From the NCBI RefSeq assembly GCF_030144855.1, contig NC_082712.1, positions 172,360,001-172,424,000 of the forward strand: a DNA stretch of 64,000 bases. The letters are read 5' to 3'. This document shows positions 1 to 64,000 of this stretch, in pieces (position 1 is the first letter of the stretch; each line of letters opens with the position of its first letter). Source of the stretch: Hypanus sabinus (lineage: Eukaryota). The notes below the pieces were generated by a model, which saw only the letters and a list, made by a program, of their open reading frames with translations, ran no database searches and was not told the origin of the DNA. The translations under genes and the position numbers were made by a program.

Positions 1-62
1 GCAACAGGAATTGACCCCAGATTGCTGACGTGGTAAAGCATTACGCTAACCACTATGCTACC
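1..62 (-). mobile_element. tRNA-derived SINE head (HE1/V-SINE-like), cut by window edge
   Basis: Minus strand GGTAGCATAGTGGTTAGCGTAATGC (A-box-like) ... GGGTCAATTCC (B-box-like). Confidence 0.6.
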
Positions 63-83
63 CTGCTGCCCACTATGCTACCA

Positions 84-340
84 AAGGAGATGTACGTGGC
101 AAGTTCTTTACACTGGGGGTGGTGAGTGCCTGGAATGTACTGTCAGGCAAATGCATTCAAAGCAATTAAGAGGGTCTTAAATAGGCACAGGAATGTACAG
201 AGAATGGAGGTATAAGGACATTGTGTAAACAGAAGGCATTAGTTTTGTTAGGCATTTAATTACCAGTTTAATTAGTTTGGCATAGACATGATAGGCTGAA
301 TGGCCTGTTTCTGTGCTATACTTAACTGTTCTATTTTCTA
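84..340 (+). mobile_element. CR1 LINE 3' fragment
   Basis: ggtggtgagtgcctggaat...ggctgaatggcctgtttctgtgctata is a typical CR1 3' end. Confidence 0.7.
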
Positions 341-764
341 TTATAGCAATAAATCAGCCATCCAGCTAAGAAATCTGGCCTGCATGTGATTCCAGACTCA
401 TGGTAATGTTGTTGACACTCCATTGCCCTCTCAAATAATTGAGCAGGTCACTGAGAATTGGGGCAGAAAAAAACTACAAACCTTGATCAAAAGAACTGGA
501 AGCTGAAAGAATTCAGTGGATCAAGCCTCATTTTGAGAGGCAAAAGTTGTATGTCAATATTTTGGGTCGAGATTCCACATCTCAAAACACCAGTGTAATC
601 TGTTCCTCTAAAGATGCTGTTCGACACAGTTCTGTCTTATTTTGGGGCAACTCTACAAAGAGTATTATCATCTTGTGAATTAATAAAAATGTTGCTATAA
701 CCATACAACATGAATCATAAGTGAAGTCAGTATTGCAGCATCACAATATTACAAAGACATGGTG

Positions 765-1143
765 ACTCATCATCACCGTGATGTGCCATGTCGTATGACC
801 CTGGTGATTGTGGTTACTCCATGACCATGATTGTTCTTGGCAAATTTTTCTCCAGAAGTGGTTTGCCATTGCCTCCTTCTGGCCAGTGTCTTTACAAGAC
901 GGGTGAGTCCAGCCATTATCAATACTCTTCAGGGATTGTCTGCCCAGCATCAGTGGTCGCATAACCAAGACTTATGATATGCACCAGCTGCTCATACGAC
1001 CGTCCACTACCTGCTCCCATGGCTTCACATGAGCAGGGGGCAAAGCAGGTGCTACACCATGCTCAAGGGTGTCCTGCAGGCTTGCAGAGGGAAGAAGTGT
1101 CTCATACCTTCTTTGGTAGAGATATATCTCCAACCTGCTACCT
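765..1143 (-). mobile_element. Non-autonomous RTE-related element (SINE-like)
   Basis: Contains AGAAGTGGTTTGCCATTGCC, which I recognise from RTE/BovB-related elements, and ends in a (GAT)n-like tail on the minus strand. Confidence 0.5.
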
Positions 1144-2125
1144 GATTATTATATGATTACACTTCATACACACTGTAACTATCCTCCAATATAGGCAACA
1201 CACACAAATGCTGGAGGAGTTCAGCAGGCCAGAAACCATCTATGGAAAAGAGTAAACAGTGTTTCTGCCCAAGACTGGGAAAAAGAAATGAGAAGTCATA
1301 GCAAGAAGGTGAGAGAAGGGGTATGACTAGTATAGGTCAATCTCTATTACTGGAAAGGCAATGAGATGCCTATTTTAGAAACAAACAGCAACAGTAAATC
1401 TGGTCAGAACCTACAACAATTTTGCAGTGAACCATATACCTGTCCTCAATTGAAACTGCAGAGTGATTTATATGAACAATACCGTTATTTTGGCAATAGA
1501 TTCTGCTGCATCTAAAGAGACTAAATTACATTAAGCTCCTCTGCCAAAGGAAATACATTGAGCATCACATAATAAGATTTTGCTCAATGATAAAAGATAA
1601 TTCCTCCTTAATTGATCTAGCTCGTTGCAAAGATAAAGCTTGCTTTCATTGATAATCTTCCTGTTTAACATCATAAATGCATAATTATATCTGCAAAGTT
1701 ATTTGTGACAGACTCCTTTGGGAAAATTAGCAATAACTGTCTTTACTACCAATTACATGTCTTAATTTATCTCACTAATCATCTAACATAACAGATTATA
1801 TAAGAACTGATAACAATGCTTTGCCTAGTGACGTAACATTGCAGAAATTTCACTAATATTTTACAGTGTATACTGCTTTAAACAACTGTTAGGAGTTTTC
1901 AGAGTCTAACACTTTTCAATGTGCACTTAATAGTAGCTGTGTATTTATAATATTACACACATCAGATTCAACTAAATCTGCAATTGTCTCCAAACAAGAT
2001 TTAATGACAATAATGAACTAGAAATGTTTATGAATTAGTTACACTTTACAAGAACTGAAAAAACAAGCTAACCCAACAAATCACTTGTTTGAGAGTATGT
2101 GCAATGTATCCTTACAAAGACTGCA

Positions 2126-3408
2126 GAGCACAGGGTCCCCCAGGTCTGTGTGCTCAGTCCACTGCTGTTCACTCTGTTGACCCATGACTGTGCTGCAACA
2201 CACAGCTCGAACCACATCATCAAGTTCACCAATGACATGGCCGTAGTGGGTCTCATCAGTAAGCACGATGAGAAGATGACGATTGTTTAGCTGCTCTGAA
2301 CTTTTGCTCCGTCATTCTCCCTATCTTTGCACTATACGTCTCCATTCTTAAACCTTAGTTAGGTATTTTATTAGGTCTCTTTTACTTGCCTGCGAACATG
2401 TCTATCTTATAATGGCTACCAAAAGTACTAAAATCGGGAAAAAGGAAACTTCTACGGCTTTGCAGGCTGACATTCTCGCTACTTTGGAGTAAGCACAATG
2501 AGTCAGCTTACAGAGCGGAGGTGCAGCGGCTAACGGACTGGTGCAGAGCCAACGACCTGTCTCTGAATGTGAACAAAACAAAAGAGATGGTTGTTGACTT
2601 CAGGAGGACACGGAGCGACCACACTCTACTGAACATCGACGGCTCCTTGGTAGAGATCGTAAAGTGTACCAAATTTCTTGGTGTTCACCTGGTGGAGAAT
2701 CTCACCTGGTCCCTCAACACCAGCTCCATAGCAAAGAAAGCCCAGCAGCGTCTCTACTTTCTGTGAAGGCTGAGGAAAGTCCATCACCCACCCCCCCCCA
2801 TCCTCATCACATTCTACAGAGGATGTATCGAGAGCATCCTGAGCATCTGCATCACTGCCTGGCTCAGGAATTGCACCATCTCAGATCGCAAGACTCTGCA
2901 GCGGATAGTGAGGTCAGCTGAGAAGATCATCAGGGTCTCTCTTCCCGCCATTACAGACATTTACATTACACGCTGCATCTGCAAAGCAAACAGCATTGTG
3001 AAGGACACCACGCACCCCTCATACAAACTCTTCTCCCTACTGGCATCTGGGAAAAGGCATCAAAGCATGTCAGCTCTCACAACCAGACTGTGCAACAGCT
3101 TCTTCCCCCAAGCCATCAGACTCCTCAATACCCAGAATCTGGACTGACACCAACTTACTGCCTCTACTGTGCCTATTGTCTTGTTTATTATTTATTGTAA
3201 TGCCTGCATTGTTTTGTGCACTTTATGCAGTCCTGGGTAGGTCTGTAGTCTAGTGTAGTTTTTTCTGTGTTGTTTTTACGTAGCTCAGTGTAGTTTTTGT
3301 ACTGTTTCATATCGCACCATGGTTCTGAAAAACTATCTCGCTTTTACTGTGTACTGTGCCAGCAGTTATGGTCGAAATGACAATAAAAAGTGAATTAACT
3401 TGACTTGA
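2126..3408 (+). mobile_element. Rex1/Babar LINE, 5'-truncated, interrupted at 2273-2487
   Basis: RT remnants [43 protein letters not shown], with stops and frameshifts, and a (CTTGA)n tail. Confidence 0.9.
2273..2487 (+). mobile_element. 215-bp insert resembling an L1 5'UTR plus ORF1 start, flanked by a 15-bp duplication
   Basis: Flanks AGTAAGCACGATGAG (2258-2272) and AGTAAGCACAATGAG (2488-2502). Starts AAGATGACG. ATG at 2412 gives MATKSTKIGKKETSTALQADILATLE*. Confidence 0.55.
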
Positions 3409-4109
3409 AGTCCAAAAATACTCTAGTGATTATCGTTGTCTTTAAAGAGTGCGTTGTTTTGTACTCCTCTTCAGTGCAATCTCCAAACCTCCCTGATCTA
3501 ATGAGTATATTAATCCTTCATGACTAATTCTATTGTAAATTCTTGAAAGTCCTGCATGTGGAATATTTAGCAAGATTATTTCCATTGTCTGTTATTTAAT
3601 TTTTTTTTATATTGTACTTGTGGATTATCATTCTGTCAGATAAATAATTTAAAATTGTGCTTTTTAAATAATAAAAGGAATTTTGTGGAGAAATGTCACC
3701 AACGTGTGGAATTTTCACAAATATGTGAGCAAACAAAGACACTCTAAACTAGCTCACAGACATTTACTGGTGTTGGTTGATCATGTTCCAGTGTACATCT
3801 GCATTGAGGCCAGAAACAGAGGTGTAGAATTGCATCAAATTCACAACATGTTTGTGGTTAATTTGTACAAATCACCGTGAGTTCTCCTCTGCTGCTTCAA
3901 TGAATGTGAAAAATACAAGCCTTCAAGTTCAGTATTTTTAGTTTTTTTTTTAAGTTGAGTACACTTGAAAGTGTTTAAATGCAGTCACCAACTTTAATGT
4001 TTAACTGTGCTTCTCTCTTCAACTAACCTACTGAGTATTTACAGCAAGTTTTGTGTTTATTTCAGATTTCAATCTTCTACAGTTTTTTGCTTTGAGTTTA
4101 AAGCAAATA

Positions 4110-4935
4110 TTAAAAGTCCAAAGTACATTTATTATCAAAGTATGTACCAACGTTGAGATTTGCCTCCTTACAGGCAGCTCCAAAACAAAGAAACCAAATA
4201 GAACCCCTTAAAAAATGAAGACCGTCAAACACCCAATATTCAGAAAAAAACCCAACTCCTACAAACAATAAAAAAAGCAAATAACTTTCAGAACTAAAAT
4301 TCATGATGTGAGTTCACAGCCCATGAAGCCATTCATAGCCGATCCAGGACCCCATCAGTTCAGTGCAGAGATGAGCAAACCTCACTGAGCAGCAAGCTGA
4401 ACACCAGCCCGTTCCACTCCACTAGCCCTGACACCCTGACTTTTACAATCAGGCCCAGTGCTTAAATCAGCCATACAGTGGGTCATTCCTCACTCTCGGA
4501 CCTGGGCCCTGCCACTTTGCTACGTTTGGGCCCGGGACCTGCTACCTCGATTCCGTCTGTACCTGACCTTTCCAATCTGGCTTGGTGCTTAAGTTGGTCC
4601 AGCATCAGCTTACTCGTCGCTCATGAGGCAGGGCCCCCCTGCCTTGACTCTGCAGCTTCAAATCGCTTCCAAAACCACCTCAACAATTGCTGAACATTGG
4701 TTTGATCCCAGCTCTTGGAACTGTGCTCCACAATCTCAATTAGGTCCATACATGCCATGCACAACTATCATGCACCTTCGAGACTTCAATACAAGGTTGT
4801 ATAGGTGGTTCAAAAGTTATGGAAGTTACAGGCTATCGATTGCAGTGATTGTTTTTGACAAGAAGTGTGATTAATAATTAGTATTTTTGTTTGCTGGCAG
4901 CAAGTCATCACTGTGCTTCACCAGCACAATTTTAA
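4110..4935 (-). mobile_element. Non-coding retroelement (caaagtacatttattatcaaag tail family)
   Basis: The same tail motif recurs near 9950-10020, 13800-13858, 17395, 28750-28812 and 45447. Confidence 0.5.
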
Positions 4936-5419
4936 ACAGGAAACTGCAGAAGGTGGAAATCTGATAGATTTTGAATATTTTCTGTATATCATAACCATTT
5001 ACAGTTTACGATAGTGGGTGATAGCCTTGGAAAGCTTCTGAATGTTATAAACATTTAGAAGTAGCAAGCAATTAGAAAGGAAAATAACAGGCTGGTCTTT
5101 ATTACAAGTGGGTTGAAATGCAAGAGTTATAGACTGATTGAGTAGTAAGAAACAGTTTTGGTCTCCTTAGGTTGAGCAAGTTAGGGCATTTTTCATTGGA
5201 GCAAAGGAGGATGAGAGGTGACTTGACATAGGTGGACAAGATAAGAGGCATAGACAAACTGAATAGTCAGGGACCTTCTCCCAGGGTGGAAATGGCTAAA
5301 ACGAAGTCATGAAGTCAAAACTTAAGCAGTTTAAAAATGAAGTTGGAGGAACGGAAGGGAAAAAGGGTTTGGGGTAGGTAGGAAAGAAAAGAGAAAGAAA
5401 AATGCTATTTCAATGGACA

Positions 5420-5820
5420 AAAAACATCAAAGATGACAGGGTCACTGTCACATTAATGATTTTGTTTTTTAGGTGGTCTATTTCATTCACAGAGATCAGT
5501 GGTCCTCATACAGTGTCACACTACTAGCTCTTAATGTTTTATGTAGAGTATAACACCATGCAACTATCCATTTTTAAAAATGTTTTTAACAGGATGTCAC
5601 GTGGGCTGTTGTAAGTTGTTGGAGATGTGGGTTGAGTTCCACTGATCTAGACTGACAACCTGATATCCCTTTTTTGTCACTGCCCCAAGACAAATTAATC
5701 AATTTCTAAGAAAAGTGCTCCTATGTGACACTAAACTGGCAATTTGAATCAGAAAGACTTGCTGTACCTCATGGATTGTCTGATGCAGTGCTCACTCTCT
5801 AGGATTAATTACACTGGGGA
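5420..5820. promoter_or_regulatory. Candidate enhancer: MEIS/TALE motif cluster
   Basis: Seven TGACA cores in ~300 bp, plus ACATCAAAG, GTCACGTG and GGATTAATTA. Non-repetitive. Confidence 0.45.
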
Positions 5821-6163
5821 AAAACAAATATTAAAGGGAGAAAGGTAAAAGAAAATATCCAAACATCTGGTGCTTCCAAAAGTAACTAAAATACAGAGGG
5901 AATAAATAAGATTGTTCAGATTGAGTTGGTCACGATTTTAGACTAGGGTTCGCTTTTTTCTTTCACTTCATGCAGCCCTTTTAAATGAAAAGGACCAATA
6001 ACCTATGTGGTATCCATCAGACTCTCCTTTCCTAAATAGACAATAGGTACAGAAGTAGACCATTCAGCCCTTCGAGCCTGCACTGCCATATCCTCTGAAA
6101 TGAATGCTGACATTGCATTGGCCTTCTTTACTATCAACTCAACATACAAGTTAACCTTTAGGA

Positions 6164-6235
6164 CAGGGGTTGAGGCCCATGGACCCCTTGCTTAATGGTA
6201 CTGGTCCACAGTGTAAAAAAGGTTTGGAACCCCTA
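6164..6235. mobile_element. hAT/Charlie-like MITE (~75 bp)
   Basis: CAGGGGTT...AACCCCTA termini with an 8-bp TSD CTTTAGGA/CTTTAGGG. Sister copies at 10869 and 25238. Confidence 0.75.
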
Positions 6236-6540
6236 CTTTAGGGAGTCATGCACTAGCGCTCCCAATTCCTTTTGCACCTCAAATTTATGAATACCCTGCA
6301 CAATGTATTAATACTTTCTTATTTCTTAACTCCAATCCCTCTTGCCTATATAGACCAGTAAGCCGACTTCACTTTTCAACTACGTTACAGCTGCAGACTA
6401 ACTTTTTGCACATGAAATCTTATCTATCTAGATCATCAAAATCAATAATCACAAAATTCTGCTTCATCGGTATGATCCTGAAATGAAAATTCTATATCTC
6501 AAGTTAAATTCTATATACTTTTTTTTCCGGAATTTTAATA

Positions 6541-9404
6541 CAGGTTGAATAGCCCTTAACCGAAGTGCCTGGGGCTTGTAGTGTTTCAGATATTGAATTT
6601 TGGAATATATTATGGGATAACTTGGGATTGCTATCTTTCCTCTGAACTTATGTGCTACTGGTAAGAAGTCTTTGTCTTACAATTGTTCATCACACATACA
6701 GTAGGTACTAACAATAAAAATTATTACAAACCATTAATATAATGAAAATATAACGTGTGCAGGGTAACAAAAGCAGCTCAGCAGCATCGGGATAATATCT
6801 CAAGTGACTGTTGAACAACAACAAACAGCAGCAGGCTTTCTGTCTCCACCTAGACGACGTGTTTTGATTAAGAAGTTACAGTACACTGTACTTGTATTTT
6901 TTTAAAGTTTTTTTTGTAAGGTATAAAAACAATCAGCATCGTAGAACTTATTCTAGTGCTAGATTTTCATCAGTGACAATTTTTGAAAATTCATCAATGA
7001 ATTTCTCTGCTGCTTCCTGATGCTTTAAAAACGAGCCTTTTTAAAAAAAATTCTGCAGCCATCCGCTGAATATTCACAATTAACTTCAATTTTCAGTTTG
7101 TCGTGATATATCATTGCTTGTTTCATGATCAGCATAGCATTAGTCAAGTCAAGTTTATTGTCATTTCGACCATAGACTGCTGGTACAGTACACAGTAAAA
7201 ACAAAACAACGCTCCTCCAGGACCCTGGTGCTACATTGAACGACACAAAACTAGACTATGTGAGACAGCACAAGGCTACACTAGGCTACATAAAACAACA
7301 TAAAAACTGCACCAAACTACAGACCTGCACAGGACTACATAAAGTGCACAAAACAGTGCAGGGCAGTACAATAATTAATAAACAGGACAGTAGGCACAGT
7401 AGAGGACAAATTACAATGTAATAACAAATGATGTAGATGTCAGTCTGAGTATTGAGGGGTCTGATGACTTGGGAGAAGAAACTGCTGCACAGTCTGGTTG
7501 TGAGAGCCCGAATGCTTTGGTACCTTTTGCCAGGAGGGAGAAGAGTTTGTTCTGAGGGGTGTGTGGGGTCCTCAACAATGCTGTTAGCTTTGTGGGTGCA
7601 GCGTGTGGTGTAAATGTCTGTAACAGCAGGAAGAGAGACCCCAGTGATCTTCTCAGCTGACCTCACTATCCGCTGCAGGGTCTTGCGATCTGAGATGGTG
7701 CAATTCCTGAGCCAGGCAGTGATGCAGATGCTCAGGATGCTCTCGATACATCCTCTGTAGAATGTGATGAGGATGGGGGGTAGGTGATGGACTTTCCTCA
7801 GCCTTCGCAGGAAGTAGAGGCGCTGCTGGGCTTTCTTTGCTATAGAGCTGGTGTTGAGGGACCAGGTGAGATCCTCCATCAGGTGATCGCCAAGAAATTT
7901 TGGTGCTCCTAACGATCTCTACTGAGGAAACGTCGATGTTCAGCGGGAAGTGGTCGCTCCGTGCCCTCCTGAAGTCAACAACCACCTCTTTTGTTTTGTT
8001 CACATTCAGAGACAGGTTGTTGGCTCTGCACCAGTCCATTAACCGCTGCACCTCCTCTCTGACTACTGACTTGTCGTTCTTGCTGATGAGACCCACCACG
8101 GTCATGTCATTGGCGAACTTGATGATGTGATTTGAGCTGTGTATTGCTGCACAGTTGTGGGTCAGAGGTGAACAGCAGTGGACTAGCACACAGCCCTGGG
8201 GAGCCCACGTGCTCGGTGTGATGGTGTTGGAGATGCAGCTCCTGATCCCGACTGACTGAGGTCTCCCAGTCAGGAAGTCTAGGATCCAGTTGCAGAGGGA
8301 GGTGTTCAGGCCCAGCAGTTTCAGCTTTCCAATCAGGAAATGAGGAATGTTTATGTTGAATGCTGAACTGAAATCTATGAACAGCATTCAAACGTATGTG
8401 TCTTTTTTGTCCAGGTGGAGGATGGTGGTGATGGCATCATTTGCTGAGCAGTTGGGACAATACGCTAACTGCTGGGAGTCCAGTGAGGGGTCTTCATGTG
8501 CCTCATGACAAGTTCTCGAAATACTTCATGATGGATGTGACCGCAACGGGACAGTAATCATTGAAGCTGGACACTGAAGACTTTTTTGGCATGGGGACAA
8601 AGGTGGCGGCCTTGAAGCACTTTGGAATGATGGTGCTGCTCAGGGAGATGTTGAAGATGTTAGTGAGAACATCTACCAGCTGGTCTGCACATCCTCTGAG
8701 CACTCTGTCAGGAATATTGTCTGGACCAGCAGCCTTCCATGGGTTGACCCTGCATAGAGTTTTCCTCACATCGGCCAGGGTAAGACACAGCACCTGGTCA
8801 TTAGGAGGAGAAGTGGTCTTCCTCTCCACCATGTCATTTTCTGCCTCGAAAAGAATGTAGAAGTTGTTCAACACATCTGGGAGGGAGGCATCACCAGAAC
8901 AGGCAGGTGATGTTGCCCTGTAGTTGGTGATGTCCTGAATGCCCTTCCACATGCACTGCGTGTTGCCGCTGTCCTGGAAGTGACTGTGGATTCGCTGGGT
9001 GTGTGCACGCTTTGCCTCCGATGGCCTGGGACAGTTTGGCCCTCGCTGTTGTTAAGGCTGCCTTGTTGCCTGCTCTGAAGGCAGAGTCAAGGGTCCTCAG
9101 CAACGCACGCACCTCCACGGTCATCCAGATATATGTTTACTCTGATGATGACAAATCCACTCTTTCAATATGTGATCCAGATCTTTATTTTTTTGCTTTA
9201 TTGTTTTTCTACTTTTCATTAACTTCTGTTCATTACAAATGTGAGGTCATTTCTCAGAACTGCTGTGGTGTGCAGGGACCTGTGCATCAGCTGGGCACAG
9301 GGCCTTGTGGAATTTTCCATTATGACTTCATGCCAGAGCTCAAAAAATTATTGAATTTGGAAGTTTTCGGATTTTGGATTTTTGGAAAAGGGGTACTCAA
9401 CCTG
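6541..9404. mobile_element. Tigger/pogo-like non-autonomous DNA transposon containing a nested Rex1
   Basis: Left TIR CAGGTTGAATAGCCCTTAACC, right TIR (reverse complement) CAGGTTGAGTACCCCTTTTCC, TA at 6539-6540 and 9405-9406. Confidence 0.8.
7142..9127 (-). mobile_element. Rex1/Babar LINE, ~2 kb, 5'-truncated and frameshifted
   Basis: ORFs 8503..8952 ([15 protein letters not shown]), 7653..8387 (LFIDFSSAFN, PQGCVL, KFAND) and 7286..7879. Tail tcaagtcaagtttattgtc. Confidence 0.93.
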
Positions 9405-10868
9405 TAGTTGGAATTTTCAAACAAAACCTGGGAGGTTTGTCAATATTCTAACGCAATTGCAAAGCACTTAGCTGTTTTTGTTGGACAAAGTACTGAGCTG
9501 CTGTCAACAGTTCCTCATGCACAAGTCTTGCACAGTTGGCAACAGCCTTAAAGTAAACTTGGCGGAGTTATTTAAGCCAGCTATCAACATAGCCTGGCAA
9601 AGAATGAGTATCGTCATGGGTCTCGTGCAACATAAAAGCTATTTTCTTTGGAAGAAAAGCTGCAAGCTAGATTCACAAAATAAATCCAGGTCACAAATGG
9701 CTTTGGGACACTGTAAATACCTTTATAATTATCTCTATTGTTATGTAAGGAAGCAGAGTCGGGGGATTGGCTCAACCTCAGAGTGGCTTCTAGTCAACTG
9801 AGCTAATGTCAATTTAACAGTACTCTGGCTCCTGGGAGCCAATAGAAATGTTACTATTCGAGCTGAAATAATCTCCCCATTCACTTACACCACTCTCTTT
9901 TGTTACAACTAGTTTAAACTTTGTGTTTATTTGTATCTACCGTGAATGCCTGTAAGAAAATCAATCTCGGTGTAGAATATGGTGATGTGCACATTGATAA
10001 TACATTTATTTTGAACTTTGAAGTTTTGGTTCCAACAAGCCCTCACACATTAAAGTAAGAAGTGAGTCACTTACCTTTTCACTCACATCAGCTACTCCAT
10101 TTCAAGTACATTGTGTTGAGTGATTCAAGCCATCCAGAGCAAAGTATGTGAGGCTGTGCTTCTGTGATCTGTCCCTGTACTCAGTGTTGACTCCAACACC
10201 GGATATGAAGTCAGGCACCCCACCTCCCACCTCTAGCTTGTCTCTGAACTTCATGTTTCACTGCACAAGCTCTGAACACAAAACAAACTGAGAAGAGAGA
10301 TAGAGATGGCTAGTGGTTCCCAATGGAGTCTGCAGTAAGAGGTGAGCACATTCTACTGAATATATATGATGCTAGTGTCTTGCAAGCACAGAGACCCAAA
10401 TTATTCAAGTGTCCCCAAAGAGAAGAGTCTAATGTAAAGTGCGTGTGTCCTTATATCCCTTCAGGGAATGTAAAGCCATGGGAAATGGAGCAAGAGTTGG
10501 GATGGGGGGGGGGGGGGGTGGAGGTCGTAAACCTGCATGTTCTCACCCTATATACACCTCTCATAATGTTATTTACTTCTTTAAGAACTCTGCTCATTCT
10601 GAGAAATAAAGTCTTAACCTATTCAACTTTCCCTATAACTCAGGACTTCAAGTACTGGCAATACCTTTGTAAATTTTCTCTGTATTCTTTCAAGCTTATT
10701 GATATCTTTCCTTTAGGTAGGTGACCAGAAGAGCACACATTACTCTAAATTTGGCCTCATCGACACCTTGTACGACTAGCATTTTATCAAGATCTCCTTC
10801 CTCAACACACTTTTCCCGCACAGTGCATCTTGTACATTCCAATGAAGTAGTCTCTTATTCTTCTAGAT

Positions 10869-10947
10869 CAGGGATTCCCAACCTGGGGTCCACTGACCCC
10901 TTGCTTAATAGTATTGGCACATGGCATTAAAAGGTTGGGAAACTCTG
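10869..10947. mobile_element. hAT/Charlie-like MITE
   Basis: CAGGGATTCCCAACC...GGTTGGGAAACTCTG with a degenerate 8-bp TSD TTCTAGAT/TTCTGAAT. Confidence 0.75.
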
Positions 10948-11574
10948 TTCTGAATCATGGAGATACATACAGGTCTAGTCTGAGTCAAAAGTGTAATAAC
11001 TGTCTCATCATGTGACAATCCCATCATCTCTAAAACACCTTCACTGCTTACGTTATTCTACTTTTAGCCAAGGAAATCAAAAGTAAACAGAATAAGTGGA
11101 GGTTGATGGGTTCTTGATTAGTAAGGGCATCAAAGGATAGGGGGGAAAGGCAAGAGAATGGGTTGAGAGAGATAAATCAGCCATACCCTAGATAAAATTA
11201 ATCTCTCAACTATCATCACTAAAAAGCAGATTAACTGGTCATTCGTTTTCATCAGACTCTTCTTCCGCATAAACTGGTTACAGTTGTTCCGCACATCAAC
11301 ATTGGTAAACATCACGTGCCGAGGTACAGTGAAAAAACCTGCCTTGCATACTGTCAGTACAGATTAACTCATTACAATTTGCATAGCGGTAGGACAAGGT
11401 GAAACAATAACAAGAGGTCAGAATAAAGTATTACCATACAGCAAAAATGCAGTGCATGTAGACAATAGAGTGCAAGGACACAATGAGGTAGATTGTGAGA
11501 TCAAGCGTCCATCTTATCATACCACAGTTTAAGGAGAATTCAAGAGCTGTGGAACAACTTGAGGAAGTGGTTGG

Positions 11575-12145
11575 TGCTATATCCATCAGATATAGGAGCA
11601 GAAGTAGGCCATTTGGCCCATCAAGTCTGCTCTGCCATTTCATCATGGCAGATCCATTTTTCTCTCAGCCCCAATCATCTGCCTTCTCTCTGTATCCCTT
11701 CATACCCTTACCAATTAAGAATTTGTCACCTTCTGCCAGAAATATACATACAGACTTGGCCTCCACAGCTGCCTGTGGCAACACTTTCTGGCTAAGGAAA
11801 TTCCTCCTCATCTCTGTTCTAAAAGGATGCTCCTCTACTCCGAGGTTGTGTTCTCTGGTCTTAAGACTCTCTCACCCTTAGAAACATCCTCTCCACATCC
11901 ACTCTATCAAGGCCTTTCACCATTAGATAGATTTCAATTAGGTCACCTCTTATTCTTCTGAATTCTAGTGAATACAAGTCCAGAGCCATTGAATGCTCTT
12001 CATGACAAGCCATTCAATTCTGGAATCATTGGTGAACCACCTTGAACCCTCTCCAGTGTCAGCACATCTTTTTAAGATAAAGGGCCCAAAATGGCTCACA
12101 ATTCTCCAAGTGAGGCCTCACCAGTGCTTTATAAAGCCTCAACAT
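11575..12145 (-). mobile_element. CR1 LINE 3' fragment
   Basis: ataggagcagaagtaggccatt...gaaattcctcctcatctc...tctccaagtgaggcctcaccagtgctttata is the reverse complement of the CR1 ORF2 C-terminus and 3'UTR. Confidence 0.8.
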
Positions 12146-12329
12146 TATGAATCATCACAAGCTGTTTTTTATTCTCTTTATCTTTAGGATTAAAAGCTGT
12201 ATTATTACATCCTCTATCTGCTCAATGAGAAAACATTGAGGATATCACCTCACTTCTTTCTCCTCCTTCACTCACTCATCTACCTTCATTTAACACAGTC
12301 CATTCACTGGTCCCTCTCCCCTCCCTTTC

Positions 12330-13060
12330 TTGATTTCATGCAGCACCTTTCTCTCCCACAGACTCCATCACCTGCAGCACTTTGTCGCCTTCACCTCTCA
12401 CCTCCCAGCCTCTGTAACTATTGCCACTCTCTCCTCTCCATCTATTTGTTACCGCCTCACCTGGATCCACCCATCACCTCCCAGCCTTTTTCACTATTTC
12501 AACTCTTCCGTCTGCCCATCACCCCTTCTCATCTGGATCCATGCAACACCTCCCAGCCTCTGTCACAATTCCCGCTCTTCTCGCCCTCCATCTCCATTTC
12601 ACCCCTTTTTATCTGGATCCACCCATCACCTCTTGGCCTCTGACACTATTCCCACCCTCCTCCGCTCCATCTGCAAATCACTACTCCTCAAATTGATCTA
12701 CCTGTTATAAACACAACAGATTCTGCAGATGCTGGAAATCCAGAGTAACACACTAAAATGTTGGAGGAACACAGCAGGTCAGGCAGCATCTATGGAGGAG
12801 AATAATGTCAATATTTCAGGCTGCAACCCTTCATTAGGACTCACCTGGATCCATCTATTGTTTGTCAACTCTTCCTCCACTCCTCTCCCTCATCTCTGTC
12901 TATTGGCTATCTCCTTATAGTCCAGATCAAGAGTCTCAACAAATTTCATGACTTATGTCACTGATAATAAATCTGATTCTGATTTTAACTTGAACTGTTG
13001 ACAATGTATTTCCCTCCACAGATACAACCTGACCCACTGAGTTCCTCCAACAGACTGTTG
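12330..13060. mobile_element. Penelope-like terminal-repeat remnants with a degenerate internal repeat (ctggatccacccatcacct x3-4)
   Basis: Pyrimidine-rich repeats, the tctgcagatgctggaaatcc...caggtcaggcagcatctatgg arm at ~12715-12840, and its inverted partner near 13020-13050. Confidence 0.55.
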
Positions 13061-13384
13061 TTCTTTTAGATAAAAAGAATGTTTGATTCTATCTCCCCCA
13101 TGTCTAAGTTGAACAGATTGTGAAGGTTATTTTAGAAAATTGCTTTAAACTTAAGAAACTTATCAGCTCCACTTCACAAGCACGACTTACTGTATGCAAA
13201 TATATTTTGTATGACTATTACATTGATTACTACTGATTTCAAAGGAATGCAAAATACAGCTTATTGAAGCAAAAGTGAACTTGAATTTGGATTAAAACTG
13301 ATTTTCTGTTGGATTAATGGTGTCTGTCTGAGGAAAGCCCAGTATAAATCCACTCCGAAAGCACTTTTCCGAAGTTATGCCCCA

Positions 13385-13962
13385 CAGTACTGTAGTGGCT
13401 AGCACGAAGCTATTACAGCTTACGATGTTGGAGTTTGGAGTACAACACCAGTGTCCTCTGTAAGCAAGTTTGTACATTCCTTCCAGTCTGTGCACGAGAT
13501 TCCTCTGGGTAATCCAATTTCACTCCACAGTTCAAAGATGTATTAGGTTAACTTTGATTTTGATCTTGATTGGGATGGTCTGCAATCAACAAATGACGCA
13601 GTGCTAAATTGAATGGAACTGAACTAAACTGAACATTCCTAGACTGTCTTGATGACTTTGCAATGTTTTATATTCTGTGTTTCTCACTCGTTTTTTGCCG
13701 CTTATGCGATTTGTTCTTTTTTGTGCATTGGGTGTTTGATGTTTTCTTTGAATGGGTTCCATGGTGTTTCCTTATTTTGTGGCTGTCTGTAGAAAGATGG
13801 ATCTCAGGGTTGTACACTGCATATGTACTTTGATAATAAACATACTATAAATCTTTGAAATGGTCACTGTATTAGGCTAAGGTTAAAATGGTGGATGTTA
13901 GGCAGTGCGGCTCAAAAGGCCGTAAGGGCCTGTTCCATGCTGTATCTCAACATAAATAAATA
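13385..13962 (+). mobile_element. HE1-like V-SINE interrupted by a retroelement 3' end (~13552-13858)
   Basis: tRNA-like head, V-domain-like core, and CR1-type tail gggcctgttccatgctgtatctc-aataaataaa. Confidence 0.65.
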
Positions 13963-14704
13963 GTAGCTAAAGGTAAAAAAGGAGCAGGTCATTCGGCCTT
14001 CTTGAACTTATACCACCATTCACTTATTTAAATTGTCTTGATCCATTACTGTTAACATCCTTGACAACAATCTCAGACACGAAACTTGTAAATTATCATT
14101 CTCTGAAAAGCAAAGATATAGTGTTCTGGGTAAAAATACATGAGTGCTTCATCTGTGGTCCTGCAGATGCATGGGACTCAGAAAATAAATTACCTGGATA
14201 TTAAAATGCAAGACTTTGCAGATGATGCAAATTTGACATTACCACAGAAAACAATGGAGGTACCAAGCAGGTCAGGTAGCATCTGTTGATAGGGAAATAG
14301 AATTTACATCTTAGGTTGAAAACCTTTTCACTAGGAAGAAGAAAGTTCTGATAAAAGGTCATAAATCTGAATCAATGATTCTGCTTCTCAATTTTTTGAT
14401 GCTGTCTTTCCAAGTCATTGGTATTTGAGGTGTACAAAATTATAGCCATATCTTCTGCTCTCTATGTAGGTGTAATTTTCACAGGTAAACACAGTACTAA
14501 CAGGTAAAACAGAATACTGGAGGAACTCAGCAAGTCAGGCAGCATCTATAGAGGGCAATAAATACTTGATGTTTCGGATCAAGATGAAGAGTCTCAGCCT
14601 CTTTATTCCCCTCAAAGGATAGTGCCTGACCTGCTGAGTTCCTCCTGCATTTTGTGTGTTTGTTGCTCAAGATTTCCACCATCTGCAGAATCCCTTGTGT
14701 TAAA

Positions 14705-15000
14705 GAAAGCTGCACTTATTTTCTTGATGCTTCAACAAGTGTGTGTCAGCAATGGAGAAAACTATGCTTTGAGTTGTAACAGTTGTTGAAATCACTTTCA
14801 TCTCATGCTTTCAATCGGATGGCAGTCAGCAGCGAGCACTCCCACCATGTCAAGTTCAAATTTTTAGTGCATGTAAGTCAAAAATTATTTATTTATCAAA
14901 TTAAAAATATAATGCACTGTCAAACTGCTAATAGCATTTTTATTTGGCAAGCTTTTGCTTTATTAAAATTATATCTGCAGAAATATCTAAGTGACCTAAC
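14705..15000. promoter_or_regulatory. Candidate PAX6 enhancer (SIMO-like motif content)
   Basis: Two MAF half-sites, three TGACA cores and a paired-domain-like site, ~19.5 kb into the last ELP4 intron. Confidence 0.4.
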
Positions 15001-15549
15001 CATTGTAAAGTTCACGTTCCAATCAGCAGGCCTGGATGAACATTTTGTGTCAACATTAAACATAGAACAGTACAGTACAGGAACAGGCTCTTTGGCCACA
15101 TTGTTTTGCCAAACAAGTTAGAAACTAAATCAATCACCCCTTGCAAAATTACCTACACAATGTCCATATCCCTCCATCTTCCTCACATTCATGTGCCTAC
15201 CTAAACACCTCTTAAAAGCCTCCAATGTATTTGCCTTTACCACTGTACTGGGCAGCGCATTCCAGGTATTCACCACTCCCTAAGTAAAAAAATTACCCCT
15301 CATATATCCTTCGAACCTAGCCCCCTCACCTTTAATGAATGAATTGTCATTTTCATAAATATTTAGTTTGCAAGCATTTAAAACTGAATTGTTCCAGCAC
15401 TTCCTGTATTGCAAACCTGAGACAGCACTTCACATTATATCTTCCGATATAGAACATGAAAGGTTTAATAGGCTAAAACTAATTTGGGTGATTTTTGTCA
15501 CCTCCTTAAACATTCTGATTCAGTAATCTGGAACCATCTTTCACAATTT

Positions 15550-16000
15550 ATTTATGGCATTTTATTCTGACATGTGGGCAAGTTACTTTTTTTTAAACAG
15601 ACATGGCACGCTACAAATGGGGCTGCTTTTTTTTCCCTCTTCCCTGCCTCTGTTGGCTAAAGGTCTCCTGATAAAAATAAAGAATCCCAGCATATGGAGT
15701 AGTTGTTATGTCCTTCCGGGGATGGTCTGCAGCTATGCGCACCACAGACACGCCAAGGAGAGGTGAATTGTCAAATGCAATTTCAATCATTGGGTGGGTT
15801 GGATGAAGCAGATTAGTTGTATGCAATCATGATAGATAGTTTATCCCAGCCCCGAACCGCCGCTTGGGAAATCTTGCACGCAAACGAACAGAAACTCAGT
15901 CATTATTAGTGTCAAGAAGCCATACGGAGACACAATTTGGTTGCCAGCCAGGCAACGTTGAATCATTCCAGCTAAAAAAGTGACCAATTGCATCTTTAAA
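15550..16000. promoter_or_regulatory. Candidate conserved non-coding element
   Basis: Unique block that retains CpGs, with GTTGCC-N5-GGCAAC. Confidence 0.45.
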
Positions 16001-17391
16001 ATGTAAACTGATAGTGATGTTGTTGTTTGGAAATGTTTCTAACAGAAAGGGAAAAAAAATCACTAATGTTGAATATTTGACTTATAAAATTTTAAAGTCC
16101 TTACTGAAGTGAAATATGATGTTAGAGTGAGTGAATGTAAATTAAGTGCATTAGTGTCCTAATCTTTTCATTCTGATCCTTGAAGTTGCAATGGGGGAGG
16201 ATGGATGCAGTAAGCAACGTGTACAATTTTGGTCATTTAAAAAAACCTTCAATAAACCAGCCGCAGAATTTATCTGCTACTTGAAAATATCATATTTCCA
16301 GCATGAAACTAAAAACACACTTGTGCAGAATAGTTTTCTCCTAGCATTCGGCCTTCTAAAAATAACACATATTAAAAATTAACAAATGCAGAGAAGGCCT
16401 TAAGTCCAATGCCTGAAGCAAAATGCTTTGACAAACCTAGCAGCTCTTTCTGTGCTTTTCCAAATGCACTTGTCACTCAGTATTATCCATCCTCATTAAT
16501 GACAATGGGAAAGTTTATCTTAGAAGCAGGTTTTAAATCATCTACTGTTTACAAGGGGAGCATGAAATCTCCTACAAAACAGAAGGCGGGAATTACTTCC
16601 ACAACAAAATCACTTTTGGCAGATATAATATCTAAATCATGTTACTTATTAAAATTTGCACTTCTTGGCTTTCATAATTTTTTCTGAAATATTCATTATT
16701 GATGTGTGACTGACAGCAAAAATAAATTCTAATGTAGTCTAAAAACACCCAGATCGAAGGTGTGGGAATGTTATTTCTAGCCACAGTTTTTGTGCAGATG
16801 TAAAGGCAGACAAGTAGAGATAGCCTGTGGCTACAGTGTTGTAACAGAATGGATGAACATTCCTCCATGTATCAGCCCAGCCCAGATAATTAAATAGCCC
16901 TACAGTAATTGTGCTTACTTGCAATCATCTGCAAAGAACTGAGCTTTTGCTAATCATGATAGAATTACAAGTTATTTATCTTGGTTGGGTTGAAAGTTTT
17001 CAATAGTGCCCAAGCCTCAAAAACGTCTAGCTGTACAAATGTGCTCACAACATAAAATCCAGCCTTTGTCAATAAATTTTATAAAATTCTATGTTGAAAG
17101 GGTACCATCAGAAATATCTGAGGCAGTTAATAACTAAATCTCATACACTCCACCTCCATTGCAATGATCCTAGTAGTAATGTGTCTTGAATCTCAACTGA
17201 TCAACAATGTGCAACAGGAAAAGACAAGTATTTGATGGGCTGAACAACCTAATTCTACTGTTCAGTTTTATGGGAGACCAGATAGTACAATTTCTAACTG
17301 TACATTCTCATGGCTCTCTCTGTCACGTTGATTCAGCATTCACTTTGCTGCACACCTCCCATTTCTCTGAAGGCACAGATTCCTATCAGAA

Positions 17392-18440
17392 TCAAAGCTC
17401 AAAGTAAATTTATTATCAAAGTACATACAGGTCACAATATACAACCCTGAGATTTTTGTTGCAAGCATGCCCAGTAAATCCAAGAACCATAATAGAATCA
17501 ATGAAAGACTGCAGCCAACAAGACAAACAACCAATGTGCAAAAGACAATAGTTATAAAAGAAAAAAGCAATAAACATTGAGAATTTGAGATGAAGAGACC
17601 TTGAACGTGAGCCCATAGGTTGTGTGAACAGTTCAGTGATGGGGTGAGTGAAATTGAGTGAAGTTATTCTCACTGGTTGAAGATTCTAATGGTTGAGGGG
17701 CAATAACTTCCTGAACATGGTGGTGTGAGTCCTGAGGCTCCTGTGTCTTTTTCCTGATGGCAACACTGAGATGAAAGCATGGCCTCGGTGGTGGGTGGGG
17801 TCTATGATGTATGCTGCTTTCCTGTGTAGATGTGTTCAATGGTGGTTCTATCCATGATGGAATGGACTGTATTCCCTATATTTTGTATGATTTTCCATTC
17901 AGCGGCATTGGTGTTTCCAGACCAGGCTGTGATGCAACCAGTCAATGTACTCTCCATCACATCTGTAGAATTTTATCAAAGTTTTAGATGTCATGCTGAA
18001 ACTATGCAAACTTCTAAGGAAGTTAAGGCACTGCTGTACTTTCTTCGTAATGGCACTTAAATGCTGAGCTCAGGACAGATCCATTGAAATGATCTCACCA
18101 AGGAACTTAAAATTGCTGACCCTCTCCACCTCTGATCCCTGATGGGGACAGGCTCATGGACCTCTGGTTTCCTCCTCCTGAGCCCAATGATCAGTTTGTC
18201 GGTCTTGTTGCCATTGTGTAAGAGGTTGTTGTTATGACACCACTCAGCTGGATTTACATTCTCCCTCCTAAATGCTGACTTGTCACCACTTATGATTCAG
18301 CCTATGACAGAGGGGTCATCAGCAAACTTAAATATGACATTGGAGCTGTGCTTAGCCTCACAGTAATAAGTACAAAGCAAGTAGAGCAGGGGGTTAAGTA
18401 CACAGCCTTGTGGTGCACCTGTGCTGATGGTGATTGTGGA
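17392..18440 (-). mobile_element. Older Rex1/Babar-type LINE fragment
   Basis: ccagaccaggctgtgatgcaacc (GCITAW), tcatcagcaaactta (KFADD) and cacagccttgtggtgcacc (GAPQGC) on the reverse strand. Confidence 0.8.
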
Positions 18441-19035
18441 GGGCCTGCTGCCTCCTCCTCATTAAACAAGTTGCAAACATCAGCAGTTCCTTCATGTTTG
18501 AGGCTTCCACAGTAAAGCCAATTTTGACACTCAAAAAAACAAAAGATTCTGTGTATGCTGTTAGTTCAGAGTAAAACACACAAAATGCTGGAGAACCCAG
18601 CAGGCCAGGCAGCATCTATAGAAAAGATTAGAGTTGACGTTTCGGCTTGAGTCCTGATGAAGGGTCTCGGCTTTAAATGTTGACTCTTTATTCCTTTTCA
18701 CAAATCTTTAACACTCAAATGCAGTTTCTTATTGGCATTAAAAAGATTGAGAACCCCTGTTTTACTATAAGGTGGAAGCTTGACCTCACAATCTAACATG
18801 CAATCTTTTTTGCCTATCTGCACTACAATTTCTCTGTAATTGTAACATAATTCTGCATTCTGTTAATATTTTCCCTACTGTACCTTGTGGTACATGTGAC
18901 TATAATAAACCAATTTGCCAATTTATTTTAAATATAGAGCATTTTTCATACAAATCAAGCAGTTCAAAGTGCTTTACAATGGAATAAAAGTAGAAACATG
19001 AGTATAAAATAATAAAAAATAAAAATAAACATGGA

Positions 19036-20079
19036 ACTCTGCTGACCCTTGACTGTGCTGCAACACACAGCTCGAACCACATCATCAAGTTCGCCGATGG
19101 CCCGACCGTGGTGGGTCTCATCAGCAAGAACGATGAGTCAGCTTACAGAGAGGAGGTGCAGCGGCTAACGGACTGGTGCAGAGCCAACAACCTGTCTCTT
19201 AATGTGAACAAAACAAAAGAGATGGTTGTTGACTTCAGGAGGGCACGGAGCGACCATTCTCCGCTGAACATTGACGGCTCCATGGTAGAGATCGTTAAAA
19301 GTACCAAATTTCTTGGTGTTCACCTGGTGGAGAATCTCACCTGGTCCCTCAGCACCAGCTCCATAGCCAAGAAAGCCCAGCAGTGTCTCTACTTTCTGCG
19401 AAGACTGAGGAAAGTCCATCACCCACCCCCCCCATCCTCATCACATTCTACAGAGGATGTATCGAGAGCATCCTGAGCACCTGCATCCCTGCCTGGTTTG
19501 GAAATTGCACCATCTCGGATCGCAAGACCCTGCAGCAGATAGTGAGGTCAGCTGAGAAGATCATCAGGGTCTCTCTTCCCGCCGTTACAGACATTTACAT
19601 TACACGCTGTACCCACAAAGCTAACAATATTGTGAAGGACCTCATGCACCCCTCACACAAACTCTTCTCCCTCCTGCCATCTGGCAAAAGGTACCAAAGC
19701 ATTCGGGCTCTCACGACCAGACTGTGCAAGTTTCTTTCCCCAAGCTGTCAGACTGCTCAATACTCAGAGTCTAGACTGACATCTACATCATTTATTATTA
19801 TACTGTAATTTGTCCTCTACTGTGCCTATTGTCCTGTTTATTAATTATTGTACTGGCCTGCACTGTTTTGTGCACTTTATGTAGTCCTGTGCAGGTCTGT
19901 AGCATAGTGCAGTTTTAAGTTATTTTACATAGTCTACTGTCGTTTTGTGCTGTCTCACATAGTCTAGCGTAGCTTTTTCTTGTTTCATGTAGCACCAGGG
20001 TCCTGGAGGAACATTGTTTCGTTTTTACTGTGCACTGTACCAGCAGCTTATGGTCGAAATGACAATAAACTTGACTTGA
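19036..20079 (+). mobile_element. Rex1/Babar LINE, 5'-truncated
   Basis: [22 protein letters not shown] (ORFs 19108..19476 and 19383..19808), tail aaacttgacttga. Very similar to the copies at 2126 and 7142. Confidence 0.92.
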
Positions 20080-20661
20080 AAGTAAAAGACAAAATGATGT
20101 CAGTTAAAATCAAGGTTAAATAAATAGGTTTTTAGCTGTGTTTAAATGTGTTAACTGAGTTTGCATCCCTTATAGTTTTATGTATTGAATTGCATAATTC
20201 AAAGGAGCTGATCTGCCAATTATCTATTGAGGGAGATTGCTTAAATTTAAGAGACTAGTGGAAGAAGACCTAAGAGCTTGAGTGGGATTATAAAACAAAA
20301 ATGACTCCAGTCCAAGACCATTAGGACTTTTTCAATAAGTAAGAGAACTTTAAAATCGATTCTACGATGCAGGAAGCCAATGCAGAGTAGCTAGTACAGG
20401 AGTGATAGGTTCCCTCGTTCTGGTGTTCGTTAAAAGTCTAGTAGTGGCATTCTGAATGAGCTGGTTTGTCAATGGAAGACATACTTTAAGTGGGATTTAA
20501 AATTCAAATCTGAATCAGTGCTTGCTACTTCTGATTTGACAAGGGGAGCCAAGTTCCCAAGTTTATGTCTCTCAGTTTTGCGACCAACCAAAAGTATTTC
20601 TGTTTTATCTTCATTTAGTTTTAGAAAATTATTGGTCATTCATTTGTTTATTGCAGCTATA

Positions 20662-21169
20662 CAGGTGCCCCCCGCTTTTCGAACGTTCGCTTTACGACAA
20701 CTCGCTGTTACAACAGACCTGTTTTCGCTCACCAAAGAGGATTTTCGCTTTTACGAAAAAAAGACGTCCGCTTCATACGTCTGTTTACCCTGAGAAAGAC
20801 TACAATAACCATGAAACCCTGTGCGGGCAGTTGTTTGTGCTTGCGTGTACGTGCCGATTTTTTTTCTCCAAAACGATTTTGGCTCGCTGTCTTCCCGATT
20901 TTGATAAGAGAAACTACAGCGTACATACTTTATTTCTACTTTATATAGGCTGTACATTTATCATATCATTCTTGTTTTTACTATATGTTAGTGTTATTTT
21001 AGGTTTTATGTGTTATTTGGTTTGATTTGATAGGTTATTTTTTGGGGCTGGGAACGCTCAAAAATTTTTCCCATATAAATTAATGGCAATTTCTTCTTCG
21101 ATTTACGACATTTCGGTTTACAAACGGTTTCATAGGAACGTTCTACCTTCGGATTGCGGGGTAAACCTG
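20662..21169. mobile_element. Tigger-like MITE, 508 bp, CpG-rich
   Basis: TIRs CAGGTGCCCCCCGCTTTTCGAA and (reverse complement) CAGGTTTACCCCGCAATCCGAA, TA at 20660-20661 and 21170-21171. Confidence 0.8.
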
Positions 21170-22849
21170 TACTCTAAGTCAGAGAAGAAAGAGTGTTATC
21201 ACCATCAAGCTCAGTCGAGATACTATTAAATGTAGAAATCAAGTTTGTGCTCTCCAGTGATGTCTCCTCAGCAGAGCATGTATAAGGATAAGAGTAGGGC
21301 ACCAAGATAGCTTCCCTGAGAACACCATTGTAGCTCTTAGAAAATTGGTATTCAACATTTTCTTTCCGAACGAACTCAATTCAGGCACTACCAAAGAGGC
21401 CAACCCAGTTCTCAAGGTGATCTAGGAGAATGTTATGCTCAACTGTGTTGAAGGCTGGACATAGATTTAGAAGACTTAGAACTGAGACTCTGTTGGCATC
21501 AGTGCTGAGCATAAAGTCACTAACAATTTTGGTAAGGGTCGTCTCTGTGCTGCGGTTTGCTCTAAAACCTGACTGAAACTTCTCTAGAATATTGTTCTCA
21601 TTCAGAAAGATGAAAGTTTATCATTAGAAAAAAGGATTGGAGCCTTAGAATTGAACCTGCCACCTTTCTGGTCTGCGAAAACTTGACAAAGAATTTCAAA
21701 TAATTATTAAGAAAGTAAATGAATGCATACAAGTTTGCAACCAAGTCAATGGATAGTCCTTATTGCCTTTTTTAAAAACTCCTTGCTATGACCAATATCA
21801 CTCTTCAGCTAAATTGGTTTACCTTCAACTTCACAAGTGCCATAGTTGGCCACTTACGGTAAAACTGTGTAATCAGCTTCCTAAGATATTCAAAGATTGC
21901 AGCATCCTACAAATGATAGTGTGGAGTCTGGGTAACATCACATGCCATTTATCACTGTAATAAATGACATATAATGCTACCCTGACTCCTGATAGGCAAA
22001 ATTGCTTTGTCCTGGATGATGTCAATCTGGTTCAGTATGGTGCAGGTGACTGAGGCTTTGTATGTGGTGGAAAGGTGATAGGCAGACACTTGAGTAACAG
22101 GTAACACTGACCAGGAAGCGAGCCACTTAGTACAGAATGCCCTGGTAGCTGTTGTATCTATTTGGCTGATTCAGGCCAGTTTCTACTTATTCATAGGACA
22201 CTGAAGGCATTGGATTTGCTCTATACATACTCCAAACCCTCTCAATTTCTCTGGTGTGAATGGTAAGAATTAGCAATACTTCACTTGCTTTCTGATGAAA
22301 TCTTGACATTGCCATTAAAATGATAAAGGCACTGATTATTGAGATTTCTGCTCAGGAGATTGAATGTTAACTCTCCCAAGATCACGTCCTAATACTCTCT
22401 GGACACCGAACTTCAACATTTTTCATACTTCACATACTTACCAAAGCTTCAAACTTCATAGTCTCTGCAACCACATCTCTTCCCTCCCAATTCCAACACA
22501 CAGACACACACTGCACTGTAACTTTCTACCTTCTTGCTAATTCACCAAAAGATTTGCTTTGGAAAATGCAATGTGCCTGATGCTTTTAAAATACAGAATT
22601 TATTCATATCTCAACTTTTTTTTCATCTTGTCTTGTCCAGTTCCTTCCAACATACTGCAGGAACATTCTAATGCCTTCCAGATATTTAAACAAACTTCTT
22701 AAACAAGTAATGACCTCCTTTCTAAAAGGGACATTTAATTCATCTACATCCAGAAAAGACAGCCTATGTTGAATCTGATCTTAAATTGGACAGCTTCTTA
22801 GTTGACATCTCTCTTTACCACACCTGCCTGTACACTGAATAAATGGAAT

Positions 22850-24800
22850 AATCTGAGGTCAACCAAGACAAAAAAAAAGAGCGAGCAGGTTGGTCAGGAG
22901 ACCCCAGAGGAGATCTTGATCTCCAACCAGTAATCAGTTATGAATCATGATGGAGAAGGAAATTGCTCTGGGGAATGAAGCCAAAGCCAAGACCAGAGCA
23001 TCATCGTTGAATCAGCTGAAAAAGGGGTACGGAAAAGGTCAAGAAAGGAATAGTTGGAGGGGATTCTATACTTAGGAGAGTAAACTGGCATTTCTGTGAT
23101 TCCAGGATGCTGTTTTTCTGCCCGATGCCAAGTTTGGGACATTACAGGGTATCTGTGGAACACTCTGGAGAAAGCTTATGGCTGATGACAATTATAACAA
23201 ACATTAGTAGAAAAGAGATGTGGTAAGCAAATTTTACAGAGTTTGTAAAGAGGTAACAAGCAGGACTTTAAAGGTCCCATGTATCAGAAAAGAGATGAGG
23301 AAGAATTTCTTTAACCATACATATGTGGAATTCATTGCCACAGGTGGATGTGGACACTAAGTCATTGAGTATATTTAAAGCAGAAGCTGCTTGTTTCTTG
23401 ATTAATAGGGGCATCAAAGGTTACAGGAAAAGACAGGAAAATGGGGATGAGACATAATACAAATCAGCCATGATCAAGCTGCAAAGCAGACTCAATGGGT
23501 TGAATAGCCTAATTCTGCTCCTATGACTTAAGATTGTATTGGGTTACACTCCTGGGGCACTAAAACTAGTTCTGAGAAACATTAATTTTCTATAGGCTAG
23601 AGAAGAACCTCAACAGGGTCTGGACCGATGCTATCACAGGTAGTTTCACCCATGTTTTTGGACTAGCTTGAGATGAAGATGGGAAGCTGAGCAAAGTTTC
23701 AGAAGGGATAAATGCATAACTGGGAATGGAAAGCTAATGGAATAGTTTCAAAAGAAGTGAAAGTATTTAGAAACAAGTCCAGAAAGGAGTTTCATGTGTT
23801 TAATGCCATAAATGGAAATGTAAGAAGTATAGTGAATTAAAGGTGATATATGATGTGTGGGACTATATGAACTATGATTTGGACTTTGGCTCCAGAGGAA
23901 CAATGTCTTGTTTAGCTGTATACAAATTTATGAGTTAAGAATAATGAAAGATACTTGGAAGCTATAATGGAAGTGTGATTGTAAGAGGGGCAGAAGTGTA
24001 ACAGTTAAAAGTTTTTTTTAGATGTGATTGGGAGGATCACAATAAAGGATAGACATGGGTATGGCAGTGGCAATATTTTTATTTAATTCTTATTTCAAAA
24101 TCTGTAGATTGCTGGCAAGGTCATTATTTATTGTTCATCCTTAATTTGTCCCTACTGGGTGGCTTGCTACATCATTTTGGAGGACATTGAAGAGTTAACT
24201 ACTTTGCTTAGGACTGGGAGTGACCTGTGGACCAGGCTGTGTAAAGAAACAATCTCAACTTTTAAGTAATGGTACTAACTTCATTGAATGGGGTGTGATT
24301 AAAGAAAACAGGTTTAAAAAAAAATAATATGCATGCTCCGGTTTCTACCCACAGTCCAAAGACATACTGGTTAGTAGATTAACTGGTCATTGAAAACTGT
24401 CCCGTGATTAGGCTAGGGTTAAATAGGTGGGTTGCTGGGCAGAGCAGCTAGTTGGGCTGGAAGGGTCTATTCTGTGCTGCATCTTTAAATAAAAACAAAA
24501 TTAAAGAAGGCAGTCACACTTTAAGGGTGTTCTGTAGGCCCTCAAACAATATGAGAGAAATTTAAAAAAGACATATTTGTACACAAATTTCTAATAAATT
24601 CAAAAATACTAGTGCAGGCACTTTAGTAAAGCTCATTTATCCTAATATTTACTGGTATATAGTCAGTGTAAGAGGTGTCAAGAGACCATGGATTCCAGAA
24701 TTCTAAGCTAGTATCTAGTCAGTCCATAAGAAGGGGAACTGTGTGAAATTTTTGGACTTAGTATTGGAAAAGGTGAAAGGTTCTAGTTAGAGAGTTTTCT
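22850..24800 (+). mobile_element. Old fragmented CR1 (ORF1 esterase and endonuclease remnants) with nested repeats
   Basis: IVGGDSILRRVN (GDSL/SGNH block I-like) near 23050, GVFCRP-like near 24525, LDLVL near 24755. Nested CR1 3' end (~23280-23530) and SINE 3' half (~24335-24495). Confidence 0.6.
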
Positions 24801-25237
24801 TTTTGAAGGAGTAATTGTATTTCAGTCAGTTTTAACATTTCTATTTAACATTTTTAAAATAGAAATAATTCCTTTAAATTGGACTACATGATTTACCACA
24901 ATGCTCATCTGTTCTCTGTGCTTTAATTCACATCCAATGAACAGAATAGCACAAGAGCAGGCCCTTTGGCCCAAGATATCTGTGCTGACCATGGGTCAAT
25001 TTGACCTTTCTCACCTGCCTTCCCAAGCTCTATAATCTTCCAATTTCTGCCTGTTCATATGTCTGTCCAAATGAGTCTTAAAACACTGCTTCCACCACTT
25101 CCACTGGCAGTGTGTTCCAGGCACTTTTGACTCTGCATAAAACAAAACTTGCCTCATAATTCCCCTGAAAACTTTCTCCTTTGAAGCTCTGCTTGCTTTT
25201 TTAACCAATGCTGTCATAGTTGTGGCTTAGCCAATGC

Positions 25238-25329
25238 AGGTGTCCCAACCTGGAGCCCACAGAACTCCCCCCCCAGACCCCCTGGTTAATGAAATGGTTT
25301 TGTGACATAAAAAGTTTGAGAACCCCTGA
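25238..25329. mobile_element. hAT/Charlie-like MITE, diverged
   Basis: caggtgtcccaacctgg...gtttgagaacccctg, same family as 6164 and 10869. Confidence 0.6.
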
Positions 25330-25977
25330 GATAGTGTCTTTCACATTCATTGTGCTTATATGAGATCATGGGAAAGTTACGTTGCAAAGAATATCCCCAA
25401 AATAGTTACATTAGTCTACCTTCAAGTTCAAGTTTATTGTCATCTATATATATATAACCAAATGAAACAATGTTCCTCTGGACCACAGTGCACCCACAAA
25501 ACATATCACACACAGCACATAACCAAAATATTTCTGTAATATATTAATAAAATACAATTCAAAATGTACGTAAAGTGTGCAGCACATGAAAACAGCTCGA
25601 TGTAATAGTGACGAGACCACAGTGGTGGCAGGGTATTCAATAGTCTCACAGCCTAAGAGAAGAAGCTGTTACCCAGTCTGCAGTTCTAGTCTTGATGCTC
25701 ATGTACCTTCTTCCTGATGGTAGTGGGTAAAAGAGATTGTGGGATGGATGGTAGGGATTCGCAATATAAAAATTGTCTATTTTCTAATATCAAATTGTTT
25801 TTAGAATTTTCTTAAGTTGTATAAAACGCAAAATGATTTGTATAGCTTCATTTAATACTAATTTATTAATTTGTTGATTATAAACACACAACTTATTTTT
25901 TATAGGATGTGGGTGTCATTGGCAAAGATTTATTTATCATCCAGCCTTAACCATTTTGAAGTAGCTGTTGGTAAGCT

Positions 25978-26435
25978 CAAAAATACAACTGCAGATGTGG
26001 TGGATCAAAGAATACGCACACAACGCTGGAAGAACTCAGCAGGTCAGGCAGCATCCGTGAGAAAAGAGTAGCCAACATTTTGGGCCGAGACCCTTCATCA
26101 GGAACATTGAATTCTCCAATTTCTGGTAATTCCCTCCCCCTCCCCCTATCCCAGGTCCCTCTCTGCCTCTCTCCCCTTTCAACTTTCTGCTTCTTTATCT
26201 CTACAGTTCTTTCATGCTTATCCCCTCCCCCTCCCCTCCCCCCTTTATCTTTCCTCTGATTGGTTTTCCACCTAGCGCCTCTAGGCCCTACCCCCTCCCC
26301 TATCTCTAATACTGGACTTCATCCCTCTCTTCCCCCCCCATTTCCTGATGAAGGGTCTCGGCCCGAAACGTTGGCTACTCTTTTCTCACGGATGCTGTCT
26401 GACCTGCTGAGTTCTTCCAGCGTTGTGTACGTATT
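25978..26435. mobile_element. Penelope-like element insertion with inverted terminal-repeat arms and 13-bp TSD
   Basis: TSD CTGTTGGTAAGCT at 25965-25977 and 26436-26448. Inverted arms of ~96 bp at 26009-26104 and 26342-26437. Confidence 0.8.
26343..26374 (+). ncRNA. Minimal type I hammerhead ribozyme motif (Penelope-associated)
   Basis: CUGAUGA-A-[GGGU CUCG GCCC]-GAAA-C-GUU. Intact core boxes, 4-bp stem II, palindromic ACGU in place of stem III. Stem I is weak in this copy. Confidence 0.65.
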
Positions 26436-27059
26436 CTGTTGGTAAGCTGCCTTCTTGATAAACTACAGAATGTCTGGAATCGTTACTCCCACAATGTTGC
26501 CACAAGAGTTGAAGATGCTGGAATATGGAGCAACAAAACCATTGCCTGGAGGAACTCTGTGGATCGAGCAGAATCTGAAGGGGGGGGGGGGGGGTAAAGA
26601 AGAACTGTGGATCTGAAGTGTTGAAAATTGTGTTCACCTCCCACCACCACAGATGCTTTTTGACCCATGAGCTCCTGCAGCAGATTGTTTTTTATTCCCA
26701 CAATGTTGTTGAATCTAGATCCACTGACAATGAAGGAACATTGATACATTACTCATTCACTGCACTATAAACATTTTAAATTACTTTTTATAATGCTGTT
26801 TACATTGTAAATTCATGCTGGTATTTATTTATTTGTGAATTTTATTTCATATCTGTACTTTATTTTTTATGTCAACACACACAAAATGCTGGAAGAACTC
26901 AGCAGATATGGCAGCATCTATGGAAATGAATAAACAGTCGACATTTCGGCTGAGACCCTTCTGCAGGACTGGAAGGGAAAGGGAAAGATGCTCCTTCTCA
27001 CACAATTATTGAATGCTTTTTTTTTCATGTCACACCAACATACCACACAAAATTACTAA

Positions 27060-27461
27060 ATCTGGCACCCCAGATTTTTATAGGGTTTCTGATGTTATGG
27101 CCTCCACAGATCCCTGATCTCAACATCATCGAGGCTGCCTGGGATTACCTGGAGAGATGGAAGCAAGAGAGACAGCAAAAGTCTGCAGAAGAACTGTGGC
27201 AAGTTCTGAAAGATGTTTGGAACAACCTACCAACTGATTTTTTTCTAAAATTGCAGGACAGTGTGCCCAAGAGAATTGATGTAGTTTTAAAGGTAAACAT
27301 TAGTCACACCAGATACTGATTTTATTTAGTGTTTTTTTAACAGTTTGTTGCTTTTTGTAGTGAACTATTTGATATTTAGAATCTTTTCATTTCATTATTT
27401 CTGAAAGCATCTTTACAGAATTTTTTTTAACATGTAACTAAGATTTTTGCACAGAACTATA
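27060..27461 (+). mobile_element. Tc1 transposon remnant with transposase C-terminus and right TIR
   Basis: ORF 27092..27319 WPPQIPDLNIIEAAW (WPxxSPDLNPIE motif). Ends ctaagatttttgcacagaactata. Confidence 0.85.
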
Positions 27462-28139
27462 AATGACGTATAAAATTGACCTTTGATATATATCTCGTCC
27501 TCAGTTTAAAAAACGAATCTTGTCAAGAATATAATTATTGGGTATCAGCTCACACACATTTATCAAACACTCTCTGGTATGGTCTAGTAAAGGTAGCTGC
27601 AGAATTAAGCTCTCTTTGCCCTGACAATACACAGCAGCCATTGCCTCAGAACAGCAAGATATCAATCAGTTGCCATTGCCTGCAGAGTTTTAGCCCGAAG
27701 GGAATTTGTCACTTCAGGAGAGAAGTAAAGGGAGAAGCAATTTGATAAACAAGTAAGTTTAGTTTGGGAAACAAAAGCATCTCACAAGGAACTGGAACTC
27801 ACAAAGTTTACTATTAAAATCAAGTTTAAAAATTTATGTTTTTAAAAAAAGTTTTAAAAAACTGAATCATACAAATTTCACAAAGTAGAGAAGGCTAACC
27901 CATTTTGCCATGTATTTCTCCGCTTAGGCTGTGCACAGTAGTTAGTCCAGTGCTACACAAGTAGGTGGTGTAGGTTGTGAAAGGCTCTATATAAATGCAA
28001 ATCTTTCCTTATCATAGATTGATATGGTAGAAAGGCATATTAGAATTTGAAAATGGGAAGCTGAGTAACATCTGCTGCTGTGATTAGACAGCAAAAGCAA
28101 GAATGTGTATGTGTAGCTACACTAGTTTTGGCCTTCAGT

Positions 28140-28812
28140 TCCGACATTTGGGCCTTTGAGTGGAAAATCCTACAGAAAGTAGTGGATTTGGCAGAGTACA
28201 TCACAGGTAAAACCCTCCCCCACCATTGACCACATCTACATGAAACGTTGCCATAGAAAAGCAGCATCCATAATCAAAGGTCCTCACCATTCAGGCTACG
28301 TACTTTTCTCACTGCTGCCATCAGGTAAAAGGTACAGGAGCCTCAGGACTCGCACCACCGGGTTCAAAAAGTTACTACCCCTCAACCAGAATCAGAATTA
28401 TTATCACTGGCATGTGACGTGAAATTTGTTAATTTAATAGCAGCAGTTCAATGCAATACATATTATATAAGAAAATAATAAAATAATAACAATTAATAAA
28501 TAAGTAATTTTATTCAGTATATGTTATACAGTATACATATATTGAATAGATTAACAATCATACAAAAAACCACCAGGCTCTTGAATAAAAGGGGATAACT
28601 ACACTCATTAAGGACTCCTTTATCTTGTTAGTTCATGCTCCTTATTTACTGCTATTTATTTATATCTGTATTTGCACAGTTTGTTTAAAGTATACATATC
28701 CTGTTTACAGTTACTGTTCTATAGATATGATAAGTATACCCACACAAAAAATCTCAGGGTTGTATGTGGTGACATGTATGTACTCTGATAATAAATTTTA
28801 CTTTGAACTTTG
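28140..28812 (+). mobile_element. Rex1/Babar-type LINE 3' fragment with an inverted insert (~28388-28570)
   Basis: RKAASIIKGPHHSG..LFSLLPSGKRYRSLRTRTT, tail actttgaactttg. Confidence 0.75.
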
Positions 28813-29859
28813 ATTTGATCAACAGTTGAAAGAGAATTTTAAGGGGCTGGAATTAGAGATAAGATCCTGCACTTGAGCAAAGGGCATGGGGAATGGGGAA
28901 AAAAATTATAAACAGAATATATATACACATGAGAAATGTCTTTTTCAATTTTAATCCCTACCATCTCTGATACTACTTAAGTGCATGTACTGAAATTCTA
29001 CTGTGCACTGCTTTAGAGAACTGGGTGATTTTGTATTTACTTTTGCTAATAAACTTTAAATCCTAGTAATTTACTTCAAAACTATTGCTCTGCTCTTACC
29101 TCTTCTGTTTGTTCCCTTTCCTATTTGCAACTGTTTTTTCTAACTCTCCCATAATCTTCTGACTCATTCTGATCTCTTGTTCTTTGCTTTTGGATAAATT
29201 TGTAGCACTCTGTTCAGGAAGGCATATGTGCATTCTAACTACTAATGAATGGACGATAACATAAGAAAAAGATATGGAGAACAAGTGCATTTAAAGGAAG
29301 AATACTCCTCCATCACTTATAGGTGAAAGAGAATGAGAAAGGAGTTGCTATGATTTGATACAATTCCACTACCCTCCCCTTTCTGGTTAAGGTTGTGGTG
29401 TAGGCAGCTCAACCTTCGTTATATCAGAATCTTGAATAATATTAATGTACTAACTATTCTGTAATTGGAAAATTCACAATGCATATGTCAGAGCTAAATA
29501 CCCCAGTTTACATTATAGAATTAAGAGAAAGGCAAAATACCGTGGTTCTAATCCAACAAAAATGTGTCAAATTTATCTTGGATACTTAGAACCATAGTAG
29601 TGTGTGTGTGTATTTGTGTAAACAAGCTTGCGAGAAGGAGTTATGGAGCAATGTAATATATGAATGAGAGAGTGTTTGTACGCTCTATTTGTGGTATCAC
29701 AAATTCTTATCCACACCTCCTCAGGTAACTACCAGACAATGTGCTAAGATAATGCATATCCTTTCATAGCTCCAGGCACTTTAAATGATACATCAATAAA
29801 GCAAACAAGCTCTCTCTCAAACACACCCAACAGGTTCAATAGGGGTCTAAATATAAAAT

Positions 29860-30070
29860 GTTAATATGGCAAATATAGTGACTGATAGAAGTAATCAGAT
29901 TACTACTTAAGAACAAAGCTGTGGTTAGGGCATAATTTTCTGATCTAATTTCAGCTAAAATTCTTTACTAGATTCCATCTAGAATTTGTATGGTTATGAT
30001 AAATTCATGTACCAATTAAATCTGCATTAATGTGATAATGACTACTTTGTCAAACTGGGTCAGTAGCTTC
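29860..30070. promoter_or_regulatory. Candidate retinal-type enhancer with a P3 homeodomain palindrome
   Basis: AGTAATCAGATTACT at 29890-29904, adjacent AACAAAG and further TAAT cores. Confidence 0.45.
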
Positions 30071-31659
30071 CAGGTTCTGATCTGTTTAAAGTCAGTTGGA
30101 GTGTGTAAGGAGACACAAGTTAGGCACGTCCATAGCAGCCTAAGGGAAAGTCATTGGGATGTTTTTCTTGTTCACATCAACACTAGTTCTGCTGTAGGCT
30201 GCTCTTAAAATGGAAACATAGTGACATTACCAAGTGTCAACTAAACATAAAAGTGACAGACAATTAGGCAATCAGGGCAGGAGGAGTTCCAAAGGTGTTA
30301 GAACAGAACAATATAGTTTTGGCCCACAATGTTGTGCCGACCTTTTAACCTACTCTTAAAATCAATCCAACCCTTTCCTCCTACATAACTCTCCATTTTT
30401 CTACCATCCACATGCCTATCTAAGAGAGTCTTAAATAACCCTAATGTATCTGCCTCTATCCACTATCATTCAATGCACTCACCACTTTCTTCCAAATCAT
30501 CTTAAAATTAAAAATGTGTTCTGTACCATTTTCAGAACAATCGTAACAGAAATGTGATAGGGTGAATCCTGATTATCTCATCTCAAATGTAGCAACAACC
30601 TATTACTTCACTATTACAAACAATGCAAAAATGTTTTAGATAGCTGTTTAGCTTACCTAATTGGGAATGTTTGAGTAAGTGTCTAGCTGTATTGGCATCC
30701 TTTGGTCAACCATCAGAAAATCAAAGGCAATTGGCATAACTTAACTGAAACTTTAATGCCGCATGATTGTGTTGTGTAAGCTCGTTTTGTGTGAGGGGCA
30801 TTGCAGTTTAGCAGAGAGATTAACGGTCAGACCAAAAGTTGGCCTCCAAACCTTGCCCTGCTGATGCCTCAAGCCCTTTGAAGTCTGACCATCATACCTG
30901 GCAAAGCAGCAGTGGGAACTGGGCTGGTGTCAGTTCCAATCACATAGCCTGCCTCAGCATGGCTAACTACAGGGTGCACTAATTGGCCCAATTGCGGATT
31001 ATACCTTTTGCTACAGATTCAAGACAATAATTTAGTCAAATGATGGTTTTTATCTCCTCCTAATTAAGATTCCAAAGTGGAAAGGAATAGGATTAGACAG
31101 ACAGACTTTTTTGTTGTTTTTTTTCCTTCAGTCTTTTAATGTTTAGTTCAACATTTCATCCTCCGTTTAATAAACTTACAAAAACTTTACTCCAATCATG
31201 CAAATACAGTGCTAGCATAATCCCTTAATAACCCTATGTGTATTAAAACAGCAGTCTGAAACAGAAACTTGTGGAATAAACTAGTTTGCACATTAGTCTT
31301 GAGAAATTACAGAGTGCAAGCTCATTAGTCAATAAGTGGGCCTCCTGGTAATGTGCCTTTCATGGATGTGATGGAATGTATGGAAAGAGGTAATGTATAG
31401 GTCTCTGAAGTCAAACTGGCACCTTCCTTTGTAAATTGTACTTCTGCACAAAATATGGTAGTATGTTAAAGATTCACAGGAGCATGGAGCTAGAATTGCT
31501 GTTTGAAATGCTTCACCCAATAATTTCACATAAATAAAAATACATTATTTGGTGGCCTTTGCATTGCTACTGGGGGCGGGGAGGGCTTGCTGAGCACAAA
31601 ATAACTGCAATGTTTTCTATGCTACAAAGTGATTAGTATTCAATACCTTGCCATGGGGG

Positions 31660-32120
31660 TTTATCTGCCATGCCAGGACATATATACAGAAAGGTGTCGG
31701 AAAAGAGCCAGTAACATCATGGAGGATCCCACCCACTCTGCTCATGGACTGTTTGTCCCACTTACATCAGGAAGGAGGCTACATAGCATCCATGCCAGGA
31801 CCACCAGGCTCAAAAACAGTTACTTTCTACAAGCAGGAAGGCTGATCAAATACCTCCATCCACTAACTTACCCCTCCACACTCCCAACCACCACTACTTT
31901 ATCATTTCCTGTCAGTCACCTTATGCACAGACATTCCAGTGCCTAGCGTCAATTTATGAACATACAATCAATTTATGTATCCAAATTCACTTGTATATTT
32001 ATATTTATTATGCTTTGATTATTATTGTGTACTTTATCTTTAGTTTTTTTGTGCTGTATCGGATCTGGAGTAACAATTATTTCATTCTCCTTTACACTTG
32101 TGTACAGGAAATGACATTAA
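31660..32120 (+). mobile_element. Rex1/Babar-type LINE 3' fragment
   Basis: DIYTERCRKRASNIMEDPTH...SGRRL...RTTRLKNSYF. Confidence 0.8.
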
Positions 32121-32859
32121 ACATTAAATAAATGAATAGAATAATTAGTGCATCAGCAAATGACATTTGTGTACTCTGAGGGAACCATTTTGGTATTTGG
32201 CTTTATTTAATATAGTCTGCCATCTGCCTGAAAGACTTGCATCGGCGGAGATTCATGTATAAACGTTCATAAAAACAATCCCAATGAAATTAAGTATTTG
32301 CTTTTAAATATCACCTTCAAATATTTGCTTTTTCTTCTAGTGAACGTCAGTATGTTCTTACATTTTTATTGCTGAGAATGAAATATCTCCATTGAAAGTA
32401 ACTTGGGAGAAGAGTGGCAGAATGGCTGATTAACTTGCACTCAGCAAAATTTCTGATTTATGCTGAGGAAGGCTGATCATCTGTTCAGCTGATTGCTTTA
32501 TGTCATATTTGCTTTTGTCCTACCAAAATTATTGAGGCAATCATAAAATCAGGGGTCTGAAGAAAATTTCATGAGTTTGAATAACTTTTACTCAAACTTA
32601 AGTGGCCAATAAACCTGAATTTAAGCCGCTGATAAAGATTCAATAATGTTTGTAAATCAGAATGTACGATAAGCAGCTCTTTAGATATTCAGCTATTATA
32701 GCTCAAATATAATAGTGTGATTTGAACTCTATGATTCTGTACATTACCTAGAATGAGGTAGAAGATTGCAAGTTAGAGCTTTAAAAATCTTCTTTTTGTG
32801 CATGTTGTTATACATGAAACATAACTCTTTAAGAACCTTAATTATGTGGAAAATTGCTT

Positions 32860-33140
32860 TCAATTACATTGATGTGTTAACAAGGAATCACGGGGCTATT
32901 CCTAACAGCCGCTTAACTTTACGACTTCATCGTGGGTTGCTAAGTGGGTATAACAGGGGAGTATCCCAATCAAAACATCTACAGCATTGCTCCCAAGATG
33001 ACCCAATCAAACAATTGGCCACCCGATTAACTATTAACTATTCTCAGCGCAATTAAATAATGAAGATCACTGATAACCATTAATTAAGAAAAAGACATCT
33101 TAATCGTCAGTGGACTGCATCTTTAATGATTAATAGGTTT
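32860..33140. promoter_or_regulatory. Candidate conserved enhancer, homeodomain-site rich
   Basis: TTAATTAA at 33080, TTAATGATTAA at 33123, several other TAAT/ATTA cores, about 7 CpGs. Confidence 0.45.
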
Positions 33141-34472
33141 TTTTAAAAGGGTGCATCGGGTAGTTTTAGGGGTGGGGGTGTAGAAAGCAAAAAAAAAGGA
33201 TAGAAAATCTTAAGAAGAAAAAGAGGGATGGTGACAACAGTTGCCTTATCGAGTGGTTAGTCAAGAGGCCAGAGGGTCATGGAAGGGCCACAGTGGTCAC
33301 TCCAGGGTGAAGTACCAAACACCAAAGTAATGCCAACCCAAATTGACCAGCAGCTAGTGAATAAGACAAAATATGCTAATTTATTTGTGCTGAATTCCCT
33401 TGTATAAGCTGAAATAGCCAAGACAAGTGGCCTGCTTAAATGCTTTCCACTTGACAGGAGATTAAATAATATGGTTTGTCAGGGCTGCCCACTTATTTTA
33501 TCTCCAGTGAAGACACTACACAAGGACTGGAGAAGAAATAATTATCACATCACAAAAAGCCACTCCTCAAATATGCACTCACCTTTTCATGCTTAGTTAA
33601 TTAATACTTCAGCCTTAATTGGTTAACAGTTGTATTCATTTGCTATTTAGTAACACAGGAAAAAGGGAATGGGTTCAATTCAGTCTCAACACATCAGATT
33701 ATAAATACCACAAATATCTTAGATCACTGAGGAAGTTTGAATCTGGTAGAACATTAACCACTATAATCATTTTAGAAAAAAATTCCCAGACTAGTGATAT
33801 TTGCTTAATAAAGCAAAGGAAATAATTGCTGGAGTGGCCATTACCATTGTAGTGATGTTTAATACTGATAATATATCCACAGTATATTACAATTTTCAAT
33901 TAACTCACTAACACATGTTAAAGTATTTTCTAAAACCAGTAATGTGCTAGTTGATGAAAGCCTATGATCTGTAGTAGCAATTGGAGACAATGTTGAACAG
34001 TTAGTACTACATTGAGATTCCCATTATTTCCATTCATTGCAACATATGCTGGGAACCGCAAGTGATGAATACCAAAATTATTAATGATGCCCAACCGTAT
34101 TTTGTTACAAAGCTATTTTAATTCAGATCTACCACAATGAGATGGAATCAAGTACCAGCAGATCTAAGCAATTAATTTGACAAATGATCATAGACTTAAT
34201 GCTGCACAGCTTTGCGTTGCAGTTTATTCTGGATAGTTACAGAGTCTTGATCCATAAAATGAAAATGTAGCAAAGAATTATTTGCCCTCCCCCACCCACC
34301 ACAAACACTTCCTCATTTTGGAGGCAAAACTGGAAAGATGATAGCTTGTATGAAAAATAACTGTCTACACGGCCACATATAAGGCATATCTCATTAAATT
34401 ATTAACTTACAAAACAGCATACTCTTTTGCAGTATTAAGTGGAGCATTAAAACAAACCTCAGTGTTTCCTAC

Positions 34473-34579
34473 CTCAATAGTGAACAATTTTCGTTTCAAT
34501 TTGAATGCAAGGTCCTTTGTATCAGGCACATCAGAGATTAAACAATTAAGCCGAGGAAGCTGACGAACATGGAATAAAC
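34473..34579 (-). CDS. ELP4: ELP4 internal coding exon (human exon 9 equivalent), 107 bp
   Basis: tctttcttaag|GT TTA TTC CAT...ATT GAG|gtagga encodes (G)[35 protein letters not shown], with the conserved [14 protein letters not shown] motif. Phase fits the previous exon. Confidence 0.96.
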
Positions 34580-35573
34580 CTTAAGAAAGATTTAAATTAA
34601 AACAAAATGCTATCATGCAGCTGCATAAATTAAACATGCTGATAGCAGAACTCTCCACAATTACATTCCTCACTGTCCCTTTTTAAACCAGGGATCGCCA
34701 TCAGAAGCAATGAAGCAAACAGTGTGATTATGCTCAAGTAATCAAGCAGAATAAGATAAACAAAAATCCTTGTCCAAGTAAAACTAATTACATTTAGGTG
34801 CAGATATGGAGACATCAACAAAAGTAGTTCTGATAGAGGCCCAGTTGAGGTATTTTCCCTTATATTTACAGTAAGTAAATGTGGCTATCACCTTGCTTTG
34901 CCGCCCAAAAACTGAATGATCTGTATTTTATTAAATGCATCAGTAATCAGCTAGCAAAAACATGGCTTAAGGGTTGGAATGGCTACAGCGTTTATAAAAG
35001 AAATGTATTTTGAGGTTTTAGCCATTAGCAGTTTGTCACATGCTGTTGTAGTAAACAGCCTTTAAAAAGGGCATAAAATCAGAATGGATGTGTAAAATAA
35101 ATGAATATTTTGAAATGAAGCTCATTTATGACTGTTAGGAACTGGTGTAGACACGAGGTCTGCTTTTAGCTTCGAGCACTGTGAGCTCAAATCTAAGCTG
35201 ATCTTTTGTGACAGCAACATTGGCTGAGTTGGTGAAGTCTCGTCATGGTATCGGGAATTGGTAAGCTCACTGGCCGAGTGGCTGCCTCTGCATGAGTATT
35301 CCCAAAAGCCTGCCTACAATGATGCACATCTGATTGAGCACTGTCTTGGTAATTTGGCTTGACAACATGCGAGTAGTTGCCATGTTACTTTCACAGTCCT
35401 AATGCACAGTAAAAGATAAACAGTCTGACCAATAGATTGCTACACTGGGAGACAGTCAAAATGCAGATTCTGAAATGAAATCAATTACTACCTTATGGCA
35501 GATAAACTAATTAAAGAGCAAACTGCTAAATATCTATAAATCACTTGGGTACTTTGGTCACAATTAGACTTAC

Positions 35574-35682
35574 CGTGATAGTCCTTGTAGATTGGATTGG
35601 TTTCCCTCTCAGAAGCATTAAATGATTCAAGGCCAATCACAGTATCTGATAATTTTGCCACACGGCCTATAACTGCTTTGTT
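35574..35682 (-). CDS. ELP4: ELP4 internal coding exon (human exon 8 equivalent), 109 bp
   Basis: ctacag|AAC AAA GCA...TAT CAC G|gtaagt encodes [36 protein letters not shown] plus G. Phase 0 in, phase 1 out. Confidence 0.96.
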
Positions 35683-38600
35683 CTGTAGAGCATAGAAGAA
35701 AATAGCTTTAAACGACTAGAAAAAGGAAAACAGAATCGTTTAGTATATTAGCAGAAAAATAAATCAGGATAACTTAAACCTGTATTAACGATCAGCTAGT
35801 TCTCAAATTAATCTTTGTTAATATTAGGTTTCTATAGAAAAAACAGTTTGGTTATAAATATGCACAAAGTTGATTTTATGAAGTAATGAAATCATGTGCA
35901 CATCTAGGTTTACTTTGCATTTAGAGATTTCAATAATGTTAAAAGTCACACAACTGATGTTAGAATTTTTTTGCATTGGTAGCTTTCATTAAGTGGATTT
36001 TTATAGACAGCATAATGCTTTCTTTCATGTCAATTCATCTGCTGTACACAAATTGTAAACTGGAAACAGCTTCAAAGCTGCAAAGTCATTGCCCTTCCAT
36101 CGTTTCTTGATGCATTTTAAGAAAAAGACAACAAAGCATGCGATGTGTCTTGCATTAAATTATTACTGTTTAGGATGGACTGCAATTGCAGCATTGTCTC
36201 TAAAGATCTTCATATTTACATAATATTATTAGATCTCCTGTTAAAAATTTACAAATAATTGCAGCCTCTATCAAAACTGATCTCTTAAATAAAGTCTAAC
36301 TTATTTTTGCAGGATTCACTTTATTTTCTTTCTTACCTTGTCCTTTTAGTTCTAAGTCATGCTCGCTTTTACCTAGTAAAGCTGACTGCATTTTGGGATA
36401 CTTTATATATTCTGGATTTTGCTAATTTTTCCTCAATTTTTATGCTATTTCCATTTCCATTTTTTTTTTGTTTTGGCAGGATTTGATTTTAAACACTGTA
36501 TTTTGAGCTGATGTTAGCTCAGGGTGGGTGAGCAGGGGAATGAGAGAACTAAATGGACATGGGTATGACTAAGGCTGGGCTAGAGGTAGCAGCAGTGCTG
36601 GCAATCAGTACTGAGGTGCCTCATGTGCAAAATATATATTGGTAGGCAAGACCCAGCTGAAGGCTGAGAGCTCCAGGAATACAGCAGAAGGCAAGCTTAA
36701 AGTCCCCGAGAGAGGGGAGGCCTGCACAGGAAAAAGCTGTTGGAGGTATTGAAATATTATTCATTAGGTCAATTTACAGAAAAAATAGGTCTAACGTGGT
36801 TAAAAAAGTAATAACAATTTAGGACCATATTTTCAGCGTAAAAACATTAAAGAAGGTATGTGCAATATGCATTTTTCCATATAGGTGATTAAAACAAACA
36901 AAAAAAGAAAAATAAAGTCAGTGTTATTTAGTATATATTTTTCAAAATAATTAAATGTTTCGTGTTGATTCATAAAGACAATTTTTTTTCATGGTTTTAA
37001 ATTATTCTGTTGTGGATAAATGGTTCTTGGTAAAAAATTGGTTTTGGCTCATTTTTTCAGTTTCATGATTACCGAGTATGTAATAAAATCACAAATTTTT
37101 ATTTTGTATACTCTGAGCATAATGTTAGCACATACAAAATGTTTTTAGATGTGAATTATAGGCTTTTACATTAGGGAGGCAGTGTTTCAGCTACATTAAG
37201 CTGCAGACCTGTACAAATTCACTTCATTTGCAAAGATAGGTTGAAGCTACATGTGAATTATTACGGGAAAAGAGACATACAGATTGATTTAAAAATTTGT
37301 AAAATGATCAACTTGCAATATATATAATTCCACTCAATGAATCACCATCCTGTTTACCACAGAATACTTTGCCATCTTTCGTAATAAGTTCAAGTTGAAA
37401 GGTAGCACATTTTAAGATGATATGTATTTACGCTTTATTCTGGATCATGTGAGAAGGAACAGAAATAATTCTGGGATGACATATGATGTTACAAATGAAA
37501 TTCATTGTTTGAAAGGTTAGCCAAAATGTTGACTTAGGAAAAAGGAAATAAATTTCCTGAGTGCTGCCAAAAATAGTAGGGAATCAATAAATGGGTAACA
37601 TTCAGGGAGTTGCATAAGCATTGAAAATAGAATACAACTTCATACAAAGATTTAAATAAATCAGTAATTTGTACCAATGATTCACAATTCATAAATCAGT
37701 AAAAGAAAATCTGTGAATCCTATGTATCTATGATACTCTTCAAGTAGTAAATATCTAGGTGATCTGCACTTTCAAAATCATTATGCCAATATTATTCAGC
37801 TTCAAGGGATTAAGACGGGGGGGGGGGGGCAGAATTAGGCCATTCAGCCCATTGTTTACTCTTGAAACGAAATACCTGCATCATTTCGGCCAACCTTTCA
37901 AATAAATGAATTTCTTTTCCAACATCAAATGACATCCCATAATTATTTCTGGCCCTTGTAGTATAAAATGTTATTCATTTATAGAAGTATATTTATTATA
38001 CATAAATCTATTCAATAACTGATTATGAAAAAGGTATAATTCATTTTTTAAGTCAGTACTTTTAAAATCTACTGACTGAATAAATCTATGACTCATTTCA
38101 TAACATTGCCTATTCTTGCAGTACTGACCAGTAATTTGTTTTATAGCTAGTCTCGCACAGACTGTGGAAAAGTTCCTTGGCATACAATGTTATTAAGCTA
38201 TGTGAAATGACTTAACAAGAGAGTAGCTGACGATCACATCTTTAATTTAATGTCAATTCCCCATGTTACCAAGATCGTAGGGAATAAATGTAACATTACC
38301 ATCAAGATAGCACCATCATTGTGCAACTCTAAATGCACCATGGGTCAATAAACAGAGAAAACAATTGTTTATATTCTGTAAACTTATAAAACACAATTAT
38401 TTAAATCCTGTAAACTCAAGACTTCTAAAACAAAACAGGGAAGGGAAGGGGGAGATGAAAATGTTTGGCCTAATTCTGCTCCCTGTCATAAGCAAGTAAA
38501 TACACAAAAGCTGTTCAAAATATAGGAGGCAATAAAAACAGCTGACTCCTGTAATGAAGGTGCTGGCTACAGATACTGAAACTTCCAAATGAGCTTATAC

Positions 38601-40753
38601 TAATCCTGTACCAAGTGTTCGCACGTTGATGGGAGAAAAATTATAGCCTGTCATCAGAAGCAGACAGGCAGGCCTCGGTCCAGATGGAAGACTGGCTGGG
38701 AGAGGGGGCAGGTGGGAAGAATGATGGGAATGTGCAAGGAGACAGAAGACTACTCCCTCTGCTGGCCAGACCATTACCTGTTATAGCGGTAGTTGCTTAG
38801 TTTACACTTGCATGTGTAACATTAGTATTCTACAACTCTTTAAATAATATTTTTTTACAGCCCAACCCCCTCTCAGAAGGAATGGCAAACTGTTTAAATA
38901 TTTCCTTCAGGCTTTCAGATAAAAAAAAACAGCCCTTACTGTCGTAGAAACATTCACTTCAGTCCTTCAATCAAGCTCACATTTAAGTCAATGTTCTGCT
39001 TCTAGGGATTAATTACCAGCAATATGTGAAATGATAAAGTTGCTATTAATTAAGTTAAAAAGGGCATTAATACCACCATGATGCTCATTCACTACTTTCT
39101 AAATAAATCATTTCATCTCTGCACAAGAATTCTTTAAGTAATATGTTATTATCCACAATGATTTATACCAATTCAGTGATGAGCATGATAATTAAGACAT
39201 CCAAGTCAGCCGAATGTGAAAACTAATAATACACAGATGTGACAGTAATGCAAGTTTTCTGTATTTTGATGGATACAAAGAGCATATTGGACACAGGAAA
39301 AATACAAGTGAATGCTCTTAATTACAGTTACTATGAAGCATTTCTTTGATTTTTGTTCCCAGAAGCAGCCTTTATTTTGCCCCCTCCTTTGCTTGCCAGG
39401 TTATTAGGGCTACCAGTGCCTTCTGTTACAGGATCTAACTGCACTTCTGTTTCATGAGATTTTGGCCTTAAACCAGCATCTCCCAGAGCAGGAGGGATCA
39501 GCTTTTTCCCCACTGTTTTCATATAAAGCCTGGCTTCAAAGTTACTCCATCTCCTTGCTTTCCAGAAGGTTCCATCCCAGGAACTCTCGCCTGCCATTTG
39601 GTTTGCTTTCTCATCTCAAAGGAATTGGCTTGCACTGTTTCCCTATGTTGAACTGGCATTTGCTCTATGGAGTGAGTTATTATTAAACTTTTAGGTCAAT
39701 TGTGGCACTAACAACTCTTCAGAAGCTTTCAGACACACAGTACAATTTGCCTGCTAATTAAATATTAATATAAAGTGGTGCATTTGTGGATAAGAGCTTT
39801 TATGCTCTTTCTTCTCCTTCAGAAGGGGGAGAAAGGTTCTCAAGCACATTTCAGTAGTTCTATATTGCAACACACACCTCAGCTTGTGGAAAAAAAACTT
39901 ATGTGTACAGCAAAAATACTAATGTGCCAGTTAAAAATGGGAAGAGATGTAACAAAGACAACATCAATCAAATTTGCATCCTGGGTATGTCTGTCAGCTA
40001 TATGGTTAAGCAAATATCCAGCAGTAACTAAATATCTGCATAATACAATGTACCTCAAACTACTATGTTATATAATGGTGATCCGTACAATTTACAATCA
40101 ACACACCAAATATTTGAAAGACAATGCCATATGTATTTAGTTCTCTATATATACCTTGCATCTGCCCCTCAAAATTGGGCAAATCCAGAGGTTGTTTAGT
40201 GCCCTTTGTTCAGAATAGTTGTACCAATGGCCGAGATGTTGGGTAATCTGCAGACTGAGTAGCATGCAAGCCAAAGATTCCATATGCCAGAACAGATGAC
40301 TCTATTTCCACACCATGATGAGAAGTTGACTGACTCAGGCTTACATCATGTAGTTGTGGTCCTAAAGACACCAGGCCTTGTTCCCAGATACATTTTGTTC
40401 AACTCTTTTATTTATGTGCATTTTGACAAATTCAGAATATGATGTTAAATTTGATACAATTGAATCTTTTTTTTCCAGGAGTTCCCAAAACTTTTAACCA
40501 AGAATTAGAAAATGATAGAATTAGATAAAGGTAACATAATATTTAGTGAATATAATTGCAATACTTGGTCTTGGCATCACTTCAAAAAGAATAATGTTAA
40601 ATGAACCTTGGTTAAAAGCAATCCTAGACACTTGCAACTTGGCTCTGACACCATTCTTCAATTATTAGAAACAGATTAAGTTATTTGATTCTAAACTGAT
40701 AGTGCTAGTTCTATGGGCATGCATCAGGTTCCAGAAGAGAGCTGAGTATGGAA

Positions 40754-40775
40754 TCTCTCTCTCTCTCTCTCTCTC
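40754..40775. repeat. (TC)11 microsatellite
   Basis: Direct reading. Confidence 0.95.
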
Positions 40776-43324
40776 AATACTATGGAATAAGTACCTCAAT
40801 GAACAACACTTCTTTTATCTCACGTTATGTGAATTTCTCTTTGTGTACAGATATTAATGCTTAGTCTTGTAACCAGGAATAAAGAAAGCTATCTGTTGAA
40901 AGGGTATACTTATTTTAACTAATTTCCTATTTATATTCAAGGAACGTTCCATGACAAATGATGTTGATATTGATGGCGCCTTCCCTACTTGTTTTCCTTT
41001 CTCTGTCATAATCATCGCAAAGGAAATAAAACAGTGTTAGATGCACGATTATGGGATCCCACACTGTCTTCTATGATTGGAGGAGCAATGGCACGTGATG
41101 TCGTCTGAAGCGGTGGCAGAGCAGAAGCAGCAGGGGAGCTCTCTACTTTCCAATAAAAAGGCAAGTTTCTGAGGAATCGTTCTTCTTTTCATCATTTGTG
41201 AAACTGAAGAAAACAAAGTTGTTCAACAATGTGAACAGCTGCTATTATTAAACTAAAAAGTCCACTAGTGCTTGAGACTGAGAGGCCCACATGTTCAGCT
41301 GTCCTCTCATCTTGCCATCCTATCCAATTAACTATTAACATGGAGGGCTTTACACATGCTCTCAGGGACTCTTTAACAGGCTTCTTGGAGAGTTGAACAA
41401 CTACACAGCAGGGACTCTGGGAACGGAGTAGCATTGGCTGCATGAAAATCCTTGCCAGCTTCACTCCACTTAATGACAGCTCACTCTGCAGTTTAGTGTT
41501 TGATTGAGACAGAAACTTTAAACCAATTTCTACAAAACGGATCTGACTACCAGAAACTTACACATAAAATTAAATGCGGCAATTCTTATCAAATGCATAT
41601 ATACTCTTTCAAAACATTGATGTAACAATGGAATGCAGAAATAATTATTGTACTGAGGCTTATAATGTATCCAGGTTACTTACAGCAACATTAACAGCTG
41701 TCCATGCAGCCAATAGCACAGCTGGAGTCATAAGTATTCAATGTTTGGTGCAACTTAAATTAGCTTAATGTTTAAGAATTATTCCATATAGAACGTTCCA
41801 GAAACAATCACAAGTTTTTTTTGAAAAATATTTTTGAGTGTCTGTTCTAACAACAGAGTTCTTTTTTAACCCTTTTTGTTTTGGTTGTTCACCCTTGCAA
41901 TTTTGTGATTAGTTAAAGATTTCTCAAAGTAACCAGGACATCCGTTCCTCACTGACTTTGCCAATAATCACTATGACAATACTTTGAATTCCTGTCCTTT
42001 TTTCTTAAAAGGAGCTTGATAATTTGCAGATAGAATAAAACTCCTTAAAGAACTCATTAAATGTTCACAATATTTGCTTGGCATGTCTCCAAAATGTCTT
42101 TTCCCTTCATAAGGAACATTAGAGTACTTCCTCTGAATTTCTAAGAAACCCCATGAGAACCAAAACAGTTCGACGTCTTAGGATTAGTGCAGTCACTGCC
42201 ACTCAAACAGCAGCATCAACTGAATCTTAAGTGAATCTAAGTTAATTTCAGAAGGGATTTCAGCGTAATTTAGTAGCTCCCAAATAAACTGTCCAAATTT
42301 GATGGACTTTATTTTGTACAATACACAAAGCAGCTATCAACTCAAGGTGTTTAATTCTCCTTAATTACTAATTATTTTATGCACATCTTGAGCACACAAT
42401 ATGGGAGGGCACAGAATATTTTGGACCAGACATGAGGTAAAGTGTTGGCAAGTGCAATACCAATAATGCTGGCATTTACCCTATACCTGTCATGAGATTC
42501 AAGGCTCCCAGTCTGTGCTGGGGTTTCTCTTGACTGCACTCTTAATGCTGGATACATGTAAACTAAATACAATAACCCAGTAGTTACATTGGGAAATCTG
42601 CAAAAAGAAATTGTAGCAGGAACAGCAAGACCATTAACTGGAATGGAGAAGAAAGGCTGTGAGATGCCAGGATTTCAGTAATTTTTACGTTTTTAAAATT
42701 GTGTTTTAGAATTTGTGTTAATTTTTGAACTTTTTAATTGCTGTTAGTTAAATTGTTCGTTTTTTCTGTTTTTTTTGCTGTTTTAATGGGGATATTCAGG
42801 TTATATAAAGGCCTTGATGTGTACCTAATCATCAAAGCCAGAGGCATCATTTAACCCATTGGCAATGTTTTAGAGCTTTTTCTAGCCTGCCTGCATTATG
42901 GCAAGGAAATTCACCACTTCTCGTAAGTAGTCACTAACAGGCCCAGAGAAGTTCAGCTTGTACATTATTTGTAGGTCAACAAAAAGAGTGGGCGACTAGC
43001 AAGTTCTGTGCAAATATCCATCTGCCCCTCCTTCACTCCAGTAATTGCATTCAATCATGCCCAATTTAGACATGATCTGCGATTCATCATCTTGCTGCAC
43101 CATGGCTTAGTATGGCAACTGCTCTACCCCTGACAGCAAGGACACACAGCTCAGCATATCATAGAAACCAGCCTCCCTCCGTGGAATCTGTCTGCAACAT
43201 CGCCCTGCTGCCACATGATCCAAGACCCCACTCACTCTGGACATTCTCTCTTCTCCACCCTCTGATCATGTGGAAGGAATTTAAGGATCAAGGAGGATCA
43301 ACTTTATTTGCCATATATATTAGG

Positions 43325-43585
43325 ACAGCATGCTAGTTTAGAGGTTAGCGTAACACTTTACAGTACAGGCAACCAGGGTTCAATTACTGCTGTAAGAAGT
43401 TCTCCTGATGACAGTGTGGGCTTCCTCCAGGTGTCCAGGTTTTCTCCCACAATCCAAAGACCTACTAATTGGTATGGTGAACTAGTCTTTGTAAATAGTC
43501 CCATGACTAGGTTAGGATTAAATTGGCAGATTGCTGGGCAGGTCTGGCTTGAAAGGCCTATGCCACGCTGTATCTCAATAAATAT
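43325..43585 (+). mobile_element. HE1-like V-SINE inserted in a LINE 3' fragment
   Basis: ggttagcgtaacacttta...gggttcaatt head, ttctcccacaatccaaagac core, ggcctatgccacgctgtatctcaataaa tail. Confidence 0.7.
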
Positions 43586-46500
43586 ATAAATACATTTACA
43601 TGTATTAGAAATTGAAGATATAAATGCATCAAAGCATGTACCACAAGGCTTAAGAACAGCTTCTATCCCATTGTTATCAGACTCTTGAAAGGTTCTCTTG
43701 TATAAGTTGGGACTCTTGACCTCACAATCCACTTTATTACAGCTTTGCATTTTATTGTCCAATAAAACACTGCACACTCTTTGTAGTACAGCATAACATT
43801 TTATTTTGCATTCTGTTATTGTTTTTCCCTGTACTACCTCAGAGGACTGTTGAAGTAACATGTATACTGATCACTGTACCTTGGAACATATCACAATAAT
43901 AAACCAATTTACCAATTAATTTAATTCCAAAAGGAAGACACTGTAGACAGGAAATTAATTGAGATGTTGGAAATGGTGGAAATATTCAGCAGACCACTTC
44001 TGATGAATGGACACTGAAATACAATGTTAAACCTGTTCAGCTCTTAGATGCAACATGACCTTTCAGCTTTTTCTGCTTTTAAATCCATCCCTGCAATGTT
44101 ACTGATTGTGAACTCTATTTTCATTCACTGTTTCTATTCTCCATATTTATGTGTTCTTGGAAACAGTTGTTGTCTGGTGCTTCATGCAGGGAAATTCTTG
44201 AGAAGCGGACTACAATTATAAAGACGATTATTATCAGTATAATTATTATCAGTCCATCTCAGCTAGACTTACTCCAGTCTCTTAGAAATATAGAAAATGA
44301 TATTCTAAAAATATATCACTGACTTTACTGTTAATGGACCATGTCAGATTTTTTAATAACTACTGCTTCACATACTTTGTCCATATTAATGAATCATGGA
44401 GCTGGAATATGCAACTAATTCAATCTATAAAATATGTAGATAGTAAAAAAAAAGCTGAAAAATATCAAAATAGTAACTACTCAGGTCAGGAAACATTTAT
44501 AAAAACGGAAACAAAATTAATGTTTCAGATTGAATACACCTTGTTGGAAGAGAGAAAGTAAGTTAGTTCTAATGAAGTGTATTTTGACTTGTAACATTCA
44601 CTTTGTTTCTCAATCCACAGATGCCGCCTGTCCTGCTGAGATTCCAGTATTTTCCAATTTATTGCAGACTTTCAGAACTTGCAGTTGTTTGATTTTCAGT
44701 GGTTCAAGATAATTAAAGTTAGTTATCTACTGTCACAGAATAAATCTAGCTTGATTGATACTGCAAAAATCCGTACTTTGCGGTGGCTCAATCAGAATGA
44801 TCTATTAAGAAACAATAGAATGAAAATAAACAGCCACAGCCTACTTGGAGAGGAATTCTTTGCCCTCTGAGGGAAGAAATTCCTCATCCTTATTCTGATG
44901 GATGGCCCGCTATTTTGCAACTGTGATCTTCTAGCCACCCCATCTAAAGGAATGTAAGTACAGCACTATAATCCAAACTCATAAAGCTTTCCTACCCTGC
45001 ACTTCAATACAAATTCCAAAAAAAAAGGTCCATTGGAAAGGCAGAGTGAACAACAGGGGAAATCTGTGATAAGATAGAAGGCAGAAGATACTGAATGACT
45101 AAAGTAATGGTTGAGCAAAGTGTAACAGAGTGGTAAAGACAATATGAGATAATGTCTGGGCCAGGAACAAATCGGAGTAGAATATGTTAAGGACAGAAAA
45201 GATACCAATTCCTGGAAATATGAAGTGTATGGCCACAATGAATACTCATCAAAAACTTAAAAATTAATGTTGTAATTATAATAATAATGTCAGTCAGAAG
45301 ATGAGATGGGGTTCCTCAAGCTTACTGTGAGCTTTGTTTGAACACTGCAGGCAGCTGATGGGGGTCAGGATGGGGGTAAGGCAAAGAATTAAAATGAATG
45401 GCGGCACATGAAAGCCCATTGACCTTGTGGACCGAATGGAGATATTCAAAGGTTCATTTATTATCTAAGCAGGTATGCAGTAAACAACTCTGAGATTTGT
45501 CTTCTCCAGATAACCACAAAACTGCGAGATCATGGAAGTTGTTCAAAGAGAAAGATCAACACTCCTTTGCACAAAGAAAAAATCTTGCAAACGGCAACAC
45601 GATCATCAACCCCCTCCCTACACAAAAAAGAAAATTACGCAAATGGCAACAAAAACATCAAACCCTCCCCACATGCAAAAAACAAGTCGTGCAAATGGCA
45701 AGAACATCAGACCCCCAAAGCCCAACCCCACAAATAAAACTACCAAATTGTGCCAAACAGCAACAAGAAAGAATGGGCAAACACAGAATATTAAAAACAT
45801 GAAGCTGAACAAGACCAAATTGAGCTACAGTTCACAATCCATAAATCACAAAACATTGGTAATATCGAATGACAGCTTTGAAGGGACAGAGACCACTCAA
45901 ATGCAGAGGCCTTCCTTTGGCAGCACTGGGCGATAAGCAGTCACCTAGACTTGTGTTTGGTAATCCCACCATAGGGAAAACCACAACATAAGCACTGAAT
46001 GCAGCATACTAAACAGGAAACGGGACGTCATAGTGCAGTAGAATCTGTCACAATTGAAAAATGATGACAAAAAAAAGTTTTTGATATCAATAATAAAAAT
46101 CCAAGGTCACAAACTCTAGGAAAATTGAGTCATTTCTCAAAGGAAGTCTTCCTTGTCTTCGTGGTAGAATTTTGATATCTGTCAAAAGATTATGAGTTCA
46201 AGCTCTGCTTCAGGTATTAAAGGTAAAATCTAGGCCAACACTTCAATGCAATAAAAACAAATGCTTAACTGTTGTAAATAAAAGCAAAACAGAAAATGCT
46301 GAAGGAACTCAGCAGCTCAGAACAGAAATTGGGTTGGTTGGGGGTGAGGCATAGGTGAAGCCAGGTGAGGTGTCCCTCATGTGCAGAATTTCTTGTGTTA
46401 CTGTTGGATATACCTATTTTCCAATAAGGAATCAGTTGCAAATTAGCTTTTTAAGACCCCCTACAGTGCCCATTCTTGTTCTAAACATCCTATTATTTTG

Positions 46501-47469
46501 AAGTAGCCATCAATGTTCATAGTTCATCATAGGTTGAAGTTAAACCAAGATTTTAGCAAATATTTCCCAGAAGAGTGTGAACTAGGGACTTTTCCTGGCG
46601 CTGAAGCTAACAAATCAACCCAAAAACCTTGAGAAATAGCAACAGAACTAGACCATGACTCCCTGGAACCCACTCTACTATTCAACAACATCTCAATTAA
46701 TTTCCTGTCTAGAGTCGTCATTTTCAGATTTACCCCAACTTTAAATATGCCCAGTGACTGAGCATGTACATCATTTTTGAAGTAAAGAATATCAAACATT
46801 TATAACCCTCTATGTGAAGAAATTTCTCATTTCAGAATAAAAAGTTTTTTTAAAAATTCTGAGACTATGCCTCTAGTTTTAAAGGAATCACCCTTTCACT
46901 ATGCTCTGTCACTCTGTCAATCTCCCTCATAATCTTAGATGCTTCAATAAGGTTACCATCTCATTCTTTTAATCTCAAATGAATAAATATTTCCTCATGG
47001 GACAATCCCCTCATCTCAGGACAAATTCATAGCAAGGTATAGAGACCAAAATGGTGGACCATATTACAAAAGAACCCATCATAATTTCTGCAAAATTTTT
47101 CTTACTTTTGTAGACTAAACCTGACCCAAATGAGAATTGCTAATTATCACGAGAGTCAGGAGAATATTACAAAAGGTATGGTAGTTGAATTTCTGACATT
47201 GGTTCAGTACATTCCTTCAAGATTTACCCAGAACTGGCTTGCTGAGGAGTTACTTTCAGCTACATAACAATACTCTTAGAAAGTCAAAATATCAAATAAT
47301 GTAAACACTGTACTGCATAGGTCAGGCAGCATCTATGGAGAGAGAAAAACAGAGAAAATGGCAAAATGGATGACAGAGTCGAGAAGAGACTGAAAATACA
47401 GGTTCTGTTGGTATCAGTAGAAAGGAAGTGTCAGTGGTGTTGATAAAGACTAATGGATAACAAAGGATG

Positions 47470-47536
47470 CAGTACTATGCAAAAGTATTAGGCACATATT
47501 TATAGCTAGAATGCCTAAGACTTTTGCACAATACTG
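47470..47536. mobile_element. Tc1-family palindromic MITE (~67 bp)
   Basis: CAGTACTATGCAAAAGTATTAGGCAC...TGCCTAAGACTTTTGCACAATACTG followed by TA. Confidence 0.8.
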
Positions 47537-47938
47537 TATTTGGCAATGTGGAGCATAGTGTGAGTTTGTAAATCTGGCTGGAGCAAAGGATGTTGGGAAT
47601 GGAGCGCCATGGGAGGGATATTGGACAAGTAGCAGAGAAGGAATGCCAGGATCAGGGGATGGTGCAGGTTCAGACACTCCCAGCTCTGAGATATTAGGGA
47701 AAGTAACTTGATTCCAAACAATTGCTTATTGATCATTACAGAATGCCTCTCTGGTGCTTCTCACTCTGTCCCTTCCCCCTTTCCCTTCTCCCAACCATGA
47801 TTTGCTATTCCCAGCCCCCTTCCCACTCTCAGTCCATCGCAGAGACCCAATCAGGATCAGGTTTATCATCACTCACGCATCATGAAACTTTTTTTTCCCC
47901 TCTCCGGCAGCAGTACAGTGCAAGACATAAAATTATAA

Positions 47939-48007
47939 CAGTACTGTGCAAAAGTCTGAGGCACCCTAGATATATAGATATGTGCCCAAGACTTTTGCAC
48001 AGTACTG
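47939..48007. mobile_element. Tc1-family palindromic MITE (69 bp)
   Basis: CAGTACTGTGCAAAAGTCT...AGACTTTTGCACAGTACTG perfect 19-bp terminal arms, TA on the right. Confidence 0.85.
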
Positions 48008-49650
48008 TATATCTGGGGAAACTGTAACTAATAAACCTTAAATAACAGAAGAGGAGAGAATTTTGAAAATTATTGATAAGTACAGCTGATATTTGCCTAG
48101 AGTGCAAATGAACATTGTGTGATTAAGTATAATCTTCCAAGTTGAGAACTTCAGCCCCCCAGATAATGGAAGGTTTCAGAATTTTGCTATTCCTTGAGTC
48201 CAAGTTAAGCGGAATTCAGACTCCTCTCAGTCTTTTTCCATTTGCTATCAAACTGTGGAGGTCATTCTCTACTCTGGATAACTCAAGAATCTAGATTGCA
48301 CTCTCAGTATTTATACTAAGATTTGTTAAATAGTAGTTTTTCTATCAATCTCTGTTGTTCCTCTGGGTTCATCAGATGTGTGGAGAGGGGGAGCTTGCTG
48401 CATGGGCAACAACTTGCTCTCCATATTGCACTGCCCAGGATTGCGTATCTAAGACAGCTCAGACACAATATCCATGGTCTACTCTGACTGACAAAGGCCT
48501 CAGAGAGTTTGTGTGACGAAGATCTTCTGTTTCTCTAAGTCCTCCACAATGTTATATATATGTACTTGGCTTCAAGGTAAAGATCTCAAGTTGATGTCTT
48601 TTATACATGGTACAAATTTCTCAAAAAAGACAAGCAAAAGCAAATCAGCAAAAGGAAATACAGTCCTTCATATATGTAATGAAATTATCTTGTGCAGAGT
48701 CTTGTTTCATGAAAATTCTGGTGGATAACTGGGAAGGGATTTAATTGAAGTGGCGATAATGAAGCTTTCACATTAGCCCTATTACAAATTCCAGTGAGTT
48801 CTACAACTGGACAAAGACTCATTAAAGTTGATGTGGACTTGGCCAGCTCAATTAACTGGTAATAAAAACATGTCAATAAAAATGTAGCAATTACTAAGGA
48901 GTATACTTTACAACAATAAATTAAAGTATATCCATACAGCTTTATGCAAAAACAGAAAACAATGCATAGTCACTTTCCAAGCCATAATTGTTGTTTTACA
49001 GTGAAACAAATGCAAACCCAGAGGCTTACTTGAAGACTGTTATGAGATGCAGTGCCTCAAAGAAATACATCAGCTTATTGCTAATGTCACATTGATAGAT
49101 GGCATGTTATTTTATGGATAAAAACTCAGTCTGAAGTCTCGTCCTTTATAAATGTACTGTTGATTTAATAGATACAGAAACAGACATGAATTGAAAATGA
49201 CATTGTTAAAAATTATTAGAGAATATTCTCAGAACAACATTTTAATTTGACAAGTTATGCATAATCTTCATGTGAATTTCAACAAAAGGAAATGGCAAGT
49301 TCCAACTTCCAAGTTCCACAATCAACTTCTTTTTCAAGTAATTTTGTGGTAATTGGCTAAAACATTAGCCGAACAACAGTCAAGTATTTGGAGACACACA
49401 CTCAATGATTTAGGAACAGCTTCTTTCCATTGCTATTAGATTTCTTAAAGGACAATGAACTCATGAACACTATCTCACTATATTTGCTCCCTTTTGCACT
49501 ACATATTTAATTTAATTTTTATATACATGTATATTTCTTATTGTGATTTAAAGTTTTTAAATGTTTTGCACCGTACTGCTGCTGCAAAACAACTTTCATC
49601 ACATATTCTCATTTGAAGTGTCATTTCTGTCTCTTTAACAGCAGGTACAA

Positions 49651-49886
49651 AACTGCCAGATTGTCATGGATGTAAACACCAATTGGGGAAAAAGGAGGTT
49701 ACCTCAGAAAGTTCCAGTCTTTAGCTGTGTAATAAGAATCAAAACTGTAACTGTACTGTAGGACAAAATACCAGCAGTGAGACAAAGCAACAATAACACC
49801 CAGAGACAGGTGAGGTAGATTTTCTTTCATTTTGACATTTGCAAAATTGATTTTTGTGCGACTAACGTAATCTGAAATGACTCCAC
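49651..49886 (+). repeat. Donor copy of a 236-bp exact local duplication
   Basis: Base-for-base identical to 51536-51771. Confidence 0.95.
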
Positions 49887-49899
49887 TGGTAAAAGATTC

Positions 49900-50395
49900 A
49901 AGATTCAAGATTGTTTAGTGTAAAGGAGAACAAAATGGTTGTTACTTCAGATCTGATGCAGCAAAAAAAAAGACTAGAACATAAAGAACACAAATCTAAA
50001 TGCAATAAAGAACACAGTAAATATAAAAACAAATCTATAAAATAATCATGTATAAATAATAAAATGATTGTATGTACATAAAGTGACGCTGGGTGATATG
50101 TATGTAGTGGTGGTGAGGTTGATCAGCCTGATGGCTGGAGGAAGTAACTGTTTTTGAATCTTGTGGTCCTGGCATCATTGCTGCACATTCTCTTCCCTGA
50201 TGAGAGTGAGACAAACAGTCCATGGGGAGGAAGGTTGGTGGGATTCTTCATGATATTGCTGGTCTTTTTCCTGTGTCCTTGATGGTGGGTAGGCTGGTGC
50301 TGGTGATATGTTGGGCAATTTTAACTACCAGTTGTAGACCTCGTCTGCCGCACTGCAGATTCCTTATCAAACAGTGATGCAGCATGCTAGGAAGT
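49900..50395 (-). mobile_element. Rex1/Babar-type LINE 3' fragment
   Basis: (gattcaa)n tail, gggattcttcatgatattgctggtc. Same subfamily as 31660. Confidence 0.7.
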
Positions 50396-51535
50396 CTCTT
50401 GGGTAATAATTGCAAGCCCAGTCTATTTATGTCATAGAAGATCTCATTCTATTTTAAACAAAAGAGCTGATGGCTCTTCCTTTGAGCCACTAGTATTATT
50501 CCATTTCTAAACAACCATGAAAATATACTAGAATGAATGAGCTGACAATGACTTGGAGCTCAAACTTCCAAACACAGCAAATACCTTCATACTCCCGTTT
50601 GACTGCTGAGGTTCAAGTGACCTTGGTACCGGAATATAGTTACTGTGTCTTGAACAGTTTCCAGTGGCACTGAAGATTAGCTCACATCCTGCTGGATGTT
50701 TGTTGGAGGTGAGGTGCAAAACTGAGGTGAGAGGATTGAGAAAAACCTCACCATTTATTCATTGAAGCATTCTTGAAGATAGGCCTTACACCCAACATCA
50801 GCAAGATCTTCTACCAAAATGCCCACCGGACCATTCTACCTTCCAACAATAAAAATTCACAGTGAGACTCTGGAAAATGAGAACCTTTTCCATATCTCAG
50901 GAGTCACAGTTTGGCATCGGCTGAAATTGATAATGAAATTCACCACCGCCTTCAATGTGCCAGCAAAGCCTTAAATCAATTGAGGGAAAGTGTACTTGAA
51001 GATCAAGACATGAAATCTGGCATGAAAGTCTTGGCCTGTGGGCTGAAGTGAGTTCTACCTTCCTATATGCTTTAAAGCTGAATGATCTACAATTAGTGGC
51101 CACTTAATTAGGTACAACTGCTCATTAATGCAAATATTCAATCAGCCAATCATGTGGGAGCAATGCAATGCATAAAAACATACAAATTTGGTCAAGAAGT
51201 TCAGTTGTTGTTCAGCCCAAACATCAGAATGGGGAAGAAATGTGATCTAAGTGACATGAATGATTGTTGTCAGATGGGGTGGTGTGGGTATCTCAGAAAC
51301 TGCTGATCTTCTAGGATTTTCACGCTTTAATATTCTCTAGAACTTACAGATGATGATGCAAAAAAACCCACCAAAGAAACATTCAGTGAGTGACAGTTCC
51401 GTGGACAAAAATTCCTTATTGATGAGAGAGGTCAGAGGAGAATGGTCAAGTTGATAGGAAGGTGACAGTAACTCAAATTACCATGCGTTACAACAGTGGT
51501 GTGCAGAAGAACATCTTTCAAAGCACAACACATCG

Positions 51536-51771
51536 AACTGCCAGATTGTCATGGATGTAAACACCAATTGGGGAAAAAGGAGGTTACCTCAGAAAGTTCC
51601 AGTCTTTAGCTGTGTAATAAGAATCAAAACTGTAACTGTACTGTAGGACAAAATACCAGCAGTGAGACAAAGCAACAATAACACCCAGAGACAGGTGAGG
51701 TAGATTTTCTTTCATTTTGACATTTGCAAAATTGATTTTTGTGCGACTAACGTAATCTGAAATGACTCCAC
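51536..51771 (+). repeat. Inserted copy of the 236-bp duplication
   Basis: Identical to 49651-49886 and interrupts the Tc1-like element. Confidence 0.95.
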
Positions 51772-51804
51772 ATAGCAGCAGAAGACTGTGCCAAGTACCA
51801 CACC

Positions 51805-52492
51805 TGGGTTCCTGGGTGTCAAGATCTCTGAGGATCTAACCTGGTTCCAACACATTGATGTAGTCATAAAGAAGGCAAGACAGCAGCTATACTTTATTAG
51901 GAGTTTGAAGCGATTTGGCATGTCAACAAATACACTCAAAAACTTATATATTTGTACTCATGAGAGCATTCTGACAGGCTGCATCACTGTCTGGTATGGA
52001 GGGGCTACTGCACAGGACCGAAAGAAGCTGCAGATGGTTATAATTCTAGTCAGCTCCATCTTGGGCGCTGGCCTACAAAGTACTCAGGACATCTTTAGGG
52101 AGCAGTGTTTCAGGAAGGCAGCATCCATTATTAAGGACTTCCAGCACCCAGGGCATGCCCTTTTCTCATTGTTACCATCAGGTAGGAGATACAGAAGCCT
52201 GAAGGCACACACTCAGTGATTCAGGAACAGCTTCTTCCCCTCTGCATCTGATTTCTGAATGGACTTTGAAGCTTTGGACACTACCTCACTTTTTTAATAC
52301 ACAGTATTTCTGTTTTTGCACATTTTTAATAATATATTCAATATGCATAATTTACTTGTTTATTATTATTATGCTTTATTTATTATTGCTATTTTTTCTG
52401 TCTCTGCTAGATTATGTATTGCATTGAACTGCTGCTGCTAAGTTAACAAATTTCACATCACATGCTGGTGATAATAAACCTGATTTTGATTC
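51805..52492 (+). mobile_element. Rex1/Babar-type LINE 3' fragment
   Basis: ORF 51788..52219 FLGVKISEDLTW...KKARQQLYFIRSL...ESILTGCITVWYG, tail aataaacctgattttgattct. Confidence 0.85.
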
Positions 52493-52741
52493 TGTACCTA
52501 ACAAAGTGGCCTCTGAGTGGATAACAAACATCAAAAGGCACTGTGAAAACACCACCAAACCTACCTCTGCAAAATCCTCCAAATACACTGAAAGGTTAAG
52601 TGAATGAATGTTAGCATCTTCTCCTTGGTCAACATTCCTAGAATTAAGGGCCCTAATTACTCTTAGTCTGATTACATTGGATAAACAATGCCATTTACAT
52701 GTTTGACATCAATCTTCTGAAAGATACTATCCATTCCAAAA

Positions 52742-53135
52742 CAACACACACAAAATGCTGGAGGAAACAGTCGAGTTTTGGGTTGAGATCCTTCTTCAGG
52801 ACTGGAAAGGAAGGGGGAAGACGCCAGAATAAAAAGTTATTGGGACAGAAAGGAAGATAGCTGGAAGGTGATAAGTGAAGCTAGGAGGGTAGGAAAGATA
52901 AAGAGCTGGAGAGAAAGGAATCTGGTAGGAGAGGAGAATGGACCATAGGAAAAAGGGAAGGAAGAGGGAACCCAAGGAGAGGTGTTAGGCTGGTGATAAG
53001 AAGTAAAAGGCCAGGAATAAAAGAGACAGGGAGGAGGATTTTTTTTAACTGGAAGGAGAAATCGGTATTCATGCCATCAGGTTGGAGACTATCCAGACAG
53101 AATATATGGTACTGCTCCTCACACTGAGGCTTCAT
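52742..53135 (-). mobile_element. Penelope-like element 3' fragment
   Basis: ORF 52881..53135 EEQYHIFCLDSLQPDGMNTDFS resembles the end of a GIY-YIG domain (E...I..L.TL.P.GLN), followed by the terminal-repeat arm with a decayed hammerhead. Confidence 0.7.
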
Positions 53136-54136
53136 CCCATTCTAGAGTATTTACAATGGTTTTGAAATCTTGAAGACAAACATCAGGAGCTCACAGTCCT
53201 GATATAAGCAGTGGGAGTAAAGCATCACCTAAAAAACAAACTTTTTTCTGTCTCCTGAGCCATCTGTAGAAAGGTCTGGGACTTCTACATCAGCCTTACC
53301 GGCTATTTCTGAACACATAAAACTGGAAGCAGAAGCAGTAGCACAAAGTCCTCAATCCTGAGAAGTTGCCCAAAAATGAAGGAGTAGGAGGTTATAAGTA
53401 CAAGAAACTCTGTTGATGCTGGGAATCCAGAGCAACACACACACAAACACAATGCTGGAAGAGCTCAGCGTGCCAGGCAGCATCTACGGAGGGGAATAAA
53501 CAGTCAATGTTTCAGACCAAGATACTTCATCAATCCCTAGGAGATTTCTATGCAAAAGTGACTGTTACATACACTTGAAAAATAACTTTCAGAGAATAAC
53601 TTGATGAAGAGTGACAGTAGATGTTGAACCACCCTAAAAATTAAGTGTAAGCTAAATGTTGTGATAATGTAAAATTAGTTATTTGGGGCAAGTTACAAAG
53701 AGACAAAGTGCTTAATAGGAACTTTGGAATATGGTTGCAGGAGAACAAGATGAACTCTTGATCTCTCAGTATATTTTGACATGGCCCCTGCATGTTATTT
53801 ATCTATCTGTACTGCATTTTCAATGTAATGGTAACACTATATTCATGCCTACTTTTACTATTTCTTTCCTTTTTATTACCTTGATCTACTTTTGTCTGGA
53901 TGGCATAGAGACAAAAGGTTTTCAGTATATCACAGTACCTGTGGCAAAGAAAAATCAATTAGCGGTAACCAAGGGAAGGTCTTGTCTCCCAAATTTGAGT
54001 TAGTTATTTGACTCAGTCATTCAGGAATTGCTTCTTCCCCTCTGCCATCTGACCATCTGATTTCTAAATGGATATTGAACCCATGAACACTATGTCTCTA
54101 CTCTTCTTATTTTAATTTTTGCTCTACCGATTTAAC

Positions 54137-54161
54137 TATATATATATATATATATATATAT
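54137..54161. repeat. (TA)12 microsatellite
   Basis: Direct reading. Confidence 0.95.
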
Positions 54162-54339
54162 TTACTGTAATTCACATTTTTCCTATTATTATGTATTGTG
54201 TTGTACTGCTACTGTAAAGACAACAAATTTCAAGCCATATGCTGGTGGTAATGGAACCTGATTCTGATTTGAATCATGTGCATGGACTTCGCTTCCATAG
54301 CACAGGTGTGTTGGGCCTGTTGCAGTACTGTATTTCTAA

Positions 54340-56050
54340 ATAAATATATTGATTAGAAATGTAAGCATAGAAATGGCGGATACAGTTTAATCCAGACAAG
54401 TGTGATGTGATGCATTTTGGGATGTCAAATACAAGTGGAAAGTATACAGTAAATAGCAGGAAACTTAGGAGCAGCAATGTATAAAGGAATTTTAGGATGC
54501 AAGGTCATAGTTCCTTTGACAGCGGCAATGCAACTGGATCGTGTTAAGAAGGTATACACTACACTTGCCTTTGACAGTGGCAATGCAACTGGATCGTGTT
54601 AAGAAGGTATACACTACACTTGCCTTTGACAGTGGCAATGCAACTGGATCGTGTTAAGAAGGTATACACTATACTTGCCTTTGACAGTGGCAATGCAACT
54701 GGATCGTGTTAAGAAGGTATACACTATGCTTGCCTTTGAAAGTGGAGGCACAGAGTATACAGGTTGGACTGGCGTGTTGCAGCTGGATAAAACTCTGGGT
54801 AGGACACTTGGAGTACTCTGTGCAGTTTTAGTTGCCACGTTCCAGGAAGTATGTGGAGGCTTTGGAGAAAGTGCAGAAGGGGTTCACCTGGATATAGCCT
54901 ACGTTGCAGTATACTAGCTATAAGGAGAGGCTGGACAAACTTGGATGGTGTTCTCTGGAGGTGACATAAGAGAAGTATAAGAAATAAGGAGAAGCTTTGA
55001 TCATGTAGATGATCAGATAATTTTTAACCAGGGTGGAAATGTCCAATACACGAAGGCAAAAGTTTAAGATGAGAGAGAGAAAGATGAAAGGAGATGTATG
55101 AGGCACTTTATTTTATGCAGAATATTGAGTGCCTGCAATGTATTGCCAGGGGAGTTGGTAGAACCAGATGCAATAGGAATTGTAATTACAGAGTCCAGAG
55201 GAAGTTCAAGAGAATGATTCTGGGAATGAAAGGGTTAACATATGAGGCGTGTTTCATGATTCTGGGCCTGTACTCTCTGGAGTTTACAAAATGAGGGGTG
55301 GATCATATTGAAACCCACCAAATATTATCGAGTGTATGTGGAGAGGATGCTTCCTATAGTGGGGGAGTCTAGGACCCGAGGGCACAGCCTCAGAATAGAG
55401 GGACATCCATTTAGAATAAAGAGGAAGTGGAATTTCTTTGACCAGAAGATGGCAAATCTGTGGCATTCATTTCCACAGATTGCTGTGGGGCTCAAGTCAT
55501 TGGTATATTTAAATTGGAAGTCGCCAGGTTCTTGATTAATCAGGACATCAAAGGATACAGGGAGAAGGCAAGACAATGAGGTTGAGAGGGATAATAAATC
55601 AGCCATAAAGGAATGGCAGAGCAGACTTGAATGGCAAATGGTCTAATTCTGCTCCTCTGTCTTATGGTCAATGTTTAAGAGGCATTTAGACACATGAATA
55701 GGTGGAGGATAGAGAAAGCTGAACCTCATGCAGCAAGATGGGACTAGTTGGAATGGCATTATGTTCAAGGTAGACATGGTGAGTTGAAGGGTCTGTACTT
55801 TAATTCAATGAAAGTGGCATCACAGATAGATAGGGTCATAAATAAAGCTTTTGGTATGTTGGCCTTCATAAATCAAATTATTGAGTACAGGAGGTTAAAT
55901 ATGTTGAAGTTGTATAAGACATTGATGAGGCCTAATTTGGAGTATTGTGTGCAAGTTTGGTCACTTATTTACCAGGAAAGGTGTAAATAAGGCTGAAAGA
56001 GTTCTGAGAAAAGTTACAAGGATGTTACTGGATCTGGAGGATCTGAGTTA
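54340..56050 (+). mobile_element. Cluster of CR1 LINE fragments
   Basis: FNPDKCDVMHFG, RTRGHSLRI and KAFGMLAFI...LYKTLMRPNLEYCVQVWS remnants. Confidence 0.85.
54513..54745 (+). repeat. 55-bp minisatellite, 4 copies plus a partial unit
   Basis: Unit cctttgacagtggcaatgcaactggatcgtgttaagaaggtatacactacacttg starts at 54513, 54568, 54623 and 54678. Partial unit at 54733. Confidence 0.95.
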
Positions 56051-56574
56051 AAGTGCAAAAAGTGTTGGCGAGGAATACCAGTGTAGGCTTGGAGCATGGG
56101 CTATTCTATGTAGCCAATGAAAAGACAGGCACAGCCAAGGCTCATGTGAGTGCTCACGACTACACCTTTAGTTCGAAGTGGGAGGGGCCAAAAGAGAAAT
56201 TGTTGAGTGGGAGAACCAGTTCAAACAGAAAGAGGAGGGAGGTAGTGGAGGGGATCTTGTCAAGTCTGTGGTCTAGAAAAATGTGGAGAGATGAATGAGG
56301 GACTGTACATCCATAGTGCAAATAATTTGATCAAGGCCAGAGAATTGAAAGAGATTGAGTGATGGAAGGCATGTGAGGTATCATGGATGTATCCTGATAG
56401 GAACGGAAGTATATAGGAACTGGATGTTCATGCTGAAAGTAAGGCAATCAGGGCCAGGGAACTGAAAATGATTGAAGTGATGGAGGGTGACAAGGACAGA
56501 TTTAAAGTTAATGAACAGAAGAAAGGCATGGGGGATGTAATGATGTACTTTCCTATCTTTGTGCCATGGCAAAT

Positions 56575-56935
56575 TGAGATTGTTGGTCGATGATGCGGTT
56601 TGAGTATCTCAGAAACTGCTGAACTCCTGGGATTTTCACACATAACTGTCTCTAGAGTTTTCAGAGACCAGTGTGAGAAACAATACAATTCCAGTGAGCA
56701 GCAGCTCTCTGGGCGAAAATGCCCTATTAATGTGAGAGGTCAGAGAAGAGTGGCCATACTGCTTCAAGCTGTCAGGAAGGCAACAGCATCTCAAATAACT
56801 ATGCATTCCAACAGTGTTATGGAGAAGTGCATCTCTGAATGCACAACTTGTTGAACCTTGAAGTGGATGGACACATCAGCAGAAGAATACACTGGGTTCC
56901 ACTCCTGTACTTAATAAAATGGCTACTGAGTGTAC
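56575..56935 (+). mobile_element. Tc1-like non-autonomous element, partial
   Basis: tctcagaaactgctga...ggattttca (SETA.LLGFS) and right TIR tgtacttaataaaatggctactgagtgta. Confidence 0.75.
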
Positions 56936-57918
56936 TAGGTCAATTGTCACCTCACGCCTACCTTAACCTCCAATGTGATCGTGACTAACCTGCCTCAACT
57001 TCACTTTTGGGACAGATCTTCATATCCTGGATATCTCCAATTTTTTTTCAACAATTTATCTATTTTCTCCTTAAATATCATCAATGATCTAGCTCTCACA
57101 ATACTCCAAAGAAGAGAATTACAGAGATTCATTGCTGTCTTTGCGAAGAAATTCTTACATGTCATTGGACGATTGCCCTCTTTTTTTGTAACTATAGGAT
57201 TGGAAACAGGTGGTCTCAATGCTGAAGGTTTCAGGTTAAGCACACAACTGAAGGCAGTACTACTTTCAAATGTTGCTGATCAGGAGTAGCATGTAATTGA
57301 GTAACGAGATGGTTATGCAGCGATTCTTTTGAGACTCCAGAGGTAACAGTGGAAGCCAAAGGAGGCATCCCAGTTCCCTTTATCAGAGAATTAGGAATGA
57401 GCAATAAATGAGAGTTTATCAGTATTATTGGTATTTTGAACAAGATGTGAATATTAAATATAATTCATTAATGTGATATTGTATCAGAGGTAAAGACAAT
57501 GAAAGAAACCATTAGTTAAAATAATGACATTGCTATGTTTTTCAAACTATATAAATTGAATGATTTTGTAATTCTCAAAAATGATCAGGTGCTGCTCTAC
57601 TTTCTGAACAGTTCATTTACCTTAAAAGACAGCTGAAAAAACATTTACTGCCAAAACATACTGGACTTTAAATAAATGAATGTACTCAATAATTATCTGC
57701 TACATTAAGTATTTGTACCCATTCAATGTGCAAGCTATAAGAGCATATTCCTTTATTAATGTGTTAATAGGATTCATAAAAAAGTTATTCCATTCTGAAG
57801 CTATTGTCAAGTTATTCATCACAAAAAAGCTGACATTATAGCTACCTAATTTCAGATTTTTTTGAAATAATATATCGTCACACTGATTAATTATTGTTGC
57901 AAAAACAATAGTAGAACA

Positions 57919-58461
57919 TATACTTAATGGCCAATTTATTTACTACACCTTACACTGGCTTGTTAATGCAAATATCAAATTAGCTAATCATGTGGCAGCA
58001 AAAAGCATGCAGACATGTTCAAGAGGTTCAGTTGTTGTTCAGACCGAATGTCACAATACAGAAGAAATGTGATCTAAGTAACTTTGACCACAGACTTACT
58101 GTTGTTGCCAATCAGGGTGGCGTGAAATGTCAGAAACTACTGCTCCCCTGGGATTTTCATGCATAACAGTCTCAAGAGTTTATGTAGAATGATGCAAAAA
58201 ACAAAAAAGCACCCTATGAGTGGTAGTTCTGTGGGTGAAAATGCCTCGTTATTGAGAAAGGTCACTGGAGAATGGTCAGATTGGTTCAAGCTGACGGGAA
58301 GGCAACTGTAATTCAAATAACCATTTGTAACAACAGTGGTGCGCAGAAGAGCATGTCTGAATACACATTTCAAACCTTGAAGTGGATGGACTACAGCTGT
58401 GGAAGACCACAAACATACACTCAGTGGTGACTTTGGGTACCTAATAAAGTGGGCACTGAGC
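57919..58461 (+). mobile_element. Tc1-like non-autonomous element, near full length
   Basis: Both TIR-like ends and a body colinear with 51088-51535. Confidence 0.75.
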
Positions 58462-59284
58462 ATCGGACAAAGTCAGGGAAATGGTACAGTTCAGGGTAAT
58501 ATGAAACAAGTAGATTTTAATTTGCAATTGGGATAAAAATTAGCTTTAGAGTTCAGTTTCATCCTGCTTTGCTATCAGACATAGCTCATGAACTCATATC
58601 AGTTTCAGAAGAAATGCACACAAACAGCTTTGGAACAATGAGTGTGAACAGAATCCTGAATTCAAAACCAAATTAAAAAAAAACACAATTGCAACTTCTG
58701 GAAATTTTGTAAAGTTTTGATGGAGAGTCTTTGAAAAGAAATGTTACTTCCAGTTTTCTCCCCAAAGCTGCAACATGTTTCTGGTACTTACAGTACAAAT
58801 TATATACTTATATCCCCTACTCCAAAGTCTACTGAAGAATATTTTACTCCCTGTCCACCATGTCATATCTAAGTTCATCCTCTGTTGCTTAACTGACTTT
58901 CAAACAGGACAACAGCACATTCATCTCCCTAGTTTATTCTGATCAGAGATTACACCTTTCCCTTTTTCCAAACATGTCTCATTTAGTGGATCTAAGGTGA
59001 CACTCAATCTATTGTATCACACTCTGCTGGGAAACAGATTTGGCATACAAATCAGTGGCAACAATTTATGAAGTTTGAAAGGCAGTATAACAGAACTTTC
59101 TATAAACTGGAAATAATGAACTTGTTCTAAGGTTTTGTTGCTGGAGAGCCACAGTTCTATGAGAAATATCATAACATAAGCAAAGATTTTCTGAGGAGAC
59201 ATGGCTTTATCACTGCAACCAGACTGCTACAGAAAAGGTAATTAGAATAATCATGTATAAAGTATTCCACTTAAGGAGTCTAAC

Positions 59285-59473
59285 CTGGAGGAGGTATGCT
59301 GGCACGGTAATAATACAAGCGGAGAGAGATGTTCTGAGAAGTCCACGGAGTGCATACAGAAATTTAGTCAGACTGTACGCAGATTCAGGGTTTTCATTAA
59401 GGCCAACATCGTCTCCCCATAATACTGAGCCAAGTGAATGGATTCCTATCCGCAGGATGTTCCTCTGTTTAGT
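59285..59473 (-). CDS. ELP4: ELP4 internal coding exon (human exon 7 equivalent), 189 bp
   Basis: cctacag|ACT AAA CAG...CTC CAG|gttaga encodes [63 protein letters not shown], the characteristic ELP4 segment. Lies inside ORF 59210..59563. Confidence 0.97.
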
Positions 59474-60930
59474 CTGTAGGAAGAGAGGTGCAAATGAATG
59501 TGACAAAACAGCAGGGGTTTGCTTATAAATGACACCCTTCCTACCCAGTTTGCATTCTAACATACAAGAGCTACAACAGCTACTGGACAGGTGACGAGGC
59601 TTTGAAATTTCTGTCTGGACTTGCTTTCCAGCTGCCTAACGGCTCATAAAACAGCTTGTTTCCTTGGCATATCAACAGGGAAGGATATCAGTAGAACCTT
59701 AATAAGAGCTGCACTTTTGCAAAGCCTACATAGCTGCTAGCAAAGTGCCAAGAAAGGATCAGCGTATGCTAGACTTCCAGCTGGTTTGGGCTAGGATTCT
59801 ATTAACAAACGCTGCCTGTGGAATCACAAACGATTCATGCTACCAAAAAGGATAGCTTATTCTATACTTTTACTTACATGGAGAGACCAGTTGCCTAGAC
59901 ACACAAAGAGCATTGTGTAAATTTTTGTTTGATCATATGTGGCTGGTAGTGACAAAGAAGCAAAATGAGACAGAAATCAATTGAAGAAAATGTGTAAAAT
60001 ATAATTGTTTACAAAGATATTTAATAAAATTAAACATAGTTGCTCAAACCCACTGAATCAGATGAGTTTGCTAAAAGACCCAGTGTGTGTACATTTATAT
60101 GGTTTCACCACATATGCTGTCGCTTTTTGAGATACCCGGCTTTGGAAGACCTGTCATCTTGCTACAGAAACAGCTAGGCACACTATACTGTGGGAACTGT
60201 TAAGACATGCCTGTTGCCATGGTTACTACTGGGAAGGGGAGAGGTGTCTGTCAGGGACCAATTTACTTCTCCAAAGGGGTTTTGCCTCCACAGGGAAAGA
60301 CAGCCTGTCCAGATCTGTGTCGAAATCTCAGTAGAGATTGTGAGCTGAGCAATAACAAGCTAAATTAAGATACAAGTATTAGTAATATCTAAAGTTGCTC
60401 TGAAGTTTTTCTTCAGTTTGAGGCTCAGGCTCAGCCAATTTAGTTAACATTGTTGAAATGTTGACTGCACAGCCTCCAACAAACTTGAATTAACTAAGCT
60501 TTTCCCTGCAACAAAAAGATTTTCTTGGTCATGGTTCTGTCAAGGCTACAAGTTTTACAACAGAGATATTTTCATTACAACATCAATGTAAAACGCCTAA
60601 TGTAGCTTAATGTGGAGTCAGGCTAAGCCACTTTCTTGAATGGACAGCTCCTTTTTAGGTGCTCAGTGACTAATGATGCCAAAGCACACTGCTTATGCAC
60701 ATCAATGCTTGTACCCAATAGAGATGAGGAAAGCTCAAAACGTGAGGCAAATGCATATTAACATATGACCCACACTCTGTCTTTGCAATGCTTGTTTACT
60801 TCAGCTGTGCTTAGAAACAGCTTGTTCATTGTTGATTATTCCAAGCCCTTCCGGCTGCACCCTGGAGAGCGCTATGAAAACAACATTAGTTACTTGATTA
60901 CAGAAGACACTAAGGGCTTGTGCACCATAC

Positions 60931-61015
60931 CTGGGGACCGGTTCCATCAAATCTTTCCTCACGGATGACTCTCTGTATGGCTCTAAGCAGCTTGACGTAA
61001 CCAAAGTTCATGTTA
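60931..61015 (-). CDS. ELP4: ELP4 internal coding exon (human exon 6 equivalent), 85 bp
   Basis: Minus strand reads ttttttttgatag|T AAC ATG AAC TTT GGT TAC...GGT CCC CAG|gtatgg, giving NMNFGYVKLLRAIQRVIREERFDGTGPQ, similar to human [24 protein letters not shown] (recalled). Ends in phase 0, matching the next exon. Not shown in this frame in the ORF track. Confidence 0.92.
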
Positions 61016-63224
61016 CTATCAAAAAAAAAGTGTGAAATGGAAGTCACAAATTAAAAAAAAATCACTTTAGCACTCCATTGGTAGTTTTATGCATTTAATG
61101 AGAAAAATCTACAATGTCACACACGAATAGAATATGGGGTGGGGGTGGATGTTGCTGAGAAAACTTGGAAAATGAGGTTGATGTCAGATTTGTGTCAATG
61201 AGTGGTTAATAGTTGGCACACATTTGATGGGCTGAAGGGCCTGATATCACTGTGTAAGTTTAATATTAAGCAGCGTGCTCTTTCTGAGAGAAAATTATGA
61301 CCTTTATTTAATGTAGATAATACTGATGAAATGGTTTTCTCAAACTAAAATATTTTCAGCGCAAAGCCAACACAGCTGATTTCTAATGAGCACATGACTT
61401 AAACAATAAAGATTTTGTTTAAGATTATTATATTTAGAAAACCACAGATCCATTAGATGTGAATAAGTGAAATACTTTCCATGGACTGGATATTAATCTA
61501 TTCCAGCTATATTATGAATTAAAAACCTGCAAAAGTAGTTTTTTATAACTTTTAAGCAAACGACAAGGATTTGCCTAAATGAAGATTACTCAAATTTTGA
61601 GTGTAATACAAAGTACACATCCTTTGCCTTCCACCCAGGTTTCTGCAGCTCTAGTTCTATTTATAACCTGTAGTCCCAAGCCAAAGCAAAATCTTAATTT
61701 CATTCTAAACTGCTTAAGTGAAAAATAAAACAGAACTAATAAATTGAGTTCACAGCACAGCCATATAAATAAAATGCACCCTGGGAGTCAGCAGTCATTC
61801 GCTTCTATTAACTACCTCAGTGACCTGACACCATATGAAAGGGATATTCTGCAGAGACAAGGATGCCTTAATTATGTCAGGCTCACTTACCTCCTAGAAA
61901 ATTAATGATTTAATGAAGCAACTTAAAAGATGAAACCACCACAGCATTTCTGTGTTAAATCGTAGATTAATTAACATATTGTTAATGAACTGCCACAGCA
62001 AGCACACCTGATCAAAGTCCTCATCACCTGAGCTCATCTTGTTGAAATTTTGTAATTTTAATAAAAACATTTAGCAAAATGTTTTTTTTCTGACTCCTTC
62101 CAAAATAAACTGATGATTACGCCACAATATGTTGCTGCTTTGGTCAAGAAAATACAATTGAAGTGACATGCAAATATCCATTATAAACTACAGGTAGATG
62201 ACGGACAACTGAACAAATATGAATATTAGTGGAAAAATATTCACTTCCAATTTTTGAACATATAAAGTACGAAGCAGATATAATATCAAGTAATTTCTTT
62301 GCTTTTAATAGGTCAATTTGTTAAGGTTACAAATAACATTAAACAAAGTATAAAGGCATTGAACAGAACATAAAAAAATGAAAGTACAAGTCAGGCAGAA
62401 AAAATCTCCTCCTAAATAAATGATTAAATAACTCAGACAAAAGGCACAAATTAGTTTCTCCCAGCTTACATGTGGGAACATATAGGAGTTTGAATATTTA
62501 CTATTCTACTTCATGTGAAATTTCATGCAACTGAAAGAATGCTTTGTTAGTTCCATAATTCCCTGCACTATTCATTCTTTAAGAGAAACCTTTAAAAGCT
62601 TTAAATGAGTTAAGTTAGAAATTGGTGATCATGAACTGGCTAAATCAGTATTTTTAAAAATGGAAATAGTAAAAGTATTTGTACAGTACATGAAATATTT
62701 GTAAAATAAATTTGGCATTCCTTCTTTTCACTTGATGATGATGCAATTCCATAACATTTCTAAATTAAATACCATAAGTGACAGTATTATCTAGATTAAC
62801 ATACTAAAAGTTTACATAAAGAGCAAGATAACACTTGAGTGTTTCAAGCAAACTTGCTTGACATAAAAAGATCAGACCTTGAGAAGCTTATGATAATAAG
62901 CTTATGAGTCCTTCTGGTAATCCACAATTATCTCTAAATTCTTCAATAAAATGAAATCTGATCAGCCAACAGCAACAAATTTCATGACATATGCCACTGA
63001 TATTAAACCTGATTTTGATTCTGATTCTGAGCTGTTATTGACAGTTGGTTATGAAATCTAGAATAGATTCAAATTAATATAAGTGCCAAAAATAATGTTT
63101 GCATTGTGCAAGGTAATAATATGTACTAAATGCAAGTTAAGAATTCTATTTCATTATTATTTAAAAATAATTCACTAACCAGGATAAAAGGGAAGTTTAA
63201 ATTTAAAAAAAAGTCAGGTCAAGA

Positions 63225-63452
63225 CATTTGAGAGGTGAGGGCTAAGTTTCTTACTCAGAGAATCGTAGATGCCTGGAATGTGCTGGCTGGCATTGAGGCA
63301 CATATATTAGAGGATTTTAAGATACATTTGGATAGGCACAAGCATGTAAGGAAGACGAGGAATATGGGCATGGTGTAGGTAGAAGGGATTAGTGTTTGGG
63401 TGTTTTTGATTTGCTTTTTAGCTAGTTCCTGTGCTGTACTCTTCTATGTTCT
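63225..63452 (+). mobile_element. CR1 3' fragment
   Basis: ttactcagagaatcgtagatgcctggaatg...gttcctgtgctgtactcttctatgttcta. Confidence 0.7.
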
Positions 63453-64000
63453 AAGGTTTTAAGAGTTGAGGCTGGCCTGGTATACCGATTATTTGAAAAT
63501 TACAATACTGAGGTGGGGTGGAATGCAAGGAAACAAGGGACAGAATCAACTTACTTAAAGGAGGATTGAGATGAAAACATTTACCTTACAACACCTTGCC
63601 TCTAGAACCAAAGTCACCACTTAAGTTATTGAACTGCAGTAGGCAAATAGTGCTTATTTACTTGCACAAGCTCCAGGTCACTTCCTTTTGCTCATTGGAA
63701 CATACAGGAGAATCCCTATGCTTAACATCTGTAAAGCAACTATCCTCTATGACCCTGCTGTATAACACTGTCCTTCAATAATAAAGGTTCTCAGCAAAAT
63801 CATGGAAAATAAACTTCAGTGCACCAGCATGGCTCCAGCGGCTTTTGATAAAAATAGTATTTGAATACCAAGATATCAGAGTAATGACAAAGCTCATGGC
63901 TTATCAGGAAATGGTGATCTGTACACTTTTAAGACACGGACAACTTATAGCGGACACTGCGAAGATACTACTAATGGTATCTCCTCAAACTTCACTGGCA

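What the first reader, a model, noticed from the sequence alone, without database searches (positions are those of the whole stretch)
1..64000. Window is probably the elasmobranch PAX6 downstream regulatory region, inside ELP4 introns
Seen: four ELP4 exons on the minus strand with phase-consistent splice junctions, separated by introns where unique motif-rich blocks alternate with transposons. Known: in gnathostomes ELP4 lies tail-to-tail with PAX6, and its distal introns hold PAX6 enhancers (SIMO, EI, the HS/DRR cluster) whose loss causes aniridia. Inferred: PAX6 lies to the left of position 1 on the + strand, and the functional content here is mostly cis-regulatory. It may include ancestral elements kept only in cartilaginous fish.
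Basis: partly seen in the sequence, partly recalled or inferred. Interest (0 to 1): 0.7.

Follow-up and report, generated by a model that had tools for sequence, protein, structure and literature searches.

The report
Stingray ELP4 introns holding PAX6 enhancers
This window is the middle of a stingray's ELP4 gene, and its introns carry the deeply conserved long-range switches (including the lens enhancer SIMO) that control the eye gene PAX6 in other jawed vertebrates; this arrangement is already well documented.

Summary

- **Exons.** Four minus-strand exons (60931-61015, 59285-59473, 35574-35682, 34473-34579) all have AG/GT borders. They join into one 163-aa frame that is 100% identical to Hypanus sabinus (Atlantic stingray) ELP4 residues 197-359, that is, exons 6-9.
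- **Last exon.** Exon 10 is absent, so 1-34472 is the start of the large last intron.
- **Non-coding conservation.** About 5.5 kb of non-exonic sequence (8.6% of the window) aligns to the ELP4 loci of bowfin, a frog and a bird in about sixteen blocks. All blocks keep the same order and orientation.
- **Strongest block.** 30618-31124 is 81-86% identical in all three species.
- **SIMO.** 16373-16617 is the SIMO lens enhancer. A 26-mer of the published mouse minimal SIMO matches exactly, and all three TGACA-type motifs that I take to be its Meis sites are kept.
- **Rest of the window.** It is mostly lineage-specific sequence with LINE and Tc1 fragments.
- **PAX6.** It lies outside the window. Its position to the left on the + strand is inferred from element order, medaka synteny and the literature.
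- **Untested.** Elements specific to cartilaginous fish could not be tested.

PAX6-ELP4 synteny and its conserved elements in cartilaginous fish are already published, so this is a correct but ordinary annotation. No independent scan note on other DNA covers it; the only matching note is this finding itself.

The parts
60931..61015 (-). ELP4 exon 6 (85 nt)
   Evidence: tblastn; AG/GT borders and joined frame; 100% identical to H. sabinus ELP4
59285..59473 (-). ELP4 exon 7 (189 nt)
   Evidence: Pfam PAXNEB E 2.9e-12. RNA-like runs hold 0.21 of the sampled words of 58700-59560, about the exon's share of that stretch
35574..35682 (-). ELP4 exon 8 (109 nt)
34473..34579 (-). ELP4 exon 9 (107 nt). 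It is skipped in H. sabinus isoform X2, which shifts the frame
15430..16171 (.). Conserved non-coding block just on the PAX6 side of SIMO. It may be part of the wider SIMO region
   Evidence: 82% identity over 553 nt to bowfin, 66% over 247 nt to frog
16373..16617 (+). SIMO enhancer core (PAX6 lens enhancer). All three TGACA-type motifs that I take to be its Meis sites are kept
   Evidence: A 26-mer of mouse minSIMO matches exactly at 16488-16513 and in frog and bowfin. Three-species alignment A1 has a 56-nt invariant run. My ungapped hand count against minSIMO gives 94 of 108 identical
16757..16931 (.). Weak conserved block on the far side of SIMO
   Evidence: 65% over 176 nt to bowfin
30004..30299 (.). 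Weak conserved block
   Evidence: Aligns to bowfin and bird at 58-62%
30618..31124 (.). Ultraconserved-type block in intron 9, the strongest in the window. By relative position it is a candidate HS5-class DRR element; this name is an inference
   Evidence: 86% to bird, 83% to frog and 81% to bowfin over about 490-510 nt. Alignment A2 has 86% mean column identity
32938..33653 (.). Long, moderately conserved block in intron 9
   Evidence: 66-70% in bowfin, frog and bird
34580..35573 (.). Intron 8, conserved over most of its length (34580-34979 and 35280-35573)
   Evidence: The alignments that cover exons 8 and 9 run on into the intron in bowfin, frog and bird
38539..41537 (.). Intron 7 cluster of four conserved blocks: 38539-38785, 39416-39814, 40168-40356, 41182-41537. 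The E180B orthologue is probably among these; this is an inference
   Evidence: Up to 83% (bird) and 80% (bowfin); collinear in all three species
59578..60360 (.). Intron 6 conserved blocks: 59578-59880 and 60135-60360
   Evidence: 67-76% to bowfin, frog and bird.
61787..62042 (.). Intron 5 conserved block
   Evidence: 84% over 256 nt to bowfin; 76% over 85 nt to frog
7286..8952 (-). LINE reverse-transcriptase fragment (filler, not part of the regulatory content)
   Evidence: Pfam RVT_1 and ALKBH8_N-type tail. Related fragments at 19108-19808 and 51788-52219; a similar-looking ORF at 31629-31946 had no Pfam hit
51085..58411 (.). Three Tc1/mariner fragments: 51085-51538, 56561-56935, 57915-58411
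   Evidence: They match non-syntenic copies in bowfin and frog. The bowfin copy encodes DDE_3 and HTH_Tnp_Tc3_2

Best explanation
The window is an internal piece of the ELP4 gene of a dasyatid stingray, either Hypanus sabinus or a very close relative. It runs from intron 5 through exons 6-9 into the first 34 kb of the large last intron.

ELP4 here is a bystander gene. Its introns carry the distal part of the PAX6 downstream regulatory region. This includes the SIMO lens enhancer at 16.4-16.6 kb, an ultraconserved block at 30.6-31.1 kb, and clusters in introns 8, 7, 6 and 5.

By analogy with mouse, human and zebrafish, these elements bind eye and brain transcription factors (Meis and PAX6 itself at SIMO). 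They loop over an estimated 100 kb or more to the PAX6 promoters, which should lie to the left of the window on the + strand. That dependence locks ELP4 and PAX6 together in synteny.

Shown here: the exons, the species affinity, and the collinear orthology of the blocks, including SIMO. Inferred: PAX6 adjacency in this genome, enhancer activity in the ray, and the names HS5-class and E180B.
For: - Exons and frame. PAXNEB domain. 100% identity to H. sabinus ELP4.
- ELP4 spans 222 kb in H. sabinus and 237 kb in Mobula, where IMMP1L lies upstream as in other vertebrates.
- Collinear non-coding blocks against bird, bowfin and frog. They total 5,508 non-exonic nt, of which 3,830 nt align in at least two species.
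- No other sequence aligns apart from Tc1 copies and one short non-collinear frog hit at 54138-54197.
- SIMO: published mouse minSIMO (PMC5137874, S1 Table) maps to frog L004 80778-80838, to bowfin and to window 16488-16513 exactly. Alignment A1.
- Medaka shows IMMP1L, ELP4 and PAX6 in order, with ELP4 and PAX6 tail-to-tail.
- Literature: enhancers in ELP4 introns force synteny (PMC2386664, PMC2242813). Elephant shark Pax6.1-Elp4 synteny and shared conserved elements (PMC3554528). SIMO is present across 38 gnathostome genomes (PMC8042745).
Against: - PAX6 itself was never seen for this species or any elasmobranch. No PAX-domain gene was called within 10 kb of the ELP4 3' end in Hypanus, Mobula, Amblyraja or Scyliorhinus.
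- Two blocks shared by bird and bowfin between SIMO and the ultraconserved block have no detectable ray or frog counterpart, so the element set is not identical across lineages.
- Names other than SIMO rest on proportional distances only.
Confidence: 0.88

Rival explanations
1. The conserved intronic blocks serve ELP4 itself, as splicing enhancers, intronic promoters or ELP4 enhancers, rather than PAX6.
For: Several blocks abut exons. Intron 8 is conserved almost throughout, and the flanks of exon 6 are conserved. Exon 9 is alternatively skipped in H. sabinus, so some flanking conservation could be related to splicing.
Against: Zebrafish pax6a kept these downstream elements after losing the elp4 exons, while pax6b kept elp4 but lost most of the elements (PMC2242813). 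SIMO and the other DRR fragments drive PAX6-like patterns, and their loss causes aniridia (PMC2386664, PMC3248410, PMC5137874). The strongest blocks lie 3.5 to 18 kb from any exon.
Confidence: 0.05
2. The ELP4 gene and its conserved blocks are as described, but in this stingray PAX6 has moved away by rearrangement, leaving the elements as relics or acting on another gene.
For: PAX6 was not observed next to ELP4 in any elasmobranch look-up.
Against: Identity of 80-86% over about 500 nt after roughly 450 million years (divergence time from general knowledge, not computed here) implies continued selection. ELP4-PAX6 linkage holds from lamprey (PMC6925180) and elephant shark (PMC3554528) to medaka and mammals. 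The 10-kb flank limit is enough to explain not seeing PAX6 in genomes where ELP4 spans 180-460 kb.
Confidence: 0.03
3. The conserved blocks are non-coding RNA genes or unannotated exons rather than enhancers.
For: High conservation with sharp edges can also mark RNA genes.
Against: Rfam found no family at gathering score anywhere in the window. No protein similarity exists outside the four exons. The SIMO core coincides with Meis sites that have been tested experimentally (PMC5137874).
Confidence: 0.02

Closest known systems
PAX6 downstream regulatory region (DRR) in ELP4 introns of human and mouse (Kleinjan et al.; PMC2386664, PMC3248410)
   Same: Same host gene and same introns (last intron and introns 5-8). 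Same order: exon 9, then conserved blocks, then SIMO, running towards PAX6. SIMO sequence orthology is shown directly.
   Different: Spacing differs. The gaps are filled with ray-lineage LINE and Tc1 debris. The mammal-only HS6 is not expected here. Two bird/bowfin blocks between SIMO and the ultraconserved block are not detectable. No functional data exist for the ray.
Elephant shark Pax6.1 locus and its ancient gnathostome conserved elements (Ravi 2013, PMC3554528; Bhatia 2014, cited in PMC6925180)
   Same: A cartilaginous fish locus with ELP4-PAX6 synteny and many non-coding elements shared with tetrapods. These elements are poorly kept in teleosts, as seen here for medaka and Liparis.
   Different: That is a holocephalan with a compact genome. 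This is a batoid whose ELP4 spans about 222 kb. I could not align the two loci directly.
SIMO enhancer (mouse minSIMO, PMC5137874; SIMO conservation across 38 gnathostome genomes, PMC8042745)
   Same: 26 of 26 exact match. By my hand count, 94 of 108 identical to minSIMO. The TGACAA, TTGTCA and TGACAA motifs are all kept.
   Different: The 5' third of minSIMO, around the SIMO_B flank, is diverged: the 30-mer EMSA oligo has more than 3 mismatches. The autoregulatory PAX6 site was not checked, because I had no sequence for it.

Membership tests
ELP4 / PAXNEB (Elongator subunit 4) gene | PAXNEB domain similarity | tested here: met
   PF05625, E 2.9e-12, 46.7 bits against a cut-off of 28, for exon 7 alone
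ELP4 / PAXNEB (Elongator subunit 4) gene | Orthology to named vertebrate ELP4 with the same exon structure | tested here: met
   Four exons with AG/GT borders and a continuous frame. 100% identical to H. sabinus ELP4 residues 197-359. Homologous exons recovered in the same order in bird, bowfin, frog and medaka
PAX6 downstream regulatory region (genomic regulatory block) | Conserved non-coding elements inside ELP4 introns, collinear across distant vertebrates | tested here: met
   About sixteen non-exonic blocks totalling 5.5 kb, in the same order and orientation in bowfin, frog and bird
PAX6 downstream regulatory region (genomic regulatory block) | PAX6 lies tail-to-tail beyond ELP4 exon 10 | not testable with these tools
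   PAX6 is outside the window. Elasmobranch ELP4 ranges exceed 100 kb, so no DNA was returned, and no gene was called in the 10-kb flanks. The arrangement was seen in medaka and is published for elephant shark (PMC3554528)
PAX6 downstream regulatory region (genomic regulatory block) | Elements contact and activate the PAX6 promoters | not tested
SIMO enhancer | Sequence orthology to the functionally defined minimal SIMO | tested here: met
   Exact 26-mer at 16488-16513, with 0 matches expected by chance. The same 26-mer is found at the syntenic site in frog and bowfin. Alignment A1
SIMO enhancer | Conserved Meis sites SIMO_B, C and D (TGACAG/A) | tested here: met
   TGACAA, TTGTCA (reverse strand) and TGACAA are all present in 16410-16517 (compared). 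SIMO_B is fixed by the published EMSA oligo; assigning the other two motifs to sites C and D is my own reading
SIMO enhancer | Position in the last ELP4 intron, between exon 9 and exon 10 | tested here: met
   18 kb from exon 9 on the 3' side of ELP4. The homologous position is 10 kb in bowfin and 7 kb in frog
SIMO enhancer | Lens enhancer activity that depends on Meis and PAX6 | not tested
   Needs a reporter assay

The most novel reading that the evidence does not exclude
Some unique, non-repeat stretches do not align to any bony vertebrate: within 1-15430, 16931-30004 and 41537-59274. These could hold PAX6 regulatory elements conserved only among cartilaginous fishes, either ancestral elements lost in bony vertebrates or elasmobranch innovations. 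Conversely, the ray may have lost two blocks that bird and bowfin share between SIMO and the ultraconserved block.
Probability: 0.3. Interest if true: 0.45.

Novelty: already known. Interest (0 to 1): 0.22.

Why it matters
The window gives a clean, coordinate-level map of the distal PAX6 regulatory region in a batoid. That is useful for annotation, for choosing fragments for reporter assays, and as an outgroup when dating PAX6 enhancers. It also shows again that cartilaginous fish keep these elements far better than teleosts do.

It does not change current understanding. PAX6-ELP4 synteny, the enhancers in ELP4 introns, their conservation in elephant shark and the presence of SIMO across gnathostomes are all published.

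Tried and rejected
- **PDB.** A sequence search with the exon 7 ORF found nothing.
- **Teleost comparators.** Liparis (L002) and medaka (L005) align to the ray only at exons. Bowfin against medaka still shows a 78-nt SIMO core. Teleosts were therefore poor comparators, not evidence against conservation.
- **SIMO_B oligo.** The 30-mer EMSA oligo had no match within 3 mismatches in the window, bowfin or frog. A second 29-mer matched frog but not the ray. The 26-mer settled the question.
- **Exon 10 and PAX6.** A motif search for ELP4 exon 10 in the window was negative. A search for the PAX6 C-terminal motif in all loci was also negative.
- **Locus look-ups.** ELP4 look-ups for Hypanus, Mobula, Amblyraja and Scyliorhinus returned no DNA because the ranges are 180-460 kb, and showed no PAX6 in the flanks. 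Two Takifugu proteins were not on record.
- **Sensitive searches.** 1-15600, 16900-30100 and 41500-59285 were searched against the syntenic intervals and gave nothing.
- **Rfam.** No family reached gathering score.
- **Bhatia 2014.** The paper is not held, so its element names could not be mapped.
- **minSIMO alignment.** I did not type the full 114-nt minSIMO into a script. The 94/108 identity is a hand count.
Full report
**What is in the window**

The 64-kb window has no N and is 33-46% G+C. A 117-aa ORF at 59210-59563 on the minus strand hits Pfam PAXNEB (PF05625, E 2.9e-12). A search of 1.84 billion protein representatives with this ORF returned ELP4 from bichir, rodents, birds, a gecko and teleosts.

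tblastn with these orthologues found four coding blocks, all on the minus strand. Reading the borders directly gives these exons:

| Exon | Coordinates | Length |
|---|---|---|
| 6 | 60931-61015 | 85 nt |
| 7 | 59285-59473 | 189 nt |
| 8 | 35574-35682 | 109 nt |
| 9 | 34473-34579 | 107 nt |

Each exon has an AG acceptor and a GT donor, and together they give one uninterrupted 163-aa frame. By alignment to 10-exon ELP4 genes these are exons 6-9. The last exon (RLHLPPDLSD...KKHLDF) is not in the window. So 1-34472 is the beginning of the last intron, and ELP4 runs from right to left.

**Whose genome**

The 163 residues compare with ELP4 of other cartilaginous fish as follows:

| Species | Identity |
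|---|---|
| Hypanus sabinus (XP_059832105.1, residues 197-359) | 100% |
| Two Mobula species | 98.8% |
| Hemitrygon akajei | 98.2% |
| Pristis | 97.5% |
| Skates | 94-95% |
| Catshark | 86% |
| Elephant shark | 80% |

The window therefore comes from a dasyatid stingray, most likely H. sabinus. 'Elasmobranch' is correct. ELP4 spans 222 kb in H. sabinus and 237 kb in Mobula, where a Peptidase_S26 gene (IMMP1L) lies upstream on the other strand as in other vertebrates. H. sabinus isoform X2 simply skips exon 9, so no additional exon hides in the window.

**Non-coding conservation**

I fetched five ELP4 loci:

| Locus | Species | Content |
|---|---|---|
| L001 | Squirrel cuckoo | Exons 1-9 plus 10 kb |
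| L003 | Bowfin | Whole gene, 71 kb |
| L004 | Spadefoot toad | Whole gene, 98 kb |
| L002 | Liparis (teleost) | - |
| L005 | Medaka (teleost) | - |

BLASTN of the window against bird, bowfin and frog gives the same series of blocks in the same order and orientation in each:

- 15430-16171: 82% identity over 553 nt to bowfin.
- 16373-16617.
- 16757-16931.
- 30004-30299.
- 30618-31124: 86% to bird, 83% to frog, 81% to bowfin, with E-values down to 1e-141.
- 32938-33653.
- Nearly all of intron 8.
- Four blocks in intron 7: 38539-38785, 39416-39814, 40168-40356 and 41182-41537, at up to 80-83%.
- Two blocks in intron 6: 59578-59880 and 60135-60360.
- The flanks of exon 6.
- 61787-62042 in intron 5: 84% to bowfin.

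The union is 5,508 non-exonic nucleotides, or 8.6% of the window. Of these, 3,830 nt align in at least two species. The four exons total only 490 nt. A four-species alignment of 30600-31140 has 86% mean column identity.

Outside these blocks nothing else aligns significantly, apart from Tc1 copies and one short non-collinear frog hit at 54138-54197. Relaxed searches restricted to the syntenic intervals found nothing further. The finding's own refutation criterion, no conservation with bony vertebrates, is therefore not met.

The two teleosts align to the ray only at exons. Bowfin against medaka still shows fragments, including 78 nt of SIMO. This fits the known erosion of these elements in teleosts.

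**Naming the blocks**

The supplement of Antosova et al. 2016 (PMC5137874, S1 Table) prints the 114-nt mouse minimal SIMO enhancer.

- One 29-mer from it maps to frog L004 at 80810-80838 with 3 mismatches, and a 26-mer maps at 80778-80803 with none. Both lie inside the frog segment that aligns to window 16423-16617.
- The same 26-mer is exact at window 16488-16513 and at bowfin L003 52257-52282. None is expected by chance.
- Ray, bowfin and frog share an invariant 56-nt run there.
- Reading against by eye, 94 of 108 ungapped positions are identical between ray and mouse.
- The TGACAA, TTGTCA and TGACAA motifs are intact. SIMO_B is fixed by the published EMSA oligo; I take the other two motifs to be sites C and D.

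So 16373-16617 is SIMO, the PAX6 lens enhancer whose disruption causes aniridia.

The remaining names are inference from relative distances. Published orders place the elements as RB, E180B, HS cluster, SIMO, E120, E100 and E60, running towards PAX6 (PMC10523764; PMC3248410). RB sits near Elp4 exon 4, which is outside this window. Interpolating between SIMO and the probable RB block in bowfin gives two tentative assignments:

- The ultraconserved 30618-31124 block falls where the deeply conserved HS5 lies.
- E180B falls in the intron 7 cluster.

I could not verify either, because no mammalian locus could be fetched and Bhatia 2014 is not held.

**Where PAX6 is**

In bowfin and frog the order is exon 9, the strong block, SIMO, further blocks, and then exon 10. 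One of those further blocks is about 1.1 kb long and lies near exon 10, which looks like E60. In medaka a PAX-plus-homeodomain gene lies on the opposite strand 5.2 kb past ELP4.

The window shows the same order from right to left.

I could not see it directly. Elasmobranch ELP4 ranges are too long for DNA to be returned, and no gene was called within 10 kb of their 3' ends. Published work shows ELP4 next to Pax6.1 in elephant shark (PMC3554528) and next to Pax6-alpha in lamprey (PMC6925180).

**How it most likely works**

By homology with the mammalian and zebrafish elements, these blocks are long-range, tissue-specific PAX6 enhancers housed in a ubiquitously expressed bystander gene. SIMO is driven by Meis factors and by PAX6 itself (PMC5137874, PMC4452300). 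The region as a whole is needed for eye and diencephalon expression (PMC2386664, PMC3248410).

The rival view, that the blocks serve ELP4, is weak. Zebrafish pax6a kept the elements after losing the elp4 exons (PMC2242813). Some exon-flanking conservation could still be splicing-related, since exon 9 is alternatively skipped. Rfam found no RNA family in the window.

**The rest of the window**

About 11 kb is repeated within the window itself.

- Recognisable pieces include LINE reverse-transcriptase fragments at 7286-8952, 19108-19808 and 51788-52219. A similar-looking ORF at 31629-31946 had no Pfam hit.
- Three Tc1/mariner fragments match non-syntenic copies in bowfin and frog. The bowfin copy encodes DDE_3 and HTH_Tnp_Tc3_2.
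- The intervals 1-15430, 16931-30004 and 41537-59274 have no bony-vertebrate counterpart.
- Whether they hold elements conserved only among cartilaginous fish could not be tested, because no second chondrichthyan locus was obtainable.
- Two blocks shared by bird and bowfin between SIMO and the ultraconserved block are undetectable in ray and frog.

**Reads**

A run search on 58700-59560 returned coded runs from several organisms. Runs guessed to be RNA hold 0.21 of the sampled words, which is about the share of that stretch taken up by exon 7 (189 of 861 nt). This is consistent with a spliced mRNA but is not proof.

**Verdict**

The biology is already known:

- enhancers in ELP4 introns (PMC2386664, PMC3248410);
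- conservation in a cartilaginous fish (PMC3554528);
- SIMO across 38 gnathostome genomes (PMC8042745).

What is added here is a coordinate map for a stingray. The only scan note matching this topic is the finding itself, so this has not been found independently on other DNA.

Noticed in passing
window 51085-51538, 56561-56935, 57915-58411; L003 86156-87335; L004 15079-16182: Three Tc1/mariner fragments in intron 7 are 65-73% identical to non-syntenic copies in bowfin and spadefoot toad. The bowfin and toad copies are 76% identical to each other over 1,180 nt, and the bowfin copy still has a nearly intact transposase ORF (DDE_3, HTH_Tnp_Tc3_2). This is a widely shared Tc1 lineage and is not part of the regulatory content.
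   Followed up: partly
L003 48046-48262 and 49357-49520; L001 79919-80134 and 80783-80945: Two non-coding blocks shared by bird and bowfin lie between SIMO and the ultraconserved block. They have no detectable counterpart in the ray (16.9-30 kb) or in the frog. They were either lost or have diverged in those lineages.
   Followed up: partly
window 25965-26448: An earlier scan note reads a Penelope-like insertion with a minimal hammerhead here. Rfam at gathering score reported no hammerhead or any other RNA family anywhere in the window. A minimal core could still score below threshold.
   Followed up: partly
L002 and L005 (Liparis, medaka): The teleost ELP4 loci share only exons with the ray, although medaka has PAX6 5.2 kb past ELP4 and keeps a 78-nt SIMO core that is detectable from bowfin. 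This illustrates fast turnover of conserved non-coding elements in teleosts.
   Followed up: partly
L004 115435-117065: In the spadefoot toad a 292-aa trypsin-domain gene is called about 7 kb past the ELP4 3' end, where PAX6 3' sequence might be expected. It may be a retrogene or an annotation oddity.
   Followed up: no
By the tool's own wording the filter can trip by chance.
   Followed up: no
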